Assembly: GCF_000014785.1 (NCBI RefSeq)
Contig: NC_008340.1
Coordinates: forward strand, 780,001-812,000
Length of the DNA stretch: 32,000 nt
Source: Alkalilimnicola ehrlichii MLHE-1
GTDB taxonomy: Bacteria > Pseudomonadota > Gammaproteobacteria > Nitrococcales > Halorhodospiraceae
Reading direction: 5' to 3'
Positions 1 to 32,000 of the stretch are shown one piece after another (the stretch's first letter is position 1; the number at the start of each line of letters is the position of its first letter). The notes beneath the pieces are model-generated. The model saw only the letters and a list, made by a program, of their open reading frames with translations. It had not been told where the DNA came from and did not search any database. The position numbers were made by a program, and so were the translations under genes.

Positions 1-1314
1 CTTCTTGTCCTTGATAAGCAGGCGGCTGTCCGGAACTGCTTTCAGGATCCCTGCCCAGACGCCGGCGATTTCCCGGTTGACCTTATGCAGGTTGTTCATG
101 CACGCGAATGTGATGTACCCATTCTCCTTTGCGGGTAATGGGGCGATGTCCGGCAGGTAAGGGGGTGGGGCATAGGTGACATACCCCGTTGGCAGCCGGA
201 TCAGCTTTTCGGTATAAAACTCTTCGACCCCTTCCGGGGTCTCCATCCAATCGGTGAGCAGGTAATCGATGGTTGGCACTGCTGAGGTGTTGAAGAGCCC
301 GCCGACCCATTTGACTTGAACCGGGGCGGCCCTTCTCGCTATGGCGGACAGTGCCGAATACCCACTGTGTCCGGTCATGTCCACCAGGATGTCGAGTCGG
401 TCCTTCAACAGTTGCGCATGGATGGCCTCTTGCGACCAATGGACCATTTGGCACCAGTGGCCGGTCATGTTCTGGAAGCGGTGTGATAGGAAGTCCTTGG
501 GTCGGGGTGGTGCAGTGGAGTAGAGATGCAGCGTGTGATCAAAATACCGGGCAAGGGTATTGATCGCACCGAAGCTGAGCCAGCCGGCGGGATGCGAGTG
601 GAACCCATTGGAAATGAAACCGATGCGCAGTGGGCGCTCCGGGTCGCGATCCCGCTCGAAATGGCGTTCTGTCTCTAGATGGGCGGCGCAGTTTGCGTAC
701 CAGCGCGCATGCAGTTTGCGTAGGTCCCTGGCACTTTGAGATGGCAGGTAGTGGGCCATCATCAGTATGTTAGACCAGAGGACATGATTTCCTGGCTCAA
801 GCACCCCGGCCAACTGCAACTGCTGAAACCCGGCCTCACCGTCACCAAGGTCGAACAGGACGTGCCCCAGGCTGTTTAAGGTATCGGCGTCGGGTTGCGT
901 CTTGATCAGCTCCACAAGGATGTCGCGCGCCTGTTCGCGGCGGTTGGCCTTGACCAGGGCCTGCGCGAGGAGGGCTTGCAAGCGACGGTGCTCAGGGGCC
1001 TTCTCCGCCGCCCGGCGGAGGAACCCGAGGGCGTCGTCGGTGTGGTTGAGTTCCAGGAGGAATTGTGCGTGAATCGCGGCCGCATCGGCTGCGCCTTCCC
1101 CCCCTTGATCCAATGCCTCCCTTGACGCTGAGAGCGCCTCTTCGGGCCGTCCCTCTTGCCAGAGGAGGCGGGCGTGCAGGGTGAGCACGCAGCCGTCGCT
1201 GCTGTTGCGCTCAAGGGCCTTATCGCAGAGGATCCGTGCCCCGTGGATATCTCCGGCATTGAGTGCTTGGGCGATGGCGCGGTACGTCTGGATGGGAGCT
1301 GAATGTTTGGGCAT
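1..1314 (-). CDS. TPR-repeat + GT41-family (OGT/SPINDLY-like) glycosyltransferase; 3' end lies beyond the left edge (438 codons in window)
   Basis: Absent from the ORF track because there is no stop in the window. Hand translation of the minus strand from the ATG (complement of 1312-1314) stays open to base 1. It reads MPKHSAPIQTYRAIAQALNAGDIHGARILCDKALERNSSDGCVLTLHARLLWQEGRPEEAL... (TPR-like helical repeats), then PLRIGFISNGFHSHPAGWL...DILVDMTGHSGYSALSAIARRAAPVQVKWVGGLFNTSAVPTIDYLLTDWMETPEGVEEFYTEKLIRLP. The second part follows the conserved GT41 OGT core pattern as I recall it (..VGYVSSDF.NHP.. / ..N..GYT.GAR...FA.RPAP.Q..WLGYPGT.G...DY..TD). The track ORFs 83..454(-) and 906..1385(-) are other frames of this gene. 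Confidence 0.75.
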   Translation of the reverse strand, partial: MPKHSAPIQTYRAIAQALNAGDIHGARILCDKALERNSSDGCVLTLHARLLWQEGRPEEALSASREALDQGGEGAADAAAIHAQFLLELNHTDDALGFLRRAAEKAPEHRRLQALLAQALVKANRREQARDILVELIKTQPDADTLNSLGHVLFDLGDGEAGFQQLQLAGVLEPGNHVLWSNILMMAHYLPSQSARDLRKLHARWYANCAAHLETERHFERDRDPERPLRIGFISNGFHSHPAGWLSFGAINTLARYFDHTLHLYSTAPPRPKDFLSHRFQNMTGHWCQMVHWSQEAIHAQLLKDRLDILVDMTGHSGYSALSAIARRAAPVQVKWVGGLFNTSAVPTIDYLLTDWMETPEGVEEFYTEKLIRLPTGYVTYAPPPYLPDIAPLPAKENGYITFACMNNLHKVNREIAGVWAGILKAVPDSRLLIKDKK

Positions 1315-1560
1315 GCCGGTTGAGCCTGTAGTAATCCCTTGGTGTGTATTCGGGCACTGTAAAGGAAAGTGGCGCTGGATTGCATATCCGGCCATGGCGG
1401 CGATGCATGGCCGGAAGGGAGTTGCCGGTGGGAAGCCGAGGTGTCTTACCTGCGTGGTCCGGCCGTTGCCTCCTGCGCCTCGCAGGCTTCCTTGTTGGTG
1501 TGTGTTTTTTCTGGGAAAGCAACAACCTATGAGAGCGGAAGATTCTTTCCGCCCAAAGGC

Positions 1561-1587
1561 TAAAGGTTTCCGGTGGCTTGCCGCTAC
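1561..1587 (+). promoter_or_regulatory. sigma28 (FliA)-type promoter for fliC
   Basis: TAAAGGTT(1561-1568)-N11-GCCGCTAC(1580-1587) against consensus TAAAGTTT-N11-GCCGATAA. It lies about 95 nt upstream of the fliC ATG. Motif match by eye only. Confidence 0.6.
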
Positions 1588-1682
1588 AAAGGGCGAACGG
1601 GGAGGATAGCGGCCAGCGTCGCCCCCAGGTCAGCAACCCAGTCGGGGCATCAATGGCCCCATCGGAAACGAGGATGTGAGCC

Positions 1683-3143
1683 ATGGCACAGGTAATCAAC
1701 ACCAACATCGCTTCTCTTAATGCGCAGCGGAATCTGAACGCATCGCAGAACCAACTGAATGTGTCGCTGGAGCGGCTCTCGTCCGGGCTGAGGATCAACA
1801 GCGCCAAGGATGATGCCGCGGGTCTCGCCATCTCCGAGCGATTCACCGCTCAGATCAACGGCAACAACCAAGCGGTCCGGAACGCCAACGATGGCATCTC
1901 CCTCTCTCAGACCGCCGAAGGGGCCTTGGAAGAGATCGGGAACATCGGGCAGCGCATTCGTGAGCTGGCCGTCCAGGCAGCCAATGACACCAACTCCGCG
2001 TCGGACCGCCAGGCGTTGAACAACGAGGTCCAGCAGCTGATTGCGGAGGCCGGGCGTATCGCCCAGGCGACCCAGTTCAACGATCAGAACGTGTTGGACG
2101 GCAGCCTGGAGGAGATCCTGTTCCAAGTGGGTGCCAATCGTGGTCAAACCATTTCGGTGGATGGCGTGGATGCCCGCAGTGACCAACTGGGTGCCCAGCT
2201 CTTTGCCGGTGATGACATTGACTTCACGGAACTGGTGGATAACGCGAATGCCACCACCGCGAGCTTTAACATCACCGATGATCTGACCATCAACGGTGAA
2301 GCGGTGGATCTGTCCGGCATCGAGGCCGAGGACGGTTTCGCGGATGTGGATGACATCGTTGCTGCGATCAACGCCGTCTCTGGTGATACCGGCGTCGAGG
2401 CCGATAGGGCGCTGGAGGTCGAAGCCACCATTGATGCCAGTGGGCACACTGCCAGTAATACCGGGCTGGCCTTCTCGCTCAATGGGGTTGATATCACCGT
2501 GGACGGCACGGCGAGCCAGACCGAGGCCGCTACCAGGCTGGCCGATGCAATCAATGAGGCCGGAGTGAGTGGGGTCAGTGCTCAGATCGATCCGGATGAT
2601 GACACCCAAGTGGTTCTCAGTGGGGACGGGGCTGATCTCCAATTCACCCAAGGCGCGGATTCGCAGGGGATCACCTTTGTCGACGGGGCCGATCTCGGTG
2701 CAAACGAAGATGATATCGCAGGGTTTGCCCGGGCCATTGAGTTGACTGGGCAGCTGGGTGAGTCGGTCGACGTACAGGGTACGGATGTCGGAAACCTGGG
2801 TCTGGATAACCTGGGTGACGGGGAGGAGAAAACACTGGCCAGCGTAGATATCTCCACCCGTGATAATGCCTCCGACGCCATCCGGTCCATGGACTTTGTC
2901 CTCGCCCAGGTAAACAGCCTTCGGGCCGACCTCGGTGCGGTCCAGAACCGCTTCGAGTCCACGGTCGCCAACCTGTCGGTGACCTCGGAGAACCTGGAGG
3001 CCTCCCGCAGCCGGATCCTGGACGCGGACTTCGCCGCTGAGACCGCGGCCCTGACCCGCAGCCAGATCCTGCAGCAGGCTGGCACCTCGGTCCTGGCGCA
3101 GGCCAACCAGCTCCCGAACAACGTGCTGGCCCTGCTCCAGTAA
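1683..3143 (+). CDS. fliC: flagellin
   Basis: 486 aa. Canonical flagellin N-terminus MAQVINTNIASLNAQRNLNASQNQLNVSLERLSSGLRINSAKDDAAGLAISERF. Canonical C-terminus LGAVQNRFESTVANLSVTSENLEASRSRILDADFAAETAALTRSQILQQAGTSVLAQANQLPNNVLALLQ. AGGA lies upstream of the ATG. Confidence 0.96.
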   Translation: MAQVINTNIASLNAQRNLNASQNQLNVSLERLSSGLRINSAKDDAAGLAISERFTAQINGNNQAVRNANDGISLSQTAEGALEEIGNIGQRIRELAVQAANDTNSASDRQALNNEVQQLIAEAGRIAQATQFNDQNVLDGSLEEILFQVGANRGQTISVDGVDARSDQLGAQLFAGDDIDFTELVDNANATTASFNITDDLTINGEAVDLSGIEAEDGFADVDDIVAAINAVSGDTGVEADRALEVEATIDASGHTASNTGLAFSLNGVDITVDGTASQTEAATRLADAINEAGVSGVSAQIDPDDDTQVVLSGDGADLQFTQGADSQGITFVDGADLGANEDDIAGFARAIELTGQLGESVDVQGTDVGNLGLDNLGDGEEKTLASVDISTRDNASDAIRSMDFVLAQVNSLRADLGAVQNRFESTVANLSVTSENLEASRSRILDADFAAETAALTRSQILQQAGTSVLAQANQLPNNVLALLQ

Positions 3144-3168
3144 GCCGGCCCTTCGGGATCTGAGTGAC

Positions 3169-3204
3169 GAGGCGACCCGGGGCGGGAAGGCCCCCGGTCG
3201 CCTC
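3169..3204 (+). terminator. GC-rich stem-loop just after the fliC stop (attenuator or partial terminator; no U-tract)
   Basis: GAGGCGACCCGGGG (3169-3182) pairs with CCCCCGGTCGCCTC (3191-3204) around an 8-nt loop. flaG starts 30 nt later, so read-through is likely. Confidence 0.35.
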
Positions 3205-3233
3205 TGACCCCGCCATCGGGGGAGGAGGATCAG

Positions 3234-3623
3234 ATGGATGCCAGCATGAAGGTGTCTACGCTGAATGTGCAGCCGCTTCGGCCCTCGGGGGGCAGCGAGA
3301 GCCAGGGGAAGGTCTCGCTCGCGCCCGCGGGGGCCGAGGCCGTTTCCGCCGCCCGCATGGGCGACGGTGCGGCCGAAACGGCCCGCCAGGCGGAAAAGGC
3401 CGCCGAGCAGGTGGGCCAGGCGGTGGATCGGATCAACGACTTCGTGCAGGTCGTCCAGCGCGATCTGGAGTTCAGCGTGCACGACGACACCGGTCGCACC
3501 GTGGTGCGGGTGTTTGACACCAACAGCGAGGAGTTGGTGCGCCAGTTCCCCGCCGACGAGATCCTGGCCCTGGCGGAGCAGTTGGATCGGGTCCGGGGGC
3601 TGCTGGTCAGCGATCAGGCCTGA
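3234..3623 (+). CDS. flaG: FlaG-family flagellar protein (copy 1)
   Basis: 129 aa. The C-terminal block VDRINDFVQVVQRDLEFSVHDDTGRTVVRVFDTNSEELVRQFPADEILALAEQL is typical of FlaG. A GGAGGAGGA Shine-Dalgarno precedes the ATG. Its position after fliC matches Pseudomonas. Confidence 0.85.
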   Translation: MDASMKVSTLNVQPLRPSGGSESQGKVSLAPAGAEAVSAARMGDGAAETARQAEKAAEQVGQAVDRINDFVQVVQRDLEFSVHDDTGRTVVRVFDTNSEELVRQFPADEILALAEQLDRVRGLLVSDQA

Positions 3624-3663
3624 GTCCGCACACGCACCAGGGCCCATCAACCCATGCATCTCC

Positions 3664-3702
3664 GGCCCGGGGCGGTGAAGCCGCTTCGGGCCTTTATTGT
3701 GT
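3664..3702 (+). terminator. Rho-independent terminator after flaG copy 1
   Basis: Stem GGCCCGGGGCGG (3664-3675) / CCGCTTCGGGCC (3681-3692), with two G-U pairs, followed by TTTATTGTGT. Confidence 0.65.
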
Positions 3703-3732
3703 GTGTCGGTTCGGTTTTCTGGCGTCGGGGGC

Positions 3733-3759
3733 TAAAGTTATCCGGAAAGGGGCCGTTAT
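3733..3759 (+). promoter_or_regulatory. sigma28-type promoter candidate upstream of repeat cluster A and flaG copy 2
   Basis: TAAAGTTA(3733-3740)-N11-GCCGTTAT(3752-3759) against TAAAGTTT-N11-GCCGATAA. It sits directly after the terminator at 3664-3702. Confidence 0.5.
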
Positions 3760-3774
3760 AACGGTCAGGCGGAC

Positions 3775-4172
3775 TGCGACGCCCCCCACCGTCACTGCGA
3801 GGAGCGAAGCGACGTGGCAGTCCAAGGCCTATGGATCGCCGCGTCGCTTCGCTCCTCGCGATGACGGTGGGATGGGCCGCCCCAGTCACTGCGAGGAGGC
3901 GGAGCCGACGTGGCAGTCTACCGCTCTGGATCGCCACGGGCCTTTGGCCCTCGCGATGACGGGGGGTGCGCCCCCTGTCACTGCGAGGAGCGAAGCGACG
4001 CGGCAGTCTACCCCTCTGGATCGCCACGGGCCTTCGGCCCAGGCGATGACGGAGAGAAGGTCGGCGGCCCTCGCAATGACAGGGGAGATCGTTCGGCGCT
4101 CGCGATGACGGTCTGGCGCGGTGGTCCCCGCAATGACGGTGGGGCCCGGGTCCTCGCGACGTCGGGTCACTG
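3775..4172 (+). repeat. Repeat cluster A of the GTCACTGCGAGG/GTCATCGCGAGG palindromic family (forward orientation; 3 full units then degenerate short modules)
   Basis: Units start at 3791, 3885 and 3977 (spacing 94 and 92 bp). Each reads GTCACTGCGAGGAGCGAAGCGACG.GGCAGTCTACC..CTGGATCGCCACGGGCCTT.GGCCCTCGCGATGAC. The tail holds repeated ..CTCGC(G/A)ATGAC.. modules up to about 4172. Confidence 0.9.
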
Positions 4173-4225
4173 ATCGGTCTGACAATGGTGTTGCCGCGCC
4201 CCGCGGCGGTGGCAGGAGGCAGGAG

Positions 4226-4657
4226 ATGGATGGCAACAGCACTGTGACAACGCCGAACCTCGACGGGATCCGCGCAGCGGTCGCCCGTGGCCGGGAGGCG
4301 GTGTCGGGTGCCGGGGCGCGCCCGGCGACCGATGGCGCTGCGGCGCCGCGACCGGCCTCCGAGTCGGCGCCGGCCTCCGAGCCGGCCCGCGACCCGGCGC
4401 GGGCGGAGGACCCGCGGCGGGGCACCGACCCGACCGCCGAGGAGGTGGGCGAGGCGGTGGATCGCATCAACGAGTTCGTGCAACTGGTCCAGCGCGATCT
4501 GGAGTTCAGCATCGACGAGGATACGGGTCGGACGGTGGTCAAGGTGTTCGACTCGCAGAGCGAGGAGCTCGTCCGGCAGTTCCCGCCGGAGGAGATCCTG
4601 GCCATCGCCGAGCATTTAGAAGAGCTCAAGGGGCTGTTGGTCCGCGAGCAGGCGTAG
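4226..4657 (+). CDS. flaG: FlaG-family flagellar protein (copy 2, paralog)
   Basis: Track ORF 4121..4657 trimmed to the ATG at 4226. That ATG is preceded by GGCAGGAGGCAGGAG, and the upstream extension lies inside the repeat cluster. The C-terminal 73 aa match copy 1 at 53/73 positions (hand count): VDRINEFVQLVQRDLEFSIDEDTGRTVVKVFDSQSEELVRQFPPEEILAIAEHL. Confidence 0.8.
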   Translation: MDGNSTVTTPNLDGIRAAVARGREAVSGAGARPATDGAAAPRPASESAPASEPARDPARAEDPRRGTDPTAEEVGEAVDRINEFVQLVQRDLEFSIDEDTGRTVVKVFDSQSEELVRQFPPEEILAIAEHLEELKGLLVREQA

Positions 4658-4662
4658 GCGCC

Positions 4663-4678
4663 TGGCGCGGTTTTTGTA
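4663..4678 (+). promoter_or_regulatory. sigma54-type promoter candidate upstream of fliD
   Basis: TGGCGCGGTTTTTGTA. The GG(-24) to G(-12) spacing is correct, but the -12 element is TTGT rather than TTGC. It lies 67 nt upstream of the fliD ATG. fliD is RpoN/FleQ-dependent in Pseudomonas. Confidence 0.4.
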
Positions 4679-4744
4679 TGTTGCGCCCGGGGTCGGGCAG
4701 CGCAGGCTGCCGGCACGGTCAACCGAGCAGGGCAGGTGGGTCCA

Positions 4745-6178
4745 ATGGCAAGTATCAGTTCCCTGGGTGTGGGGTCGGGTCTGGATATCCGCGATCTGGT
4801 CGACCAGCTGGTGGCGGCCGAGCGCCAGCCCGGTCAGAACCGGCTGGACCGCCAGGAGTCGCGGCTGGAGGCCCAGATCTCCGGGCTGGGCCGGCTGCAG
4901 CAGGCCATCACCGACTTCGGCGGTGCCCTAGGCAACGTCTCCGCTGAGAGCGACTTCCGCAGCGTGGTGGCCACCAGCAACAACGAGTCGGCGGTCAGCG
5001 TCTCCGCCGGCCGCGACGCCCCACCCGGCAGCTACGACGTCAACGTCACTCAACTGGCCCAGGCCCAGCGGCTCGCCACCAATTCGGACCTGTTCGAGGA
5101 CGTGGAGGACTTCTCGGCGGGCACCACCTCGCTGGGCACCGGCAGCTTCACTATCGAGTACCAGGACGGCAGCGCCGAGACCTTTCAACTGGAGGAAGGG
5201 GCTGACACCCTGCAGGACGTGCGCGCCGCCATCAACAACCAGAGCGAGAACGTGCGTGCCTCGGTGGTGGACGACGGCGAGGGCCCGCGGCTGGTGATCA
5301 CCAGCCGGGAGACCGGCGACCAGAACGCCGTCTCGGCGATCACCGTCGATCCCGACGACCCGGACAGCGACCCGCTGCTGGAGCGGCTGGCATTCGATGC
5401 TGAGAACCTGGCCGAGCCGGACGAGGATGGTGTGCGCGCCGGCGACAACTTTTCCCAGTTGCGCGCTGCGCAGGACGCCGAACTGTTCGTGGACGGACTG
5501 CGAATCACCCGGCCCGGCAATGAGATCAGCGGCGTGATCGATGGCGTCACCCTCACGCTCAGCGCGGTGGACAGCGCCCGGATCAACGTGGCGGAGGAGC
5601 CCGGGTCGGCCGCCTCCGCGGTGAGCGACTTTGTCGGGGCCTACAACAGCCTGCAGCGGACCCTGGGTGAGTTGAACGCCTTCGACCCGGAGTCCGGCGA
5701 GGCGGGTGAGCTCAAGGGCGACTCCACCCTCCGCTCGGTGCAGGCCCGCCTGCGCCAAATGATCAGCGAGCCGCTGCCGGGGGCGGGCGGGCCGGTGCAG
5801 ACCCTCGCGGACCTGGGCATCACCACCCGCCGGGACGGTACCCTGGAGATCAACGACGCCCGGCTGGATGATGCGCTGAGCGAGAACCGGCTGGATGTCA
5901 TCCGTCTGTTCACGGACGAGGAGAACGGGCTGGCCGCGCGCCTGCAAGGCGCCGTGGATGAGTTCACCGGCCGGGACAGCGTGATCAACAGCCGCACCGA
6001 GTCACTGCAGGACCGGCTCGCCGCCCTGGCGCCACAGCAGGAGCGCCTGGACCGGCGGATGGATCAGCTGGAGGCGAGGCTGATCCGCCAGTTTTCCGCC
6101 ATGGACTCGATGATCGCGCAGATGAACCAGACCAGCGAGTTCCTGGATAACCAGCTTAACCTGTTGAATCAGCAATAG
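4745..6178 (+). CDS. fliD: flagellar filament cap protein
   Basis: Track ORF 4736..6178. The ATG at 4745 is preferred (AGGTGGG 7 nt upstream). The N-terminus MASISSLGVGSGLDIRDLVDQLVAAERQP and the C-terminal coiled region (RLIRQFSAMDSMIAQMNQTSEFL) are typical of FliD. Confidence 0.92.
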   Translation: MASISSLGVGSGLDIRDLVDQLVAAERQPGQNRLDRQESRLEAQISGLGRLQQAITDFGGALGNVSAESDFRSVVATSNNESAVSVSAGRDAPPGSYDVNVTQLAQAQRLATNSDLFEDVEDFSAGTTSLGTGSFTIEYQDGSAETFQLEEGADTLQDVRAAINNQSENVRASVVDDGEGPRLVITSRETGDQNAVSAITVDPDDPDSDPLLERLAFDAENLAEPDEDGVRAGDNFSQLRAAQDAELFVDGLRITRPGNEISGVIDGVTLTLSAVDSARINVAEEPGSAASAVSDFVGAYNSLQRTLGELNAFDPESGEAGELKGDSTLRSVQARLRQMISEPLPGAGGPVQTLADLGITTRRDGTLEINDARLDDALSENRLDVIRLFTDEENGLAARLQGAVDEFTGRDSVINSRTESLQDRLAALAPQQERLDRRMDQLEARLIRQFSAMDSMIAQMNQTSEFLDNQLNLLNQQ

Positions 6179-6200
6179 TCGCGTCGGGCACAGGAGCCAT

Positions 6201-6700
6201 CCCCGTGATCGCGAGGGCCGAAGGCTTTTTTCCCGTCATCGCGAGGGCCGGAGGCCCGTGGCGATCCAGGGCGGTAGACTGCCGCGTCGCTTCGCTCCTC
6301 GCAGTGACAGGGGGCGCACCCCCCGTCATCGCGAGGGCCGAAGGCCCGTGGCGATCCAGAGGGGTAGACTGCCACGTCGCTTCGCTCCTCGCAGTGACAG
6401 GGGGCGCACCCCCCGTCATCGCGAGGGCCGGAGGCCCGTGGCGATCCGGAGGGGTAGACTGCCGCGTCGCTTCGCTCCTCGCAGTGACAGGGGGCGCACC
6501 CCCCGTCATCGCGAGGGCCGGAGGCCCGTGGCGATCCGGAGGGGTAGACTGCCACGTCGCTTCGCTCCTCGCAGTGACAGGGGGCGCACCCCCCGTCATC
6601 GCGAGGGCCGGAGGCCCGTGGCGATCCAGGGCGGCAGACTGCCGCGTCGGCTTCGCCTCCTCGCAGTGACGGTGGGGTGTGGGGGCGTGCTCGCAGTGAC
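6201..6700 (-). repeat. Repeat cluster B: the same family in reverse orientation, as a near-perfect 90-bp tandem array (~5 units) plus flanking short modules
   Basis: Units begin at 6241, 6331, 6421, 6511 and 6601, exactly 90 bp apart. Each reads GCGAGGGCCG(G/A)AGGCCCGTGGCGATCC(AGGGC/AGAGG/GGAGG)GGTAGACTGCC(G/A)CGTCGCTTCGCTCCTCGCAGTGACAGGGGGCGCACCCCCCGTCATC. Only about 5 positions vary among the first four units. Confidence 0.95.
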
Positions 6701-6759
6701 TGGGGAGGGCATGTGGCCCTGTCCCGGGGGAGCGGGGCACTGGTGCCGAAACACCACTA

Positions 6760-6786
6760 TCAAGTCCGGGGATGAATGGTCGCTAA
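6760..6786 (+). promoter_or_regulatory. sigma28-type promoter candidate upstream of fliS
   Basis: TCAAGTCC(6760-6767)-N11-GTCGCTAA(6779-6786). TCAAG is the Pseudomonas-style -35 variant. It lies 40 nt upstream of the fliS ATG. Confidence 0.35.
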
Positions 6787-6826
6787 CAATGGGTGACAAT
6801 CACCCAATCAGCAGAGGGCAGCGGGA

Positions 6827-7264
6827 ATGAGCTACGCAGCCATGAACAGCGGAATCGATCAGTATCAGCAGGTGGGGGCCTACAGCGGGGCGGCTTACGC
6901 CGATCCGCACCGGCTCATCGAAATGCTGCTCGATGGTGGCATCGACCGGCTCGCCCAGGCCAAGGGAGCACTGCACCAGGGCGATCGCGCCCTCAAGAGC
7001 CAGCTTATCGGCAAGGCCATCGCCATTATCGACGGGCTGCGCGGCGGGCTGGACCGCAAGGCCGGCGGCGAGCTGGCGCAGAACCTTGACGAGCTGTATG
7101 ATTACATGCAGCGACGGCTGGTCTCGGCCAACGCCCGCAACGACGAGGCCATACTCGACGAGGTCTCCAAGCTGCTCAACGAGATCCGCGATGCCTGGCA
7201 GGCGATCCCCGCCGAGCTGCGTGACAAGGAGGCGGCGGAGCGCGCCGCACGCTCCGGGCGCTGA
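6827..7264 (+). CDS. fliS: flagellin-specific chaperone FliS
   Basis: 145 aa. YADPHRLIEMLLDGGIDRLAQAKGAL...KAIAIIDGLRGGLD...GGELAQNLDELYDYMQRRLVSANARND matches the FliS four-helix pattern. Synteny follows fliD. An alternative ATG at 6842 is possible. Confidence 0.9.
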   Translation: MSYAAMNSGIDQYQQVGAYSGAAYADPHRLIEMLLDGGIDRLAQAKGALHQGDRALKSQLIGKAIAIIDGLRGGLDRKAGGELAQNLDELYDYMQRRLVSANARNDEAILDEVSKLLNEIRDAWQAIPAELRDKEAAERAARSGR

Positions 7265-7266
7265 TC

Positions 7267-7602
7267 ATGCCCCTGCCCCGCGACGAGGCGATGCTGGAGG
7301 CGGCCATCGAGCTGGAGCACCTGGCCCGGCGCCGCCTCGAGCTGGCCCGCTCGGAGCGGTGGGATGAGCTCGTCGCCAGCGAGACCCGACGCGGTGAGTT
7401 GGCCCGCGCCATCGATCCTTCCTCTGTCCACGCCCCCGATCTGCAACAGGCCCTGGTGACCCGGCTGCGTCGGATCACCGACATGGACGACCAACTGCGC
7501 CCCCTTTTGGAAGGGCGGCTGGAGGAGCTGGGCCGTACCCTCCTCGACGCCCGCAAGGGCGCGGCTGGCAACCGCGCCTACCAACGCTTCCGTGGTGACT
7601 GA
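7267..7602 (+). CDS. fliT: FliT-like flagellar chaperone (small helical protein)
   Basis: 111 aa, Leu/Arg/Glu-rich and helical. Its ATG is 2 nt after the fliS stop, the same position as fliT in Pseudomonas fliS-fliT-fleQ. The call rests mainly on synteny. Confidence 0.5.
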   Translation: MPLPRDEAMLEAAIELEHLARRRLELARSERWDELVASETRRGELARAIDPSSVHAPDLQQALVTRLRRITDMDDQLRPLLEGRLEELGRTLLDARKGAAGNRAYQRFRGD

Positions 7603-7707
7603 CCTGTCGCGAGTGTTAAACCGTCCGCCGTATTTTTGACGGCGATAATACGAAAGCACTAGACTGCCCGCATTAGTTGCCTGGGATTTTCCTTGGGGGG
7701 ATGCGTA

Positions 7708-9375
<1,668 letters not shown>

Positions 9376-9377
9376 GC

Positions 9378-9419
9378 GACGGCGGGCCGCCGGTCCCGCC
9401 GGCAAGCCGTCGGTTTTTC
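9378..9419 (+). terminator. Rho-independent terminator after fleQ
   Basis: Outer stem GACGGC(9378-9383)/GCCGTC(9406-9411), inner GCCGG/CCGGC stem, followed by GGTTTTTCG. Confidence 0.6.
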
Positions 9420-9498
9420 GTCGAGCCACAATGTTGCCGTCTGACAGGTCATTTCCGCTTACCAGAAAGAACTAGTTAAATCAGCAGGCTGCATACCC

Positions 9499-9514
9499 TG
9501 GCACGCCCCGTGCT
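9499..9514 (+). promoter_or_regulatory. sigma54 (RpoN) promoter for the fleR-like gene and fliEFGHIJ
   Basis: TGGCACGCCCCGTGCT matches TGGCACG-N4-TTGCW at every position but one, with exact GG-N10-GC spacing. It lies 59 nt upstream of the ATG at 9573. Confidence 0.65.
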
Positions 9515-9572
9515 TCCTTGCCGCTCACAGTCATCGGTGGCCCGACCCGGGCAAGGAAAACGAGGTAACACC

Positions 9573-10982
9573 ATGTCGCAACCCAGTGTGCTCATCGTGA
9601 CCACGGACCAGGAGTTCAGCCGGCGCCGCTGCCTGCTCCTGCGCGAGGCCGGGTTCCAGCCCATCGGCGTTTCCGACTACACCCACGCCCAGCGGCTGCT
9701 GGAGCGGCGCAGCCTGGCGCTGGTGATCGTGCAGGGGGGTGCCGGGGCCTGCCAGTGGCGGCAGCTCGCCCAGTTGCCCTCGGCGCCGCCGCTGGTGCTG
9801 CTGGCCCCCCGGCCTTCGGTGGAGGAGGCCAAGCAGGCGCTGCGTGCCGGTGCCGCCGAGTACCTGGCCGAGGGCTGCTCCTCCCTGGAGCTGGTCAACA
9901 CGGTGCGCCGGCTGGTCGGGCGCGAGCAGGACCTGGTGGCCCGCGACCCCCGTTCCCGCGAGGTCTACCGCATGGCCCGACGGGTGGCCCAGAAGGACGT
10001 GAGCGTGCTGATTACCGGCGAGTCGGGCACCGGCAAGGAGATGCTGGCCCGGCACATCCATGAGCACTCCGGGCGCGCCGATGGGCCCTTTGTGGCGGTC
10101 AATTGCGCGGCCATCCCCGAACAGATGATCGAGGCGGTGCTGTTCGGATTCGAGAAGGGGGCCTTCACCGGCGCCCACCGCAGCCACGCCGGTAAATTCG
10201 AGCAGGCCCAGGGGGGCACGCTGCTGTTGGACGAGGTCTCGGAGATTGATACCGGGCTGCAGGCCAAGCTCCTGCGGGTGCTGCAGGAGCGGGAGATCGA
10301 GCGCCTCTGCGGCAGCGAGAGCATCCCGCTGGACGTCCGGGTGCTGGCCAGCAGCAACCGCGACCTGCGTGAACAGGTGGCCGCCGGCCGCTTCCGCGAG
10401 GACCTCTACTACCGGCTTCACGTCTTCCCGCTGCACCTGCCGCCACTGCGTGAGCGCCTGGACGATGTGTTGCCGCTGGCGGAGGCCTTCATCGCCAAAC
10501 ACGCCGGATTGGGCCCCGAGGGTGCCCGGCTGGACGACGCCGCCCGCAGCCGCCTGCTGGGTCACGACTGGCCCGGCAATGTGCGCGAGCTGGAGAACGT
10601 CATCCAGCGCGCCATGATCCTGGCGGACGAGGCCCGGATCAGCGCCGACGACCTGGTGATCGAACCGGTGCCGGCCGCCCCCGCCCGCCAGGCCGCCCCG
10701 GTGCAGGGGGGCGCCAATGAGCCGGCGGCACCCGCGGACAGGGGGAACGGCGATGGCCGGCCGAAGGATGGGGCCTCCCCCACCCTGGGCGATAACCTGC
10801 GCGAGCGGGAGTTCCGCCTGATCATGGACACCCTCCGGGCCTGCCGTGGCAACCGTAAGCAGGCCGCGGAGCAGCTGGGCATCTCCGATCGCACCCTGCG
10901 TTACCGGGTGGCCCGGTTGCGCAAGGAGGGCTTTCACGTGCCCTCGAAGGCGGGCGCGGAATATGCGTACGGCCAGGCGTGA
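9573..10982 (+). CDS. sigma54-dependent transcriptional activator, FleR/NtrC-like, with a degenerate receiver domain
   Basis: Track ORF 9510..10982 trimmed to the ATG at 9573 (ACGAGG SD). It has a CheY-like N-domain, Walker A GESGTGKE, GAFTGA, ESIPLDVRVLASSNRDL, and a C-terminal HTH NRKQAAEQLGISDRTLRYRVARLR. It occupies the fleR position before fliE. Confidence 0.82.
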   Translation: MSQPSVLIVTTDQEFSRRRCLLLREAGFQPIGVSDYTHAQRLLERRSLALVIVQGGAGACQWRQLAQLPSAPPLVLLAPRPSVEEAKQALRAGAAEYLAEGCSSLELVNTVRRLVGREQDLVARDPRSREVYRMARRVAQKDVSVLITGESGTGKEMLARHIHEHSGRADGPFVAVNCAAIPEQMIEAVLFGFEKGAFTGAHRSHAGKFEQAQGGTLLLDEVSEIDTGLQAKLLRVLQEREIERLCGSESIPLDVRVLASSNRDLREQVAAGRFREDLYYRLHVFPLHLPPLRERLDDVLPLAEAFIAKHAGLGPEGARLDDAARSRLLGHDWPGNVRELENVIQRAMILADEARISADDLVIEPVPAAPARQAAPVQGGANEPAAPADRGNGDGRPKDGASPTLGDNLREREFRLIMDTLRACRGNRKQAAEQLGISDRTLRYRVARLRKEGFHVPSKAGAEYAYGQA

Positions 10983-11018
10983 GCCGCGCTTCCGCCAGGC
11001 ACTCAGGAGGCCGACACC

Positions 11019-11345
11019 ATGAAGGTCGACAACAGCTTTCAGATCAACCAGGCCCTGCAGCAACTGCGCGAGGTAGCGGCCCAGGCCGGGAACGAACCGG
11101 TATCGGGTCGCGGCGAGGCGCCCGGTGCCGACTTTACCCGCCTGATGCGCGAGGCACTGGAGAACGTGAACGGACTGCAGCAGACCTCCAGCGCCATGAC
11201 CGACGCGGTCGCCCGGGGCGAGGAGGTGAACCTCACCGAGGTGATGGTCGCGACGCAGAAATCGCGGGTGGCCTTCGAGGCCCTCAAGGAGACCCGCAAC
11301 CGCCTGCTGGAGGCCTATCAGGAGGTCTCCAACATGCAGGTCTAG
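11019..11345 (+). CDS. fliE: flagellar hook-basal body complex protein FliE
   Basis: 108 aa. The C-terminus VNLTEVMVATQKSRVAFEALKETRNRLLEAYQEVSNMQV is diagnostic of FliE. Confidence 0.9.
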   Translation: MKVDNSFQINQALQQLREVAAQAGNEPVSGRGEAPGADFTRLMREALENVNGLQQTSSAMTDAVARGEEVNLTEVMVATQKSRVAFEALKETRNRLLEAYQEVSNMQV

Positions 11346-11395
11346 GCACCGCGGTAGCGGGATCTTGACGGCGTTTTGACGGAACGGGGAAGGCA

Positions 11396-13138
11396 ATGGC
11401 TGAGGCAAGCCAGGCATTGACGGAGAGTGAGGGCGGCGGCCGCGCCATCGCCGAGCGCGGTAGTGCGGGGCGCACCGGTGCGGGCACCGCCGGTCGCATT
11501 CCGGGCATGGACCAATTGGAGGGCCTCTTCGGCGGCCGGCAGAACGTGATGCGCCTGGGGCTGGCGGTGGTGCTACTGTTCACCGTGGCCGCCGGGGTGT
11601 TGCTGTACCTCTGGGCGCAGGAGCCCAGCTACCGCACCCTGTTCAGCGAGCTGGACGATCAGGACGCCGCCGCCGTCATCGAGCAGTTGGAGGAGCAGGG
11701 CATCCCCTACCGCCTGGATGAGCGTACGGGAGCCGTGCGGGTGCCCTCGGATCAGGTCCACCCGGCCCGGCTGCAGTTGGCCGCCGAGGGGCTGCCCCGG
11801 GGCACCGGCTTTGGTTTCGAGATGCTGCAGGAGGACTCCGCCTTCGGCACCAGTGAGTTCATGGAAGGGGCCCGGTTCGACCGCGCCCTGGAGACCGAAC
11901 TGGCCCGTTCCATCGGCACCCTGCGCCAGGTGGACGCCGCCCGCGTCCACCTGGCCCTGCCCCGCGAGTCGGTCTTCGTCCGCGACCGCCGGCAGCCGAG
12001 GGCCTCGGTGGTGGTCAACCTGGCTCAGGGCCGGCGGCTGAACGATGAGCAGGTGGACGCCATCGTCCACATGGTGGCCAGCAGCGTGCCGGATTTGGCC
12101 CACGAGAACGTGAGCGTGGTGGATGAGCGCGGCCGCCTGCTCACCCGCGACGAGGGCCGCGGGCTGGCCAGCACCGCCGGTCAGTTCCAGTACAAGACCC
12201 AGGTGGAAGAGACCTACGTCCGTCGTATCGAGGACCTGCTGGCGCCCCTCGTTGGCCGCAACCGGGTCCGGGCCCAGGTCAACGCCAGCCTGGACTTCTC
12301 CGAGCAGCAGCGCACCGAGGAGCTCTACGACCCGGACAGCCGGGTGATCCGCAGCGAGGCCCTGCAGGGCCGCCGCACCCAGCAGGGGGCCGACGCGGCC
12401 ATGGGCGTGCCCGGCGCGCTCACCAACCAGCCCCCGGGGGCCGGGCAGTTGGACGGCGAGGAGGCGCCGGAGAACCCGCCGCCGGTGGACATCAGCTCCT
12501 CCGAGACCCGCAACTACGAGATCAGCCGCACCCTGCGCCAGGTCCGCGACCCCATCGGCAGCATCCAGCGGGTGTCGGTGGCGGTGGTGGTGGACGAGCG
12601 CATCACCACCGACGAGGAGGGCAACACAGTGCGCGAACCGTTGTCGGACGAGGAGATGGACCGTATCAACGCCCTGGTGCAGGAAGCCGTGGGCTTCGAT
12701 GCCGCGCGCGGTGACAGCGTCAATGTGGTCAACGCCGCCTTCTTGGAAGAGGAGCCGGTGGAGGCGATGCCGCCGGTGCCGCTGCTGGAGCGCGAGTGGG
12801 TCCGCGAGCTGATCCGCTTTGCCATTGCCGCATTGGCCTTCATCGCCCTGCTGCTGTTCGTGGTGCGGCCGATGATCAAGGGCATGCAGCGTCAGCGCGA
12901 CCAGGCGCTGCGCGCGCCTGCCTCGGAGGAGCAGGCACGCCTGGCCCAGCAGGGCGGTGGCGGGGGCGCGGCGCAGCTCGCCGGGCCGGACGCCAACGAA
13001 CAGGCACTGCTGGCGGGCGTTCAGCACAAGCCCTACGAGGCCAAACTGGAGGCCGCCAAGAAGCTGGTGAATGACGAGCCGGAGCTGGCGGCGAACGTGA
13101 TCAAGTCCTGGCTGGCGGAAGACGATGGCAAACGATAG
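11396..13138 (+). CDS. fliF: flagellar M-ring protein FliF
   Basis: 580 aa. It has an N-terminal TM segment (LGLAVVLLFTVAAGVLLYLW), then the YscJ/FliF domain (YRTLFSELDDQDAAAVIEQLEEQGIPYRL), and a C-terminal TM segment. Confidence 0.95.
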   Translation: MAEASQALTESEGGGRAIAERGSAGRTGAGTAGRIPGMDQLEGLFGGRQNVMRLGLAVVLLFTVAAGVLLYLWAQEPSYRTLFSELDDQDAAAVIEQLEEQGIPYRLDERTGAVRVPSDQVHPARLQLAAEGLPRGTGFGFEMLQEDSAFGTSEFMEGARFDRALETELARSIGTLRQVDAARVHLALPRESVFVRDRRQPRASVVVNLAQGRRLNDEQVDAIVHMVASSVPDLAHENVSVVDERGRLLTRDEGRGLASTAGQFQYKTQVEETYVRRIEDLLAPLVGRNRVRAQVNASLDFSEQQRTEELYDPDSRVIRSEALQGRRTQQGADAAMGVPGALTNQPPGAGQLDGEEAPENPPPVDISSSETRNYEISRTLRQVRDPIGSIQRVSVAVVVDERITTDEEGNTVREPLSDEEMDRINALVQEAVGFDAARGDSVNVVNAAFLEEEPVEAMPPVPLLEREWVRELIRFAIAALAFIALLLFVVRPMIKGMQRQRDQALRAPASEEQARLAQQGGGGGAAQLAGPDANEQALLAGVQHKPYEAKLEAAKKLVNDEPELAANVIKSWLAEDDGKR

Positions 13139-14129
13139 CAAGCTCAAGGGCACCGACCGCGCGGCGGTCTTCATGATGAGCCTGGGGGAGGATGAGGCCG
13201 CCAACATCATGAAGCATCTGGGCCCGCGCGAGGTCCAGCGTCTGGGTCAGAGTATGAGCGGCCTCGAGCAGGTCTCCCGAGACGACGTGGACGCCGTGCT
13301 GACCTCCTTTGTCGGTAAGGTCCAGGAGCAGACCGCCCTGGGCATCGGCACCAACGACTATGTGCGCTCGGTGCTGAACAAGGCCCTGGGCGAAGAGAAG
13401 GCCGGCGGCATTATCGACCGGATCCTGATGGGCGGTTCCACCCAGGGGCTGGATCAGCTCAAGTGGCTGGATCCGCGCACCATCGCCGAGATGATCCGCC
13501 TGGAGCATCCGCAGATCATCGCCATCGTGCTGGCCTACCTGGAGTCGGACCAGGCCGCGGAGGTGCTCGATTCGCTGTCCGAGCGGGTGCGCCACGATGT
13601 GCTCATGCGCGTGGCCACCCTGGACGGCATCCAACCGGCGGCGCTGAAGGAGCTGGACGAGATCATGGAGCGGCAGTTCTCCGGTCAACAGCGGGTGAAG
13701 TCCTCCAGTATCGGCGGGCTGCACGCCGCCGCCAGCATTCTCAATAACCTGGACACCAGTACCGAGAACACCATCCTCGATCACATCCGCGACTTCGATG
13801 TCGAGCTGGCGGAAAAGATCCAGGAGCTCATGTTTGTCTTCGAGGACCTGCTCGAGGTGGACGACCGGGCGATCCAGACCATCCTGCGCGAGATCAGCAC
13901 CGAGCAGCTGGTGTTGGCGCTCAAGGGCGCCGACGAGCAGCTCAAGGACAAGATCATGAGCAACCTCTCGCGCCGCGCCGCGGAGATGCTGGCCGACGAC
14001 CTGGAGACCATGGGACCGGCGCGTATCAGCGATGTGGAGAACGCCCAGAAGGAGATCCTGGCGGTGGCCAAGCGACTGGCCGACGAGGGCCAGATCGTGC
14101 TCGGTGGCGGCGGCGAGGAGATGCTCTGA
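13125..14129 (+). CDS. fliG: flagellar motor switch protein FliG
   Basis: 334 aa. GTDRAAVFMMSLGEDEAANIMKHLGPREVQRL ... MFVFEDLLEVDDRAIQTILREI ... AQKEILAVAKRLADEGQI. It overlaps the fliF end by 14 nt. Confidence 0.96.
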   Translation: MANDSKLKGTDRAAVFMMSLGEDEAANIMKHLGPREVQRLGQSMSGLEQVSRDDVDAVLTSFVGKVQEQTALGIGTNDYVRSVLNKALGEEKAGGIIDRILMGGSTQGLDQLKWLDPRTIAEMIRLEHPQIIAIVLAYLESDQAAEVLDSLSERVRHDVLMRVATLDGIQPAALKELDEIMERQFSGQQRVKSSSIGGLHAAASILNNLDTSTENTILDHIRDFDVELAEKIQELMFVFEDLLEVDDRAIQTILREISTEQLVLALKGADEQLKDKIMSNLSRRAAEMLADDLETMGPARISDVENAQKEILAVAKRLADEGQIVLGGGGEEML

Positions 14130-14154
14130 TGGCTGAACGGCGGGAGCAGGCGGC

Positions 14155-15042
14155 ATGAACGACAAGACCCGGCACAAGACCGGCGCGGCGGGCGAGGGCG
14201 CTGAGGCCGGCCGCGGCCGGGTACGGATCATCCCCGCCGAGGCGGCCGGCGAGACCTTCGCCCGCTGGGCGGCGGCGCCGAAGCCGGAGCGAGGCCAGGC
14301 CCCGGAACGGCCGGAGGCAAGCCAGCGTGCAAGTGGTGGGCAGCGGGACTACGCCGGCTTCCGCAAGCCGCAGCGCCGCGAGGCCGCGCGCATGCCCACC
14401 GCGGCGGATATTGAGGCGCTGCAGCAGCAGGCCTGGGACGAGGGCTACCGGGCCGGCGAGCGGGCCGGCCGCGAGGCCGGTTACGCCGAGGGCCACCGGG
14501 AGGGGCTGGAGGCCGGGCAGCGCGAGGGCCACGCCGCGGGCTACCAGGCCGGCGAGCAGGCCGCGCACCGGCTGGTGGAGCGGATGGACGGGCTGGTGCG
14601 CCAACTGGACCGGCCATTGGAGCAGATGGACGAGGAGGTGGAGCAGGCGCTGGCGGAGCTGGCCATGCACCTGGCCCGGCAGGTGATCTACCGCGAGCTG
14701 CGCATCCAACCCGGTGAGATCGTGCGCCTGATCCGCGAGGCCGTGGGATTGCTGCCGGTGGGCGCCCGCAACGTGGAGGTGCACCTGCACCCGGAAGACG
14801 CCCGCTTTATCCGCGAGGCCCTGAGCGCCGATGGCGGGGGCGAACAGGCGTGGCGGCTGGTGGAGGACCCGGCCATCAACCGTGGCGGCTGCCGGGTCAG
14901 CACGGAGACCTCGCATATCGACGCCACCCTGGAGCATCGTCTGGCCCAGTTGGCGCAACAGGTGCTGGGCAACGGCCGTGACGCTCAGGGCGAGGACGGC
15001 GATGGCACGGATCGTAACGCAGAGGCTGGTCGCCATGAGTGA
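14155..15042 (+). CDS. fliH: flagellar assembly protein FliH
   Basis: 295 aa. It has an Ala/Glu/Arg-rich coiled region ([28 protein letters not shown]) and a FliH C-domain ([13 protein letters not shown] ... [20 protein letters not shown]). Synteny fliG-fliH-fliI. Confidence 0.85.
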
Positions 15043-16411
15043 GGCCAAGGCCCCGCCCCGCAGCAATCGCTGGGCCGAGCATCTGCGTCGGCGCCGGCAG
15101 CGGGTGCGTGCCCCGCGGTTGGTGGTGGAAGGCGTGTTGCGCCGTATGGTCGGCCTGACCCTCGAGGCCGAGGGCTGCCAGGCGCCACTGGGCAGCCGCT
15201 GCACCCTGCGCACCCAGCAGGACCGGGATGTGGAGGCCGAGGTGGTCGGCTTTGCCGGCGACAAGCTCTACCTGATGCCCACCGGCGAGCTGCACGGCAT
15301 GATGCCCAACGCCCGGGTGGTGCCCCGGGGCGGCACCGCCGAGGCCGGTATGGGCCCGGGGCTGCTGGGCCGGGTGCTGGATGGCGGTGGTCGCCCGCTG
15401 GATGGTAAGGGCCTGCTGGATCACAGCGAATACCGCAGCCTGGTGGGCGAGGGCATCAACCCCCTGGCCCGCGCCCCCATCAAGGCGCCGCTGGACGTGG
15501 GCGTGCGCGCCATCAACAGCCTGTTCACCGTGGGGCGCGGCCAGCGCATGGGACTGTTCGCCGGCTCCGGCGTGGGCAAGAGCGTGCTGCTGGGCATGAT
15601 GACCCGCTACACCAACGCCGATGTGGTGGTAGTGGGGCTGATCGGCGAGCGGGGCCGGGAGGTCAAGGAGTTCATCACCGACATTTTGGGTGACGAGGGG
15701 CTGGCCCGGTCCGTGGTGGTGGCCTCACCGGCGGACAAATCCCCGCTCATGCGCCTGCACGGGGCCATGTTGGCCACCAGTATCGCCGAGTACTTCCGCG
15801 ACCAGGGCCTGAATGTGTTGCTGCTGATGGACTCGCTCACCCGCTACGCCCAGGCCCAGCGCGAGATCGGCCTGGCCATCGGTGAGCCGCCCACCACCAA
15901 GGGCTATCCGCCGTCCGTGTTCGCGCTGCTGCCGCGGTTGGTGGAGCGGGCCGGCAACGGGCCGGACGACGGCGGCTCGATCACCGCCTTCTACACCGTG
16001 CTCACCGAGGGCGACGATCAGCAGGACCCCATCGCCGATGCCGCCCGCGCCATCCTTGATGGTCACCTGGTGCTGTCGCGCCAGCTGGCCGACGCCGGCC
16101 ACTACCCGGCCATCGATATCGAGGCCTCGGTGAGCCGGGCCATGATCAACATCACCGAGCGGGGCCACCAGCGCCTGGCGCAGCGCTTCCGCCAGCTCTG
16201 GTCCACCTACCGGGAGAACCAGGACCTGATCAGCGTCGGGGCCTACCAGAAGGGCAGCGACCCGCGGGTGGACGAGGCCATTGCCATCATGCCGCGGCTG
16301 CGCGCCTTCCTGCAGCAGGATGTCTCCACGGCGGTGAACTTTGGCGAAAGCCTGGAGCAGCTCTTCGGATTGCTCAGCGATCAGGCCCAGACCGGGGGCG
16401 GCAATGGCTGA
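15035..16411 (+). CDS. fliI: flagellum-specific ATPase FliI
   Basis: Track ORF 14831..16411 trimmed to the ATG at 15035, which overlaps the fliH stop (ATGAGTGA). Walker [43 protein letters not shown], and the Walker B region. Confidence 0.95.
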
Positions 16412-16472
16412 CAGGGTGAATTGTCGGAGTCATAATAAGGGTTAAGTCGGCGCCCGCCGACGGGGAGGCGAG

Positions 16473-16919
16473 ATGAACCGTTCCGCACGCCTGCAACCGG
16501 TGCAACGCCTGGCCGGCGACAAGGCCGACGAGGCCGGCCAGCGCCTGGCCGAGGCCCGTCAGGATCTCGACAGCCAGCGCCAGCAGCTGCGCCAACTGTT
16601 GACCTTCCGCCAGGAGTACGCCGAGCAGTTGCAGGGACAGAGCGGGGGCATCAACGCCGCGCGCCTGCGCGACTACAATGCCTTCATATCCCGCATCGAT
16701 CAGGCCATCCAACAGCAGCACCAGGTGGTGGCTCAGGCCAAACGCCGGGTGAACGCGCAGCGCCAGGACTGGCTCGAGGCCTACAGCCATTCCCGGGCGG
16801 TGGGCCGGGTGGTGGACCGCTTCCGCGACGAGGAGCGCCGCGAGCAGGAGCGGCGCGAGCAGTTGCAACTGGACGAACTGGCCCGGCGCACCTACAGCAA
16901 CCCGCTACTCGGCTCCTGA
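16473..16919 (+). CDS. fliJ: flagellar export chaperone FliJ
   Basis: 148 aa coiled-coil. LQPVQRLAGDKADEAGQRLAEARQDLDSQRQQLRQLLTFRQEY. Synteny follows fliI. Confidence 0.85.
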   Translation: MNRSARLQPVQRLAGDKADEAGQRLAEARQDLDSQRQQLRQLLTFRQEYAEQLQGQSGGINAARLRDYNAFISRIDQAIQQQHQVVAQAKRRVNAQRQDWLEAYSHSRAVGRVVDRFRDEERREQERREQLQLDELARRTYSNPLLGS

Positions 16920-16938
16920 GCCGGAACAAAGGCCTTAG

Positions 16939-17330
16939 GGATCGCCACGTCGCTGCGCTCCTCTTGAAGAACTTGACTGTGCCGGCAGCGGAAGGTCGCC
17001 CCCACCGTCACTGCGAGGAGGCGAAGCCGACGCGGCAGTCTACCGCCCTGGATCGCCACGGGCCTTCGGCCCTCGCGATGACGGGGGGAGGGGCCACCCC
17101 GTCACTGCGAGGAGGCGAAGCCGACGCGGCAGTCTACCGCCCTGGATCGCCACGGGCCTTCGGCCCTCGCGATGACGGGGGGAGGGGCCACCCCGTCACT
17201 GCGAGGAGCGAAGCGACGCGGCAGTCTACCCCTCTGGATCGCCACGGGCCTTCGGCCCTCGCGATGACGGGGAGGAGGTGGCGGCCCTCGCGATGACGGG
17301 GGAAAGCCTTCGGCCCTGGCGATGCCAGGG
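16939..17330 (+). repeat. Repeat cluster C (forward orientation; 3 units at 94-bp spacing plus a head module and short tail modules)
   Basis: Units start at 17007, 17101 and 17195. The first two carry the GAGGAGGCGAAGCCGACG variant and the third GAGGAGCGAAGCGACG. The tail modules are GGCCCTCGCGATGACGGGG. Confidence 0.9.
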
Positions 17331-17415
17331 ATGCCCCGTTCCTCGTTGATTCGGGCCCGCGTAGCGAGGAGTGGGGCTCACGATGACGCGTGCGCCGTCC
17401 CCGGGTAGACGGCAT

Positions 17416-17431
17416 TGGCCCCGATATTGCT
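17416..17431 (+). promoter_or_regulatory. sigma54-type promoter candidate for fliK
   Basis: TGGCCCCGATATTGCT, with correct GG-N10-GC spacing and a TTGCT -12 element. It lies 73 nt upstream of the fliK start. Confidence 0.55.
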
Positions 17432-17503
17432 TTTCTTCCCGTAACGGACAATACCGGCAACCACGCCGGTCCACCACGGTACTGAGACTGGAGAGCACCC
17501 ACC

Positions 17504-18631
17504 GTGACCACACCTGTCGACATGCCGCGGGCCGAACCGGCGGCGGGCCCGCCTGATCTGCTGCAGATTCTGCTGGATCAGGCCGCCGAGGGCGACGGCG
17601 AGTTCATAGACGCGCTGCTGGCAACGGACGCCTTTGGTGACCTGGACAAGGCCGAGGCCAAGACCCTGTTGGAGGATCCGGACCGGCTGGCCGGGTGGGC
17701 CGAGGAGTTGCCGGAGGGTGGCAAACTGCTGCCGCTGGTGTTGGCGGCCCTGGCGGAAAAGCAGGCCGATGGCGAGGCCCTGGAGGCGCGCAGCGGTCGG
17801 GGTGCCGAGGCACGGCGGGCCGGTGAGATACCAGCACTGCCGCTTTGGGCCCTGCACGATCTGATCCCCCGGGACGAGGACCCGGCGGAGTTGCTGAACC
17901 TGCTGCAGACCACCGGGCGCATGCTGGACCCGGTGGGGGCCGGCGAGGGGTTGCGCGACGCGGTGGCCGATGCCATGAAGGGGCGCACGGCGACCAGCAC
18001 CGAGCGGGCCGAGGCCCTGCTGCAGCAGACCCTGGCCCAGGAGAAGGGCGAGCGTGAAGGCGAAGGGCGAAACCCGGCCCAGCCGCAGGCCCAGGCCCGT
18101 GCCGATGCAGGCATCGGTTTCTCCGGGTTGCTGGCGGCGGGTGAGTCCAACGGCACCTCCCGGCCCGGTGCCCAGCCGATTCAACAGGCACTGCCCGGTT
18201 TCCAGCTCGCCACCCCGGCCAATCAGCCGGGCTTTGGCCGGGCGCTGGGTGAGCGCATGGTGATGATGATCCAGCAGCAGATCCAGCAGGCGCGTATTCG
18301 CCTGGATCCGCCGGGGCTGGGCCCGCTGGACATCAATATCGCTACCCAGGATGAGCGCACCACCATCCAGATAACCGCCCAGCAGGCTAGTGCCCGCGAG
18401 GCAGTCGAGTCCGAACTGCCGCGGCTGCGCCAGATGCTCGCCGAGCAGGGGCAGGGCGAGGTGGACGTGGATGTCTCGGAGCGTCAGGACGAGGGCTTCT
18501 GGGCGCAGGGCCAGGCGGCCGGGCTGTTAAATGCCGGCGGCCCGGGTGACCCCGAGGCCGGTGACGGGGCAGCGGCCGACGCCCCGGCGCAACGGCTGCA
18601 ACCACAGGGCCTCGTCGACCATTACGCCTGA
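17504..18631 (+). CDS. fliK: flagellar hook-length control protein FliK
   Basis: 375 aa with a GTG start (GGAGAG upstream; an alternative ATG is at 17522). It has a low-complexity Ala/Glu/Pro-rich N-terminal half and a C-terminal Flg_hook domain IRLDPPGLGPLDINIATQDERTTIQITAQQASAREAVESELPRLRQMLAEQG. Confidence 0.82.
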   Translation: MTTPVDMPRAEPAAGPPDLLQILLDQAAEGDGEFIDALLATDAFGDLDKAEAKTLLEDPDRLAGWAEELPEGGKLLPLVLAALAEKQADGEALEARSGRGAEARRAGEIPALPLWALHDLIPRDEDPAELLNLLQTTGRMLDPVGAGEGLRDAVADAMKGRTATSTERAEALLQQTLAQEKGEREGEGRNPAQPQAQARADAGIGFSGLLAAGESNGTSRPGAQPIQQALPGFQLATPANQPGFGRALGERMVMMIQQQIQQARIRLDPPGLGPLDINIATQDERTTIQITAQQASAREAVESELPRLRQMLAEQGQGEVDVDVSERQDEGFWAQGQAAGLLNAGGPGDPEAGDGAAADAPAQRLQPQGLVDHYA

Positions 18632-18642
18632 CGCGCCCCGCC

Positions 18643-18866
18643 GTCACTGCGAGGAGCGAAGGGGCGCGGCAGTCCAAGCCGGGGTGTGGATCGCCGCGTC
18701 GCTGCGCTCCTCGCGATGACGGGGGTGGTGTCTCCCCCGCCGTCGGCGTGGTGCCTCCCCTCCCCCACCGTCACTGCGAGGAGGCGAAGCCGACGCGGCA
18801 GTCTACCGCTCTGGATCGCCACGGGCCTGCGGCCCTCGCGATGATGGGGGGAAGCCTTCGGCCCCT
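18643..18866 (+). repeat. Repeat cluster D (forward orientation; one long-palindrome unit and one standard unit)
   Basis: Units start at 18643 (GTCACTGCGAGGAGCGAAGGGGCGCGGCAGTCCAAG...GGATCGCCGCGTCGCTGCGCTCCTCGCGATGAC) and at 18770 (GTCACTGCGAGGAGGCGAAGCCGACGCGGCAGTCTACCGCTCTGGATCGCCACGGGCCTGCGGCCCTCGCGATGAT). The cluster begins 12 nt after the fliK stop. Confidence 0.88.
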
Positions 18867-18877
18867 GTCCTGCGCCG

Positions 18878-18905
18878 CTTGAACTCCCGCGCCTTGCCCC
18901 AATCT
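18878..18905 (+). promoter_or_regulatory. sigma32 (heat-shock)-like promoter candidate for htpX
   Basis: CTTGAAC(18878-18884)-N12-CCCCAATCT(18897-18905) against the E. coli consensus CTTGAA-N13-17-CCCCATNT. htpX is heat-shock-regulated in E. coli. Motif match only. Confidence 0.4.
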
Positions 18906-18995
18906 AAGCCCTAGGATAATTTGAACGGCCGCTCCGGCACCCCCCTCGCCGGAGTGCGGTTTGGGCTGCTTACATAACCGGGAGATCAAGCGACG

Positions 18996-19901
18996 ATGAA
19001 GCGCATAGGGCTCTTTCTGCTCACTAACCTGGCGATCCTGGTGGTCCTGGGTGTGGTGTTGTTCATCCTGCAGGCCGTGTTCGGGGTGCGGACCCTGGAT
19101 GAGGCCGGTGTGGGTCTGGACTATACGGGGTTGCTCATCATCGCCGCGGTGATCGGTTTCGGCGGCTCGTTCATCTCCCTGGCCATGTCCAAGTTCATCG
19201 CCAAGCGGATGACCGGGGCCCGCGTTATCGAAAAGCCGCGCAGCGAGGCCGAGCAGTGGCTGGTGGATACCGTGCGCCGCTTTGCCCGCCAGGAGGGCAT
19301 CGGTATGCCGGAGGTGGCGATCTACGACGCCCCGGACATGAACGCCTTTGCCACCGGGGCCCGGCGCAATAACTCCCTGGTGGCGGTGAGCACCGGCCTG
19401 CTGCAGAGCATGACCCGGGACGAGGCCGAGGCGGTGATCGGCCACGAGATCGCCCACATCAGCAACGGCGATATGGTCACCCTGACCCTGATCCAGGGGG
19501 TGGTGAACACCTTTGTGGTCTTCTTCTCGCGCATCATCGGCCATTTCGTCGACCGCGTGGTATTCAAGACCGAGCAAGGGCACGGCCCGGCCTATTTCAT
19601 CACCTCCATCTTCGCCCAGATCGTGCTGGGCATCCTCGCCTCGGTGATCGTCATGTGGTTCTCCCGTCAGCGGGAGTACCGGGCCGATGCCGGTGGCGCC
19701 AAGCTGGCCGGGCGCGACAAGATGATAGCCGCGCTGGAGCGGCTAAAGCGCTCGGTGGACCAGGAGCACCTGCCGGACCAGCTGGAGGCCTTCGGCATCA
19801 ACGGCAACCGCGGTGGCGGCATGAAGGAGTGGTTCATGTCCCACCCGCCGCTGGACGACCGCATCGCCGCGCTGAAGGAGGGCCGTCACCTGCGCGGATG
19901 A
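18996..19901 (+). CDS. htpX: membrane zinc metalloprotease HtpX (M48 family)
   Basis: 301 aa. N-terminal TM segments, HEXXH as [12 protein letters not shown], and a C-terminal [11 protein letters not shown]. Confidence 0.95.
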
Positions 19902-19943
19902 CGGCGAGTCGCGCCACGGCGGCGTGCAAACCAAGTAGACTCG

Positions 19944-19986
19944 GGGTGCCGTCCTGCCGGCGAGGTGGGGCGGCACCCTTGTTTTC
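19944..19986 (+). terminator. Rho-independent terminator after htpX
   Basis: GGGTGCCG(19944-19951) pairs with CGGCACCC(19971-19978), followed by TTGTTTTCG. Confidence 0.6.
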
Positions 19987-20013
19987 GTCGGGGGGTCGGT
20001 CAAGGGGGGGTAG

Positions 20014-20955
20014 ATGCCTGTCAGCCTGAGCCTGCGCAATCCGGTGGTCCTGGCGGTGCTGGGTCTGGTGGCGACCACCCTGTTTTGGGGGGGCAACGCG
20101 GTGGTGGCCCGCGCCACCTCCGAGTGGTTCCCGCCCTTCACTCTGTCCTTCCTGCGCTGGGTGCTGGCGCTGCTCATTATCCTGCCCTTCGCCTGGGGCC
20201 AGATCCGCGCCTACCGCGAGACCATCCGCCGCCACTGGCGCATCCTCTGGGTGCTGGCCGCGCTCAGCGTGGGCCTGTTCAACACCCTGCTGTACCTGGC
20301 TGCCCAGTTCACCACGGCCACCAACATCACCCTGGTCAACTCCACCATGCCGGTGGTCATCGGGCTGATGGCGCTGCTCTTCTTCGGCCAGCGCCCGCGC
20401 AGCCATGAGTTGCTGGGCATCGTACTGGCCTTTCTTGGCGTCCTGGCCATTGTCAGTCAGGGTGACCGCGAGGTGTTGCTCAACCTGGAGCTCAATCCGG
20501 GCGATCTGGTGATGCTGCTGGCGGTCTGCTGCTGGGGGCTCTATTCGTTGCTGCTCAAACGCTACGGGCCGGATATCCCGGCGGTCCCGATGCTGGCGGT
20601 GATGGTCGCCATGGGCATCCCGGTGATCGTGCCCTTCCTGGTCTGGGAGTTGATCATGGTGGGGCCGGTGCAGGGCACCGTCATGGAGATGCTGCCGCCG
20701 CTGATCTACGTGGGCATCTTCCCCTCGCTGCTGGCCTATCTTTTCTGGAACAACGGGGTACACGTGCTGGGGCCCGCGCGCACGGCGCTGTTCATCTATC
20801 TGGTGCCGGTGTTCGGCTCGGCGCTGGCCATCCTCTTTCTGGGTGAGCGCCTGGAGCCCTACCACGGGGTGGGGGCGGCGGCCATCCTGGCCGGGCTTTA
20901 CGTGGCCACCCGGGGTTTGCCGGGCCGCCGGCCGGTCGAAGAGGAGCACCCTTGA
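20014..20955 (+). CDS. EamA/DMT-superfamily permease (10-TM drug/metabolite transporter)
   Basis: 313 aa, highly hydrophobic, with two EamA-like halves (LFWGGNAVVARA...; LLAVCCWGLYSLLLKR...). The substrate cannot be inferred. Confidence 0.85.
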   Translation: MPVSLSLRNPVVLAVLGLVATTLFWGGNAVVARATSEWFPPFTLSFLRWVLALLIILPFAWGQIRAYRETIRRHWRILWVLAALSVGLFNTLLYLAAQFTTATNITLVNSTMPVVIGLMALLFFGQRPRSHELLGIVLAFLGVLAIVSQGDREVLLNLELNPGDLVMLLAVCCWGLYSLLLKRYGPDIPAVPMLAVMVAMGIPVIVPFLVWELIMVGPVQGTVMEMLPPLIYVGIFPSLLAYLFWNNGVHVLGPARTALFIYLVPVFGSALAILFLGERLEPYHGVGAAAILAGLYVATRGLPGRRPVEEEHP

Positions 20956-20997
20956 CGGCAGCCCGGGGCCTTCTGTGGCCGGCCCGGCGGGCTGCCG
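20956..20997. terminator. Stem-loop between convergent genes (possible bidirectional terminator)
   Basis: CGGCAGCCCG(20956-20965) pairs with CGGGCTGCCG(20988-20997). There is no clear U-tract. Confidence 0.4.
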
Positions 20998-21009
20998 CGA
21001 CGCGGCGCC

Positions 21010-21264
21010 TCACGCCTCGTCGGGGGTAAGGGCCTTGATCCCCAGGGCGTGGATGATGTCGTTGCGCATGGCATCACCCATGGCGCCGTAGACCTTGCGA
21101 TGGCGCTGTAGGGTGTTCAGCCCCGCAAAGTCCGGGCTGACCACCCGCACCTGGTAGTGCCCGCCCCCGGCTTGGGCCCCGGCGTGACCGGCGTGCTTGT
21201 GGCTGTCGTCCTGGATCTCCAGGCTGTGGACATCCAATGCCTGCTCCAGGCGCTGGCGGATCAT
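21010..21264 (-). CDS. bolA: BolA-family protein
   Basis: This is only the C-terminal part of track ORF 21010..21810(-). MIRQRLEQALDVHSLEIQDDSHKHAGHAGAQAGGGHYQVRVVSPDFAGLNTLQRHRKVYGAMGDAMRNDIIHALGIKALTPDEA fits BolA (..DeS..H.. / ..RHR.vY..l...I HAL.i.a.TP.E). An alternative GTG start at 21288 overlaps the yciI stop (GTGA). Confidence 0.82.
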   Translation of the reverse strand: MIRQRLEQALDVHSLEIQDDSHKHAGHAGAQAGGGHYQVRVVSPDFAGLNTLQRHRKVYGAMGDAMRNDIIHALGIKALTPDEA

Positions 21265-21284
21265 CTCAACGCGTTCGTTTCCAC

Positions 21285-21584
21285 TCACGGCAACACCTTC
21301 TTGAACGGCTTGACGGTGACCCTTTCGTAGGCACCCACATCCAGGTAGGGGTCGGCATTGGCCCACGCCTTTGCCGCCTCCAGGCTGGGAAACTCCGCGA
21401 CCACCAGGCTGCCGGAGAAACCCGCCTCGCCCGGATCCTCGGCGTCGATGGCCGGGTGGGGGCCGGCGATCAGCAGCCGGCCCTCGTCCCTTAGGGCCTC
21501 CAGCCGTGCCAGGTGGGCGGGCCGGGCCTCTTTGCGCAAGGGCAGGCTGTTGGGCACGTCCTCGCTGATGATGGCGTAATACAT
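21285..21584 (-). CDS. yciI: YciI-family protein
   Basis: 99 aa. [44 protein letters not shown]...[23 protein letters not shown] is the typical YciI fold signature. Confidence 0.85.
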
Positions 21585-21778
21585 GGCGCTCCCTCAGGTA
21601 CAGGAATGACTGGACGGATATGCTACACCGCCCTGCCGCGGAGTAGCAGCCCGGACCGGGCCTGGCGCCGGCCACCGTCGTGCATGATAGGGTGACAGTG
21701 CCATGATTACGGGATACCGAGCTGATCGGTGTGCCCGCAAGAATAACAGCGAACCGGCAGCACTCAGGAGGAGCGCCC

Positions 21779-22402
21779 ATGAGCCAGTACTTTGAGATCC
21801 ACCCCGTCACCCCTCAGGTTCGCCTGGTGAAACGGACCGTGGAGATCATCCGCGCGGGCGGTGTCATCGCCTACCCCACCGACTCCAGTTACGCGTTGGG
21901 TTGCGGCATCGGGGAGAAGCAGGCCGTGGACCGCATCCGCCAGATCCGCCGTCTGCGCGAGGACCACAACTTCACCCTGGCCTGCCGCGATCTCTCCGAT
22001 ATCGGCACCTACGCCCGGGTGGAGAACTACGCCTACCGCCTGCTCAAGTCGCACACCCCGGGCCCCTACACCTTCATCCTGAAGGCCACCTCCAAGGTGC
22101 CCCGTCTGCTCCAGCACCCGAAGAAAAAGACCATCGGCATCCGCGTGCCCGACCACCCCACCACCCAGGCCATCCTGGAAGAGCTGGGCGAGCCGCTGAT
22201 GACGGTCAGCCTCATCATGCCCGATGACGACATGCCTATCACCGACCCGGTGGACATTCGCGCGGCCCTGGAGCACCAGGTGGATGCCGTCATCGACGGC
22301 GGTCCCGGCGGGTTGGAGCCCAGCACCGTGGTGGATCTCTCCGGTGAGGCCCCGCGGGTCCTGCGCGAGGGTGCCGGCGATCCGTCGGTCTTCGAGGGCT
22401 GA
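21779..22402 (+). CDS. yciO: YciO (Sua5/YrdC/YciO family, threonylcarbamoyl-AMP synthase paralog)
   Basis: Track ORF 21731..22402 trimmed to the ATG at 21779 (AGGAGGAG SD). MSQYFEIHPVTPQVRLVKRTVEIIRAGGVIAYPTDSSYALGCGIGEKQAVDRIRQIRRLREDHNFTLACRDLSDIGTYA closely parallels E. coli YciO as I recall it ([42 protein letters not shown]...NFTLMCRDLSELSTY). Confidence 0.9.
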   Translation: MSQYFEIHPVTPQVRLVKRTVEIIRAGGVIAYPTDSSYALGCGIGEKQAVDRIRQIRRLREDHNFTLACRDLSDIGTYARVENYAYRLLKSHTPGPYTFILKATSKVPRLLQHPKKKTIGIRVPDHPTTQAILEELGEPLMTVSLIMPDDDMPITDPVDIRAALEHQVDAVIDGGPGGLEPSTVVDLSGEAPRVLREGAGDPSVFEG

Positions 22403-22410
22403 GGCGGAGA

Positions 22411-22690
22411 GCGGATTCGGTTATCATCGCCCTCCGAGTGGCACGTTCAGCGGGCTGCAGTGGCCGGGGCGTATGGCCGGCAGGCCGACTTTTGCGCACC
22501 GAGCAACGCAGCAAATGAGCGGAAACAAGGCGCGCCTGTTCGAGCGAAGCGAGTTCGCGCCGCCGCTCCTTTGCGAGTAGCGCAGGGCACCCCGAAGGGG
22601 TGCGCAATTGGAGGCCTGCCGGCCATACGCCCCGGCCACTGCAGACCGCTGAGCCCGGCACGCAAAGCCACAGAACCCGAATCGGCCTGA
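22411..22690. repeat. Long imperfect palindrome / MITE-like element; the core is a 39-bp inverted repeat at 22448-22486 and 22613-22651
   Basis: The left arm is CAGCGGGCTGCAGTGGCCGGGGCGTATGGCCGGCAGGCC. The reverse complement of the right arm is CAGCGGTCTGCAGTGGCCGGGGCGTATGGCCGGCAGGCC (38/39). Inner complementarity is TTGCGCACC (22492-22500) / GGTGCGCAA (22599-22607). The sub-hairpin GCACCCC-GAA-GGGGTGC lies within 22587-22604. Weaker outer complementarity (GATTCGG / CCGAATC) extends to about 22413 and 22688. Confidence 0.6.
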
Positions 22691-22709
22691 TCCACACTGG
22701 AGGCAATCT

Positions 22710-23924
22710 TTGGCCAATCTTAATGCCCAAAGCCGAGTCCTGTCCGGCATGCGGCCCACCGGCCGCCTGCACCTGGGGCACTACCACGGGGTCCTCAAGA
22801 ACTGGGTGCGCCTGCAGCAGGAACACGAGTGCTTCTTCTTCGTGGCCGACTGGCACGCACTCACCACCCAGTACGACGACACCCGCGGCATTGCCCAATC
22901 CGGCTGGGACATGGTCATCGACTGGCTCGCCTGCGGGGTGAACCCCAATATGGCTCGGCTGTTCATTCAGTCCAAGGTGCCCGAGCACGCCGAACTGCAC
23001 CTGCTGCTCTCCATGATCACCCCCCTGGGCTGGCTGGAGCGCGTGCCCACCTACAAGGACCAGCAGGAACAGCTGCGCGAGAAGGACCTGGCCACCTACG
23101 GCTTTCTGGGCTACCCGCTGCTGCAGAGCGCCGACATCCTGGTCTACAAGGCCACCGCCGTGCCCGTGGGCGAGGACCAGGTGGCCCACGTGGAGATCAC
23201 CCGCGAGGTGGCGCGCCGGTTCAACCACTTCTACGGTGTGGAGCCCGACTTCATCGAGCGGGCCGAAGAGGCCATCAAGAAGATGGGCAAGAAGAACGCC
23301 CGGGTCTACCGCGACCTGCGCCGGCGCTACCAGGAGCAGGGCGAGCACGAGGCCCTGGACGTGGCCCGTGCCCTGCTCGACAACCAGCAGAACATCACCC
23401 TGGCGGACCGCGAGCGCCTGCACGGCTACCTGGACGGTACCGGCCGCAACGTCCTGCCCGAGCCCCAGGCCCTGCTCACCCCGCACGCCAAGATGCCGGG
23501 CCTGGACGGACGCAAGATGTCCAAGTCCTACAACAATTTCATCGGCCTGCGTGAGGATGCGGAATCGGTCCGCAAGAAGGTCCGCACCATGCAGACCGAC
23601 CCGGCCCGGGTCCGTCGGACCGACCCGGGCAATCCGGAAAAATGCCCGGTTTGGGACTTTCACAAGCTCTACTCCGGTGAGGCTGATCGAGACTGGGTCT
23701 GGAAGGGCTGCACCACCGCGGGTATCGGCTGCATCGACTGCAAGATGTGCATGCTCGAGGGTATGGAAAAGGAACTGGGGCCCATCCGCGAGCGGGGCCA
23801 TGAGTTCGAGAACGACATGGACACCGTGCGCAGTATCGTCAACGAAGGGTGCGAGGCCGCTCGCAGCGAGGCCCGCGAGACCCTGGACGAAGTGCGCGAT
23901 GCCATGGGGCTGACCTATCGGTGA
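22710..23924 (+). CDS. trpS: tryptophan--tRNA ligase (long form with a C-terminal Cys cluster)
   Basis: 404 aa. TTG start with GGAGG 6 nt upstream. The HIGH motif appears as GRLHLGHYHG and the KMSKS motif as RKMSKS. ECFFFVADWHALTT is typical of TrpRS. Confidence 0.95.
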   Translation: MANLNAQSRVLSGMRPTGRLHLGHYHGVLKNWVRLQQEHECFFFVADWHALTTQYDDTRGIAQSGWDMVIDWLACGVNPNMARLFIQSKVPEHAELHLLLSMITPLGWLERVPTYKDQQEQLREKDLATYGFLGYPLLQSADILVYKATAVPVGEDQVAHVEITREVARRFNHFYGVEPDFIERAEEAIKKMGKKNARVYRDLRRRYQEQGEHEALDVARALLDNQQNITLADRERLHGYLDGTGRNVLPEPQALLTPHAKMPGLDGRKMSKSYNNFIGLREDAESVRKKVRTMQTDPARVRRTDPGNPEKCPVWDFHKLYSGEADRDWVWKGCTTAGIGCIDCKMCMLEGMEKELGPIRERGHEFENDMDTVRSIVNEGCEAARSEARETLDEVRDAMGLTYR

Positions 23925-24751
23925 GCGTGATTACCTCCGACAGCGCGGCCCCCGGGCCGGCGGAGGCGCTGGCCGGGGCCGGTGGCCAGGCCCTGGCGCG
24001 GGTCGCCGGGGAGCCGGTCACCGACCTGCCTGAGGACCTCTACATCCCGCCGGATGCGCTGGAGGTCTTCCTGGAGACCTTTGAAGGGCCGCTCGACCTG
24101 CTGCTCTACCTGATTCGGCGCCAGAACCTCGACGTGCGCGATATCCCCATCGCCGAGATCACCCGCCAGTACATGCGTTACGTGGAGCTGATGCACGAAC
24201 TGCGTCTGGAGCTGGCCGCCGAGTATCTGGTGATGGCCGCCATGCTGGCCGAGATCAAGTCACGCATGCTGCTGCCGCGCCCGCCGGCCAGTGAGGAGGA
24301 AGAGGCCGACCCCCGCGCCGAGCTGGTGCGCCGGCTGCAGGAGTACGAGCGCTACAAGCAGGCCGCCGAGGACCTGGACCAGTTACCGCGCCTGGCTCGC
24401 GACGTCTTCCCGGTGCGGGTGGCCGCCGAGGGCTGCCAGCCGCGCCAGCGCGAGCCCGAGGTGAGTATGCAGGAGCTGCTGTTGGCCTTCGCCGAAGTGC
24501 TGCGCCGCTCCAGCCATTACGAACACCACCAGGTGCAGAAGGAGGCCCTGTCTGTGCGCGAGCGCATGACCGAGGTGCTGGGCCGGCTGGATACCGAGCA
24601 CTACTGCTGTTTCACCCAGCTCTTTCCCCGGCGGGAGGGTCGCATGGGCCTGGTGGTGAGCTTTCTGGCGGTGCTGGAATTGGTCAAGGAGGCCCTCATC
24701 GAGCTGACCCAGAACGAACCGTACGCGCCCATCTACGTCCGCGCCCGCTGA
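23921..24751 (+). CDS. scpA: segregation and condensation protein A
   Basis: Track ORF 23849..24751 trimmed to the GTG at 23921, which overlaps the trpS stop (GTGA). FEGPLDLLLYLIRRQNLDVRDIPIAEITRQYMRYVELM is the ScpA signature. Confidence 0.9.
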   Translation: MSVITSDSAAPGPAEALAGAGGQALARVAGEPVTDLPEDLYIPPDALEVFLETFEGPLDLLLYLIRRQNLDVRDIPIAEITRQYMRYVELMHELRLELAAEYLVMAAMLAEIKSRMLLPRPPASEEEEADPRAELVRRLQEYERYKQAAEDLDQLPRLARDVFPVRVAAEGCQPRQREPEVSMQELLLAFAEVLRRSSHYEHHQVQKEALSVRERMTEVLGRLDTEHYCCFTQLFPRREGRMGLVVSFLAVLELVKEALIELTQNEPYAPIYVRAR

Positions 24752-24754
24752 GCC

Positions 24755-25339
24755 ATGCCCGCCAACCCGCCTGTCAAATATGTCCTGGAGGCCGCACTGA
24801 TGGCCGCGGAGGGGACCCTCGATCTGGACCAGATGCAGGGCCTGTTCGACCCGGCGCTGGCCCCCGACCGCCAGACCCTGCGCCAGGCCCTGGCCGAGCT
24901 GCGCCAGGACTACGAGGGCCGCGGGCTGGAGGTGAAACAGGTGGCCAGCGGCTGGCGTATCCAGGTCCGGGAGGCCTACGCCCCCTGGGTTTCAAGGCTG
25001 TGGGAGGAGAAGCCCGGGCGCTACTCCCGGGCCCTGCTGGAGACCCTCGCCATCATCGCCTACCGCCAGCCGGTGACCCGCGGCGAGATAGAGGACATCC
25101 GCGGGGTGACGGTGAGCAGCTCCATCATGCGCACCCTCACCGATCGCGGCTGGGTGCGTATCGTTGGCCACAAGGATGTCCCCGGCCGTCCGGGGCTCTA
25201 CGCCACCACCCCCGCCTTCCTGGATTACTTCAACCTCAGTAGCCTGAGCGAACTGCCCGACCTGACCAGTCTGAACGACCCCGACAACCCGGAAATGGAA
25301 CTGCCCCTGCCGGACCCGGACGACCCGGACGCCCCGTAA
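24755..25339 (+). CDS. scpB: segregation and condensation protein B
   Basis: 194 aa. LSRALLETLAIIAYRQPVTRGEIEDIRGVTVSSSIMRTLTDRGWVRIVGHKDVPGRPGLYATTPAFLDYFNL is the ScpB winged-helix signature. Confidence 0.92.
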   Translation: MPANPPVKYVLEAALMAAEGTLDLDQMQGLFDPALAPDRQTLRQALAELRQDYEGRGLEVKQVASGWRIQVREAYAPWVSRLWEEKPGRYSRALLETLAIIAYRQPVTRGEIEDIRGVTVSSSIMRTLTDRGWVRIVGHKDVPGRPGLYATTPAFLDYFNLSSLSELPDLTSLNDPDNPEMELPLPDPDDPDAP

Positions 25340-25342
25340 ACC

Positions 25343-25905
25343 ATTGCGAGGGCCAAAGGCTTTCCCCCGTCATCGCGAGGGCCAAAGGCTTTCCCCCGTC
25401 ATCGCGAGGGCCGAAGGCTTTCCCCCCGTCATCGCGAGGGCCGAAGGCCCGTGGCGATCCAGAGGGGTAGACTGCCACGTCGCTTCGCTCCTCGCAGTGA
25501 CGATGGAGGTGGGTCCGCAGTGACGGTGGGGGCGACTTGCCGCTTCCGGTACAGTCCAGTTCTTCAAGAGGGCCGCCGCCTCCTCCCCGTCATCGCGAGG
25601 GCCGAAGGCCCGTGGCGATCCAGAGGGGTAGACTGCCACGTCGGCTTCGCCTCCTCGCAGTGACGGTGGGGGTGGGCCTCCTCGCAGTGACGGTGGGGGG
25701 TGCCCCTTCCCGCAGTTACGGTGGGGGTGCCCCTTCCCGCAGTGACGGTGGGGACGGCACCACCCCCGTCATCGCGAGGAGCGCAGCGACGCGGCGATCC
25801 AGACGCCCGCCTGGACTGCCACGCCCCCGCCGGGGGGTCGCCGTGAAGGTGGGGTTGGGCCGCGCTCGTAGTGGCGGTAGGGACGGCACCACCCCCGCGA
25901 TGCCG
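25343..25905 (-). repeat. Repeat cluster E (mostly reverse orientation; mosaic of short tandem modules, two standard units, a head module and a partial long-palindrome arm)
   Basis: It contains three copies of (C)GTCATCGCGAGGGCC(A/G)AAGGCTTTCCCC at 25343-25440. Standard units lie at about 25425-25500 and 25587-25672. Four copies of (CCT)CGCAGT(G/T)ACGGTGGGG.. lie at about 25650-25755. GTCATCGCGAGGAGCGCAGCGACGCGGCGATCCAG lies at about 25767-25803. The cluster fills the gap between convergent scpB and the small minus-strand ORF. Confidence 0.9.
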
Positions 25906-25913
25906 GTGAGGAT

Positions 25914-26084
25914 TTAAATCCGGATCTTGTAGGTACCGGTGGCGCTGCGGATGATCACTTCGCCTTGGTAGCCGTACAGCTCCGCAACCTGGCGTGCCAC
26001 CCGCAGTGCGCCGGGCTCGGACTTCGCGCTGGCCAGGTGCTTCACATGCCCGTGGGCGTCGTAATAACTGATTTCCCAGCCCAT
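25914..26084 (-). CDS. small hypothetical protein (56 aa), possibly DUF2188-like
   Basis: This is the C-terminal half of track ORF 25914..26231(-), from the internal ATG at 26084. MGWEISYYDAHGHVKHLASAKSEPGALRVARQVAELYGYQGEVIIRSATGTYKIRI uses GC-ending codons like the rest of the genome. The upstream 49 codons are rich in A/T-ending codons and cover the sufR promoter region. The pattern GW.v....g......f.....A...A...A...g.e..i....G resembles DUF2188 (from memory; not verified). Confidence 0.45.
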   Translation of the reverse strand: MGWEISYYDAHGHVKHLASAKSEPGALRVARQVAELYGYQGEVIIRSATGTYKIRI

Positions 26085-26229
26085 GCGGTGCTGCACCAGT
26101 TCGATCACGGGACAGGGAAAGGGTCTGCGACGGGCCTGCAAGGTGTGATCTCCTCTATCGCCTGGATAGGAATTGGAATAACTCAAAGAGTACCAATCTG
26201 GTCCGGTATCCGTTACAATCCAGACCATC

Positions 26230-26691
26230 ATGGTACGGATTAACAGAGAAACCGACTACGGCATAGGCATCCTGACGGCCATGGCGCGGGCGCCGGAGCA
26301 GCGTTTCAGCACCGTCCGCCTCGCTGATCAGCAGGGCCTGCCGCAGCCTATGGTGGCCAAGATCCTCAAGAATCTGGCCCGCGCGGGGATTCTCGTCTCC
26401 TACCGTGGCGCCAAGGGCGGCTATGGGCTGGCGCGTCCCGCCCGTCAGATCTCGGTGGCCGAGATCATTACCGCCCTTGAGGGGCCCATTGCCTTCACCG
26501 AGTGTGTGGAGGAGGGCGTGGATGCCTGCCAGTACGGCGATGCCTGCACCACCAGTGCCAACTGGTGGCGGATCAGCCAGGTGGTGCAGCATGCCCTGGG
26601 CAGCATCAGCCTGAAGGACATGAGCGAGCCGGTGGTGCCGTTGCGCATGATGGCGCCCCGGGCCGGCTCCCTCAAGGGGGATGCTTCGTGA
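26230..26691 (+). CDS. Rrf2-family Fe-S-binding transcriptional regulator of the SUF operon (IscR/SufR-like)
   Basis: 153 aa. It has an N-terminal winged HTH (INRETDYGIGILTAMA ... LPQPMVAKILKNLARAGILVSYRGAKGGYGLAR) and the Cys triad C-x7-C-x5-C (TECVEEGVDACQYGDAC). It lies immediately upstream of sufBCDS, as in the Xanthomonas-type suf regulator. Confidence 0.85.
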   Translation: MVRINRETDYGIGILTAMARAPEQRFSTVRLADQQGLPQPMVAKILKNLARAGILVSYRGAKGGYGLARPARQISVAEIITALEGPIAFTECVEEGVDACQYGDACTTSANWWRISQVVQHALGSISLKDMSEPVVPLRMMAPRAGSLKGDAS

Positions 26692-26766
26692 GCCGGTGCC
26701 CGGCGCCCGCTCACCAAGCATGTCCCCAGAAAACCAATCGTTCATCAACTGAACGGAGCAGCAGCC

Positions 26767-28215
<1,449 letters not shown>

Positions 28216-28272
28216 ACGCGCCTTTGGCGATCAGTTGGACGAACACTCAAGAGATACGAAACGGAGTACGAG

Positions 28273-29022
28273 ATGCTGAAGATCAGAAACCTGCATGCCC
28301 GGGTGGAAGACACCGAGATCCTCAAGGGCGTGAACCTGGAGATCGGCGAGGGCGAGGTGCACGCCATCATGGGCCCGAACGGCTCGGGCAAGAGCACCCT
28401 GTCCAAGGTCCTGGCCGGTGACGAGAACTACGAGGTCACCGCCGGCGAGGTTCTGTTCCGCGGCAAGGACCTGCTGGAGCTGGAGCCGGAAGAGCGCGCC
28501 GGCGAGGGTGTCTTCCTCGGCTTCCAGTACCCGGTGGAAGTGCCTGGCGTCTCCAACGTCTACTTCCTCAAGACCGCCATCAACTCCGTGCGCAAGTACC
28601 GTGGCGAGCCGGAGCTGTCCGCCATCGAGGTGCTGCGTCACATCAAGGACGCTGCCAAGATGGTGAAGATGGGCGATGAGCTGGTGAACCGCCCGGTCAA
28701 CGAAGGCTTCTCCGGCGGTGAGAAAAAGCGCAACGAGATCTTCCAGATGGCCGCTCTGGCCCCGCACATGGCGATCCTGGACGAGACCGATTCCGGGCTG
28801 GATATCGACGCCCTGCGCATCGTCTCGGAGGGCGTCAATAGCATGCGCCATCCGCACCGCTCCTTCCTGCTGATCACCCACTATCAGCGGCTGCTGAACT
28901 ACATCAAGCCCGACCATGTGCATGTGATGCTGGACGGCAAGATCGTTAAGTCCGGCGATTACACCCTGGCCCTGGAGCTGGAGGAGTCCGGCTACGCCCT
29001 GTTCGGTGAAAACGCGGCCTGA
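28273..29022 (+). CDS. sufC: Fe-S cluster assembly ATPase SufC
   Basis: 249 aa. MLKIRNLHARVEDTEILKGVNLEI, Walker A GPNGSGKST, ABC signature FSGGEKKR, and Walker B ILDETDSGLD. Confidence 0.96.
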   Translation: MLKIRNLHARVEDTEILKGVNLEIGEGEVHAIMGPNGSGKSTLSKVLAGDENYEVTAGEVLFRGKDLLELEPEERAGEGVFLGFQYPVEVPGVSNVYFLKTAINSVRKYRGEPELSAIEVLRHIKDAAKMVKMGDELVNRPVNEGFSGGEKKRNEIFQMAALAPHMAILDETDSGLDIDALRIVSEGVNSMRHPHRSFLLITHYQRLLNYIKPDHVHVMLDGKIVKSGDYTLALELEESGYALFGENAA

Positions 29023-29032
29023 GGAGGAGCGA

Positions 29033-30358
29033 ATGGAAGCCTTGGCAGAGAAACACAGCATCTACCTGGAGGACTTCCGCCAGCGGCCCGCCGATCAGCA
29101 GGGTCCGGACTGGCTGGAGGCCCGCCGCCAGGCGGCCATCGAGGCCTTCGAGCGTATGGGGTTCCCCACCCGGCGCTGGGAGGCGTGGCGGAACATCAAG
29201 CTGGACGCGCTGCTGCAGCACCACTACCGTCCGGCCGAGACCCTGGGTGTGGCGCCGCAGGTGTTGCAGGAGGCCATCTCTGTGGCCCCCGATGCGCCGC
29301 GCCTGGTGTTCATCGACGGCGTGTTCAGCCCGCAGCACTCCACCCCGGACGCGCTGCCCGAGGGCCTGACCGTCAAGCCGCTGTCCGAGGCCTTGGACGA
29401 GGCCGATGTACAGCAGCACCTGGCCGCCCACGCGGACTATGAGCAGCATCCGTTCATCGCCCTCAACACCGCCTTCGCCCGGCAGGGGGTCTATGTGCAC
29501 GTCCCGCGGGGCCAGGCGGTGGAGCAGGAGGTGCTGTTCATCTTTGCCTGCTCGGACGCCGGTGCCGATCGGGCCTCCTGGCCACGGGTGTTGGTGCACG
29601 CCGAGGAGAGCGCCGAGTGCCGCCTGATCGAGTGGCACGGTGGTCCGGACGGCAGTGCCTACCTGGCCAGCCCGGTCACCGAGATCATCGCCGAGGCCAA
29701 CGCTAACGTGCGGCTGGACCGGCTGCAGCGGGAGGGCGCCGATGCCTTCCACCTGGGGGCGGTCCATGCCGAGGCGGATCGCGATGCCCGGGTGCATGTG
29801 CAGAACTTCAATTTCGGCGGCCGGATCAGCCGGGTGGACTACTACGGCCTGCTCAAGGGCACCGCCGCCGAGGTGATCATCAACGGTCTCTACCTGGGCG
29901 ACCGCAAGCGCTTCACCGATCAGCACACCTGGATGACCCACGACTGCGAACATGGTCACAGCAGCCAGCTGTTCAAGGGCATCCTCAAGGATAAGGCCGA
30001 GGCGGTGTTCGACGGCCTGCTCAAGGTGGAGGAGGGCGCCCAGAAGACCGACGGCTTCCAGGAGAATCGCAACCTGATCCTGAGCCCGATGGCGCTGGCC
30101 CACTCCAACCCGCGCCTGGAGATCTACGCCGACGACGTCAAGTGCTCCCACGGCTCCACCGTGGGCGAGCTGGACAAGGAGGCGGTCTTCTACCTGCGCA
30201 GCCGCGGCATGGACCAGGACAGCGCTCAGGCCCTGCTCACTTGGGCCTTTGCCAATGAGGTGCTCAGCGAGGTCAGGCTTGATAGCCTGAAGACCTATCA
30301 GCAACGCCTGCTGGGCGGCTTCCTGCCGGGGCAGGCCGACTTCGAGGGGCTTGTATGA
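29033..30358 (+). CDS. sufD: Fe-S cluster assembly protein SufD
   Basis: Track ORF 29006..30358 trimmed to the ATG at 29033 (GAGGAGGAG SD; the upstream part overlaps sufC). The C-terminal SufBD domain reads NRNLILSPMALAHSNPRLEIYADDVKCSHGSTVGELDKEAVFYLRSRGM. Confidence 0.9.
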   Translation: MEALAEKHSIYLEDFRQRPADQQGPDWLEARRQAAIEAFERMGFPTRRWEAWRNIKLDALLQHHYRPAETLGVAPQVLQEAISVAPDAPRLVFIDGVFSPQHSTPDALPEGLTVKPLSEALDEADVQQHLAAHADYEQHPFIALNTAFARQGVYVHVPRGQAVEQEVLFIFACSDAGADRASWPRVLVHAEESAECRLIEWHGGPDGSAYLASPVTEIIAEANANVRLDRLQREGADAFHLGAVHAEADRDARVHVQNFNFGGRISRVDYYGLLKGTAAEVIINGLYLGDRKRFTDQHTWMTHDCEHGHSSQLFKGILKDKAEAVFDGLLKVEEGAQKTDGFQENRNLILSPMALAHSNPRLEIYADDVKCSHGSTVGELDKEAVFYLRSRGMDQDSAQALLTWAFANEVLSEVRLDSLKTYQQRLLGGFLPGQADFEGLV

Positions 30359-31620
30359 GCACGGTTGAACCGGTTCGCGACCGGGAACGGGCCGGGCCGC
30401 CGCTGGACGTGGCGGCCCTGCGCGCCCAGTTCCCCGTCCTGCACCAACAGGTGAACGGCTACCCGCTGGTCTACCTGGACAATGCCGCCAGCTGCCAGAA
30501 GCCGGAGGCGGTGATCGAGGCCGAGGCGGCGTGTTATCGCGAGTACTACGCCAACATCCACCGTGGGGTGCACGCCCTCTCCCAGCGCTGCACCACCGCC
30601 TTCGAGGGGGCCCGCGAGAAGGTGCAGCGGTTCCTGAACGCCGAGCGCGACGGGGAGATCGTCTTCCTGCGCGGCACCACCGAGGCCATCAATTTGGTGG
30701 CCCACAGCTACGTGGAGCCCCTGTTGCAGCCAGGCGATGAGATCCTCATCAGCTACCTGGAGCACCACTCCAACATCGTCCCCTGGCAGATGGTCTGCGA
30801 GCGCACCGGGGCGGAGCTGCGGGTCATCCCGGTACAGGATAACGGCGAACTGGACCTGGAGGCCTTCCAGGCCCTGCTCAGTGATCGGACCCGCTTCCTC
30901 TCCGTGGGGCACGTCTCCAATGCCCTGGGCACGGTGAACCCGGTGCGCTGGATGATTGAGCAGGCCCACGCCCGGGACATCCCCGTGCTGCTGGACGGCG
31001 CCCAGGCGGTGCCTCATGGCCCGGTGGATGTGCGCGAGCTGGACTGCGACTTCTACGCCTTCTCCGGGCACAAGCTCTATGGGCCGACCGGGGTGGGGGT
31101 GCTCTACGGGCGCCACGACCTGCTCAAGGGCATGCGGCCCTGGCAGGGCGGTGGCGACATGATCCGCACCGTCAGCTTCGAGAAGACCCTCTACGCCGAA
31201 CCGCCTGCCCGCTTCGAGGCAGGTACGCCCAACATCGCCGGCGCCATCGCCCTGGGCGCGGCGGTGGACTGGGTGCAGGCGGTGGGCCTGGAGGCCATCG
31301 CCGCCCATGAGGCCCGCCTGTTGGATTACGCCACCGAGCGGCTGGGTGCGTTGGAGGGGGTGCGGCTACTGGGCACGGCCCCGGACAAGGCGGCGGTGCT
31401 CTCCTTCGTGATGGACGAGGCCCACCCCCACGATATCGGCACCATCCTCGACCAACAGGGGGTCGCCATCCGCACCGGGCACCACTGTGCCGAGCCGGTG
31501 ATGAAACGCTTCAACGTGCCGGCCACCGCCCGCGCCTCCTTCGCGGCCTACAACACCGAGGCCGAGGTGGATGCGCTGGTGGAGGGCGTTGAGAAGGTGC
31601 GCGAACTGTTCGGCGGCTGA
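30355..31620 (+). CDS. sufS: cysteine desulfurase SufS (class V aminotransferase, group II)
   Basis: 421 aa. The ATG overlaps the sufD stop (ATGA). YLDNAASCQKP, the PLP-Lys region FSGHKLYGPTGVGVLYG, and the active-site Cys loop RTGHHCAEP. Confidence 0.96.
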   Translation: MSTVEPVRDRERAGPPLDVAALRAQFPVLHQQVNGYPLVYLDNAASCQKPEAVIEAEAACYREYYANIHRGVHALSQRCTTAFEGAREKVQRFLNAERDGEIVFLRGTTEAINLVAHSYVEPLLQPGDEILISYLEHHSNIVPWQMVCERTGAELRVIPVQDNGELDLEAFQALLSDRTRFLSVGHVSNALGTVNPVRWMIEQAHARDIPVLLDGAQAVPHGPVDVRELDCDFYAFSGHKLYGPTGVGVLYGRHDLLKGMRPWQGGGDMIRTVSFEKTLYAEPPARFEAGTPNIAGAIALGAAVDWVQAVGLEAIAAHEARLLDYATERLGALEGVRLLGTAPDKAAVLSFVMDEAHPHDIGTILDQQGVAIRTGHHCAEPVMKRFNVPATARASFAAYNTEAEVDALVEGVEKVRELFGG

Positions 31621-31753
31621 GCCGCCGCGCCATTTGCCGGCGGTGTCCGTCGCCGGCGCCCTTCTCAGGCAGCCGGCGGCCATGGACTGTCTTCCCGGGC
31701 CGCTTTCCTGTCCGCGGTGTGCCCCGCCAGGTGGCCGCTGGCCGCCGCCGGCT

Positions 31754-31762
31754 TGGTATACT
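31754..31762 (+). promoter_or_regulatory. extended -10 promoter candidate upstream of sufU
   Basis: TGGTATACT (TGn + TATACT) lies 26 nt upstream of the sufU ATG, inside a 167-nt sufS-sufU spacer. No convincing -35. Confidence 0.25.
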
Positions 31763-31787
31763 CACCGCATTTATCACCGGGGAGACC

Positions 31788-32000
31788 ATGTCCAAGCTCA
31801 GCGACCTCTACCGCAAGATCGTCCTCGCCCACAACCGTCAGCCCCGCAATCATCACCCGCTGGAGCCCTGCAGCCACCATGCGGAGGGGTACAACCCGGT
31901 GTGCGGCGATCATATCCAGGTGTATCTGCGGCTGGACGAGGCCGGACGGGTGGCGGCGGCGAGCTTTACCGGTGAGGCCTGCGCCATCTGCACGGCGTCC
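31788..32000 (+). CDS. sufU: SUF-system NifU-family Fe-S scaffold/sulfur acceptor SufU; 3' end beyond the right edge (71 codons in window)
   Basis: Absent from the track (no stop in window). Hand translation gives MSKLSDLYRKIVLAHNRQPRNHHPLEPCSHHAEGYNPVCGDHIQVYLRLDEAGRVAAASFTGEACAICTAS. This parallels B. subtilis SufU (..LYRQVIMDHYKNPRN..NPTCGDRI...F.GEGCSISMAS). A GGGGAG SD is present. Confidence 0.85.
   Translation, partial: MSKLSDLYRKIVLAHNRQPRNHHPLEPCSHHAEGYNPVCGDHIQVYLRLDEAGRVAAASFTGEACAICTAS

What the first reader, a model, noticed from the sequence alone, without database searches (positions are those of the whole stretch)
3775..25905. One modular palindromic repeat family fills five intergenic blocks, four of them at flagellar transcription-unit boundaries
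Seen in sequence: the 12-nt boxes GTCACTGCGAGG and GTCATCGCGAGG and their reverse complements recur about 38 times by my hand count. They are confined to five blocks: 3775-4172 (+), 6201-6700 (-), 16939-17330 (+), 18643-18866 (+) and 25343-25905 (-). Together these are about 2.1 kb, roughly 6-7% of the window. None lies inside a confidently called CDS. Four blocks start within 25 nt of a stop codon (fliD, fliJ, fliK, scpB). The full unit is 90-94 bp: GTCACTGCGAGGAGCGAAGCGACGYGGCAGTCTACC..CTGGATCGCCACGGGCC-loop-GGCCCTCGCGATGAC + a G-run/C-run spacer. Each block borders a motif-predicted promoter: sigma28 at 3733 and 6760, sigma54 at 17416, sigma32-like at 18878. Established knowledge: REP/BIME elements in Enterobacteria and Pseudomonas are short GC-rich extragenic palindromes that cluster in mixed orientation, stabilise or terminate transcripts, and are mobilised by RAYT transposases. 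Inference: this is a REP/BIME-like family with unusually long composite units. It effectively partitions fliC-flaG | flaG2-fliD | fliS-fliT ... fliJ | fliK | htpX. I do not recognise it as a named family, and no RAYT-like gene is in the window.
Basis: partly seen in the sequence, partly recalled or inferred. Interest (0 to 1): 0.75.

Follow-up and report, generated by a model that had tools for sequence, protein, structure and literature searches.

The report
Ssn-type hairpin repeat arrays

Summary
There are 33 exact and 44 near-exact boxes (about 0 expected by chance). All family copies lie in five intergenic blocks totalling about 2.1 kb.

The basic unit is a 36-38 nt arm, not the 90-bp unit: (C/T)GTC tag, 5-bp basal stem A[YY]GC/GC[RR]T, GA/GNR internal loop, apical stem with a GNA triloop, then a 3' C. 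Arms pair tail-to-tail into about 75-bp heterodimers (ACTGC arm + ATCGC arm), which are amplified in tandem every 90-94 bp.

Covariation shows that each arm folds on its own. The same box architecture occurs in at least 14 phylum-level groups.

The arms fit the CGTC-tagged REP superfamily (Di Nocera 2013), which equals the Ssn-related motifs of Chenal 2025. Their partner is SsnA, a roughly 95-aa GIY-YIG ssDNA endonuclease.

A near-identical genome (CP184336.1) encodes an SsnA homologue 1.46 Mb from the flagellar locus. The same arms abut that gene. No RAYT was found.

The arrays differ in unit number between two strains that are 99.6% identical. In a sister species they are absent or reduced to a single arm, although the promoters are conserved there.

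The published SRM motif matches 0 of 30 arms. Verdict: a new member of a known kind. 'REP/BIME-like' is right, RAYT is wrong, and transcript punctuation is untested.

The parts
3775..4172 (+). Block 1. Three heterodimers (3790-3866, 3884-3961, 3976-4051), ACTGC arm first, then four decayed half arms (boxes at 4069-4164). Lies between the sigma28-like motif and flaG.
6201..6701 (-). Block 2. Five heterodimers in a 90-bp tandem array (6234-6309, 6324-6399, 6414-6489, 6504-6579, 6594-6671), ATCGC arm first, plus partial arms at both ends. Starts 23-26 nt after the fliD stop.
   Evidence: (4.9 copies, 95% matches)
16939..17388 (+). Block 3. A partial arm (16939-16966), three heterodimers with a 94-bp period (17006-17083, 17100-17177, 17194-17269), then 29-nt half-arm repeats. 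Starts 20 nt after the fliJ stop. The other strain has six heterodimers here.
18642..18866 (+). Block 4. One complete heterodimer (18642-18721) and one with a degenerate right tag (18769-18846). Starts 11 nt after the fliK stop. The site is empty in the sister species and about 220 bp longer in strain CP184336.1.
25340..25905 (-). Block 5. Fills the whole gap between the convergent genes scpB and a 75-aa ORF. Contains a 29-nt half-arm array (25342-25448), two heterodimers (25427-25502, 25588-25665), a 27-nt half-arm array (25656-25753) and a decayed dimer starting at 25767.
17006..17043 (+). Representative ACTGC-type arm: CGTC | ACTGC GA G-GA-GGC GAA GCC-GA-C GCG GCAGT | CTAC.
17048..17083 (-). 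Representative ATCGC-type arm: CGTC | ATCGC GA GGGCC GAA GGCCC GTG GCGAT | CCAG.
   Evidence: (DNA fold -9.1 kcal/mol, z = -2.0)
3664..3692 (+). Context: intrinsic-terminator-like hairpin followed by a T-rich tail (TTTATTGTGT), upstream of block 1.
3733..3759 (+). Context: sigma28-like motif TAAAGTTA-N11-GCCGTTAT, upstream of block 1.
   Evidence: read; consensus from own knowledge; function not tested
4226..4657 (+). Context: flaG (Pfam FlaG domain). Its start lies 54 nt after block 1.
   Evidence: start codon read
6760..6786 (+). Context: sigma28-like motif before fliS, conserved in the sister species L126.
17416..17431 (+). Context: sigma54-type motif TGGCCC-N5-TTGCT before fliK, conserved in the sister species.
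18878..18905 (+). Context: sigma32-like motif CTTGAA...CCCCAATCT before htpX, conserved in the sister species.

Best explanation
The blocks are arrays of a GC-rich, bipartite-stem subfamily of CGTC-tagged REPs (Di Nocera 2013). This class is the same as the Ssn-related motifs of Chenal 2025.

Unit and arrangement. The functional unit is a 36-38 nt arm that folds on its own as a single-stranded DNA hairpin. It has a 5' (C/T)GTC tag, a 5-bp basal stem, a conserved GA/GNR internal loop, a variable apical stem closed by a GNA triloop, and a C directly after the palindrome. Two arm types (ACTGC...GCAGT and ATCGC...GCGAT) face each other tail-to-tail with tags outward, forming about 75-bp heterodimers. 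The dimers are separated by 14-19 nt G-run/C-run spacers and are amplified in tandem.

Partner enzyme. The partner is not a RAYT. It is an SsnA-type single-domain GIY-YIG endonuclease. In Neisseria this enzyme binds such hairpins only as ssDNA and cuts a few nucleotides upstream of the tag. The source species encodes one, and the same arms abut it.

Shown here: the anatomy, the within-arm covariation, the dispersal, the physical linkage of SsnA homologues with these arms, and unit-number changes between strains.

Inferred:
- SsnA recognises these particular arms.
- SsnA-made ssDNA nicks, or ordinary recombination and replication slippage between roughly 90-bp units, make arrays grow, shrink and seed new sites.
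- The arrays persist in gaps downstream of stop codons because insertions are tolerated there.
- When transcribed, the very stable dimer hairpins may block exonucleases or attenuate read-through, as E. coli REPs do.
For: Anatomy:
- 30 complete arms: 24 with CGTC, 5 with TGTC, 1 with AGTC. All have a C right after the palindrome.

Arm-level folding:
- Of 46 informative dimers, 35 keep complementarity within both arms while pairing between arms is broken. None shows the reverse. At least 11 of the 35 come from other taxa.
- On 56 distinct 36-nt arms, pairs 6-31 and 7-30 switch UA<->CG and the basal helix is 99.3% paired.
- Apical pair 15-21 takes GC, AU, CG or UA. The covariation score is 0.248 against 0.110 in shuffles, reached by 0 of 500.
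- The apical stem has at least 2 Watson-Crick pairs in 84% of 238 arms from other taxa, against 11% after shuffling. Loops are GAA 73, GCA 42, GTA 21, GGA 7.

Class membership:
- Tag, tail, tags-outward dimers, heterodimers and position near the 3' ends of ORFs all match the CGTC REP description.

Partner:
- SsnA biochemistry and the SRM association are published.
- P0135 is 60% identical to the N. gonorrhoeae homologue of SsnA (E = 3e-42). It is encoded in CP184336.1 at 2,105,980-2,106,267.
- A 530-bp block of window-type arms starts 25 nt after its stop codon.
- Thioalkalivibrio carries near-identical units of the form [ACTGC arm]-leader-ssnA-[ATCGC arm] inside arrays.
- Four metagenome relatives show the same linkage.
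- In an unbiased sample of homologues, 28 of 35 have an exact inverted repeat of at least 12 nt between their flanks, against 0 of 34 in displaced control windows.
- Six named isolates show the same arrangement.

Dynamics:
- The window and CP184336.1 are 99.6-99.7% identical but differ by three 94-bp units in block 3 and by about 220 bp in block 4.
- In the sister species one site is empty and another holds a single arm.

Dispersal.
Against: - No experiment shows that this SsnA homologue binds or cuts these arms.
- The published SRM search motif matches 0 of 30 arms. Stem and loop dimensions differ from all four described CGTC families.
- The minimum-free-energy fold of a whole dimer is the long inter-arm hairpin.
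- The ACTGC arm alone folds no better than shuffled sequence under nearest-neighbour DNA parameters (z = 0.19). Its stability rests on G.A pairs and GNA mini-hairpins that those parameters treat poorly (own knowledge).
- The ssnA copy in CP184336.1 has arms only downstream.
- The genome-wide copy number could not be counted.
- The role of Ssn outside Neisseria is unknown.
- No data bear on any effect on transcripts.
Confidence: 0.78

Rival explanations
1. This is a classical REP/REPIN system mobilised by a RAYT (IS200/IS605-like Y1 transposase) encoded elsewhere in the genome.
For: The doublet of inverted hairpins and the tandem alternating arrays look like REPINs and BIME-2. RAYTs are usually single-copy, so one could lie outside the DNA I could read.
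Against: - The tag is CGTC, not GTAG.
- Phmmer with E. coli RayT found nothing in the genome loci or in the 615 kb of metagenome and 1.07 Mb of viral-collection loci carrying the elements.
- The literature reports that no tyrosine transposase gene is flanked by CGTC repeats.
- A different nuclease family is physically linked to these arms.
Confidence: 0.05
2. The ssnA gene is only a passenger. It would be a selfish homing-type gene that inserts into pre-existing hairpin repeats, while the repeats spread and persist by other means such as host recombination or selection for a host function.
For: - Two geometries are seen: the gene inside a dimer, and the gene between dimers with tags toward it.
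- ssnA sits inside conserved operons such as sufB|sufC.
- The copy in the source species is one-sided and sits at a fixed locus in several samples.
- Chenal et al. show a role in restricting transforming ssDNA, not in repeat mobility.
Against: - The repeat type co-varies with the SsnA clade.
- 81% of genomes with more than 200 SRMs carry ssnA.
- SsnA homologues each cleave near their own repeat, with only partial cross-specificity among them.
- No other mobilising function is known for these repeats.
Confidence: 0.2
3. The arrays are primarily selected regulatory devices (terminators, insulators or mRNA stabilisers) that define the flagellar transcription units.
For: - Four blocks start within 26 nt of a stop codon, and promoter-like motifs lie next to four of the five blocks.
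- As RNA, the dimers fold at -49 to -74 kcal/mol.
- An E. coli REP acts as a partial terminator and an mRNA stabiliser.
Against: - No T-run follows the hairpins; the only terminator-like site lies outside the blocks.
- One block lies downstream of its promoter motif, and one lies at scpB, which has nothing to do with flagella.
- The sister species keeps the promoters with no element or a single arm.
- More distant relatives have short gaps at these positions.
- Copy number differs between near-identical strains.
- The same elements sit beside unrelated genes in many phyla.
Confidence: 0.1
4. It is a structured non-coding RNA family, or a local duplication private to this locus.
For: Strong hairpins and covariation.
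Against: - No Rfam family reaches threshold in the window or in 18 other loci.
- The element is two-fold symmetric and occurs in both orientations relative to flanking genes.
- GNA triloops and the reported lack of Ssn activity on RNA point to DNA.
- Dispersal is shown within the species and across phyla.
Confidence: 0.03

Closest known systems
Ssn-related motifs (SRM; Neisseria NTS/dRS3) with the SsnA GIY-YIG ssDNA endonuclease (Chenal et al. 2025, PMC11893778)
   Same: - A 5' (C/T)GTC just before a hairpin that starts with A, and a C right after the palindrome.
- Copies that are oriented, dispersed and mostly intergenic.
- An ssnA homologue (60% identical to the Neisseria protein, catalytic Tyr/Tyr/Glu conserved) in the same species, abutted by the repeats.
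- The repeat-ssnA-repeat arrangement in relatives.
   Different: - The arm is 36-38 nt with a 5-bp basal stem, an internal loop and an extra apical stem-loop. The SRM is a simple hairpin of about 28 nt.
- The published SRM search motif matches 0 of 30 arms.
- Two covarying arm types form obligate heterodimers in long tandem arrays.
- No biochemical data exist for this homologue.
- Whether this organism is naturally competent is unknown to me, and the transformation role shown in Neisseria may not apply.
CGTC-tagged REP superfamily, families CGTC-1 to CGTC-4 (Di Nocera, De Gregorio, Rocco 2013, PMC3733652)
   Same: - CGTC/TGTC tag and a stem beginning with A-T.
- A CCA tail on the ATCGC arms.
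- Dimers with tags outward, and heterodimers.
- Location within about 20 nt of the 3' ends of ORFs, including convergent pairs.
- No tyrosine transposase association.
- Strain-to-strain variation in abundance.
   Different: - Described stems are 8-9 bp with 4-5 nt loops. Here the stem is 5 bp, then an internal loop, then 3-5 bp and a triloop.
- The stem sequence A[YY]GCGAG...GC[RR]T matched none of the strings I searched in the paper's text and supplements.
- ACTGC arms end in CTAC rather than CCA.
- Grouped arrays are said to be rare for CGTC elements but dominate here.
- The host is a gammaproteobacterium, whereas most CGTC hosts are alphaproteobacteria.
E. coli REP/BIME-2 and Pseudomonas REPINs with RAYT (TnpA-REP)
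   Same: - Two types of imperfect palindrome alternating in orientation with fixed linkers, amplified in tandem.
- Doublets able to form one long hairpin.
- A trans-acting enzyme specific for ssDNA hairpins that is associated with the repeats and usually present in few copies.
- 3'-UTR location.
   Different: - Unrelated sequence, with a GTAG tag rather than CGTC.
- The enzyme is an HUH/Y1 transposase, not a GIY-YIG nuclease.
- REP/RAYT pairs are lineage-specific, whereas these boxes recur across many phyla.
MITEs such as Neisseria Correia elements
   Same: Short, non-coding, with terminal inverted repeats, intergenic and multicopy.
   Different: No target-site duplication could be seen at the one empty/filled site pair. 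No IS-type transposase is related to the ends. The internal structure is two independent hairpins.

Membership tests
CGTC-tagged REP superfamily (Di Nocera 2013) | Unpaired 5' tag fitting CGTC (variants TGTC, CCTC) | tested here: met
   24 CGTC, 5 TGTC and 1 AGTC among 30 complete arms. In other taxa the base before GTC is C in 163 and T in 77 of 269 arms.
CGTC-tagged REP superfamily (Di Nocera 2013) | [quoted passage not shown] | tested here: inconclusive
   The first pair is A-T in 56 of 56 distinct arms. The second pair is T-A in 42, C-G in 9 and U-G in 4. It covaries, and in the window's ACTGC arms it is C-G.
CGTC-tagged REP superfamily (Di Nocera 2013) | Stem of 8-9 bp and loop of 4-5 nt (families 1-4) | tested here: not met
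   The arm has a 5-bp basal stem, a GA/GNR internal loop, a 2-9 bp apical stem and mostly a 3-nt GNA loop. It therefore belongs to none of the four described families.
CGTC-tagged REP superfamily (Di Nocera 2013) | Short unpaired 3' tail, mostly CCA | tested here: met
   13 of 15 ATCGC arms have a CCA-type tail. ACTGC arms have CTAC (12), CCAA (2) or CTGC (1). In other taxa 131 of 269 tails are CCA.
CGTC-tagged REP superfamily (Di Nocera 2013) | Mostly dimers of inverted units; intergenic, close to the 3' ends of ORFs | tested here: met
   14 complete and 2 decayed dimers, all with tags outward. Blocks start 4-26 nt after stop codons. The elements are depleted in long open frames: 0.27 against 0.72 at random positions.
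Ssn-related motif / SsnA system (Chenal 2025) | Match to the published SRM search sequence HGTCWYN(0-2)YYVSBRHN(0-5)WNVSBRGN(0-2)RNCYNB | tested here: not met
   0 of 30 window arms match, and there are 0 hits in L384 and L388. The positive controls L381, L391, L392 and L394 do match.
Ssn-related motif / SsnA system (Chenal 2025) | GTC directly upstream of the palindrome (needed for cleavage) and C directly after it (needed for binding) | tested here: met
   All 30 arms have GTC before the stem and C after it.
Ssn-related motif / SsnA system (Chenal 2025) | SsnA homologue in the genome (tblastn E < 1e-10): single-domain GIY-YIG of about 94 aa with the catalytic residues | tested here: met
   P0135 (95 aa) is encoded in CP184336.1, a genome 99.6% identical to the window. 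It carries Pfam PF01541. It is 60% identical to the N. gonorrhoeae homologue, E = 3e-42. The Tyr, Tyr, Arg, His, Glu and Asn columns are invariant in alignment A4. The window itself encodes none.
Ssn-related motif / SsnA system (Chenal 2025) | The ssnA gene is flanked by its own repeats | tested here: met
   - L384: arms start 25 nt downstream only.
- L388-L390, L254, L255, L290, L318: arms on both sides.
- Unbiased sample: 28 of 35 against 0 of 34 controls.
Ssn-related motif / SsnA system (Chenal 2025) | The nuclease binds the hairpin as ssDNA and cuts upstream of it | not testable with these tools
   This needs purified protein and oligonucleotides carrying the ACTGC and ATCGC arms.
REP/REPIN-RAYT system | GTAG-type tag, and a RAYT gene flanked by the repeats | tested here: not met
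   The tag is CGTC. No RayT homologue was found in the fetched loci. The whole genome could not be scanned.
BIME (E. coli) | Two REP types alternating in orientation with conserved linkers, tandemly repeated | tested here: met
   ACTGC and ATCGC arms alternate, with a short inner linker between the two arms and a 14-19 nt outer spacer. The period is 90-94 bp, with up to 5 copies here and 6 in L001. This is a resemblance of architecture only; the sequences are unrelated.
MITE | Terminal inverted repeats plus target-site duplication | tested here: inconclusive
   12-nt terminal inverted boxes are present. No clean duplication is visible at the empty and filled fliK-htpX sites, because the flanks have diverged.
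Intrinsic terminator | GC-rich hairpin followed by a T-run | tested here: not met
   The only terminator-like site in 3000-7500 is at 3664-3692, outside the blocks.
Any Rfam RNA family | Covariance-model score at or above the gathering threshold | tested here: not met
   0 hits in the window. Only a tRNA in 18 other loci. Only sub-threshold miRNA-like hairpin hits in block 2.

The most novel reading that the evidence does not exclude
The bipartite-stem arms (CGTC-A[YY]GC-GA-[swappable apical GNA mini-hairpin]-GNR-GC[RR]T-C) are a distinct, pan-bacterial class of Ssn substrates. The published SRM motif cannot see them, so Ssn/repeat systems are much more widespread than the current census suggests. 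The class reaches Patescibacteria, Chloroflexota, Atribacterota and Omnitrophota. Within it, SsnA nicking at the two outward-facing tags of a heterodimer actively drives array expansion and dispersal. SsnA would then play for these repeats the role RAYT plays for REPINs. The two covarying arm types would serve to keep the dimer from being a perfect, SbcCD-sensitive palindrome.
Probability: 0.3. Interest if true: 0.6.

Novelty: new member of a known kind. Interest (0 to 1): 0.4.

Why it matters
- For this genome, it explains about 7% of the window as selfish or semi-domesticated hairpin repeats, not flagellar regulatory design. It also warns that spurious ORFs will be called across the arrays; Mlg_2297 of A. 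ehrlichii MLHE-1 is one.
- It connects two literatures. Di Nocera 2013 left CGTC REPs without a dedicated enzyme. Chenal 2025 describes the NTS, defined there as CGTCATTCCCGCGMAVGCGGGAATCYRG, and does not cite that work. The NTS has the CGTC-1 architecture.
- It shows that a long-stemmed subfamily, found in at least 14 phylum-level groups, escapes the published SRM motif. Censuses of Ssn targets are therefore incomplete.
- Ssn enzymes are being developed as site-specific ssDNA cutters. An SsnA homologue associated with two related but distinct arm types is a ready-made test case for how specificity is read.

Tried and rejected
- Rfam gave nothing, at gathering threshold on the window and on 18 other loci, and at E-value threshold on block 2.
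- Literature searches with the box sequences as words returned only unrelated primer hits.
- All-against-all clustering of ORFs in 120 genome loci found no enriched neighbour gene.
- E. coli RayT, used as a phmmer query, gave no hits.
- The translated array, used as a protein query, gave only 2 hits. One was Mlg_2297, whose DNA could not be fetched.
- ORFs tightly flanked by dimers in IMG/VR contigs are phage portal and baseplate-hub genes; from their Pfam families I read these as GTA- or prophage-like clusters. The repeats there simply occupy gaps, so this is not a lead.
- A strict tagged-hairpin detector missed most imperfect arms. I replaced it with an inverted-repeat test between the flanks.
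- For a while I believed the GIY-YIG link was unreported, because four searches found nothing. A fifth search, adding dRS3 and Neisseria, found Chenal et al. 2025. I withdrew the novelty claim.
- The paper's supplements are not held, so I could not check how its census scored Alkalilimnicola or Thioalkalivibrio.
- BLAST could not define the ends of the duplicated ssnA unit in Thioalkalivibrio, because the flanks are themselves repeats.

Full report
**1. The observation**

The two 12-nt boxes are real and far above chance. GTCACTGCGAGG occurs 16 times and GTCATCGCGAGG 17 times, against expectations of 0.03 and 0.00. With the preceding C and up to two mismatches there are 49 matches against 6.7 expected. 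Of these, 44 lie in five blocks. The other five are two-mismatch matches inside genes, as chance predicts.

Tandem Repeats Finder reports 90-bp arrays (3791-4052; 6232-6670, 4.9 copies at 95% matches) and a 94-bp array (17005-17278). It also reports 27-29 bp sub-arrays.

NCBIfam confirms fliC, fliD, fliS, fliT, two sigma54 activators, fliF, fliJ, fliK, htpX, scpA and scpB. The blocks start 4-26 nt after the stop codons of scpB, fliK, fliJ and fliD.

Two corrections apply:
- The ORF before block 1 is not FlaG. The FlaG domain lies in the frame ending at 4657, and reading one search puts the gene at 4226-4657.
- An intrinsic terminator lies at 3664-3692, and the sigma28-like motif at 3733-3759 lies upstream of block 1. 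Block 1 would therefore be a leader rather than a trailer.

**2. Anatomy**

The informative unit is not the 90-bp repeat but a 36-38 nt arm. A scan that required only the tag and a self-complementary 5-bp stem found 30 complete arms.

Each arm reads, 5' to 3':
- a tag, (C/T)GTC;
- a basal 5' stem, ACTGC or ATCGC;
- GA;
- an apical stem-loop;
- G-N-R;
- the basal 3' stem, GCAGT or GCGAT;
- a tail starting with C (CCAG or CTAC).

One ACTGC arm and one ATCGC arm always face each other tail-to-tail with tags outward. This gives 14 complete and 2 decayed heterodimers of about 75 bp. Dimers are separated by 14-19 nt G-run/C-run spacers. The 27-29 bp sub-arrays are half arms.

**3. Which pairing matters**

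Thermodynamics favours one long hairpin per dimer: -24 to -44 kcal/mol as DNA and -49 to -74 kcal/mol as RNA. Comparative evidence says the arm is the unit.

- I parsed all four boxes independently in 128 dimers from the window and other genomes. Of these, 46 are informative.
- In 35 of the 46, both arms keep internal complementarity while outer-outer and inner-inner pairing is broken. None shows the opposite.
- At least 11 of the 35 come from other taxa.

On a gapless alignment of 56 distinct 36-nt arms, selected without constraining the variable stem positions:
- Pairs 6-31 and 7-30 switch UA<->CG (9 and 16 sequences), and the basal helix is 99.3% paired.
- Apical pair 15-21 takes GC, AU, CG or UA.
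- The covariation score is 0.248 against 0.110 in shuffles (0 of 500 reach it). Slid registers collapse to 20-55% paired.

The apical module is interchangeable but nearly always a hairpin. It has at least 2 Watson-Crick pairs in 84% of 238 arms from other taxa, against 11% after shuffling. The loops are GAA 73, GCA 42, GTA 21 and GGA 7. GCGNAGC-type GNA triloops are known as unusually stable DNA mini-hairpins (own knowledge). This points to single-stranded DNA rather than RNA.

**4. Distribution**

The window is 99.6-99.7% identical to CP184336.1 (GCA_049200435.1). FliI places the organism in the Ectothiorhodospiraceae.

It is probably Alkalilimnicola ehrlichii or a close relative. A protein named from strain MLHE-1 is encoded identically in CP184336.1, and the MLHE-1 ORF Mlg_2297 is a translated array of these repeats. 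This assignment is an inference.

The hits include:
- Alpha-, Beta- and Gammaproteobacteria, deltaproteobacterial lineages and Campylobacterales;
- Bacteroidota isolates (Pedobacter, Mucilaginibacter, Flavobacterium);
- Chloroflexota, Patescibacteria, Planctomycetota and Verrucomicrobiota;
- Cyanobacteria, Aminicenantes, Atribacterota, Omnitrophota, Zixibacteria and others.

These hits share not only the searched outer box but also an unsearched inner box, GAAGCAATCCAG/CTGGATTGCTTC. They are therefore homologous or under the same constraint, not chance matches.

The elements are depleted in long open frames: 0.27 against 0.72 at random positions. The window-type ATCGC arm occurs in 93 metagenome stretches, several of them on the same contig at separate places. 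Short-read assemblies break next to it.

**5. What it is not**

- No Rfam family matches.
- No gene family is enriched next to the elements in 120 loci.
- No RayT homologue appears in about 2.7 Mb of repeat-bearing DNA.
- No T-runs follow the hairpins.

**6. What it is**

The arm fits the CGTC-tagged REP superfamily of Di Nocera et al. 2013. Shared features are the CGTC/TGTC tag, a stem starting with A-T, a CCA tail, inverted dimers that are often heterodimers, a position within about 20 nt of the 3' ends of ORFs including convergent pairs, and strain-variable abundance.

That paper stresses that CGTC repeats, unlike GTAG repeats, 'seem lacking a dedicated transposase'. Its four families have 8-9 bp stems and 4-5 nt loops. 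The peptides encoded by intragenic copies (VIPAKAGI, VIAGLDPAIH) show other stem sequences. The family studied here is therefore not among them.

**7. The partner enzyme**

I looked for ORFs that exactly fill the gap between two boxes. This found a roughly 95-aa GIY-YIG ORF in three metagenome contigs of relatives.

- All six such ORFs in 2.68 Mb of fetched DNA are embedded in CGTC-type repeats. Where the host differs, the repeat subfamily differs.
- In a sample chosen only by protein similarity (38 IMG/VR loci), 28 of 35 testable genes have an exact inverted repeat of 12-34 nt between their flanks. Control windows displaced by 450 nt give 0 of 34. The repeats are tagged REPs.
- Six named isolates show the same: N. 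gonorrhoeae, A. lipoferum (between sufB and sufC), N. aromaticivorans, S. meliloti, Planktothrix and Spirosoma.
- Protein clades go with repeat types.

Most relevant here, CP184336.1 encodes such a protein (P0135) at 2,105,980-2,106,267. That is 1.46 Mb from the flagellar locus. A 530-bp block of window-type ACTGC/ATCGC arms starts 25 nt after its stop codon, and another block lies about 1 kb upstream.

The Thioalkalivibrio nitratireducens chromosome CP003989.2 has two near-identical copies 22 kb apart. A second Thioalkalivibrio chromosome, CP007029.1, has another. All have the form [ACTGC arm]-30-nt leader with AAGGAGG-ssnA-[truncated arm, linker, ATCGC arm] and lie inside arrays.

**8. This link is already published**

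Four literature searches missed it. A fifth found Chenal et al. 2025. Their findings:
- SsnA of N. meningitidis is a 94-aa single-domain GIY-YIG protein of the cd10448 family. It binds the hairpin repeat NTS (CGTCATTCCCGCGMAVGCGGGAATCYRG) only as single-stranded DNA.
- It cuts a few nucleotides upstream of the repeat.
- The three bases before the palindrome matter for cleavage, and the C after it matters for binding.
- dsDNA, RNA and the reverse strand are not substrates.
- 71% of homologues have 'Ssn-related motifs' nearby, and 81% of genomes with more than 200 motifs have ssnA.
- The authors liken NTS-ssnA-NTS to an insertion sequence and to RAYT/REP. They show a role in restricting transforming DNA in Neisseria and leave other hosts open.

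The NTS has the CGTC-1 architecture. That paper does not cite the 2013 work.

P0135 is 60% identical to the gonococcal protein (E = 3e-42). It has no specific NCBIfam model, and its only solved relative by sequence search is a UPF0213 protein. The catalytic Tyr, Tyr, Arg, His, Glu and Asn columns are invariant in my alignment.

All 30 window arms carry GTC before the stem and C after it. However, the published SRM search motif matches none of them, while it does match classical controls. The window family is therefore an undescribed, longer, bipartite member of a known class. Locus L381 shows simple and apically extended arms side by side, which suggests how the bipartite form arose.

**9. Dynamics and the punctuation idea**

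Between two strains 99.6-99.7% identical in flanking DNA:
- block 3 has three against six 94-bp units;
- block 4 differs by about 220 bp;
- block 5 is unchanged.

A sister species (FliI 95% identical) has one degenerate single arm at fliJ-fliK and no element at fliK-htpX. It has at least one dimer at fliD-fliS, where its contig breaks. The sigma54, sigma32-like and sigma28-like motifs are conserved there. In more distant relatives the called genes leave only short gaps at these positions.

So the operon boundaries predate the repeats. The repeats accumulate where insertions are tolerated, and the arrays change by whole units.

E. coli REPs can act as partial terminators and mRNA stabilisers, so an effect on flagellar transcripts is possible. 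Nothing here tests it.

**10. Verdict**

'REP/BIME-like' is correct. RAYT is the wrong partner; SsnA is the documented one for this class and is present in the source species next to the same arms. The 'partitioning' reading is untested and not required.

The kind is known and the subfamily is new. Interest is moderate, and comes mainly from three points:
- this subfamily escapes the published motif;
- it spans many phyla;
- it offers a natural two-arm specificity test for an enzyme family with biotechnological interest.

Noticed in passing
window 14439-14567: An imperfect 48-nt tandem repeat (2.7 copies, 68% matches) lies inside the fliH coding region. It probably encodes a repeated Ala/Gly/Gln-rich peptide segment.
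   Followed up: no
window 3234-3692: The ORFs between fliC and block 1 (3234-3623 and 3265-3678) match no Pfam or NCBIfam family. The longer one runs into the stem of the terminator-like hairpin at 3664-3692.
   Followed up: partly
L126 11620-11680 (sister species, fliK-htpX gap): The empty site carries a (CCCCCT)n-like C-rich tract exactly where the window has its repeat block. The window's arms are also bracketed by C-runs on the 5' side and G-runs on the 3' side. C-runs may be the preferred target, or may be brought in with the element.
   Followed up: no
L381 4290-4780 (ENA contig ctg717518c): Downstream of an ssnA homologue, simple CGTC-1 arms (ATTCCTGC-TTTC-GCAGGAAT) sit next to an array of arms carrying an inserted apical hairpin (CCCTGCCTTCGCAGGG). 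This looks like an intermediate between simple and bipartite arms.
   Followed up: partly
L388, L389, L390 (Thioalkalivibrio chromosomes CP003989.2 and CP007029.1): The ssnA units and their repeat arrays sit in regions dense with toxin-antitoxin and abortive-infection genes (PIN/VapC, PhdYeFM, HicAB, AbiEii, CopG).
   Followed up: no
L384 1-1738 (CP184336.1): The ssnA homologue of the source species lies about 1.3 kb downstream of SbcC-like and JetD (Wadjet-type) genes. A repeat block lies between JetD and TauE.
   Followed up: no
L146, L187, L230, L175, L191, L207, L170 (IMG/VR contigs): In contigs whose phage portal and baseplate-hub Pfam families suggest GTA- or prophage-like clusters, ATTGC-type dimers sit within 30-80 nt of both ends of the portal or baseplate-hub gene. 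The repeats thus also populate phage-derived gene clusters.
   Followed up: partly
L392 (A. lipoferum 4B plasmid AZO_p3): An ssnA homologue with a full repeat dimer on each side is inserted between sufB and sufC, that is, inside a conserved Fe-S assembly operon.
   Followed up: no
protein hits P0123-P0242: Most SsnA homologues recovered from metagenomes and read-archive assemblies sit on contigs shorter than about 2 kb. This fits assemblies breaking in the flanking repeats, so the gene's context is systematically lost in short-read data.
   Followed up: no
L128 (GCA_003399715.1, labelled Alkalilimnicola ehrlichii): This record has 57.6% G+C, and its FliI is only 75% identical to the window's. 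The window has 67.3% G+C and shares an identical protein with strain MLHE-1. The species label of one of these assemblies looks doubtful.
   Followed up: no
L089 (Candidatus Caldatribacterium OP9-77CS, 2.9-kb contig): Fourteen outer boxes in 2.9 kb: a dense array of the same family in an Atribacterota single-cell or metagenome assembly, including ACCGC-type arms.
   Followed up: no

Follow-up and report, generated by a model that had tools for sequence, protein, structure and literature searches.

A probable REP/BIME-type cluster of tandem REPIN-like units, variable in number between strains, lies between fliD and fliS in Alkalilimnicola ehrlichii

Introduction

In Escherichia coli, REPs make the mRNA upstream of them more stable and dampen translation or transcription. 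We know of no mobilising enzyme for CGTC-like REPs. According to the passages of the REP survey PMC3733652 cited here, GTAG (GTRG) stands unpaired at the foot of the hairpin in more than 90% of the members of the GTAG superfamily, and GTAG beside the hairpin foot is the hallmark of RAYT substrates; in the same passages, members of the CGTC superfamily bear an unpaired CGTC, TGTC or CCTC at one end. HUH enzymes recognise conserved tetranucleotides by imperfect hairpins with an internal loop (PMC6006769).

The array described here separates two flagellar genes of Alkalilimnicola ehrlichii MLHE-1, fliD and fliS. All coordinates refer to the window, i.e. the whole 32-kb stretch of DNA that was analysed. 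We consider the array very probably to be a non-coding REP/BIME-type cluster of five tandem REPIN-like units, which is resized and homogenised between its 90-bp units. Judged by sequence, the frame of its modules matches the CGTC-tagged REP superfamily.

Results

Tandem Repeats Finder called the array at 6232-6670 with a period of 90, 4.9 copies, 95% matches and no indels. This agrees with the original prediction of about five 90-bp units, whose starts (6241, 6331 and so on) represent another phase of the same repeat. The predicted position between fliD and fliS was confirmed by Pfam for both genes. The flagellar cap protein gene fliD (4745..6178, plus strand; FliD_N, Flagellin_IN, FliD_C) ends with a stop codon at 6176-6178, and its 477-aa product is called in both strains compared below. 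The flagellin chaperone gene fliS (6827..7264, plus strand; FliS) lies downstream in the same direction. The cluster begins 27 nt past the fliD stop. Its left edge (6205..6231, plus strand) consists of a truncated "head" half-module, GTGATCGCGAGGGCCGAAGGC, which matches the head with one mismatch at 6205 and is followed by TTTTTT, and its right edge (6682..6700, minus strand) of an isolated head fragment, GTCACTGCGAGC, with one mismatch at 6700. Truncated heads of the left-edge type are present at other clusters as well.

Two related, homologous hairpin modules of ~34 nt face each other in every 90-bp unit and form an inverted (convergent) heterodimer. The array is thus a tandem cluster of REPIN-like REP dimers and no simple repeat. 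Both modules follow the layout GTCAYYGCGAGG, variable stem-loop, CGYGGCRRTC. Within a unit the order is A module (plus strand), tail linker of ~10 nt, B module (minus strand) and the head linker GGGGGCGCACCCCCC; the two REP subtypes alternate in inverted orientation, A(+)/B(-), five times, with head linkers of 15-18 nt. The five type-A modules (6229-6274, 6319-6364, 6409-6454, 6499-6544 and 6589-6634, plus strand) were detected by cmsearch with 49-54 bits (E ~1e-11 to 1e-12) and read CGTC-ATCGC-GA-GGGCC-GRA-GGCCC-GTG-GCGAT-CCA. The five type-B/B' modules (6269-6314, 6359-6404, 6449-6494, 6539-6584 and 6629-6676, minus strand; 51-56 bits) read YGTC-ACTGC-GA-GGAGC-GAA-GCGAC-GYG-GCAGT-CTAC, so that the plus strand reads GTAG-ACTGC and onwards. 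The inverted-dimer make-up of the unit, which places the array in the REPIN/BIME class, had been missed in the original prediction.

Four near-identical units start at 6232, 6322, 6412 and 6502 (6232..6591, from Tandem Repeats Finder, pairwise differences and module coordinates). In the 6232 register they differ from each other at 1-4 of 90 positions. Variation had been predicted at about five named positions, and exactly these five were found: 6251 (G/A within the loop GGCCGRAGGCCC), 6268, 6270 and 6272, which form the patch CCAGGGCGG / CCAGAGGGG / CCGGAGGGG, and 6284 (GCCRCG). The fifth unit (6592..6681) combines an A module with a B' module and has a head linker unlike that of the other units. 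As had been predicted, it switches to the GGCTTCGCC variant before it decays; this variant has two complementary 1-nt insertions. The inner stem of its B' module, GAGGAGGCGAAGCCGACG, is longer by one base pair.

All four open reading frames that had been predicted to cross the array (6156-6740 and 6169-6555 on the minus strand, 6205-6669 and 6258-6830 on the plus strand) are present, but none of these stop-free frames looks coding. It is most improbable that the array encodes a repetitive protein, or that faulty assembly produced it or its copy number. Four frames stay open for 128-194 aa, the period is divisible by 3 and short-read assemblies fail to cross the array, all their contigs breaking at its borders; yet a GC-rich repeat of 30 codons is expected to be open on both strands, and elsewhere the modules are found in all orientations and frames. 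For neither strain does the NCBI annotation list a gene in the fliD-fliS interval. A Pfam search with the four frames yielded only DUF1427 with 22.4 bits, below the cut-off of 27.1, and none of them is present as an exact sequence in the protein collection, a comparison that would overlook a protein with another start codon. Two hybrid long-read assemblies contain the array and agree in the order of its unit-specific SNPs, which further speaks against an artefact.

The window contains 31 full modules (32-34 nt) in five clusters, each of which occupies an intergenic space whose flanking genes point the same way. Exact matches to the module pattern number 29 in the window, with an expectation of 0.00 from shuffles. 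The sister clusters, delimited by module matches, lie between flaG1 and flaG2 (3785..4165, also by alignment), between fliJ and fliK (16946..17330; 2.9 units of 94 bp by Tandem Repeats Finder), between fliK and an M48 peptidase gene (18637..18851; two dimers) and between scpB and the Rrf2-suf genes (25340..25807; dimers and runs of head fragments with periods of 29 and 27 nt). The original prediction had regarded the 90-bp array as a distinct sub-lineage. This claim does not hold, as the same unit with its linker occurs in inverted orientation at 3906-4084 in the flaG1-flaG2 cluster (91-95% identity over 147-179 nt) and as unit subtypes interconvert between strains. The difference of 2-4 bp between the periods is due to B versus B' (two 1-nt insertions) and to linker length. 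Unit 5 of the 90-bp array is itself of the B' type.

MLHE-1 was compared with strain SGAR-12, to which its flanks are more than 99% identical. Copy numbers were read from two hybrid long-read assemblies of one laboratory; the MLHE-1 assembly CP183314 agrees with the window at 100% identity, is possibly the same record and thus provides no independent confirmation. The fliD-fliS array comprises 4.9 units in MLHE-1 and 3.9 in SGAR-12 and differs by a clean 90-bp indel. Two further clusters also differ, with 2.9 versus 5.9 units between fliJ and fliK and two versus four dimers between fliK and the M48 gene, so that the predicted variability in copy number was borne out. All indels between the strains comprise whole units within existing arrays, and the ~32 kb compared show neither gain nor loss of a dimer at a new site. 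In the 94-bp array, one unit that is of type B in MLHE-1 is of type B' in SGAR-12, a conversion-like homogenisation with the neighbouring unit. The strains diverge by 0.1-0.9% in aligned flanks (~0.2% by SNP count) and the units by 1-4%. As the units differ more than the strains do, the array is older than the strain split and is now being resized. Of the proposed very recent amplification or ongoing concerted evolution, the dynamic part is therefore upheld, the array being resized and homogenised, and "very recent" has to be qualified.

A related species (L130; FliS 89% identical) carries a single dimer at the same place between fliD and fliS. This was the only close relative in a metagenome scan, in which the more distant fliS loci were without modules. 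A dimer would thus have been present at this site already in the common ancestor of the two species, would have been amplified within the A. ehrlichii lineage and would since have been continually resized and homogenised via unequal homologous recombination or replication slippage between 90-bp units. It is from the whole-unit indels, and from these alone, that we infer recombination or slippage instead of repeated targeted insertion. Fresh transposition would then be unnecessary to explain the resizing of the array.

The modules share the frame YGTC-A(YY)GC-GA, inner stem-loop, GYG-GC(RR)T-C. Their bipartite stem (5 + 5-6 bp) is interrupted by a 2 x 3 internal loop (GA/GYG), which is conserved, and ends in a loop of usually 3 nt (GAA/GCA). 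The inner stem is fully Watson-Crick paired in type A and has tandem G.A/A.G pairs at its base in type B. The A-module hairpin folds with -9.1 kcal/mol (z = -2.2), and a module pair is able to fold as a single hairpin of ~80 nt on either strand. Among 96 distinct modules from unrelated genomes the YY/RR positions of the outer stem are complementary in 92, although the search pattern permitted any combination. Positions 2-4 of the inner stem of such cross-genome modules are Watson-Crick paired in 91-97% with 4-5 pair types. Inner-stem pairing reaches 0.80 versus 0.54 +/- 0.02 with shuffled partners, and double-sided compensatory cells number 96 versus 17.5 +/- 3.4 in shuffles, a value reached in 0 of 500. 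The compensatory signal vanishes when the partner columns are slid. Other structured elements were considered by inspection and rejected: a kink-turn, since a G-C pair separates the G.A pairs from the internal loop and the strands are unlike the k-turn layout; a CRISPR, since unique spacers are absent; and an integron attC or dif site, since GTTRRRY and dif cores are absent.

Across the genome collection the module pattern was found in at least 120 stretches in many phyla, against 1-55 chance matches expected collection-wide. Among the matches listed, the bipartite hairpin with compensatory stem changes occurs in more than 15 bacterial phyla, including Chloroflexota, Bacillota, Bacteroidota, Patescibacteria, Nitrospirota, Planctomycetota, Verrucomicrobiota and Campylobacterota, and, again among these, in all classes of Pseudomonadota. 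Both in the window and in other genomes, modules are most often arranged as convergent pairs, and alternating arrays are found in other taxa too. GTC is always preceded by C or T in the window modules, and by C in 73 and T in 60 of 141 cross-phylum matches. The stem starts with AT in 74 of 96 cross-phylum modules and the tail is CCA in ~42%; in the window, A modules have AT...AT with a CCA tail and B modules AC...GT with a CTA(C) tail. Rfam 15 gave no match in the window at the gathering threshold, and the sub-threshold hits there were only plant and animal miRNA hairpins with less than half their gathering scores. Literature text searches with the module sequence or its would-be peptides retrieved no relevant paper. 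These data could reflect a pan-bacterial structured repeat family, which would lie outside Rfam, be unannotated and stand beyond the four published CGTC families, from which it is set apart by the text descriptions in the cited passages. The near-invariant module flanks across phyla would then point to recognition by a conserved enzyme or host factor, with IS110 as a route of cluster seeding. Taken jointly, we regard these claims as tentative and on balance rather unlikely.

As to mobility, the dimers might be GTAG-type REPINs mobilised by a single-copy RAYT (HUH/Y1) elsewhere in the chromosome, the array having arisen via repeated insertion. The dimers are built like a REPIN (PMC3116915), and a conserved tetranucleotide next to an imperfect hairpin with an internal loop constitutes HUH recognition features. 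On the opposite strand B modules read GTAG abutting the hairpin foot (GTAG-ACTGC...GCAGT-GAC), and repeated insertion at a single site could have left the runs of head fragments at array edges as scars. However, GTAG stands at the hairpin foot only in B/B' modules (GTAGACTGCC); about half of the modules lack it, because A and C modules read CTGGATCGCC at that place, A modules having CTGG where B modules show GTAG. A search by tblastn with an approximate E. coli YafM probe sequence detected no Y1/HUH gene in the 32-kb window or in ~55 kb of SGAR-12, and no RAYT was adjacent to modules in the ~125 loci examined. Literature on Alkalilimnicola combined with RAYT or REP was not found, and the cited passages of PMC3733652 report no transposase flanked by CGTC-type repeats. 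With strain indels that are whole units inside existing arrays and with no new-site dimers, mobilisation by a RAYT seems an unlikely origin of the array. One Pfam-verified Y1_Tnp gene (L114) was encountered among 120 unrelated loci, but was rejected as a REPtron because a module flanks it on one side only. An all-against-all BLAST of the open reading frames within 2.5 kb of modules at 120 loci revealed only ABC transporters and histidine kinases as recurrent neighbours.

As a second route, an IS110-family element with specificity for the module head would have seeded or enlarged the cluster, and miniature derivatives of it would carry modules as cargo. Indeed, in the flaG1-flaG2 cluster of SGAR-12 an element with an IS110-family transposase interrupts a module head precisely at CCTC^GCGATGAC, and each of its two junctions contains a CTC core. 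In addition, the 94-bp array (17001-17330) is situated inside a transposase-less shell with ends that match this IS: the right end with 86% over 51 nt (E = 9e-11), the left end at 13 of 16 positions with the same split site, and this junction recurs at 25530-25572. Nevertheless, BLAST of the IS against the window gave no IS-end-like sequence flanking 6205-6700, and the strain indels between fliD and fliS are exact multiples of the unit. For the fliD-fliS array an IS110 origin is therefore very unlikely, and resizing of an existing REP/BIME-type cluster between its units stays the preferred explanation.

The sigma-28 consensus of E. coli and Salmonella is TAAA-N15-GCCGATAA. A sigma-28 (FliA)-like motif, TCAA-N15-GTCGCTAA, is located at 6760..6786 on the plus strand, 40 nt 5' of the fliS start; it is a match to the consensus only, and it is kept in the related species as TCAA-N15-GCCGTTAG. 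Simple scans of 5900-7100 predicted no promoter and no intrinsic terminator. The array had been proposed as a spacer between separate transcription units. From the motif a separate fliS unit is plausible, as far as a pattern match can carry it. On transcripts that start at the fliD promoter, the ten GC-rich hairpins would form a 3' barrier, shielding fliD mRNA and reducing read-through; fliS would then be expressed mainly from its own sigma-28-like promoter, and the length of the array would tune the insulation of the two genes. We propose such a barrier function, which is deduced from the DNA sequence, with low confidence.

In a stronger version the array would be a selected cis-acting RNA of the flagellar operon, either a multi-hairpin 3'UTR or insulator between cistrons, or an RNA that titrates a protein, and its copy number would be under selection to set the FliD:FliS ratio. 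This view is compatible with a REP origin. It gains from the location 27 nt past the fliD stop, from the position of all five clusters between co-directional genes and from the occupied fliD-fliS site in the related species. The folding signal is very strong as well, since the whole array as RNA folds far better than shuffles (z = -5.9), and inner-stem mismatches are G.T wobbles in nine cases versus A.C in two. The known stabilising and attenuating effects of E. coli REPs on mRNA point in the same direction. On the other hand, non-flagellar neighbours (scpB and Rrf2, fliK and M48) imply no flagellar specificity, the inverted dimers put both module types on both strands and thus leave no strand signal, and the unit number varies freely between near-identical strains, which speaks against tight selection on length. 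The window has no Rfam match, and GGA motifs of the CsrA type are not enriched. We consider a selected RNA of this kind possible but rather improbable. A CsrA sponge as such was rejected: the G variants create a loop GGA, yet six GGA motifs were observed versus 8.3 +/- 2.5 expected.

Discussion

The array and its sister clusters behave like VNTR-type hot spots and account for most structural differences between the two A. ehrlichii strains in the region. They break short-read assemblies and yield spurious open reading frames in four frames, which is relevant to strain typing, assembly quality control and annotation. They also provide a well-documented case of whole-unit expansion, contraction and conversion in a CGTC-like REP cluster. 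The spread over more than 15 phyla among the matches listed, the covarying stems and the invariant flanks sharpen the question of what recognises the module. The succession of fliD, array and putatively sigma-28-driven fliS offers a simple system for asking whether the length of a REP array tunes expression. If the pan-bacterial reading were true, head targeting by IS110 together with module-bearing shells would be a testable route by which clusters seed themselves.

In their frame the modules match the CGTC-tagged REPs (Di Nocera, De Gregorio & Rocco 2013, including the Neisseria dRS3 clusters). In the cited passages (PMC3733652) these share with the A. ehrlichii modules the terminal CGTC/TGTC tag and, with the A modules, the A-T stem start and the CCA tail; tags-outward (HH) dimers predominate, heterodimers are common, the spread is cross-phylum and there is no associated transposase. 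As described there, families CGTC-1 to CGTC-4 differ by uninterrupted stems of 8-9 bp and loops of 4-5 nt, and CGTC clusters are called rare, whereas the A. ehrlichii copies are mostly clustered (PMC3733652). The B modules deviate from the CGTC REPs of these passages by AC..GT and by a CTAC tail that reads GTAG on the other strand. With the GTAG REPs and REPtrons the modules have in common their size, the imperfect hairpin, the unpaired tetranucleotide at its foot and the occurrence as dimers and clusters, but A modules lack GTAG.

The E. coli BIME-2 elements (Gilson, Bachellier, Hofnung; PMC6006769) likewise consist of two inverted, alternating REP subtypes with two linkers, iterated in variable number between co-directional genes. 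Hairpin sequence and tag are unrelated, the E. coli REPs being of the GTAG-3 type. The REPIN clusters of Pseudomonas fluorescens SBW25 (PMC3116915) also comprise extragenic inverted REP doublets that fold as one long hairpin and occur as tandem, near-identical doublets including the flanking linkers. Their size is similar, as the largest cluster contains four REPINs and one REP, compared to five REPINs here (PMC3116915). The SBW25 REPINs are of the GTAG type and each family lies beside its own RAYT gene (PMC3116915), whereas the A. ehrlichii array has a CGTC/TGTC tag, two different half-subtypes and no RAYT located in the sequence searched. Compared with SBW25, the change in copy number from strain to strain is documented directly in A. 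ehrlichii, and such variation in unit number is typical of the known REP/BIME repeat class.

Structure of the fliD-fliS array

The 90-bp array between fliD (4745-6178) and fliS (6827-7264) is a non-coding cluster of hairpin dimers belonging to a dispersed, structurally constrained family. Tandem Repeats Finder (6232-6670, 4.9 copies, 95% matches, no indels) and unit alignment confirmed the array as described in the original prediction. Units 1-4 show 1-4 pairwise differences, and their only variable columns (6251, 6268, 6270, 6272, 6284 and equivalents at +90n) are exactly the five predicted positions. The fifth unit (6592-6681) is indeed the predicted GGCTTCGCC variant, which results from two 1-nt insertions; its 3′ linker also differs. 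Pfam agrees with the predicted flanking genes, and fliS is followed by fliT and a gene for a FleQ-type activator (Pfam). All four predicted stop-free frames are present. The ORF 6205-6669 (plus strand) gave a sub-threshold DUF1427 match (22.4 bits, cut-off 27.1) over 19 residues, which is probably a composition artefact. A 48-bp × 2.7 imperfect repeat (68% matches) within the fliH coding region (14439-14567), shared by the second A. ehrlichii strain SGAR-12, looks like an ordinary coding repeat.

The nature of the repeat had been captured only in part: the 90-bp unit is a composite of two homologous, convergent ~34-nt hairpin modules and not a primitive repeat. Type A (plus strand) reads CGTC-ATCGC-GA-GGGCC-GRA-GGCCC-GTG-GCGAT-CCA, type B (minus strand) YGTC-ACTGC-GA-GGAGC-GAA-GCGAC-GYG-GCAGT-CTAC. 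The tails of A and B lie ~10 nt apart, and the heads (tag ends) meet the next unit via GGGGGCGCACCCCCC. Variant B′ has one additional base pair in the inner stem (GAGGAGGCGAAGCCGACG), while variant C combines the outer stem of A with the inner stem of B. Half an A module plus T6 (6205-6231) forms the left cluster edge and a truncated head fragment (6682-6700) the right one. According to fold prediction a single unit can form one long hairpin on either strand, and the whole array as RNA folds far more strongly than shuffled sequence (z = -5.9).

Sister clusters in the window

Searching the window with a degenerate module pattern gave 29 exact matches (0 expected), and a covariance model detected 31 full modules. 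These form five clusters, each between co-directional genes: flaG1 and flaG2 (3785-4165), fliD and fliS, fliJ and fliK (16946-17330), fliK and an M48 peptidase gene (18637-18851), and scpB and Rrf2-suf (25340-25807). Because of the clusters at scpB/Rrf2-suf and fliK/M48, the family is not specific for flagellar genes. The view of the 90-bp array as a distinct sub-lineage is contradicted by positions 3906-4084, which carry its unit and linker in inverted orientation (91-95% identity over 147-179 nt to 6201-6379); the periods of 90 and 92-94 bp differ because of B versus B′ and linker length. The inverted copies bracket the 2.1-kb flaG2-fliD segment and, judged from sequence, are a potential substrate for inversion through homologous recombination; no such inversion was seen in the two strains MLHE-1 and SGAR-12.

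The flaG gene is duplicated (3400-3619 and 4434-4653, 80% identity over 220 nt, both matching Pfam FlaG), and a REP cluster separates the two copies. L130, an environmental contig of a related species, shares both flaG genes and has a dimer in the space between them. Cluster edges contain short-period runs of truncated module heads with a C- or G-rich spacer (25342-25448, 25656-25753, 17248-17331, 6205-6231 and L130:3730-3835); the periods are 29 nt (GTCATCGCGAGGGCCRAAGGCTTTCCCCC) and 27 nt (GTCACTGCGAGGAGGCCCACCCCCACC), with a 23-nt version in L130. In every case a complete dimer has the run on its head side.

Association with an IS110-family element

In SGAR-12 a ~1.64-kb IS110-family element (DEDD_Tnp_IS110 and Transposase_20; L001:5478-7121) is located inside a module head. 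The insertion point corresponds to 3857/3858 in the module head 3854-3865 (minus strand, CCTC^GCGATGAC), with CTC at both junctions, and the site is empty in MLHE-1. Since the insertion lies exactly within the head, the repeat family seems to be targeted specifically by IS110. Other REPs have been reported as IS110 targets. Furthermore, the entire 94-bp array (17001-17330) lies within a transposase-less shell (16964-17379) whose ends resemble the SGAR-12 element. GCTCCTC/TTGAAGAACTTGACTG forms the left end; at the right end, positions 17331-17379 match the final 51 nt of the element with 86% identity (E = 9e-11), and the remainder of a split module follows. A near-identical left-end junction occurs in inverted orientation at 25530-25572. 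The shell may be a miniature IS110 derivative carrying REP dimers.

Copy number and age

Whole units are gained or lost, and units converted, between near-identical strains. Exact-protein look-ups assign the window to Alkalilimnicola ehrlichii, and 11,668 bp of it match CP183314, the chromosome of the type strain MLHE-1, with 100% identity. The complete SGAR-12 genome is CP184336 (PMC12509624); its aligned flanks are 99.1-99.9% identical to MLHE-1, and the FliD and FliS proteins are identical. According to these two complete assemblies, which share one hybrid pipeline, the fliD-fliS spacer comprises 558 bp in SGAR-12 and 648 bp in MLHE-1. Exactly one of the 4.9 units, the equivalent of unit 4, is missing from SGAR-12, and the remainder shows a single-base difference, as expected from the predicted copy-number variation. 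Sister clusters vary as well, with 2.9 (MLHE-1) versus 5.9 (SGAR-12, L179:1748-2304) 94-bp units between fliJ and fliK and 2 versus 4 (L179:3669-4091) dimers between fliK and M48; the module number at scpB/Rrf2 is equal. Unit 17195-17233 of the 94-bp array is B in MLHE-1 and B′ in SGAR-12. This change comprises two complementary insertions and two linker substitutions that match the adjacent unit, and looks like conversion. Short-read (Logan) contigs all end at the cluster borders. As the same pipeline resolved the longer MLHE-1 array, the shorter SGAR-12 array is probably real, judged from the assemblies.

In L130 (89% FliS identity) the fliD-fliS spacer of 294 bp contains one convergent dimer, with 4.6 copies of a 23-nt head fragment in front of it. 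Thus, occupation of the site is older than the divergence of the A. ehrlichii and L130 lineages, and the array of five units originated in the former. No modules were found within 4 kb of more distant fliS loci. Units differ by 1-4% and the strains by 0.1-0.9% in aligned flanks; the array therefore existed before the strains diverged and its size is still changing, so that the predicted very recent amplification needs qualification.

Unequal recombination between units, or replication slippage, would let the array grow and shrink. The array can be explained without transposition, and no new insertion site was found across the ~32 kb compared between MLHE-1 and SGAR-12. Very tentatively, transcribed hairpins might act as a buffer at the 3′ end of the fliD mRNA and reduce read-through into fliS. 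Pattern matching revealed a sigma-28-like motif (TCAA-N15-GTCGCTAA, 6760-6786) downstream of the array and just upstream of fliS. Its conservation in L130 (~3935-3961, with GCCGTTAG) suggests that fliS has its own putative FliA-dependent promoter.

The module in other bacteria

One genome per species was scanned with the pattern GTCAYYGCGAGG-N10-12-CGYGGCRRTC, which occurs in at least 120 stretches; depending on GC content, 1-55 matches are expected by chance in the entire collection. The matches listed include Chloroflexota, Bacillota, Bacteroidota, Patescibacteria, Nitrospirota, Planctomycetota, Verrucomicrobiota, Fibrobacterota, Campylobacterota, Armatimonadota and all proteobacterial classes. 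As the pattern itself fixes the flanks, unbiased evidence comes from the inner stem and the Y/R positions only. The inner segment, which the pattern leaves unspecified, is a hairpin in nearly all matches listed. Its stem positions 2-4 show 91-97% Watson-Crick pairing with 4-5 pair types, the two basal positions carry either tandem G.A/A.G or Watson-Crick pairs, and GAA or GCA is the usual loop. Of 96 distinct sequences, 92 have complementary YY/RR in the outer stem. The alignment contains 96 double-sided compensatory cells versus 17.5 ± 3.4 after shuffling (0 of 500 shuffles reach 96), and sliding the partner columns abolishes the covariation signal.

Convergent dimers also predominate among the matches listed from other genomes, with few alternating or same-strand arrays (L052, L088, L087). 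Neither a recurrent neighbouring gene family nor a REPtron-like arrangement was found among these matches. Plasmids (7 records) and phage records (4) rarely contain the module, which is never annotated in these records and has no Rfam family. Some modules lie inside long stop-free frames of unrelated genomes and may be intragenic insertions: in a 300-aa ORF matching prepilin peptidase A24 (Daviesbacteria MAG, L114:3113-3158), a 1300-aa frame (Thioalkalivibrio sp. ALE14, L092:2594-2877) and a 947-aa frame (Oscillospiraceae MAG, L019:6438-6484). Intragenic insertions have been reported for other REPs. This pan-bacterial, unannotated hairpin family and its IS110-type interplay are somewhat more interesting than the array itself, whose interest is modest.

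Relation to known repeat classes

The array is a non-coding REP/BIME/REPIN-type cluster. CGTC-tagged REPs, according to Di Nocera et al. (PMC3733652), have a terminal CGTC/TGTC tag, an A-T stem start, a CCA tail and dimers whose tags mostly point outward (HH); they include heterodimers, occur in several phyla and show no transposase association. Type A modules fit this frame, as described there, exactly; in the cross-phylum matches listed GTC is preceded by C or T, and a CCA tail is frequent. The CGTC families described there have uninterrupted stems of 8-9 bp and loops of 4-5 nt, whereas the stem of the module is bipartite and interrupted by a conserved GA/GYG internal loop. The peptides expected from the module are absent from the supplementary tables of the same paper. 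On the opposite strand the hairpin foot of type B reads GTAG, the hallmark of RAYT substrates; type A is without GTAG. In Pseudomonas fluorescens SBW25 tandem near-identical REP doublets including their flanks are the commonest higher-order REPIN arrangement (PMC3116915), and the array has the same architecture of tandem doublets plus flanks, which is also parallel to that of E. coli BIME-2.

Follow-up and report, generated by a model that had tools for sequence, protein, structure and literature searches.

The five intergenic clusters (A-E) in the window, a 32,000-nt stretch of Alkalilimnicola ehrlichii MLHE-1 that was analysed as a whole, are probably arrays of a hairpin element that acts as single-stranded DNA (ssDNA): a two-tier variant of NTS/SRM, the sites of small GIY-YIG ssDNA nucleases, within the CGTC-tagged REP superfamily. 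A covariance model located 31 element copies in these clusters, and the pattern GTCAYYGCGAGGN{6,16}CGYGGCRRTC matched the window 29 times with 0 matches expected. The 94-nt "unit" turned out to be a pair of homologous 32-34-nt hairpins in opposite orientation, with conservation confined to roughly 36 nt and nothing beyond. Each element starts with (C/T)GTC, which is unpaired, and continues with a basal stem of 5 bp, an asymmetric GA/GYG internal loop that is fixed, and an upper helix free in sequence and length and usually capped by the DNA mini-hairpin C-GNA-G; an unpaired C follows the stem. In the mechanism that we favour, a protein would recognise, on one strand, the sequence of the flanks and of the lower stem, and a helix would be the sole requirement for the upper part, so that a G...C pair may be gained or lost and the loop may change freely. 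X and Y types are placed in alternating orientation, and the arrays would grow or shrink through duplication or loss of whole 90-198-nt units.

An initial annotation of this DNA had proposed that the unit variants of cluster C differ by one G-C pair around a GAA loop, and the sequences at 17007, 17101 and 17195 agreed with it. X-long (GTCACTGCGAGGAGGCGAAGCCGACGCGGCAGTC, 17007-17040 and 17101-17134) had one more G 5' and one more C 3' of CGAAG than X-short (GTCACTGCGAGGAGCGAAGCGACGCGGCAGTC, 17195-17226), and the one-sided variants GAGGAGGCGAAGCGACG and GAGGAGCGAAGCCGACG had 0 occurrences in the whole window. However, the dashed parse first given for these variants counted one G twice, and the literal GAGGAGGGCGAAGCCGACG was absent; the correct parse is GAGGA-GGCGAAGCC-GACG versus GAGGA-GCGAAGC-GACG. 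Both variants were also located, as had been claimed, in clusters A (3790, 3884, 3976), B (four short copies and 6634), D (18642, with a degenerate 3' arm, and 18769) and E (25467, 25628). The second hairpin, GGGCC-TTC-GGCCC at 4028, 17060, 17154 and 17246, had been described as an invariant stem with a varying loop. In the window this hairpin did vary only in its loop, with the TGC loop exactly at 18823-18835, but the TTT loop lay at 3938-3950 and not at 3941-3953. The GAA and GGA loops of this hairpin were found in clusters B and E, on the opposite strand. The loops differ on the + strand only through the inversion of the second hairpin: from its own CGTC end, every copy had a loop of GAA, GGA, GCA or AAA. 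Taking all elements together, the stem was not strictly invariant: copy 18642 had a broken top, copy 4016 had GAG changed to CTG, and a sister strain carried GGGCCTTCAGCCC. The G-run/C-run pair, regarded earlier as a third element, was indeed self-complementary but was not independent: it was the head-to-head junction of two elements, each with a C-rich 5' flank, and was thus self-complementary by construction.

In cluster C, 16938-16963 (- strand) was the 3' part (tail to ...CTCCTC) of a W hairpin element that was split by an insertion and whose GGGATCGCCACGTCGCTGCGCTCCTC aligned with intact W copies. At 16964-17005 (+ strand) a remnant resembling an IS110-family end (TTGAAGAACTTGACTGT...) preceded a C-run; the remnant matched the end of a 1641-bp IS in L121 at 14 of 17 nt, and CTCTTGAWGAACTTRACT occurred twice in the window against 0.01 expected. 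Six hairpin elements came next, all of them covariance-model matches. The first was an X-long element at 17006-17043 (+ strand; 58 bits, E 1e-12) with a CGTC tag, an ACTGC/GCAGT base, a GA/GCG internal loop, a G.A/A.G shoulder and a GGC-GAA-GCC top, followed by a Y element at 17048-17083 (- strand; 44.7 bits) with a CGTC tag, an ATCGC/GCGAT base and a GGGCC-GAA-GGCCC top. Another X-long (17100-17137, + strand, 58 bits) and another Y (17142-17177, - strand, 44.7 bits) followed, and then an X-short (17194-17229, + strand, 43.9 bits) whose GC-GAA-GC top had one G-C pair less, at the site of which strain GCA_049200435.1 had an X-long unit with the other linker instead. After the third Y element (17234-17269, - strand, 44.7 bits), truncated Y "heads" formed tandem repeats of about 29 nt at 17270-17330 (Tandem Repeats Finder: 17248-17331, period 29, 2.9 copies). 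The other IS110-family end-like remnant, at 17331-17376 (+ strand), matched the final 48 nt of the L121 IS at 41 of 48 nt, and directly after it CTCACGATGACGCG marked the 5' part of the split W element (CGCGTCATCGTGAG; 17377-17390, - strand).

The two end-like sequences (16964-17005 and 17331-17376) thus bracketed the array and split W at CCTC^GCGATGAC, a site which in a sister strain held an intact IS110-family element, and elements of this family are known to target REPs (PMC1525189, PMC11208160). It could be argued that a miniature IS110-family derivative has cluster C as its cargo or interior, and that the location of the cluster between fliJ and fliK came from IS110-type insertion and not from hairpin biology. 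We consider this highly improbable, as clusters A, B and D were without such ends and E had only one end-like copy (25553-25570, - strand), the same arrays were found elsewhere without IS remnants, and the proposal accounts at most for the location of one cluster and not for the unit structure.

The other clusters were built from the same parts. Cluster A (3790-4110), between the two flaG copies, contained an X, a W, an X-long with a GGA loop, a Y with an AAA loop, another X, one degenerate Y and some partial heads, and in a sister strain an IS110-family element was inserted in it at 3857/3858. Cluster B (6205-6703), after fliD, contained five 90-nt Y/X units and partial heads, with one unit fewer in the sister strain. 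Cluster D (18642-18846), directly after the fliK stop codon, contained X (broken top) with W, and X-long with Y (GCA loop, CATC tag), whilst cluster E (25342-25848), after scpB, was made up of two Y/X pairs, a W whose partner was degenerate, and truncated heads in repeats of 29 nt and 27 nt. Clusters C, D and E were missing from the sister species Alkalispirillum mobile (3/3 comparable clusters), D being missing from the orthologous spacer. Near-identical strains (99.7%) showed the one-unit difference in cluster B and, at a site downstream of the window, 12 versus 4 copies. The relatives L248 and L249 had an element dimer of their own between sufB and sufC. The clusters are lineage-specific, unstable insertions; they do not form a conserved regulatory component of the flagellar operon.

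X-long was usually found with the linker CGCC and X-short usually with the linker CCCT, and the compensated indel therefore goes back to one or a few old events which were copied many times. The evidence from the window alone is for this reason weaker than it appears. In an extreme form of this argument, nothing is selected in this genome, and the compensated difference is a single event that hitch-hiked via tandem duplication and gene conversion. The linker association and the many identical copies are in line with it, as are the differences of whole units between strains and the uncompensated variants (ATCAC, GCGTGG), which were also amplified by unit duplication within one array. However, A. 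ehrlichii alone had five upper helices and three basal stems, all paired; disrupting changes were found in single copies or in one array, whereas paired variants were spread across many clusters; and the covariation in the whole family (see next) was overwhelming. We regard the absence of selection as quite unlikely.

Public genome, viral and metagenome collections (the last for the ACTGC type only) were scanned for the element, and the matches listed, which are arbitrary samples, give a lower bound on its abundance and taxonomic spread. The family consensus was yGTC-AYYGC-GA-[variable helix, mostly GNA-capped]-GYG-GCRRT-C, with a base conserved in sequence and a top that covaried strongly. 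The element was 30-40 nt long, its stem having 5 bp, the internal loop and then 3-7 bp, with loops of mostly 3 nt; in the shortest natural form, GTCATTGCGAG-CGNAG-CGYGGCAATC, GCGNAGC sits directly on the internal loop. Among 141 distinct copies the lower half (GTC, the first as well as the last pair of the stem, the internal loop GA/GYG and the trailing C) was at least 97% conserved across phyla, which contradicts the part of the initial annotation that denied a role to primary sequence. G2, T3 and C4 were each at least 99% conserved in the 141 external copies, and 30 of the 31 window copies had [C/T/A]GTC, the remaining one having CATC. The trailing C (C65) was present in 141/141 covariance-model-aligned copies and in all window copies; it was required by the exact-pattern scans and not by the covariance-model search. 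The first stem pair was A-T in every copy and the second was T-A in Y and W and C-G in X, with tails of CCAG in Y and CTAC in X. The basal stem alternated between ATTGC/GCAAT, ATCGC/GCGAT, ACTGC/GCAGT and ATTCC/GGAAT.

The proposal that folding is selected was supported by the upper stems and by the switching of the basal stem. Of the 314 distinct upper stems that came from three independent collections, 243 were perfectly paired despite differing in sequence and length (2-7 bp), and a one-sided bulge was needed in only 23. Nine of 12 pairs showed changes on both sides in the 141 distinct copies, and none of 500 shuffles reached the observed values; when the partner columns were slid in the same copies, pairing fell to 22-63%. 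Furthermore, the Watson-Crick fraction was 0.717 versus 0.468 in chimera controls (z = 15), and a gap-free seed alignment was 91% paired, which 0/500 shuffles equalled.

As the medium of folding, RNA and single-stranded or cruciform DNA had been left side by side; our results favoured ssDNA, with a DNA-type cap and a strand asymmetry, and RNA is unlikely. Among distinct upper stems of triloop-permitting length, the cap C-GNA-G was found in 39 of 79 (genome) and 24 of 72 (viral), and the complementary C-TNC-G in 2 and 1 of the same sets, respectively. The mini-hairpin d(GCGAAGC) melts at 76.5 C and the RNA r(GCGAAAGC) at 39 C (PMC13037366). This d(GCGNAGC) hairpin (Hirao and co-workers; PMC13037366) has in common with our element the commonest upper-helix cap, C-GNA-G on a G-C pair, but it is a structural motif and not a genetic element, and many copies here had other caps (AAA, tetraloops, and CTT/CTC in phage contigs).

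Energy calculations gave a mixed result for the folding that had been expected of single units. The Y hairpin at 17048-17083 had a z-score of -2.2 as DNA and -2.5 as RNA, but the X hairpin was no better than shuffled sequence in nearest-neighbour energy (z 0.3-0.8 as DNA). The stability of mini-hairpins is known to escape nearest-neighbour models, and single X hairpins probably received no thermodynamic support because the energy model had no terms for mini-hairpins and tandem G.A pairs. In the array, long X:Y hairpins were favoured in the minimum-energy fold.

Could the elements still act as RNA in flagellar transcripts, where RNA folding would be selected in 3'-end stabilisers, processing sites or attenuators like the E. 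coli REPs in mRNA? The clusters lie just past stop codons and between same-direction genes, RNA folding of the array scored well (z -4.5, -4.2), and at one pair G:C alternates with G:U (55 vs 82 copies), which RNA tolerates. It was also argued that many REPs are transcribed (Di Nocera et al., PMC3733652). However, we found both element orientations, in alternation, inside one transcription unit, and orientation relative to genes was unbiased in genomes (33 sense, 26 antisense), with 15 sense and 45 antisense in phage contigs; for these counts spurious ORFs reading through the repeats were masked and the gene calls were crude. The sequence asymmetry (CGTC tag, GNA caps) tracked the element and not the mRNA strand, and a GNA triloop closed by a C-G pair confers stability specifically on DNA. 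There were 0 intrinsic terminators (GC-rich hairpin and T-run) in 16400-19100 and 0 matches to Rfam 15 in the window at the gathering threshold; a permissive Rfam search of 16920-17420 gave chance-level matches (E >= 0.4), with weak Acido-1 matches on the head-to-head junction hairpin. Moreover, the sister species has the same operon without the clusters, and Ssn does not bind RNA (PMC11893778). A role as RNA is thus less likely than one as ssDNA, given both orientations per transcript, no gene-orientation bias in genomes, the DNA-type cap and an enzyme family that binds ssDNA only, and we hold it to be improbable. By eye, the consensus features of a K-turn, RNase III site, integron attC, CRISPR repeat, ToxI-like array or hammerhead were absent or not conserved in the family.

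Among repeats already described, the CGTC-tagged REPs (Di Nocera, De Gregorio & Rocco 2013, BMC Genomics, PMC3733652) were similar to our element in the unpaired CGTC/TGTC tag, the A-T stem start and, for Y, the short CCA-like tail (CCAG). A-T pairs at both of the first two stem positions are typical of these REPs, and X departed from this at the second position (C-G) and in its tail (CTAC). They also form inverted dimers, are intergenic, mostly downstream of genes, and have no transposase nearby. However, their four families, CGTC-1 to -4, are simple hairpins with an 8-9-bp stem and a 4-5-nt loop, which was not the case here. The peptides given for them (VIPAKAGI, VIAGLDPAIH, VIPWLDHGI) differ from the VIARSEATWQS type that our element would encode, which was not present in the supplement of PMC3733652, and clusters were called rare there but were the rule here. 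The strains analysed in that study did not include A. ehrlichii. A literature search with the literal repeat sequences returned unrelated primers alone.

The E. coli REP/BIME and Pseudomonas REPIN with RAYT (TnpA_REP) are likewise short imperfect palindromes with an unpaired tetranucleotide tag, which occur as two types in alternating orientation and in tandem mosaics, are targets of IS110-family elements, and form ssDNA hairpins recognised by a small nuclease whose gene they flank. They differ in having the tag GTAG and not CGTC, an HUH/Y1 transposase and not a GIY-YIG enzyme, and species-specific sequences. A classical REP/BIME or REPIN mobilised by a REP-associated tyrosine transposase (RAYT) would fit the BIME-like architecture of the clusters, with two alternating types, fixed linkers and tandem arrays; it would also fit the complement of the X tail, which reads GTAG beside the palindrome (GGTAGACTGCC), and the minimum-energy fold of the array, which consists of long REPIN-like hairpins. 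GTAG REPs have been reported in Thioalkalivibrio. However, classical REPs have GTAG/GTGG 5' of the palindrome, whereas GTAG was confined here to the complement of the X tail; Y has CTGG and not GTAG, the tails in the wider family are C(C/T)N, and the conserved unpaired tag GTC is at the opposite end. RAYT-linked REPs are species-specific, whereas the base of this element was nearly identical across phyla and phages. A tblastn search with E. coli RayT gave no convincing homologue in the 2.86 Mb around 360 loci, and the CGTC repeats of Di Nocera et al. were without an adjoining transposase (PMC3733652). We therefore judge a RAYT origin very unlikely.

The link to a GIY-YIG nuclease came from the neighbourhood of the element in other genomes. 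In the 2.86 Mb around the 360 loci, 12 of 14 single-domain GIY-YIG ORFs (~95 aa) were located 24-173 nt from the motif (2.1 expected, P about 1e-9), and the genes that adjoined it had covariance-model matches on both flanks. Neighbour clustering of 120 genome loci alone gave no enriched family, and the GIY-YIG signal appeared after 360 loci were pooled and ORFs through the motif excluded. The neighbouring proteins (94-96 aa) contained Pfam PF01541 alone and showed weak similarity to UPF0213 structures (E 0.017), and a homologue in L127 was flanked by canonical Neisseria-type NTS. We regard them as putative members of the Ssn family (cd10448), whose proteins have one GIY-YIG domain of about 94 aa and are distinct from UPF0213/YhbQ, on the grounds of their size, their possession of a single GIY-YIG domain, the hairpins on their flanks and this NTS-flanked homologue; the Ssn homologue search listed the best 120 of 4,697 matches. 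In the 32-kb window itself hmmsearch found no Ssn-like or GIY-YIG ORF, and an Ssn-type enzyme that would act on the A. ehrlichii copies is putative.

Several properties of Ssn match the anatomy of the element. Ssn binds and cuts its hairpin as ssDNA only and on the forward strand only; cleavage depends on 3 nt upstream of the palindrome and binding on the C after it, whilst the loop is not needed and extra pairs are tolerated at the loop end of the stem (PMC11893778). The element shares with NTS/SRM (Chenal et al. 2025, Nat Commun, PMC11893778) the unpaired (C/T)GTC directly 5' of the hairpin, the A-T stem start and the unpaired C right after the stem, then C/T and A, as well as strict orientation, multiple copies and ~95-aa single-domain GIY-YIG genes flanked on both sides; its freely varying loop and distal stem match the reported tolerance of Ssn. 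It differs in its two-tier stem (5 bp, conserved GA/GYG internal loop, variable helix), as opposed to a continuous 8-9-bp stem, in its length of 30-40 nt and, in the window, in forming BIME-like alternating arrays of two types without an ssn gene. It also falls outside the published SRM string, HGTCWYN(0-2)YYVSBRHN(0-5)WNVSBRGN(0-2)RNCYNB, which had 0 matches in the window and failed on X-short, X-long, Y and the 30-nt minimal form, while the NTS control passed. For the host, the element may limit recombination of incoming ssDNA as in Neisseria, or there may be mere propagation of the element.

The compensated changes are what would be predicted for a hairpin element of this known kind; the base of the variant, however, was near-invariant across phyla and phages and yet lay outside the only published SRM search pattern, so existing surveys, whether of Ssn targets or of "REPs without a transposase", are probably incomplete. 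The chances seem about even that the two-tier element (GTC-AYYGC-GA-[free helix]-GYG-GCRRT-C) represents a distinct and very widespread Ssn-type specificity class, missed by the published SRM consensus and spread over CPR bacteria, Chloroflexi, Proteobacteria and many phage contigs, with recognition split between a sequence-read base with its fixed internal loop and an extendable helix. With such a class, a large share of CGTC-type REPs would gain the "dedicated enzyme" that has long been missing, and certain lineages, A. ehrlichii among them, would have seen the element expand into BIME-like arrays that are also insertion hot spots of IS110-family elements. The upper helices found in nature, with their many sequences and lengths of 2-7 bp, amount to a ready mutational scan of what an Ssn-type enzyme must read, which is relevant to the use of these enzymes as programmable ssDNA cutters.

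The 90-94-nt 'unit' of the initial annotation is not one element: it is a pair of homologous, imperfectly palindromic sequences, each 32-34 nt long, facing in opposite directions. Read from its own 5' end, the element has the order (C/T)GTC - A-YY-GC - GA - G(upper helix, loop)C - GYG - GC-RR-T - C - tail. A covariance-model search based on this structure, for which E-values are rough, gave 31 good copies in the window, and a generalised element pattern matched 29 times there vs 0 expected. The copies differ in their base (lower stem) and top (upper helix and loop). X-long (6 copies) and X-short (9 copies) share the base ACTGC/GCAGT and a tandem G.A/A.G shoulder, followed by GGC-GNA-GCC in the former and GC-GNA-GC in the latter; W (3 copies) and Y (13 copies) have the base ATCGC/GCGAT, with an X-type top in W and GGGCC-GNA-GGCCC in Y. 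Every loop of the window copies is GAA, GGA, GCA or AAA in its own orientation. In the hairpin GGGCC/GGCCC variation was indeed confined to the loop (TTC, TTT, TGC; GAA and GGA on the opposite strand), with the TTT copy starting at 3938 instead of 3941; the TTC and TGC loops were reported because Y elements had been read from the wrong strand. What had been taken for a third, G-run/C-run element is the junction of two head-to-head elements, self-complementary by construction since each carries a preceding C-run.

In cluster C, one of the five intergenic arrays (A-E), 17007-17040 and 17101-17134 read GTCACTGCGAGGAGGCGAAGCCGACGCGGCAGTC and 17195-17226 reads GTCACTGCGAGGAGCGAAGCGACGCGGCAGTC. The sole internal difference is one G on the 5' side and one C on the 3' side of CGAAG, the compensated 2-nt indel that had been described, and both length variants are also present in clusters A, B, D and E. 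The dashed parse of these units had counted one G twice, and the literal GGG-containing string is absent. Neither one-sided variant, G alone or C alone, was found in the window.

The window evidence is a handful of independent events only. X-long and X-short mostly have different linkers, and the unpaired variants ATCAC and GCGTGG were multiplied by duplication of a 198-nt unit in a 12-copy array of one strain. Since unpaired variants are also amplified, recurrence within arrays is no evidence of selection; the evidence for selection is the dispersal of paired variants together with the family-wide data. The exact element pattern occurred at no fewer than 120 loci in a species-representative genome collection and at least 120 in IMG/VR viral contigs, and a narrower pattern, with the ACTGC base only, at at least 120 in JGI metagenomes; counts from these three public collections rest on the matches listed. 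The genome matches listed came from Chloroflexi, Firmicutes, Bacteroidota, Planctomycetota, Nitrospirota, CPR groups and all proteobacterial classes, and no conservation was seen in the flanks outside the element. Among 104 distinct genome tops of the matches listed, the Watson-Crick fraction of the upper helix was 0.717 vs 0.468 +/- 0.016 in same-length chimeras (z = 15). A gap-free 26-sequence alignment was 91% paired, which was equalled by 0 of 500 shuffles. In 141 distinct copies two-sided changes occurred at 9 of 12 pairs (151 cells), and pairing fell to 22-63% when partner columns were slid; this alignment was fitted to the model, and unbiased control is provided by the alignment-free comparison and by the gap-free seed. 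The basal stem varies as ATTGC/GCAAT, ATCGC/GCGAT, ACTGC/GCAGT and ATTCC/GGAAT. The matches listed in the three collections comprise 314 distinct tops, of which 243 were perfectly paired with a helix of 2-7 bp, 23 need a one-sided bulge, 35 have one mismatch and 13 have more than one. Uncompensated changes were thus not as frequent as compensated ones, contrary to the condition that the initial annotation had named as refuting. Selection for folding of the hairpin elements is supported, both by this covariation and by the dispersed paired variants, and pure hitch-hiking with no selection in the A. ehrlichii genome is improbable. However, the further proposal that primary sequence does not matter is wrong for the lower half, where the base is nearly invariant (G2 T3 C4 A5, G10 A11 G12, C56 G57 Y58 G59 and C65 at >=97% in the 141 model-aligned copies). 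In phage or prophage contigs of IMG/VR (L152, 2670-2856; also L135, L164, L204, L219 and L226) the motif forms tandem direct arrays with a period of ~42-54 nt. All copies there share a strand, which is mostly the antisense one relative to the genes, and they lie a short distance upstream of ribosome-binding sites of the opposite strand.

The cap C-GNA-G was carried by 39 of 79 genome and 24 of 72 viral distinct tops of triloop-permitting length among the matches listed, whereas the complementary cap C-TNC-G was nearly missing from the same tops (2 genome, 1 viral). Because of this dominance, one strand of the element is the functional strand. It is not tied to transcription: sense and antisense orientations to genes, from crude gene calls on the matches listed, were 33:26 in genomes and 15:45 in phage contigs (per-locus P 0.06). 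C-GNA-G on a G-C pair is the known mini-hairpin of DNA; melting temperatures are 76.5 C for d(GCGAAGC) and 39 C for the RNA r(GCGAAAGC), a stability beyond the reach of standard energy models (PMC13037366). Action of the elements as RNA is therefore less likely, given both the cap and the independence from transcription. Nearest-neighbour folding, proposed as a check, bore out the Y elements (z ~ -2.2 to -2.5); X elements scored no better than shuffled sequences, consistent with energy models missing the mini-hairpin. The minimum-energy fold of the whole array favoured long X:Y hairpins (z -4.5 as RNA, -3.2 as DNA), a pairing that is automatic because the elements are homologous and inverted. 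Local hairpins fit better, since the added G and C pair with each other only in a local hairpin, other genomes often have single copies and paired elements are mostly unequal in length.

When ORFs near the motif were pooled over 360 loci, one neighbour family recurred, single-domain GIY-YIG proteins of ~95 aa. When every ORF in 2.86 Mb, called with a home-made procedure, was searched with a profile, 14 GIY-YIG ORFs were recovered, and 12 of them lay 24-173 nt from an exact motif vs 2.1 expected (P ~1e-9). The motif-linked ORFs had covariance-model matches on both flanks, and a thirteenth, at locus L127, was flanked by the canonical CGTCATTCCCGCGCAGGCGGGAATCCAG. Chenal et al. (2025; PMC11893778) reported NTS/SRM hairpins on the flanks of the genes for Ssn nucleases, which are GIY-YIG proteins (cd10448); these loci have the same architecture, and the proteins beside the motif are putative cd10448 members. 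SsnA of N. meningitidis binds and cuts its hairpin as ssDNA only, on the forward strand only; the loop is dispensable, the stem can be extended at the loop end, and sequence and structure are both required (PMC11893778). The conservation pattern of the element corresponds one-to-one with these requirements, and such recognition explains why the top can gain or lose a G-C pair and the base stays fixed. The element shares with NTS/SRM the tag, trailing C, orientation and gene association, though the published degenerate search string gave 0 matches for it; by analogy, it would work like NTS/SRM. No Ssn-type ORF was found in the 32-kb window, and we infer that an enzyme of this type acts on the A. 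ehrlichii copies. The CGTC REPs of Di Nocera share the CGTC tag and lack of a transposase, but the element falls outside all four of their simple-hairpin families. The complement of the X tail, e.g. at 17037-17043 (complement GGTAGACTGCC), places GTAG beside the palindrome, so that X resembles a GTAG-type REP on the opposite strand; Y has CTGG there. The GTAG may be coincidence or dual recognition. A REP/BIME of the RAYT type (REP-associated tyrosine transposase) would account for it, yet Y lacks GTAG, no convincing RayT homologue lay near any of the 360 loci and the element, unlike RAYT REPs, is conserved across phyla, which leaves this origin very improbable.

The window, whose FliS, SufB and FliG are exact matches to A. 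ehrlichii MLHE-1, has its genes arranged as fliC-flaG-[A]-flaG'-fliD-[B]-fliS-fliT-fleQ-...-fliJ-[C]-fliK-[D]-M48 peptidase ... scpA-scpB-[E]-Rrf2-sufBCDS. Every cluster falls between genes, those of C and D beginning directly after stop codons. Alkalispirillum mobile and a metagenomic relative (L246) have no copy in the fliJ-fliK, fliK-M48 and scpB-Rrf2 spacers (91, 121 and 311 nt). An Alkalispirillum relative (L248, L249) carries an inverted element dimer at 11497-11584 between sufB and sufC; this dimer, which A. mobile and A. ehrlichii lack at that position, was gained independently at a different site. Among A. ehrlichii strains with 99.6-99.9% identity to the window, cluster B varies by a single 90-nt unit, cluster C in which type its third unit has, and cluster A in an IS110-family insertion; at one site ~9 kb downstream of the window two strains have 12 copies (L372, 20042-20613) and 4 copies (L373, 20012-20187). 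Given the copy-free spacers of the sister species and the differences between strains, the clusters are recent and unstable insertions and do not belong to any conserved flagellar regulation. The 12-copy array consists of duplicates of a 198-nt double unit, and an IS21-type IstB gene follows it.

In strain GCA_049200435.1 a 1641-bp IS110-family element with a DEDD transposase (L121, 5478-7118) lies inside a W element at ...GCTCCTC^GCGATGAC; MLHE-1 has the empty site at 3857/3858. Remnants like both ends of this IS (16964-17005, 17331-17376) bracket cluster C and split one W element (16938-16963 and 17377-17390), so that the array stands between IS-end-like sequences. A further copy of one end, 25553-25570(-), is joined in cluster E to CCCTC of a truncated head. 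These junctions suggest repeated IS110-type targeting of the conserved head. An IS110-derived miniature element with the array as cargo would match the bracketing but concerns cluster C only, and is very improbable.

At the cluster edges (25342-25448, 25656-25753, 17248-17331 and 6649-6703) truncated 'heads' repeat in tandem every 27-29 nt; they read CCCGTCATCGCGAGGGCCRAAGGCTTTCC, or CTCGCAGTGACGG plus a G/C hairpin, their basal stem is missing its 3' half, and they appear to be by-products of the turnover of arrays. Cluster A lies between tandem FlaG-domain genes (3234-3623 and 4121-4657; 80% identity over 220 nt, repeat family D8); the repeats may have mediated this duplication or may simply accompany it. 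A small minus-strand ORF between scpB and the Rrf2 regulator gene (window 25914-26231(-); L247 9146-9373(-)), with no Pfam match, is called at an equivalent location (75 aa) both in A. mobile and in two A. ehrlichii strains, and cluster E lies between the stop codons of scpB and of this ORF.
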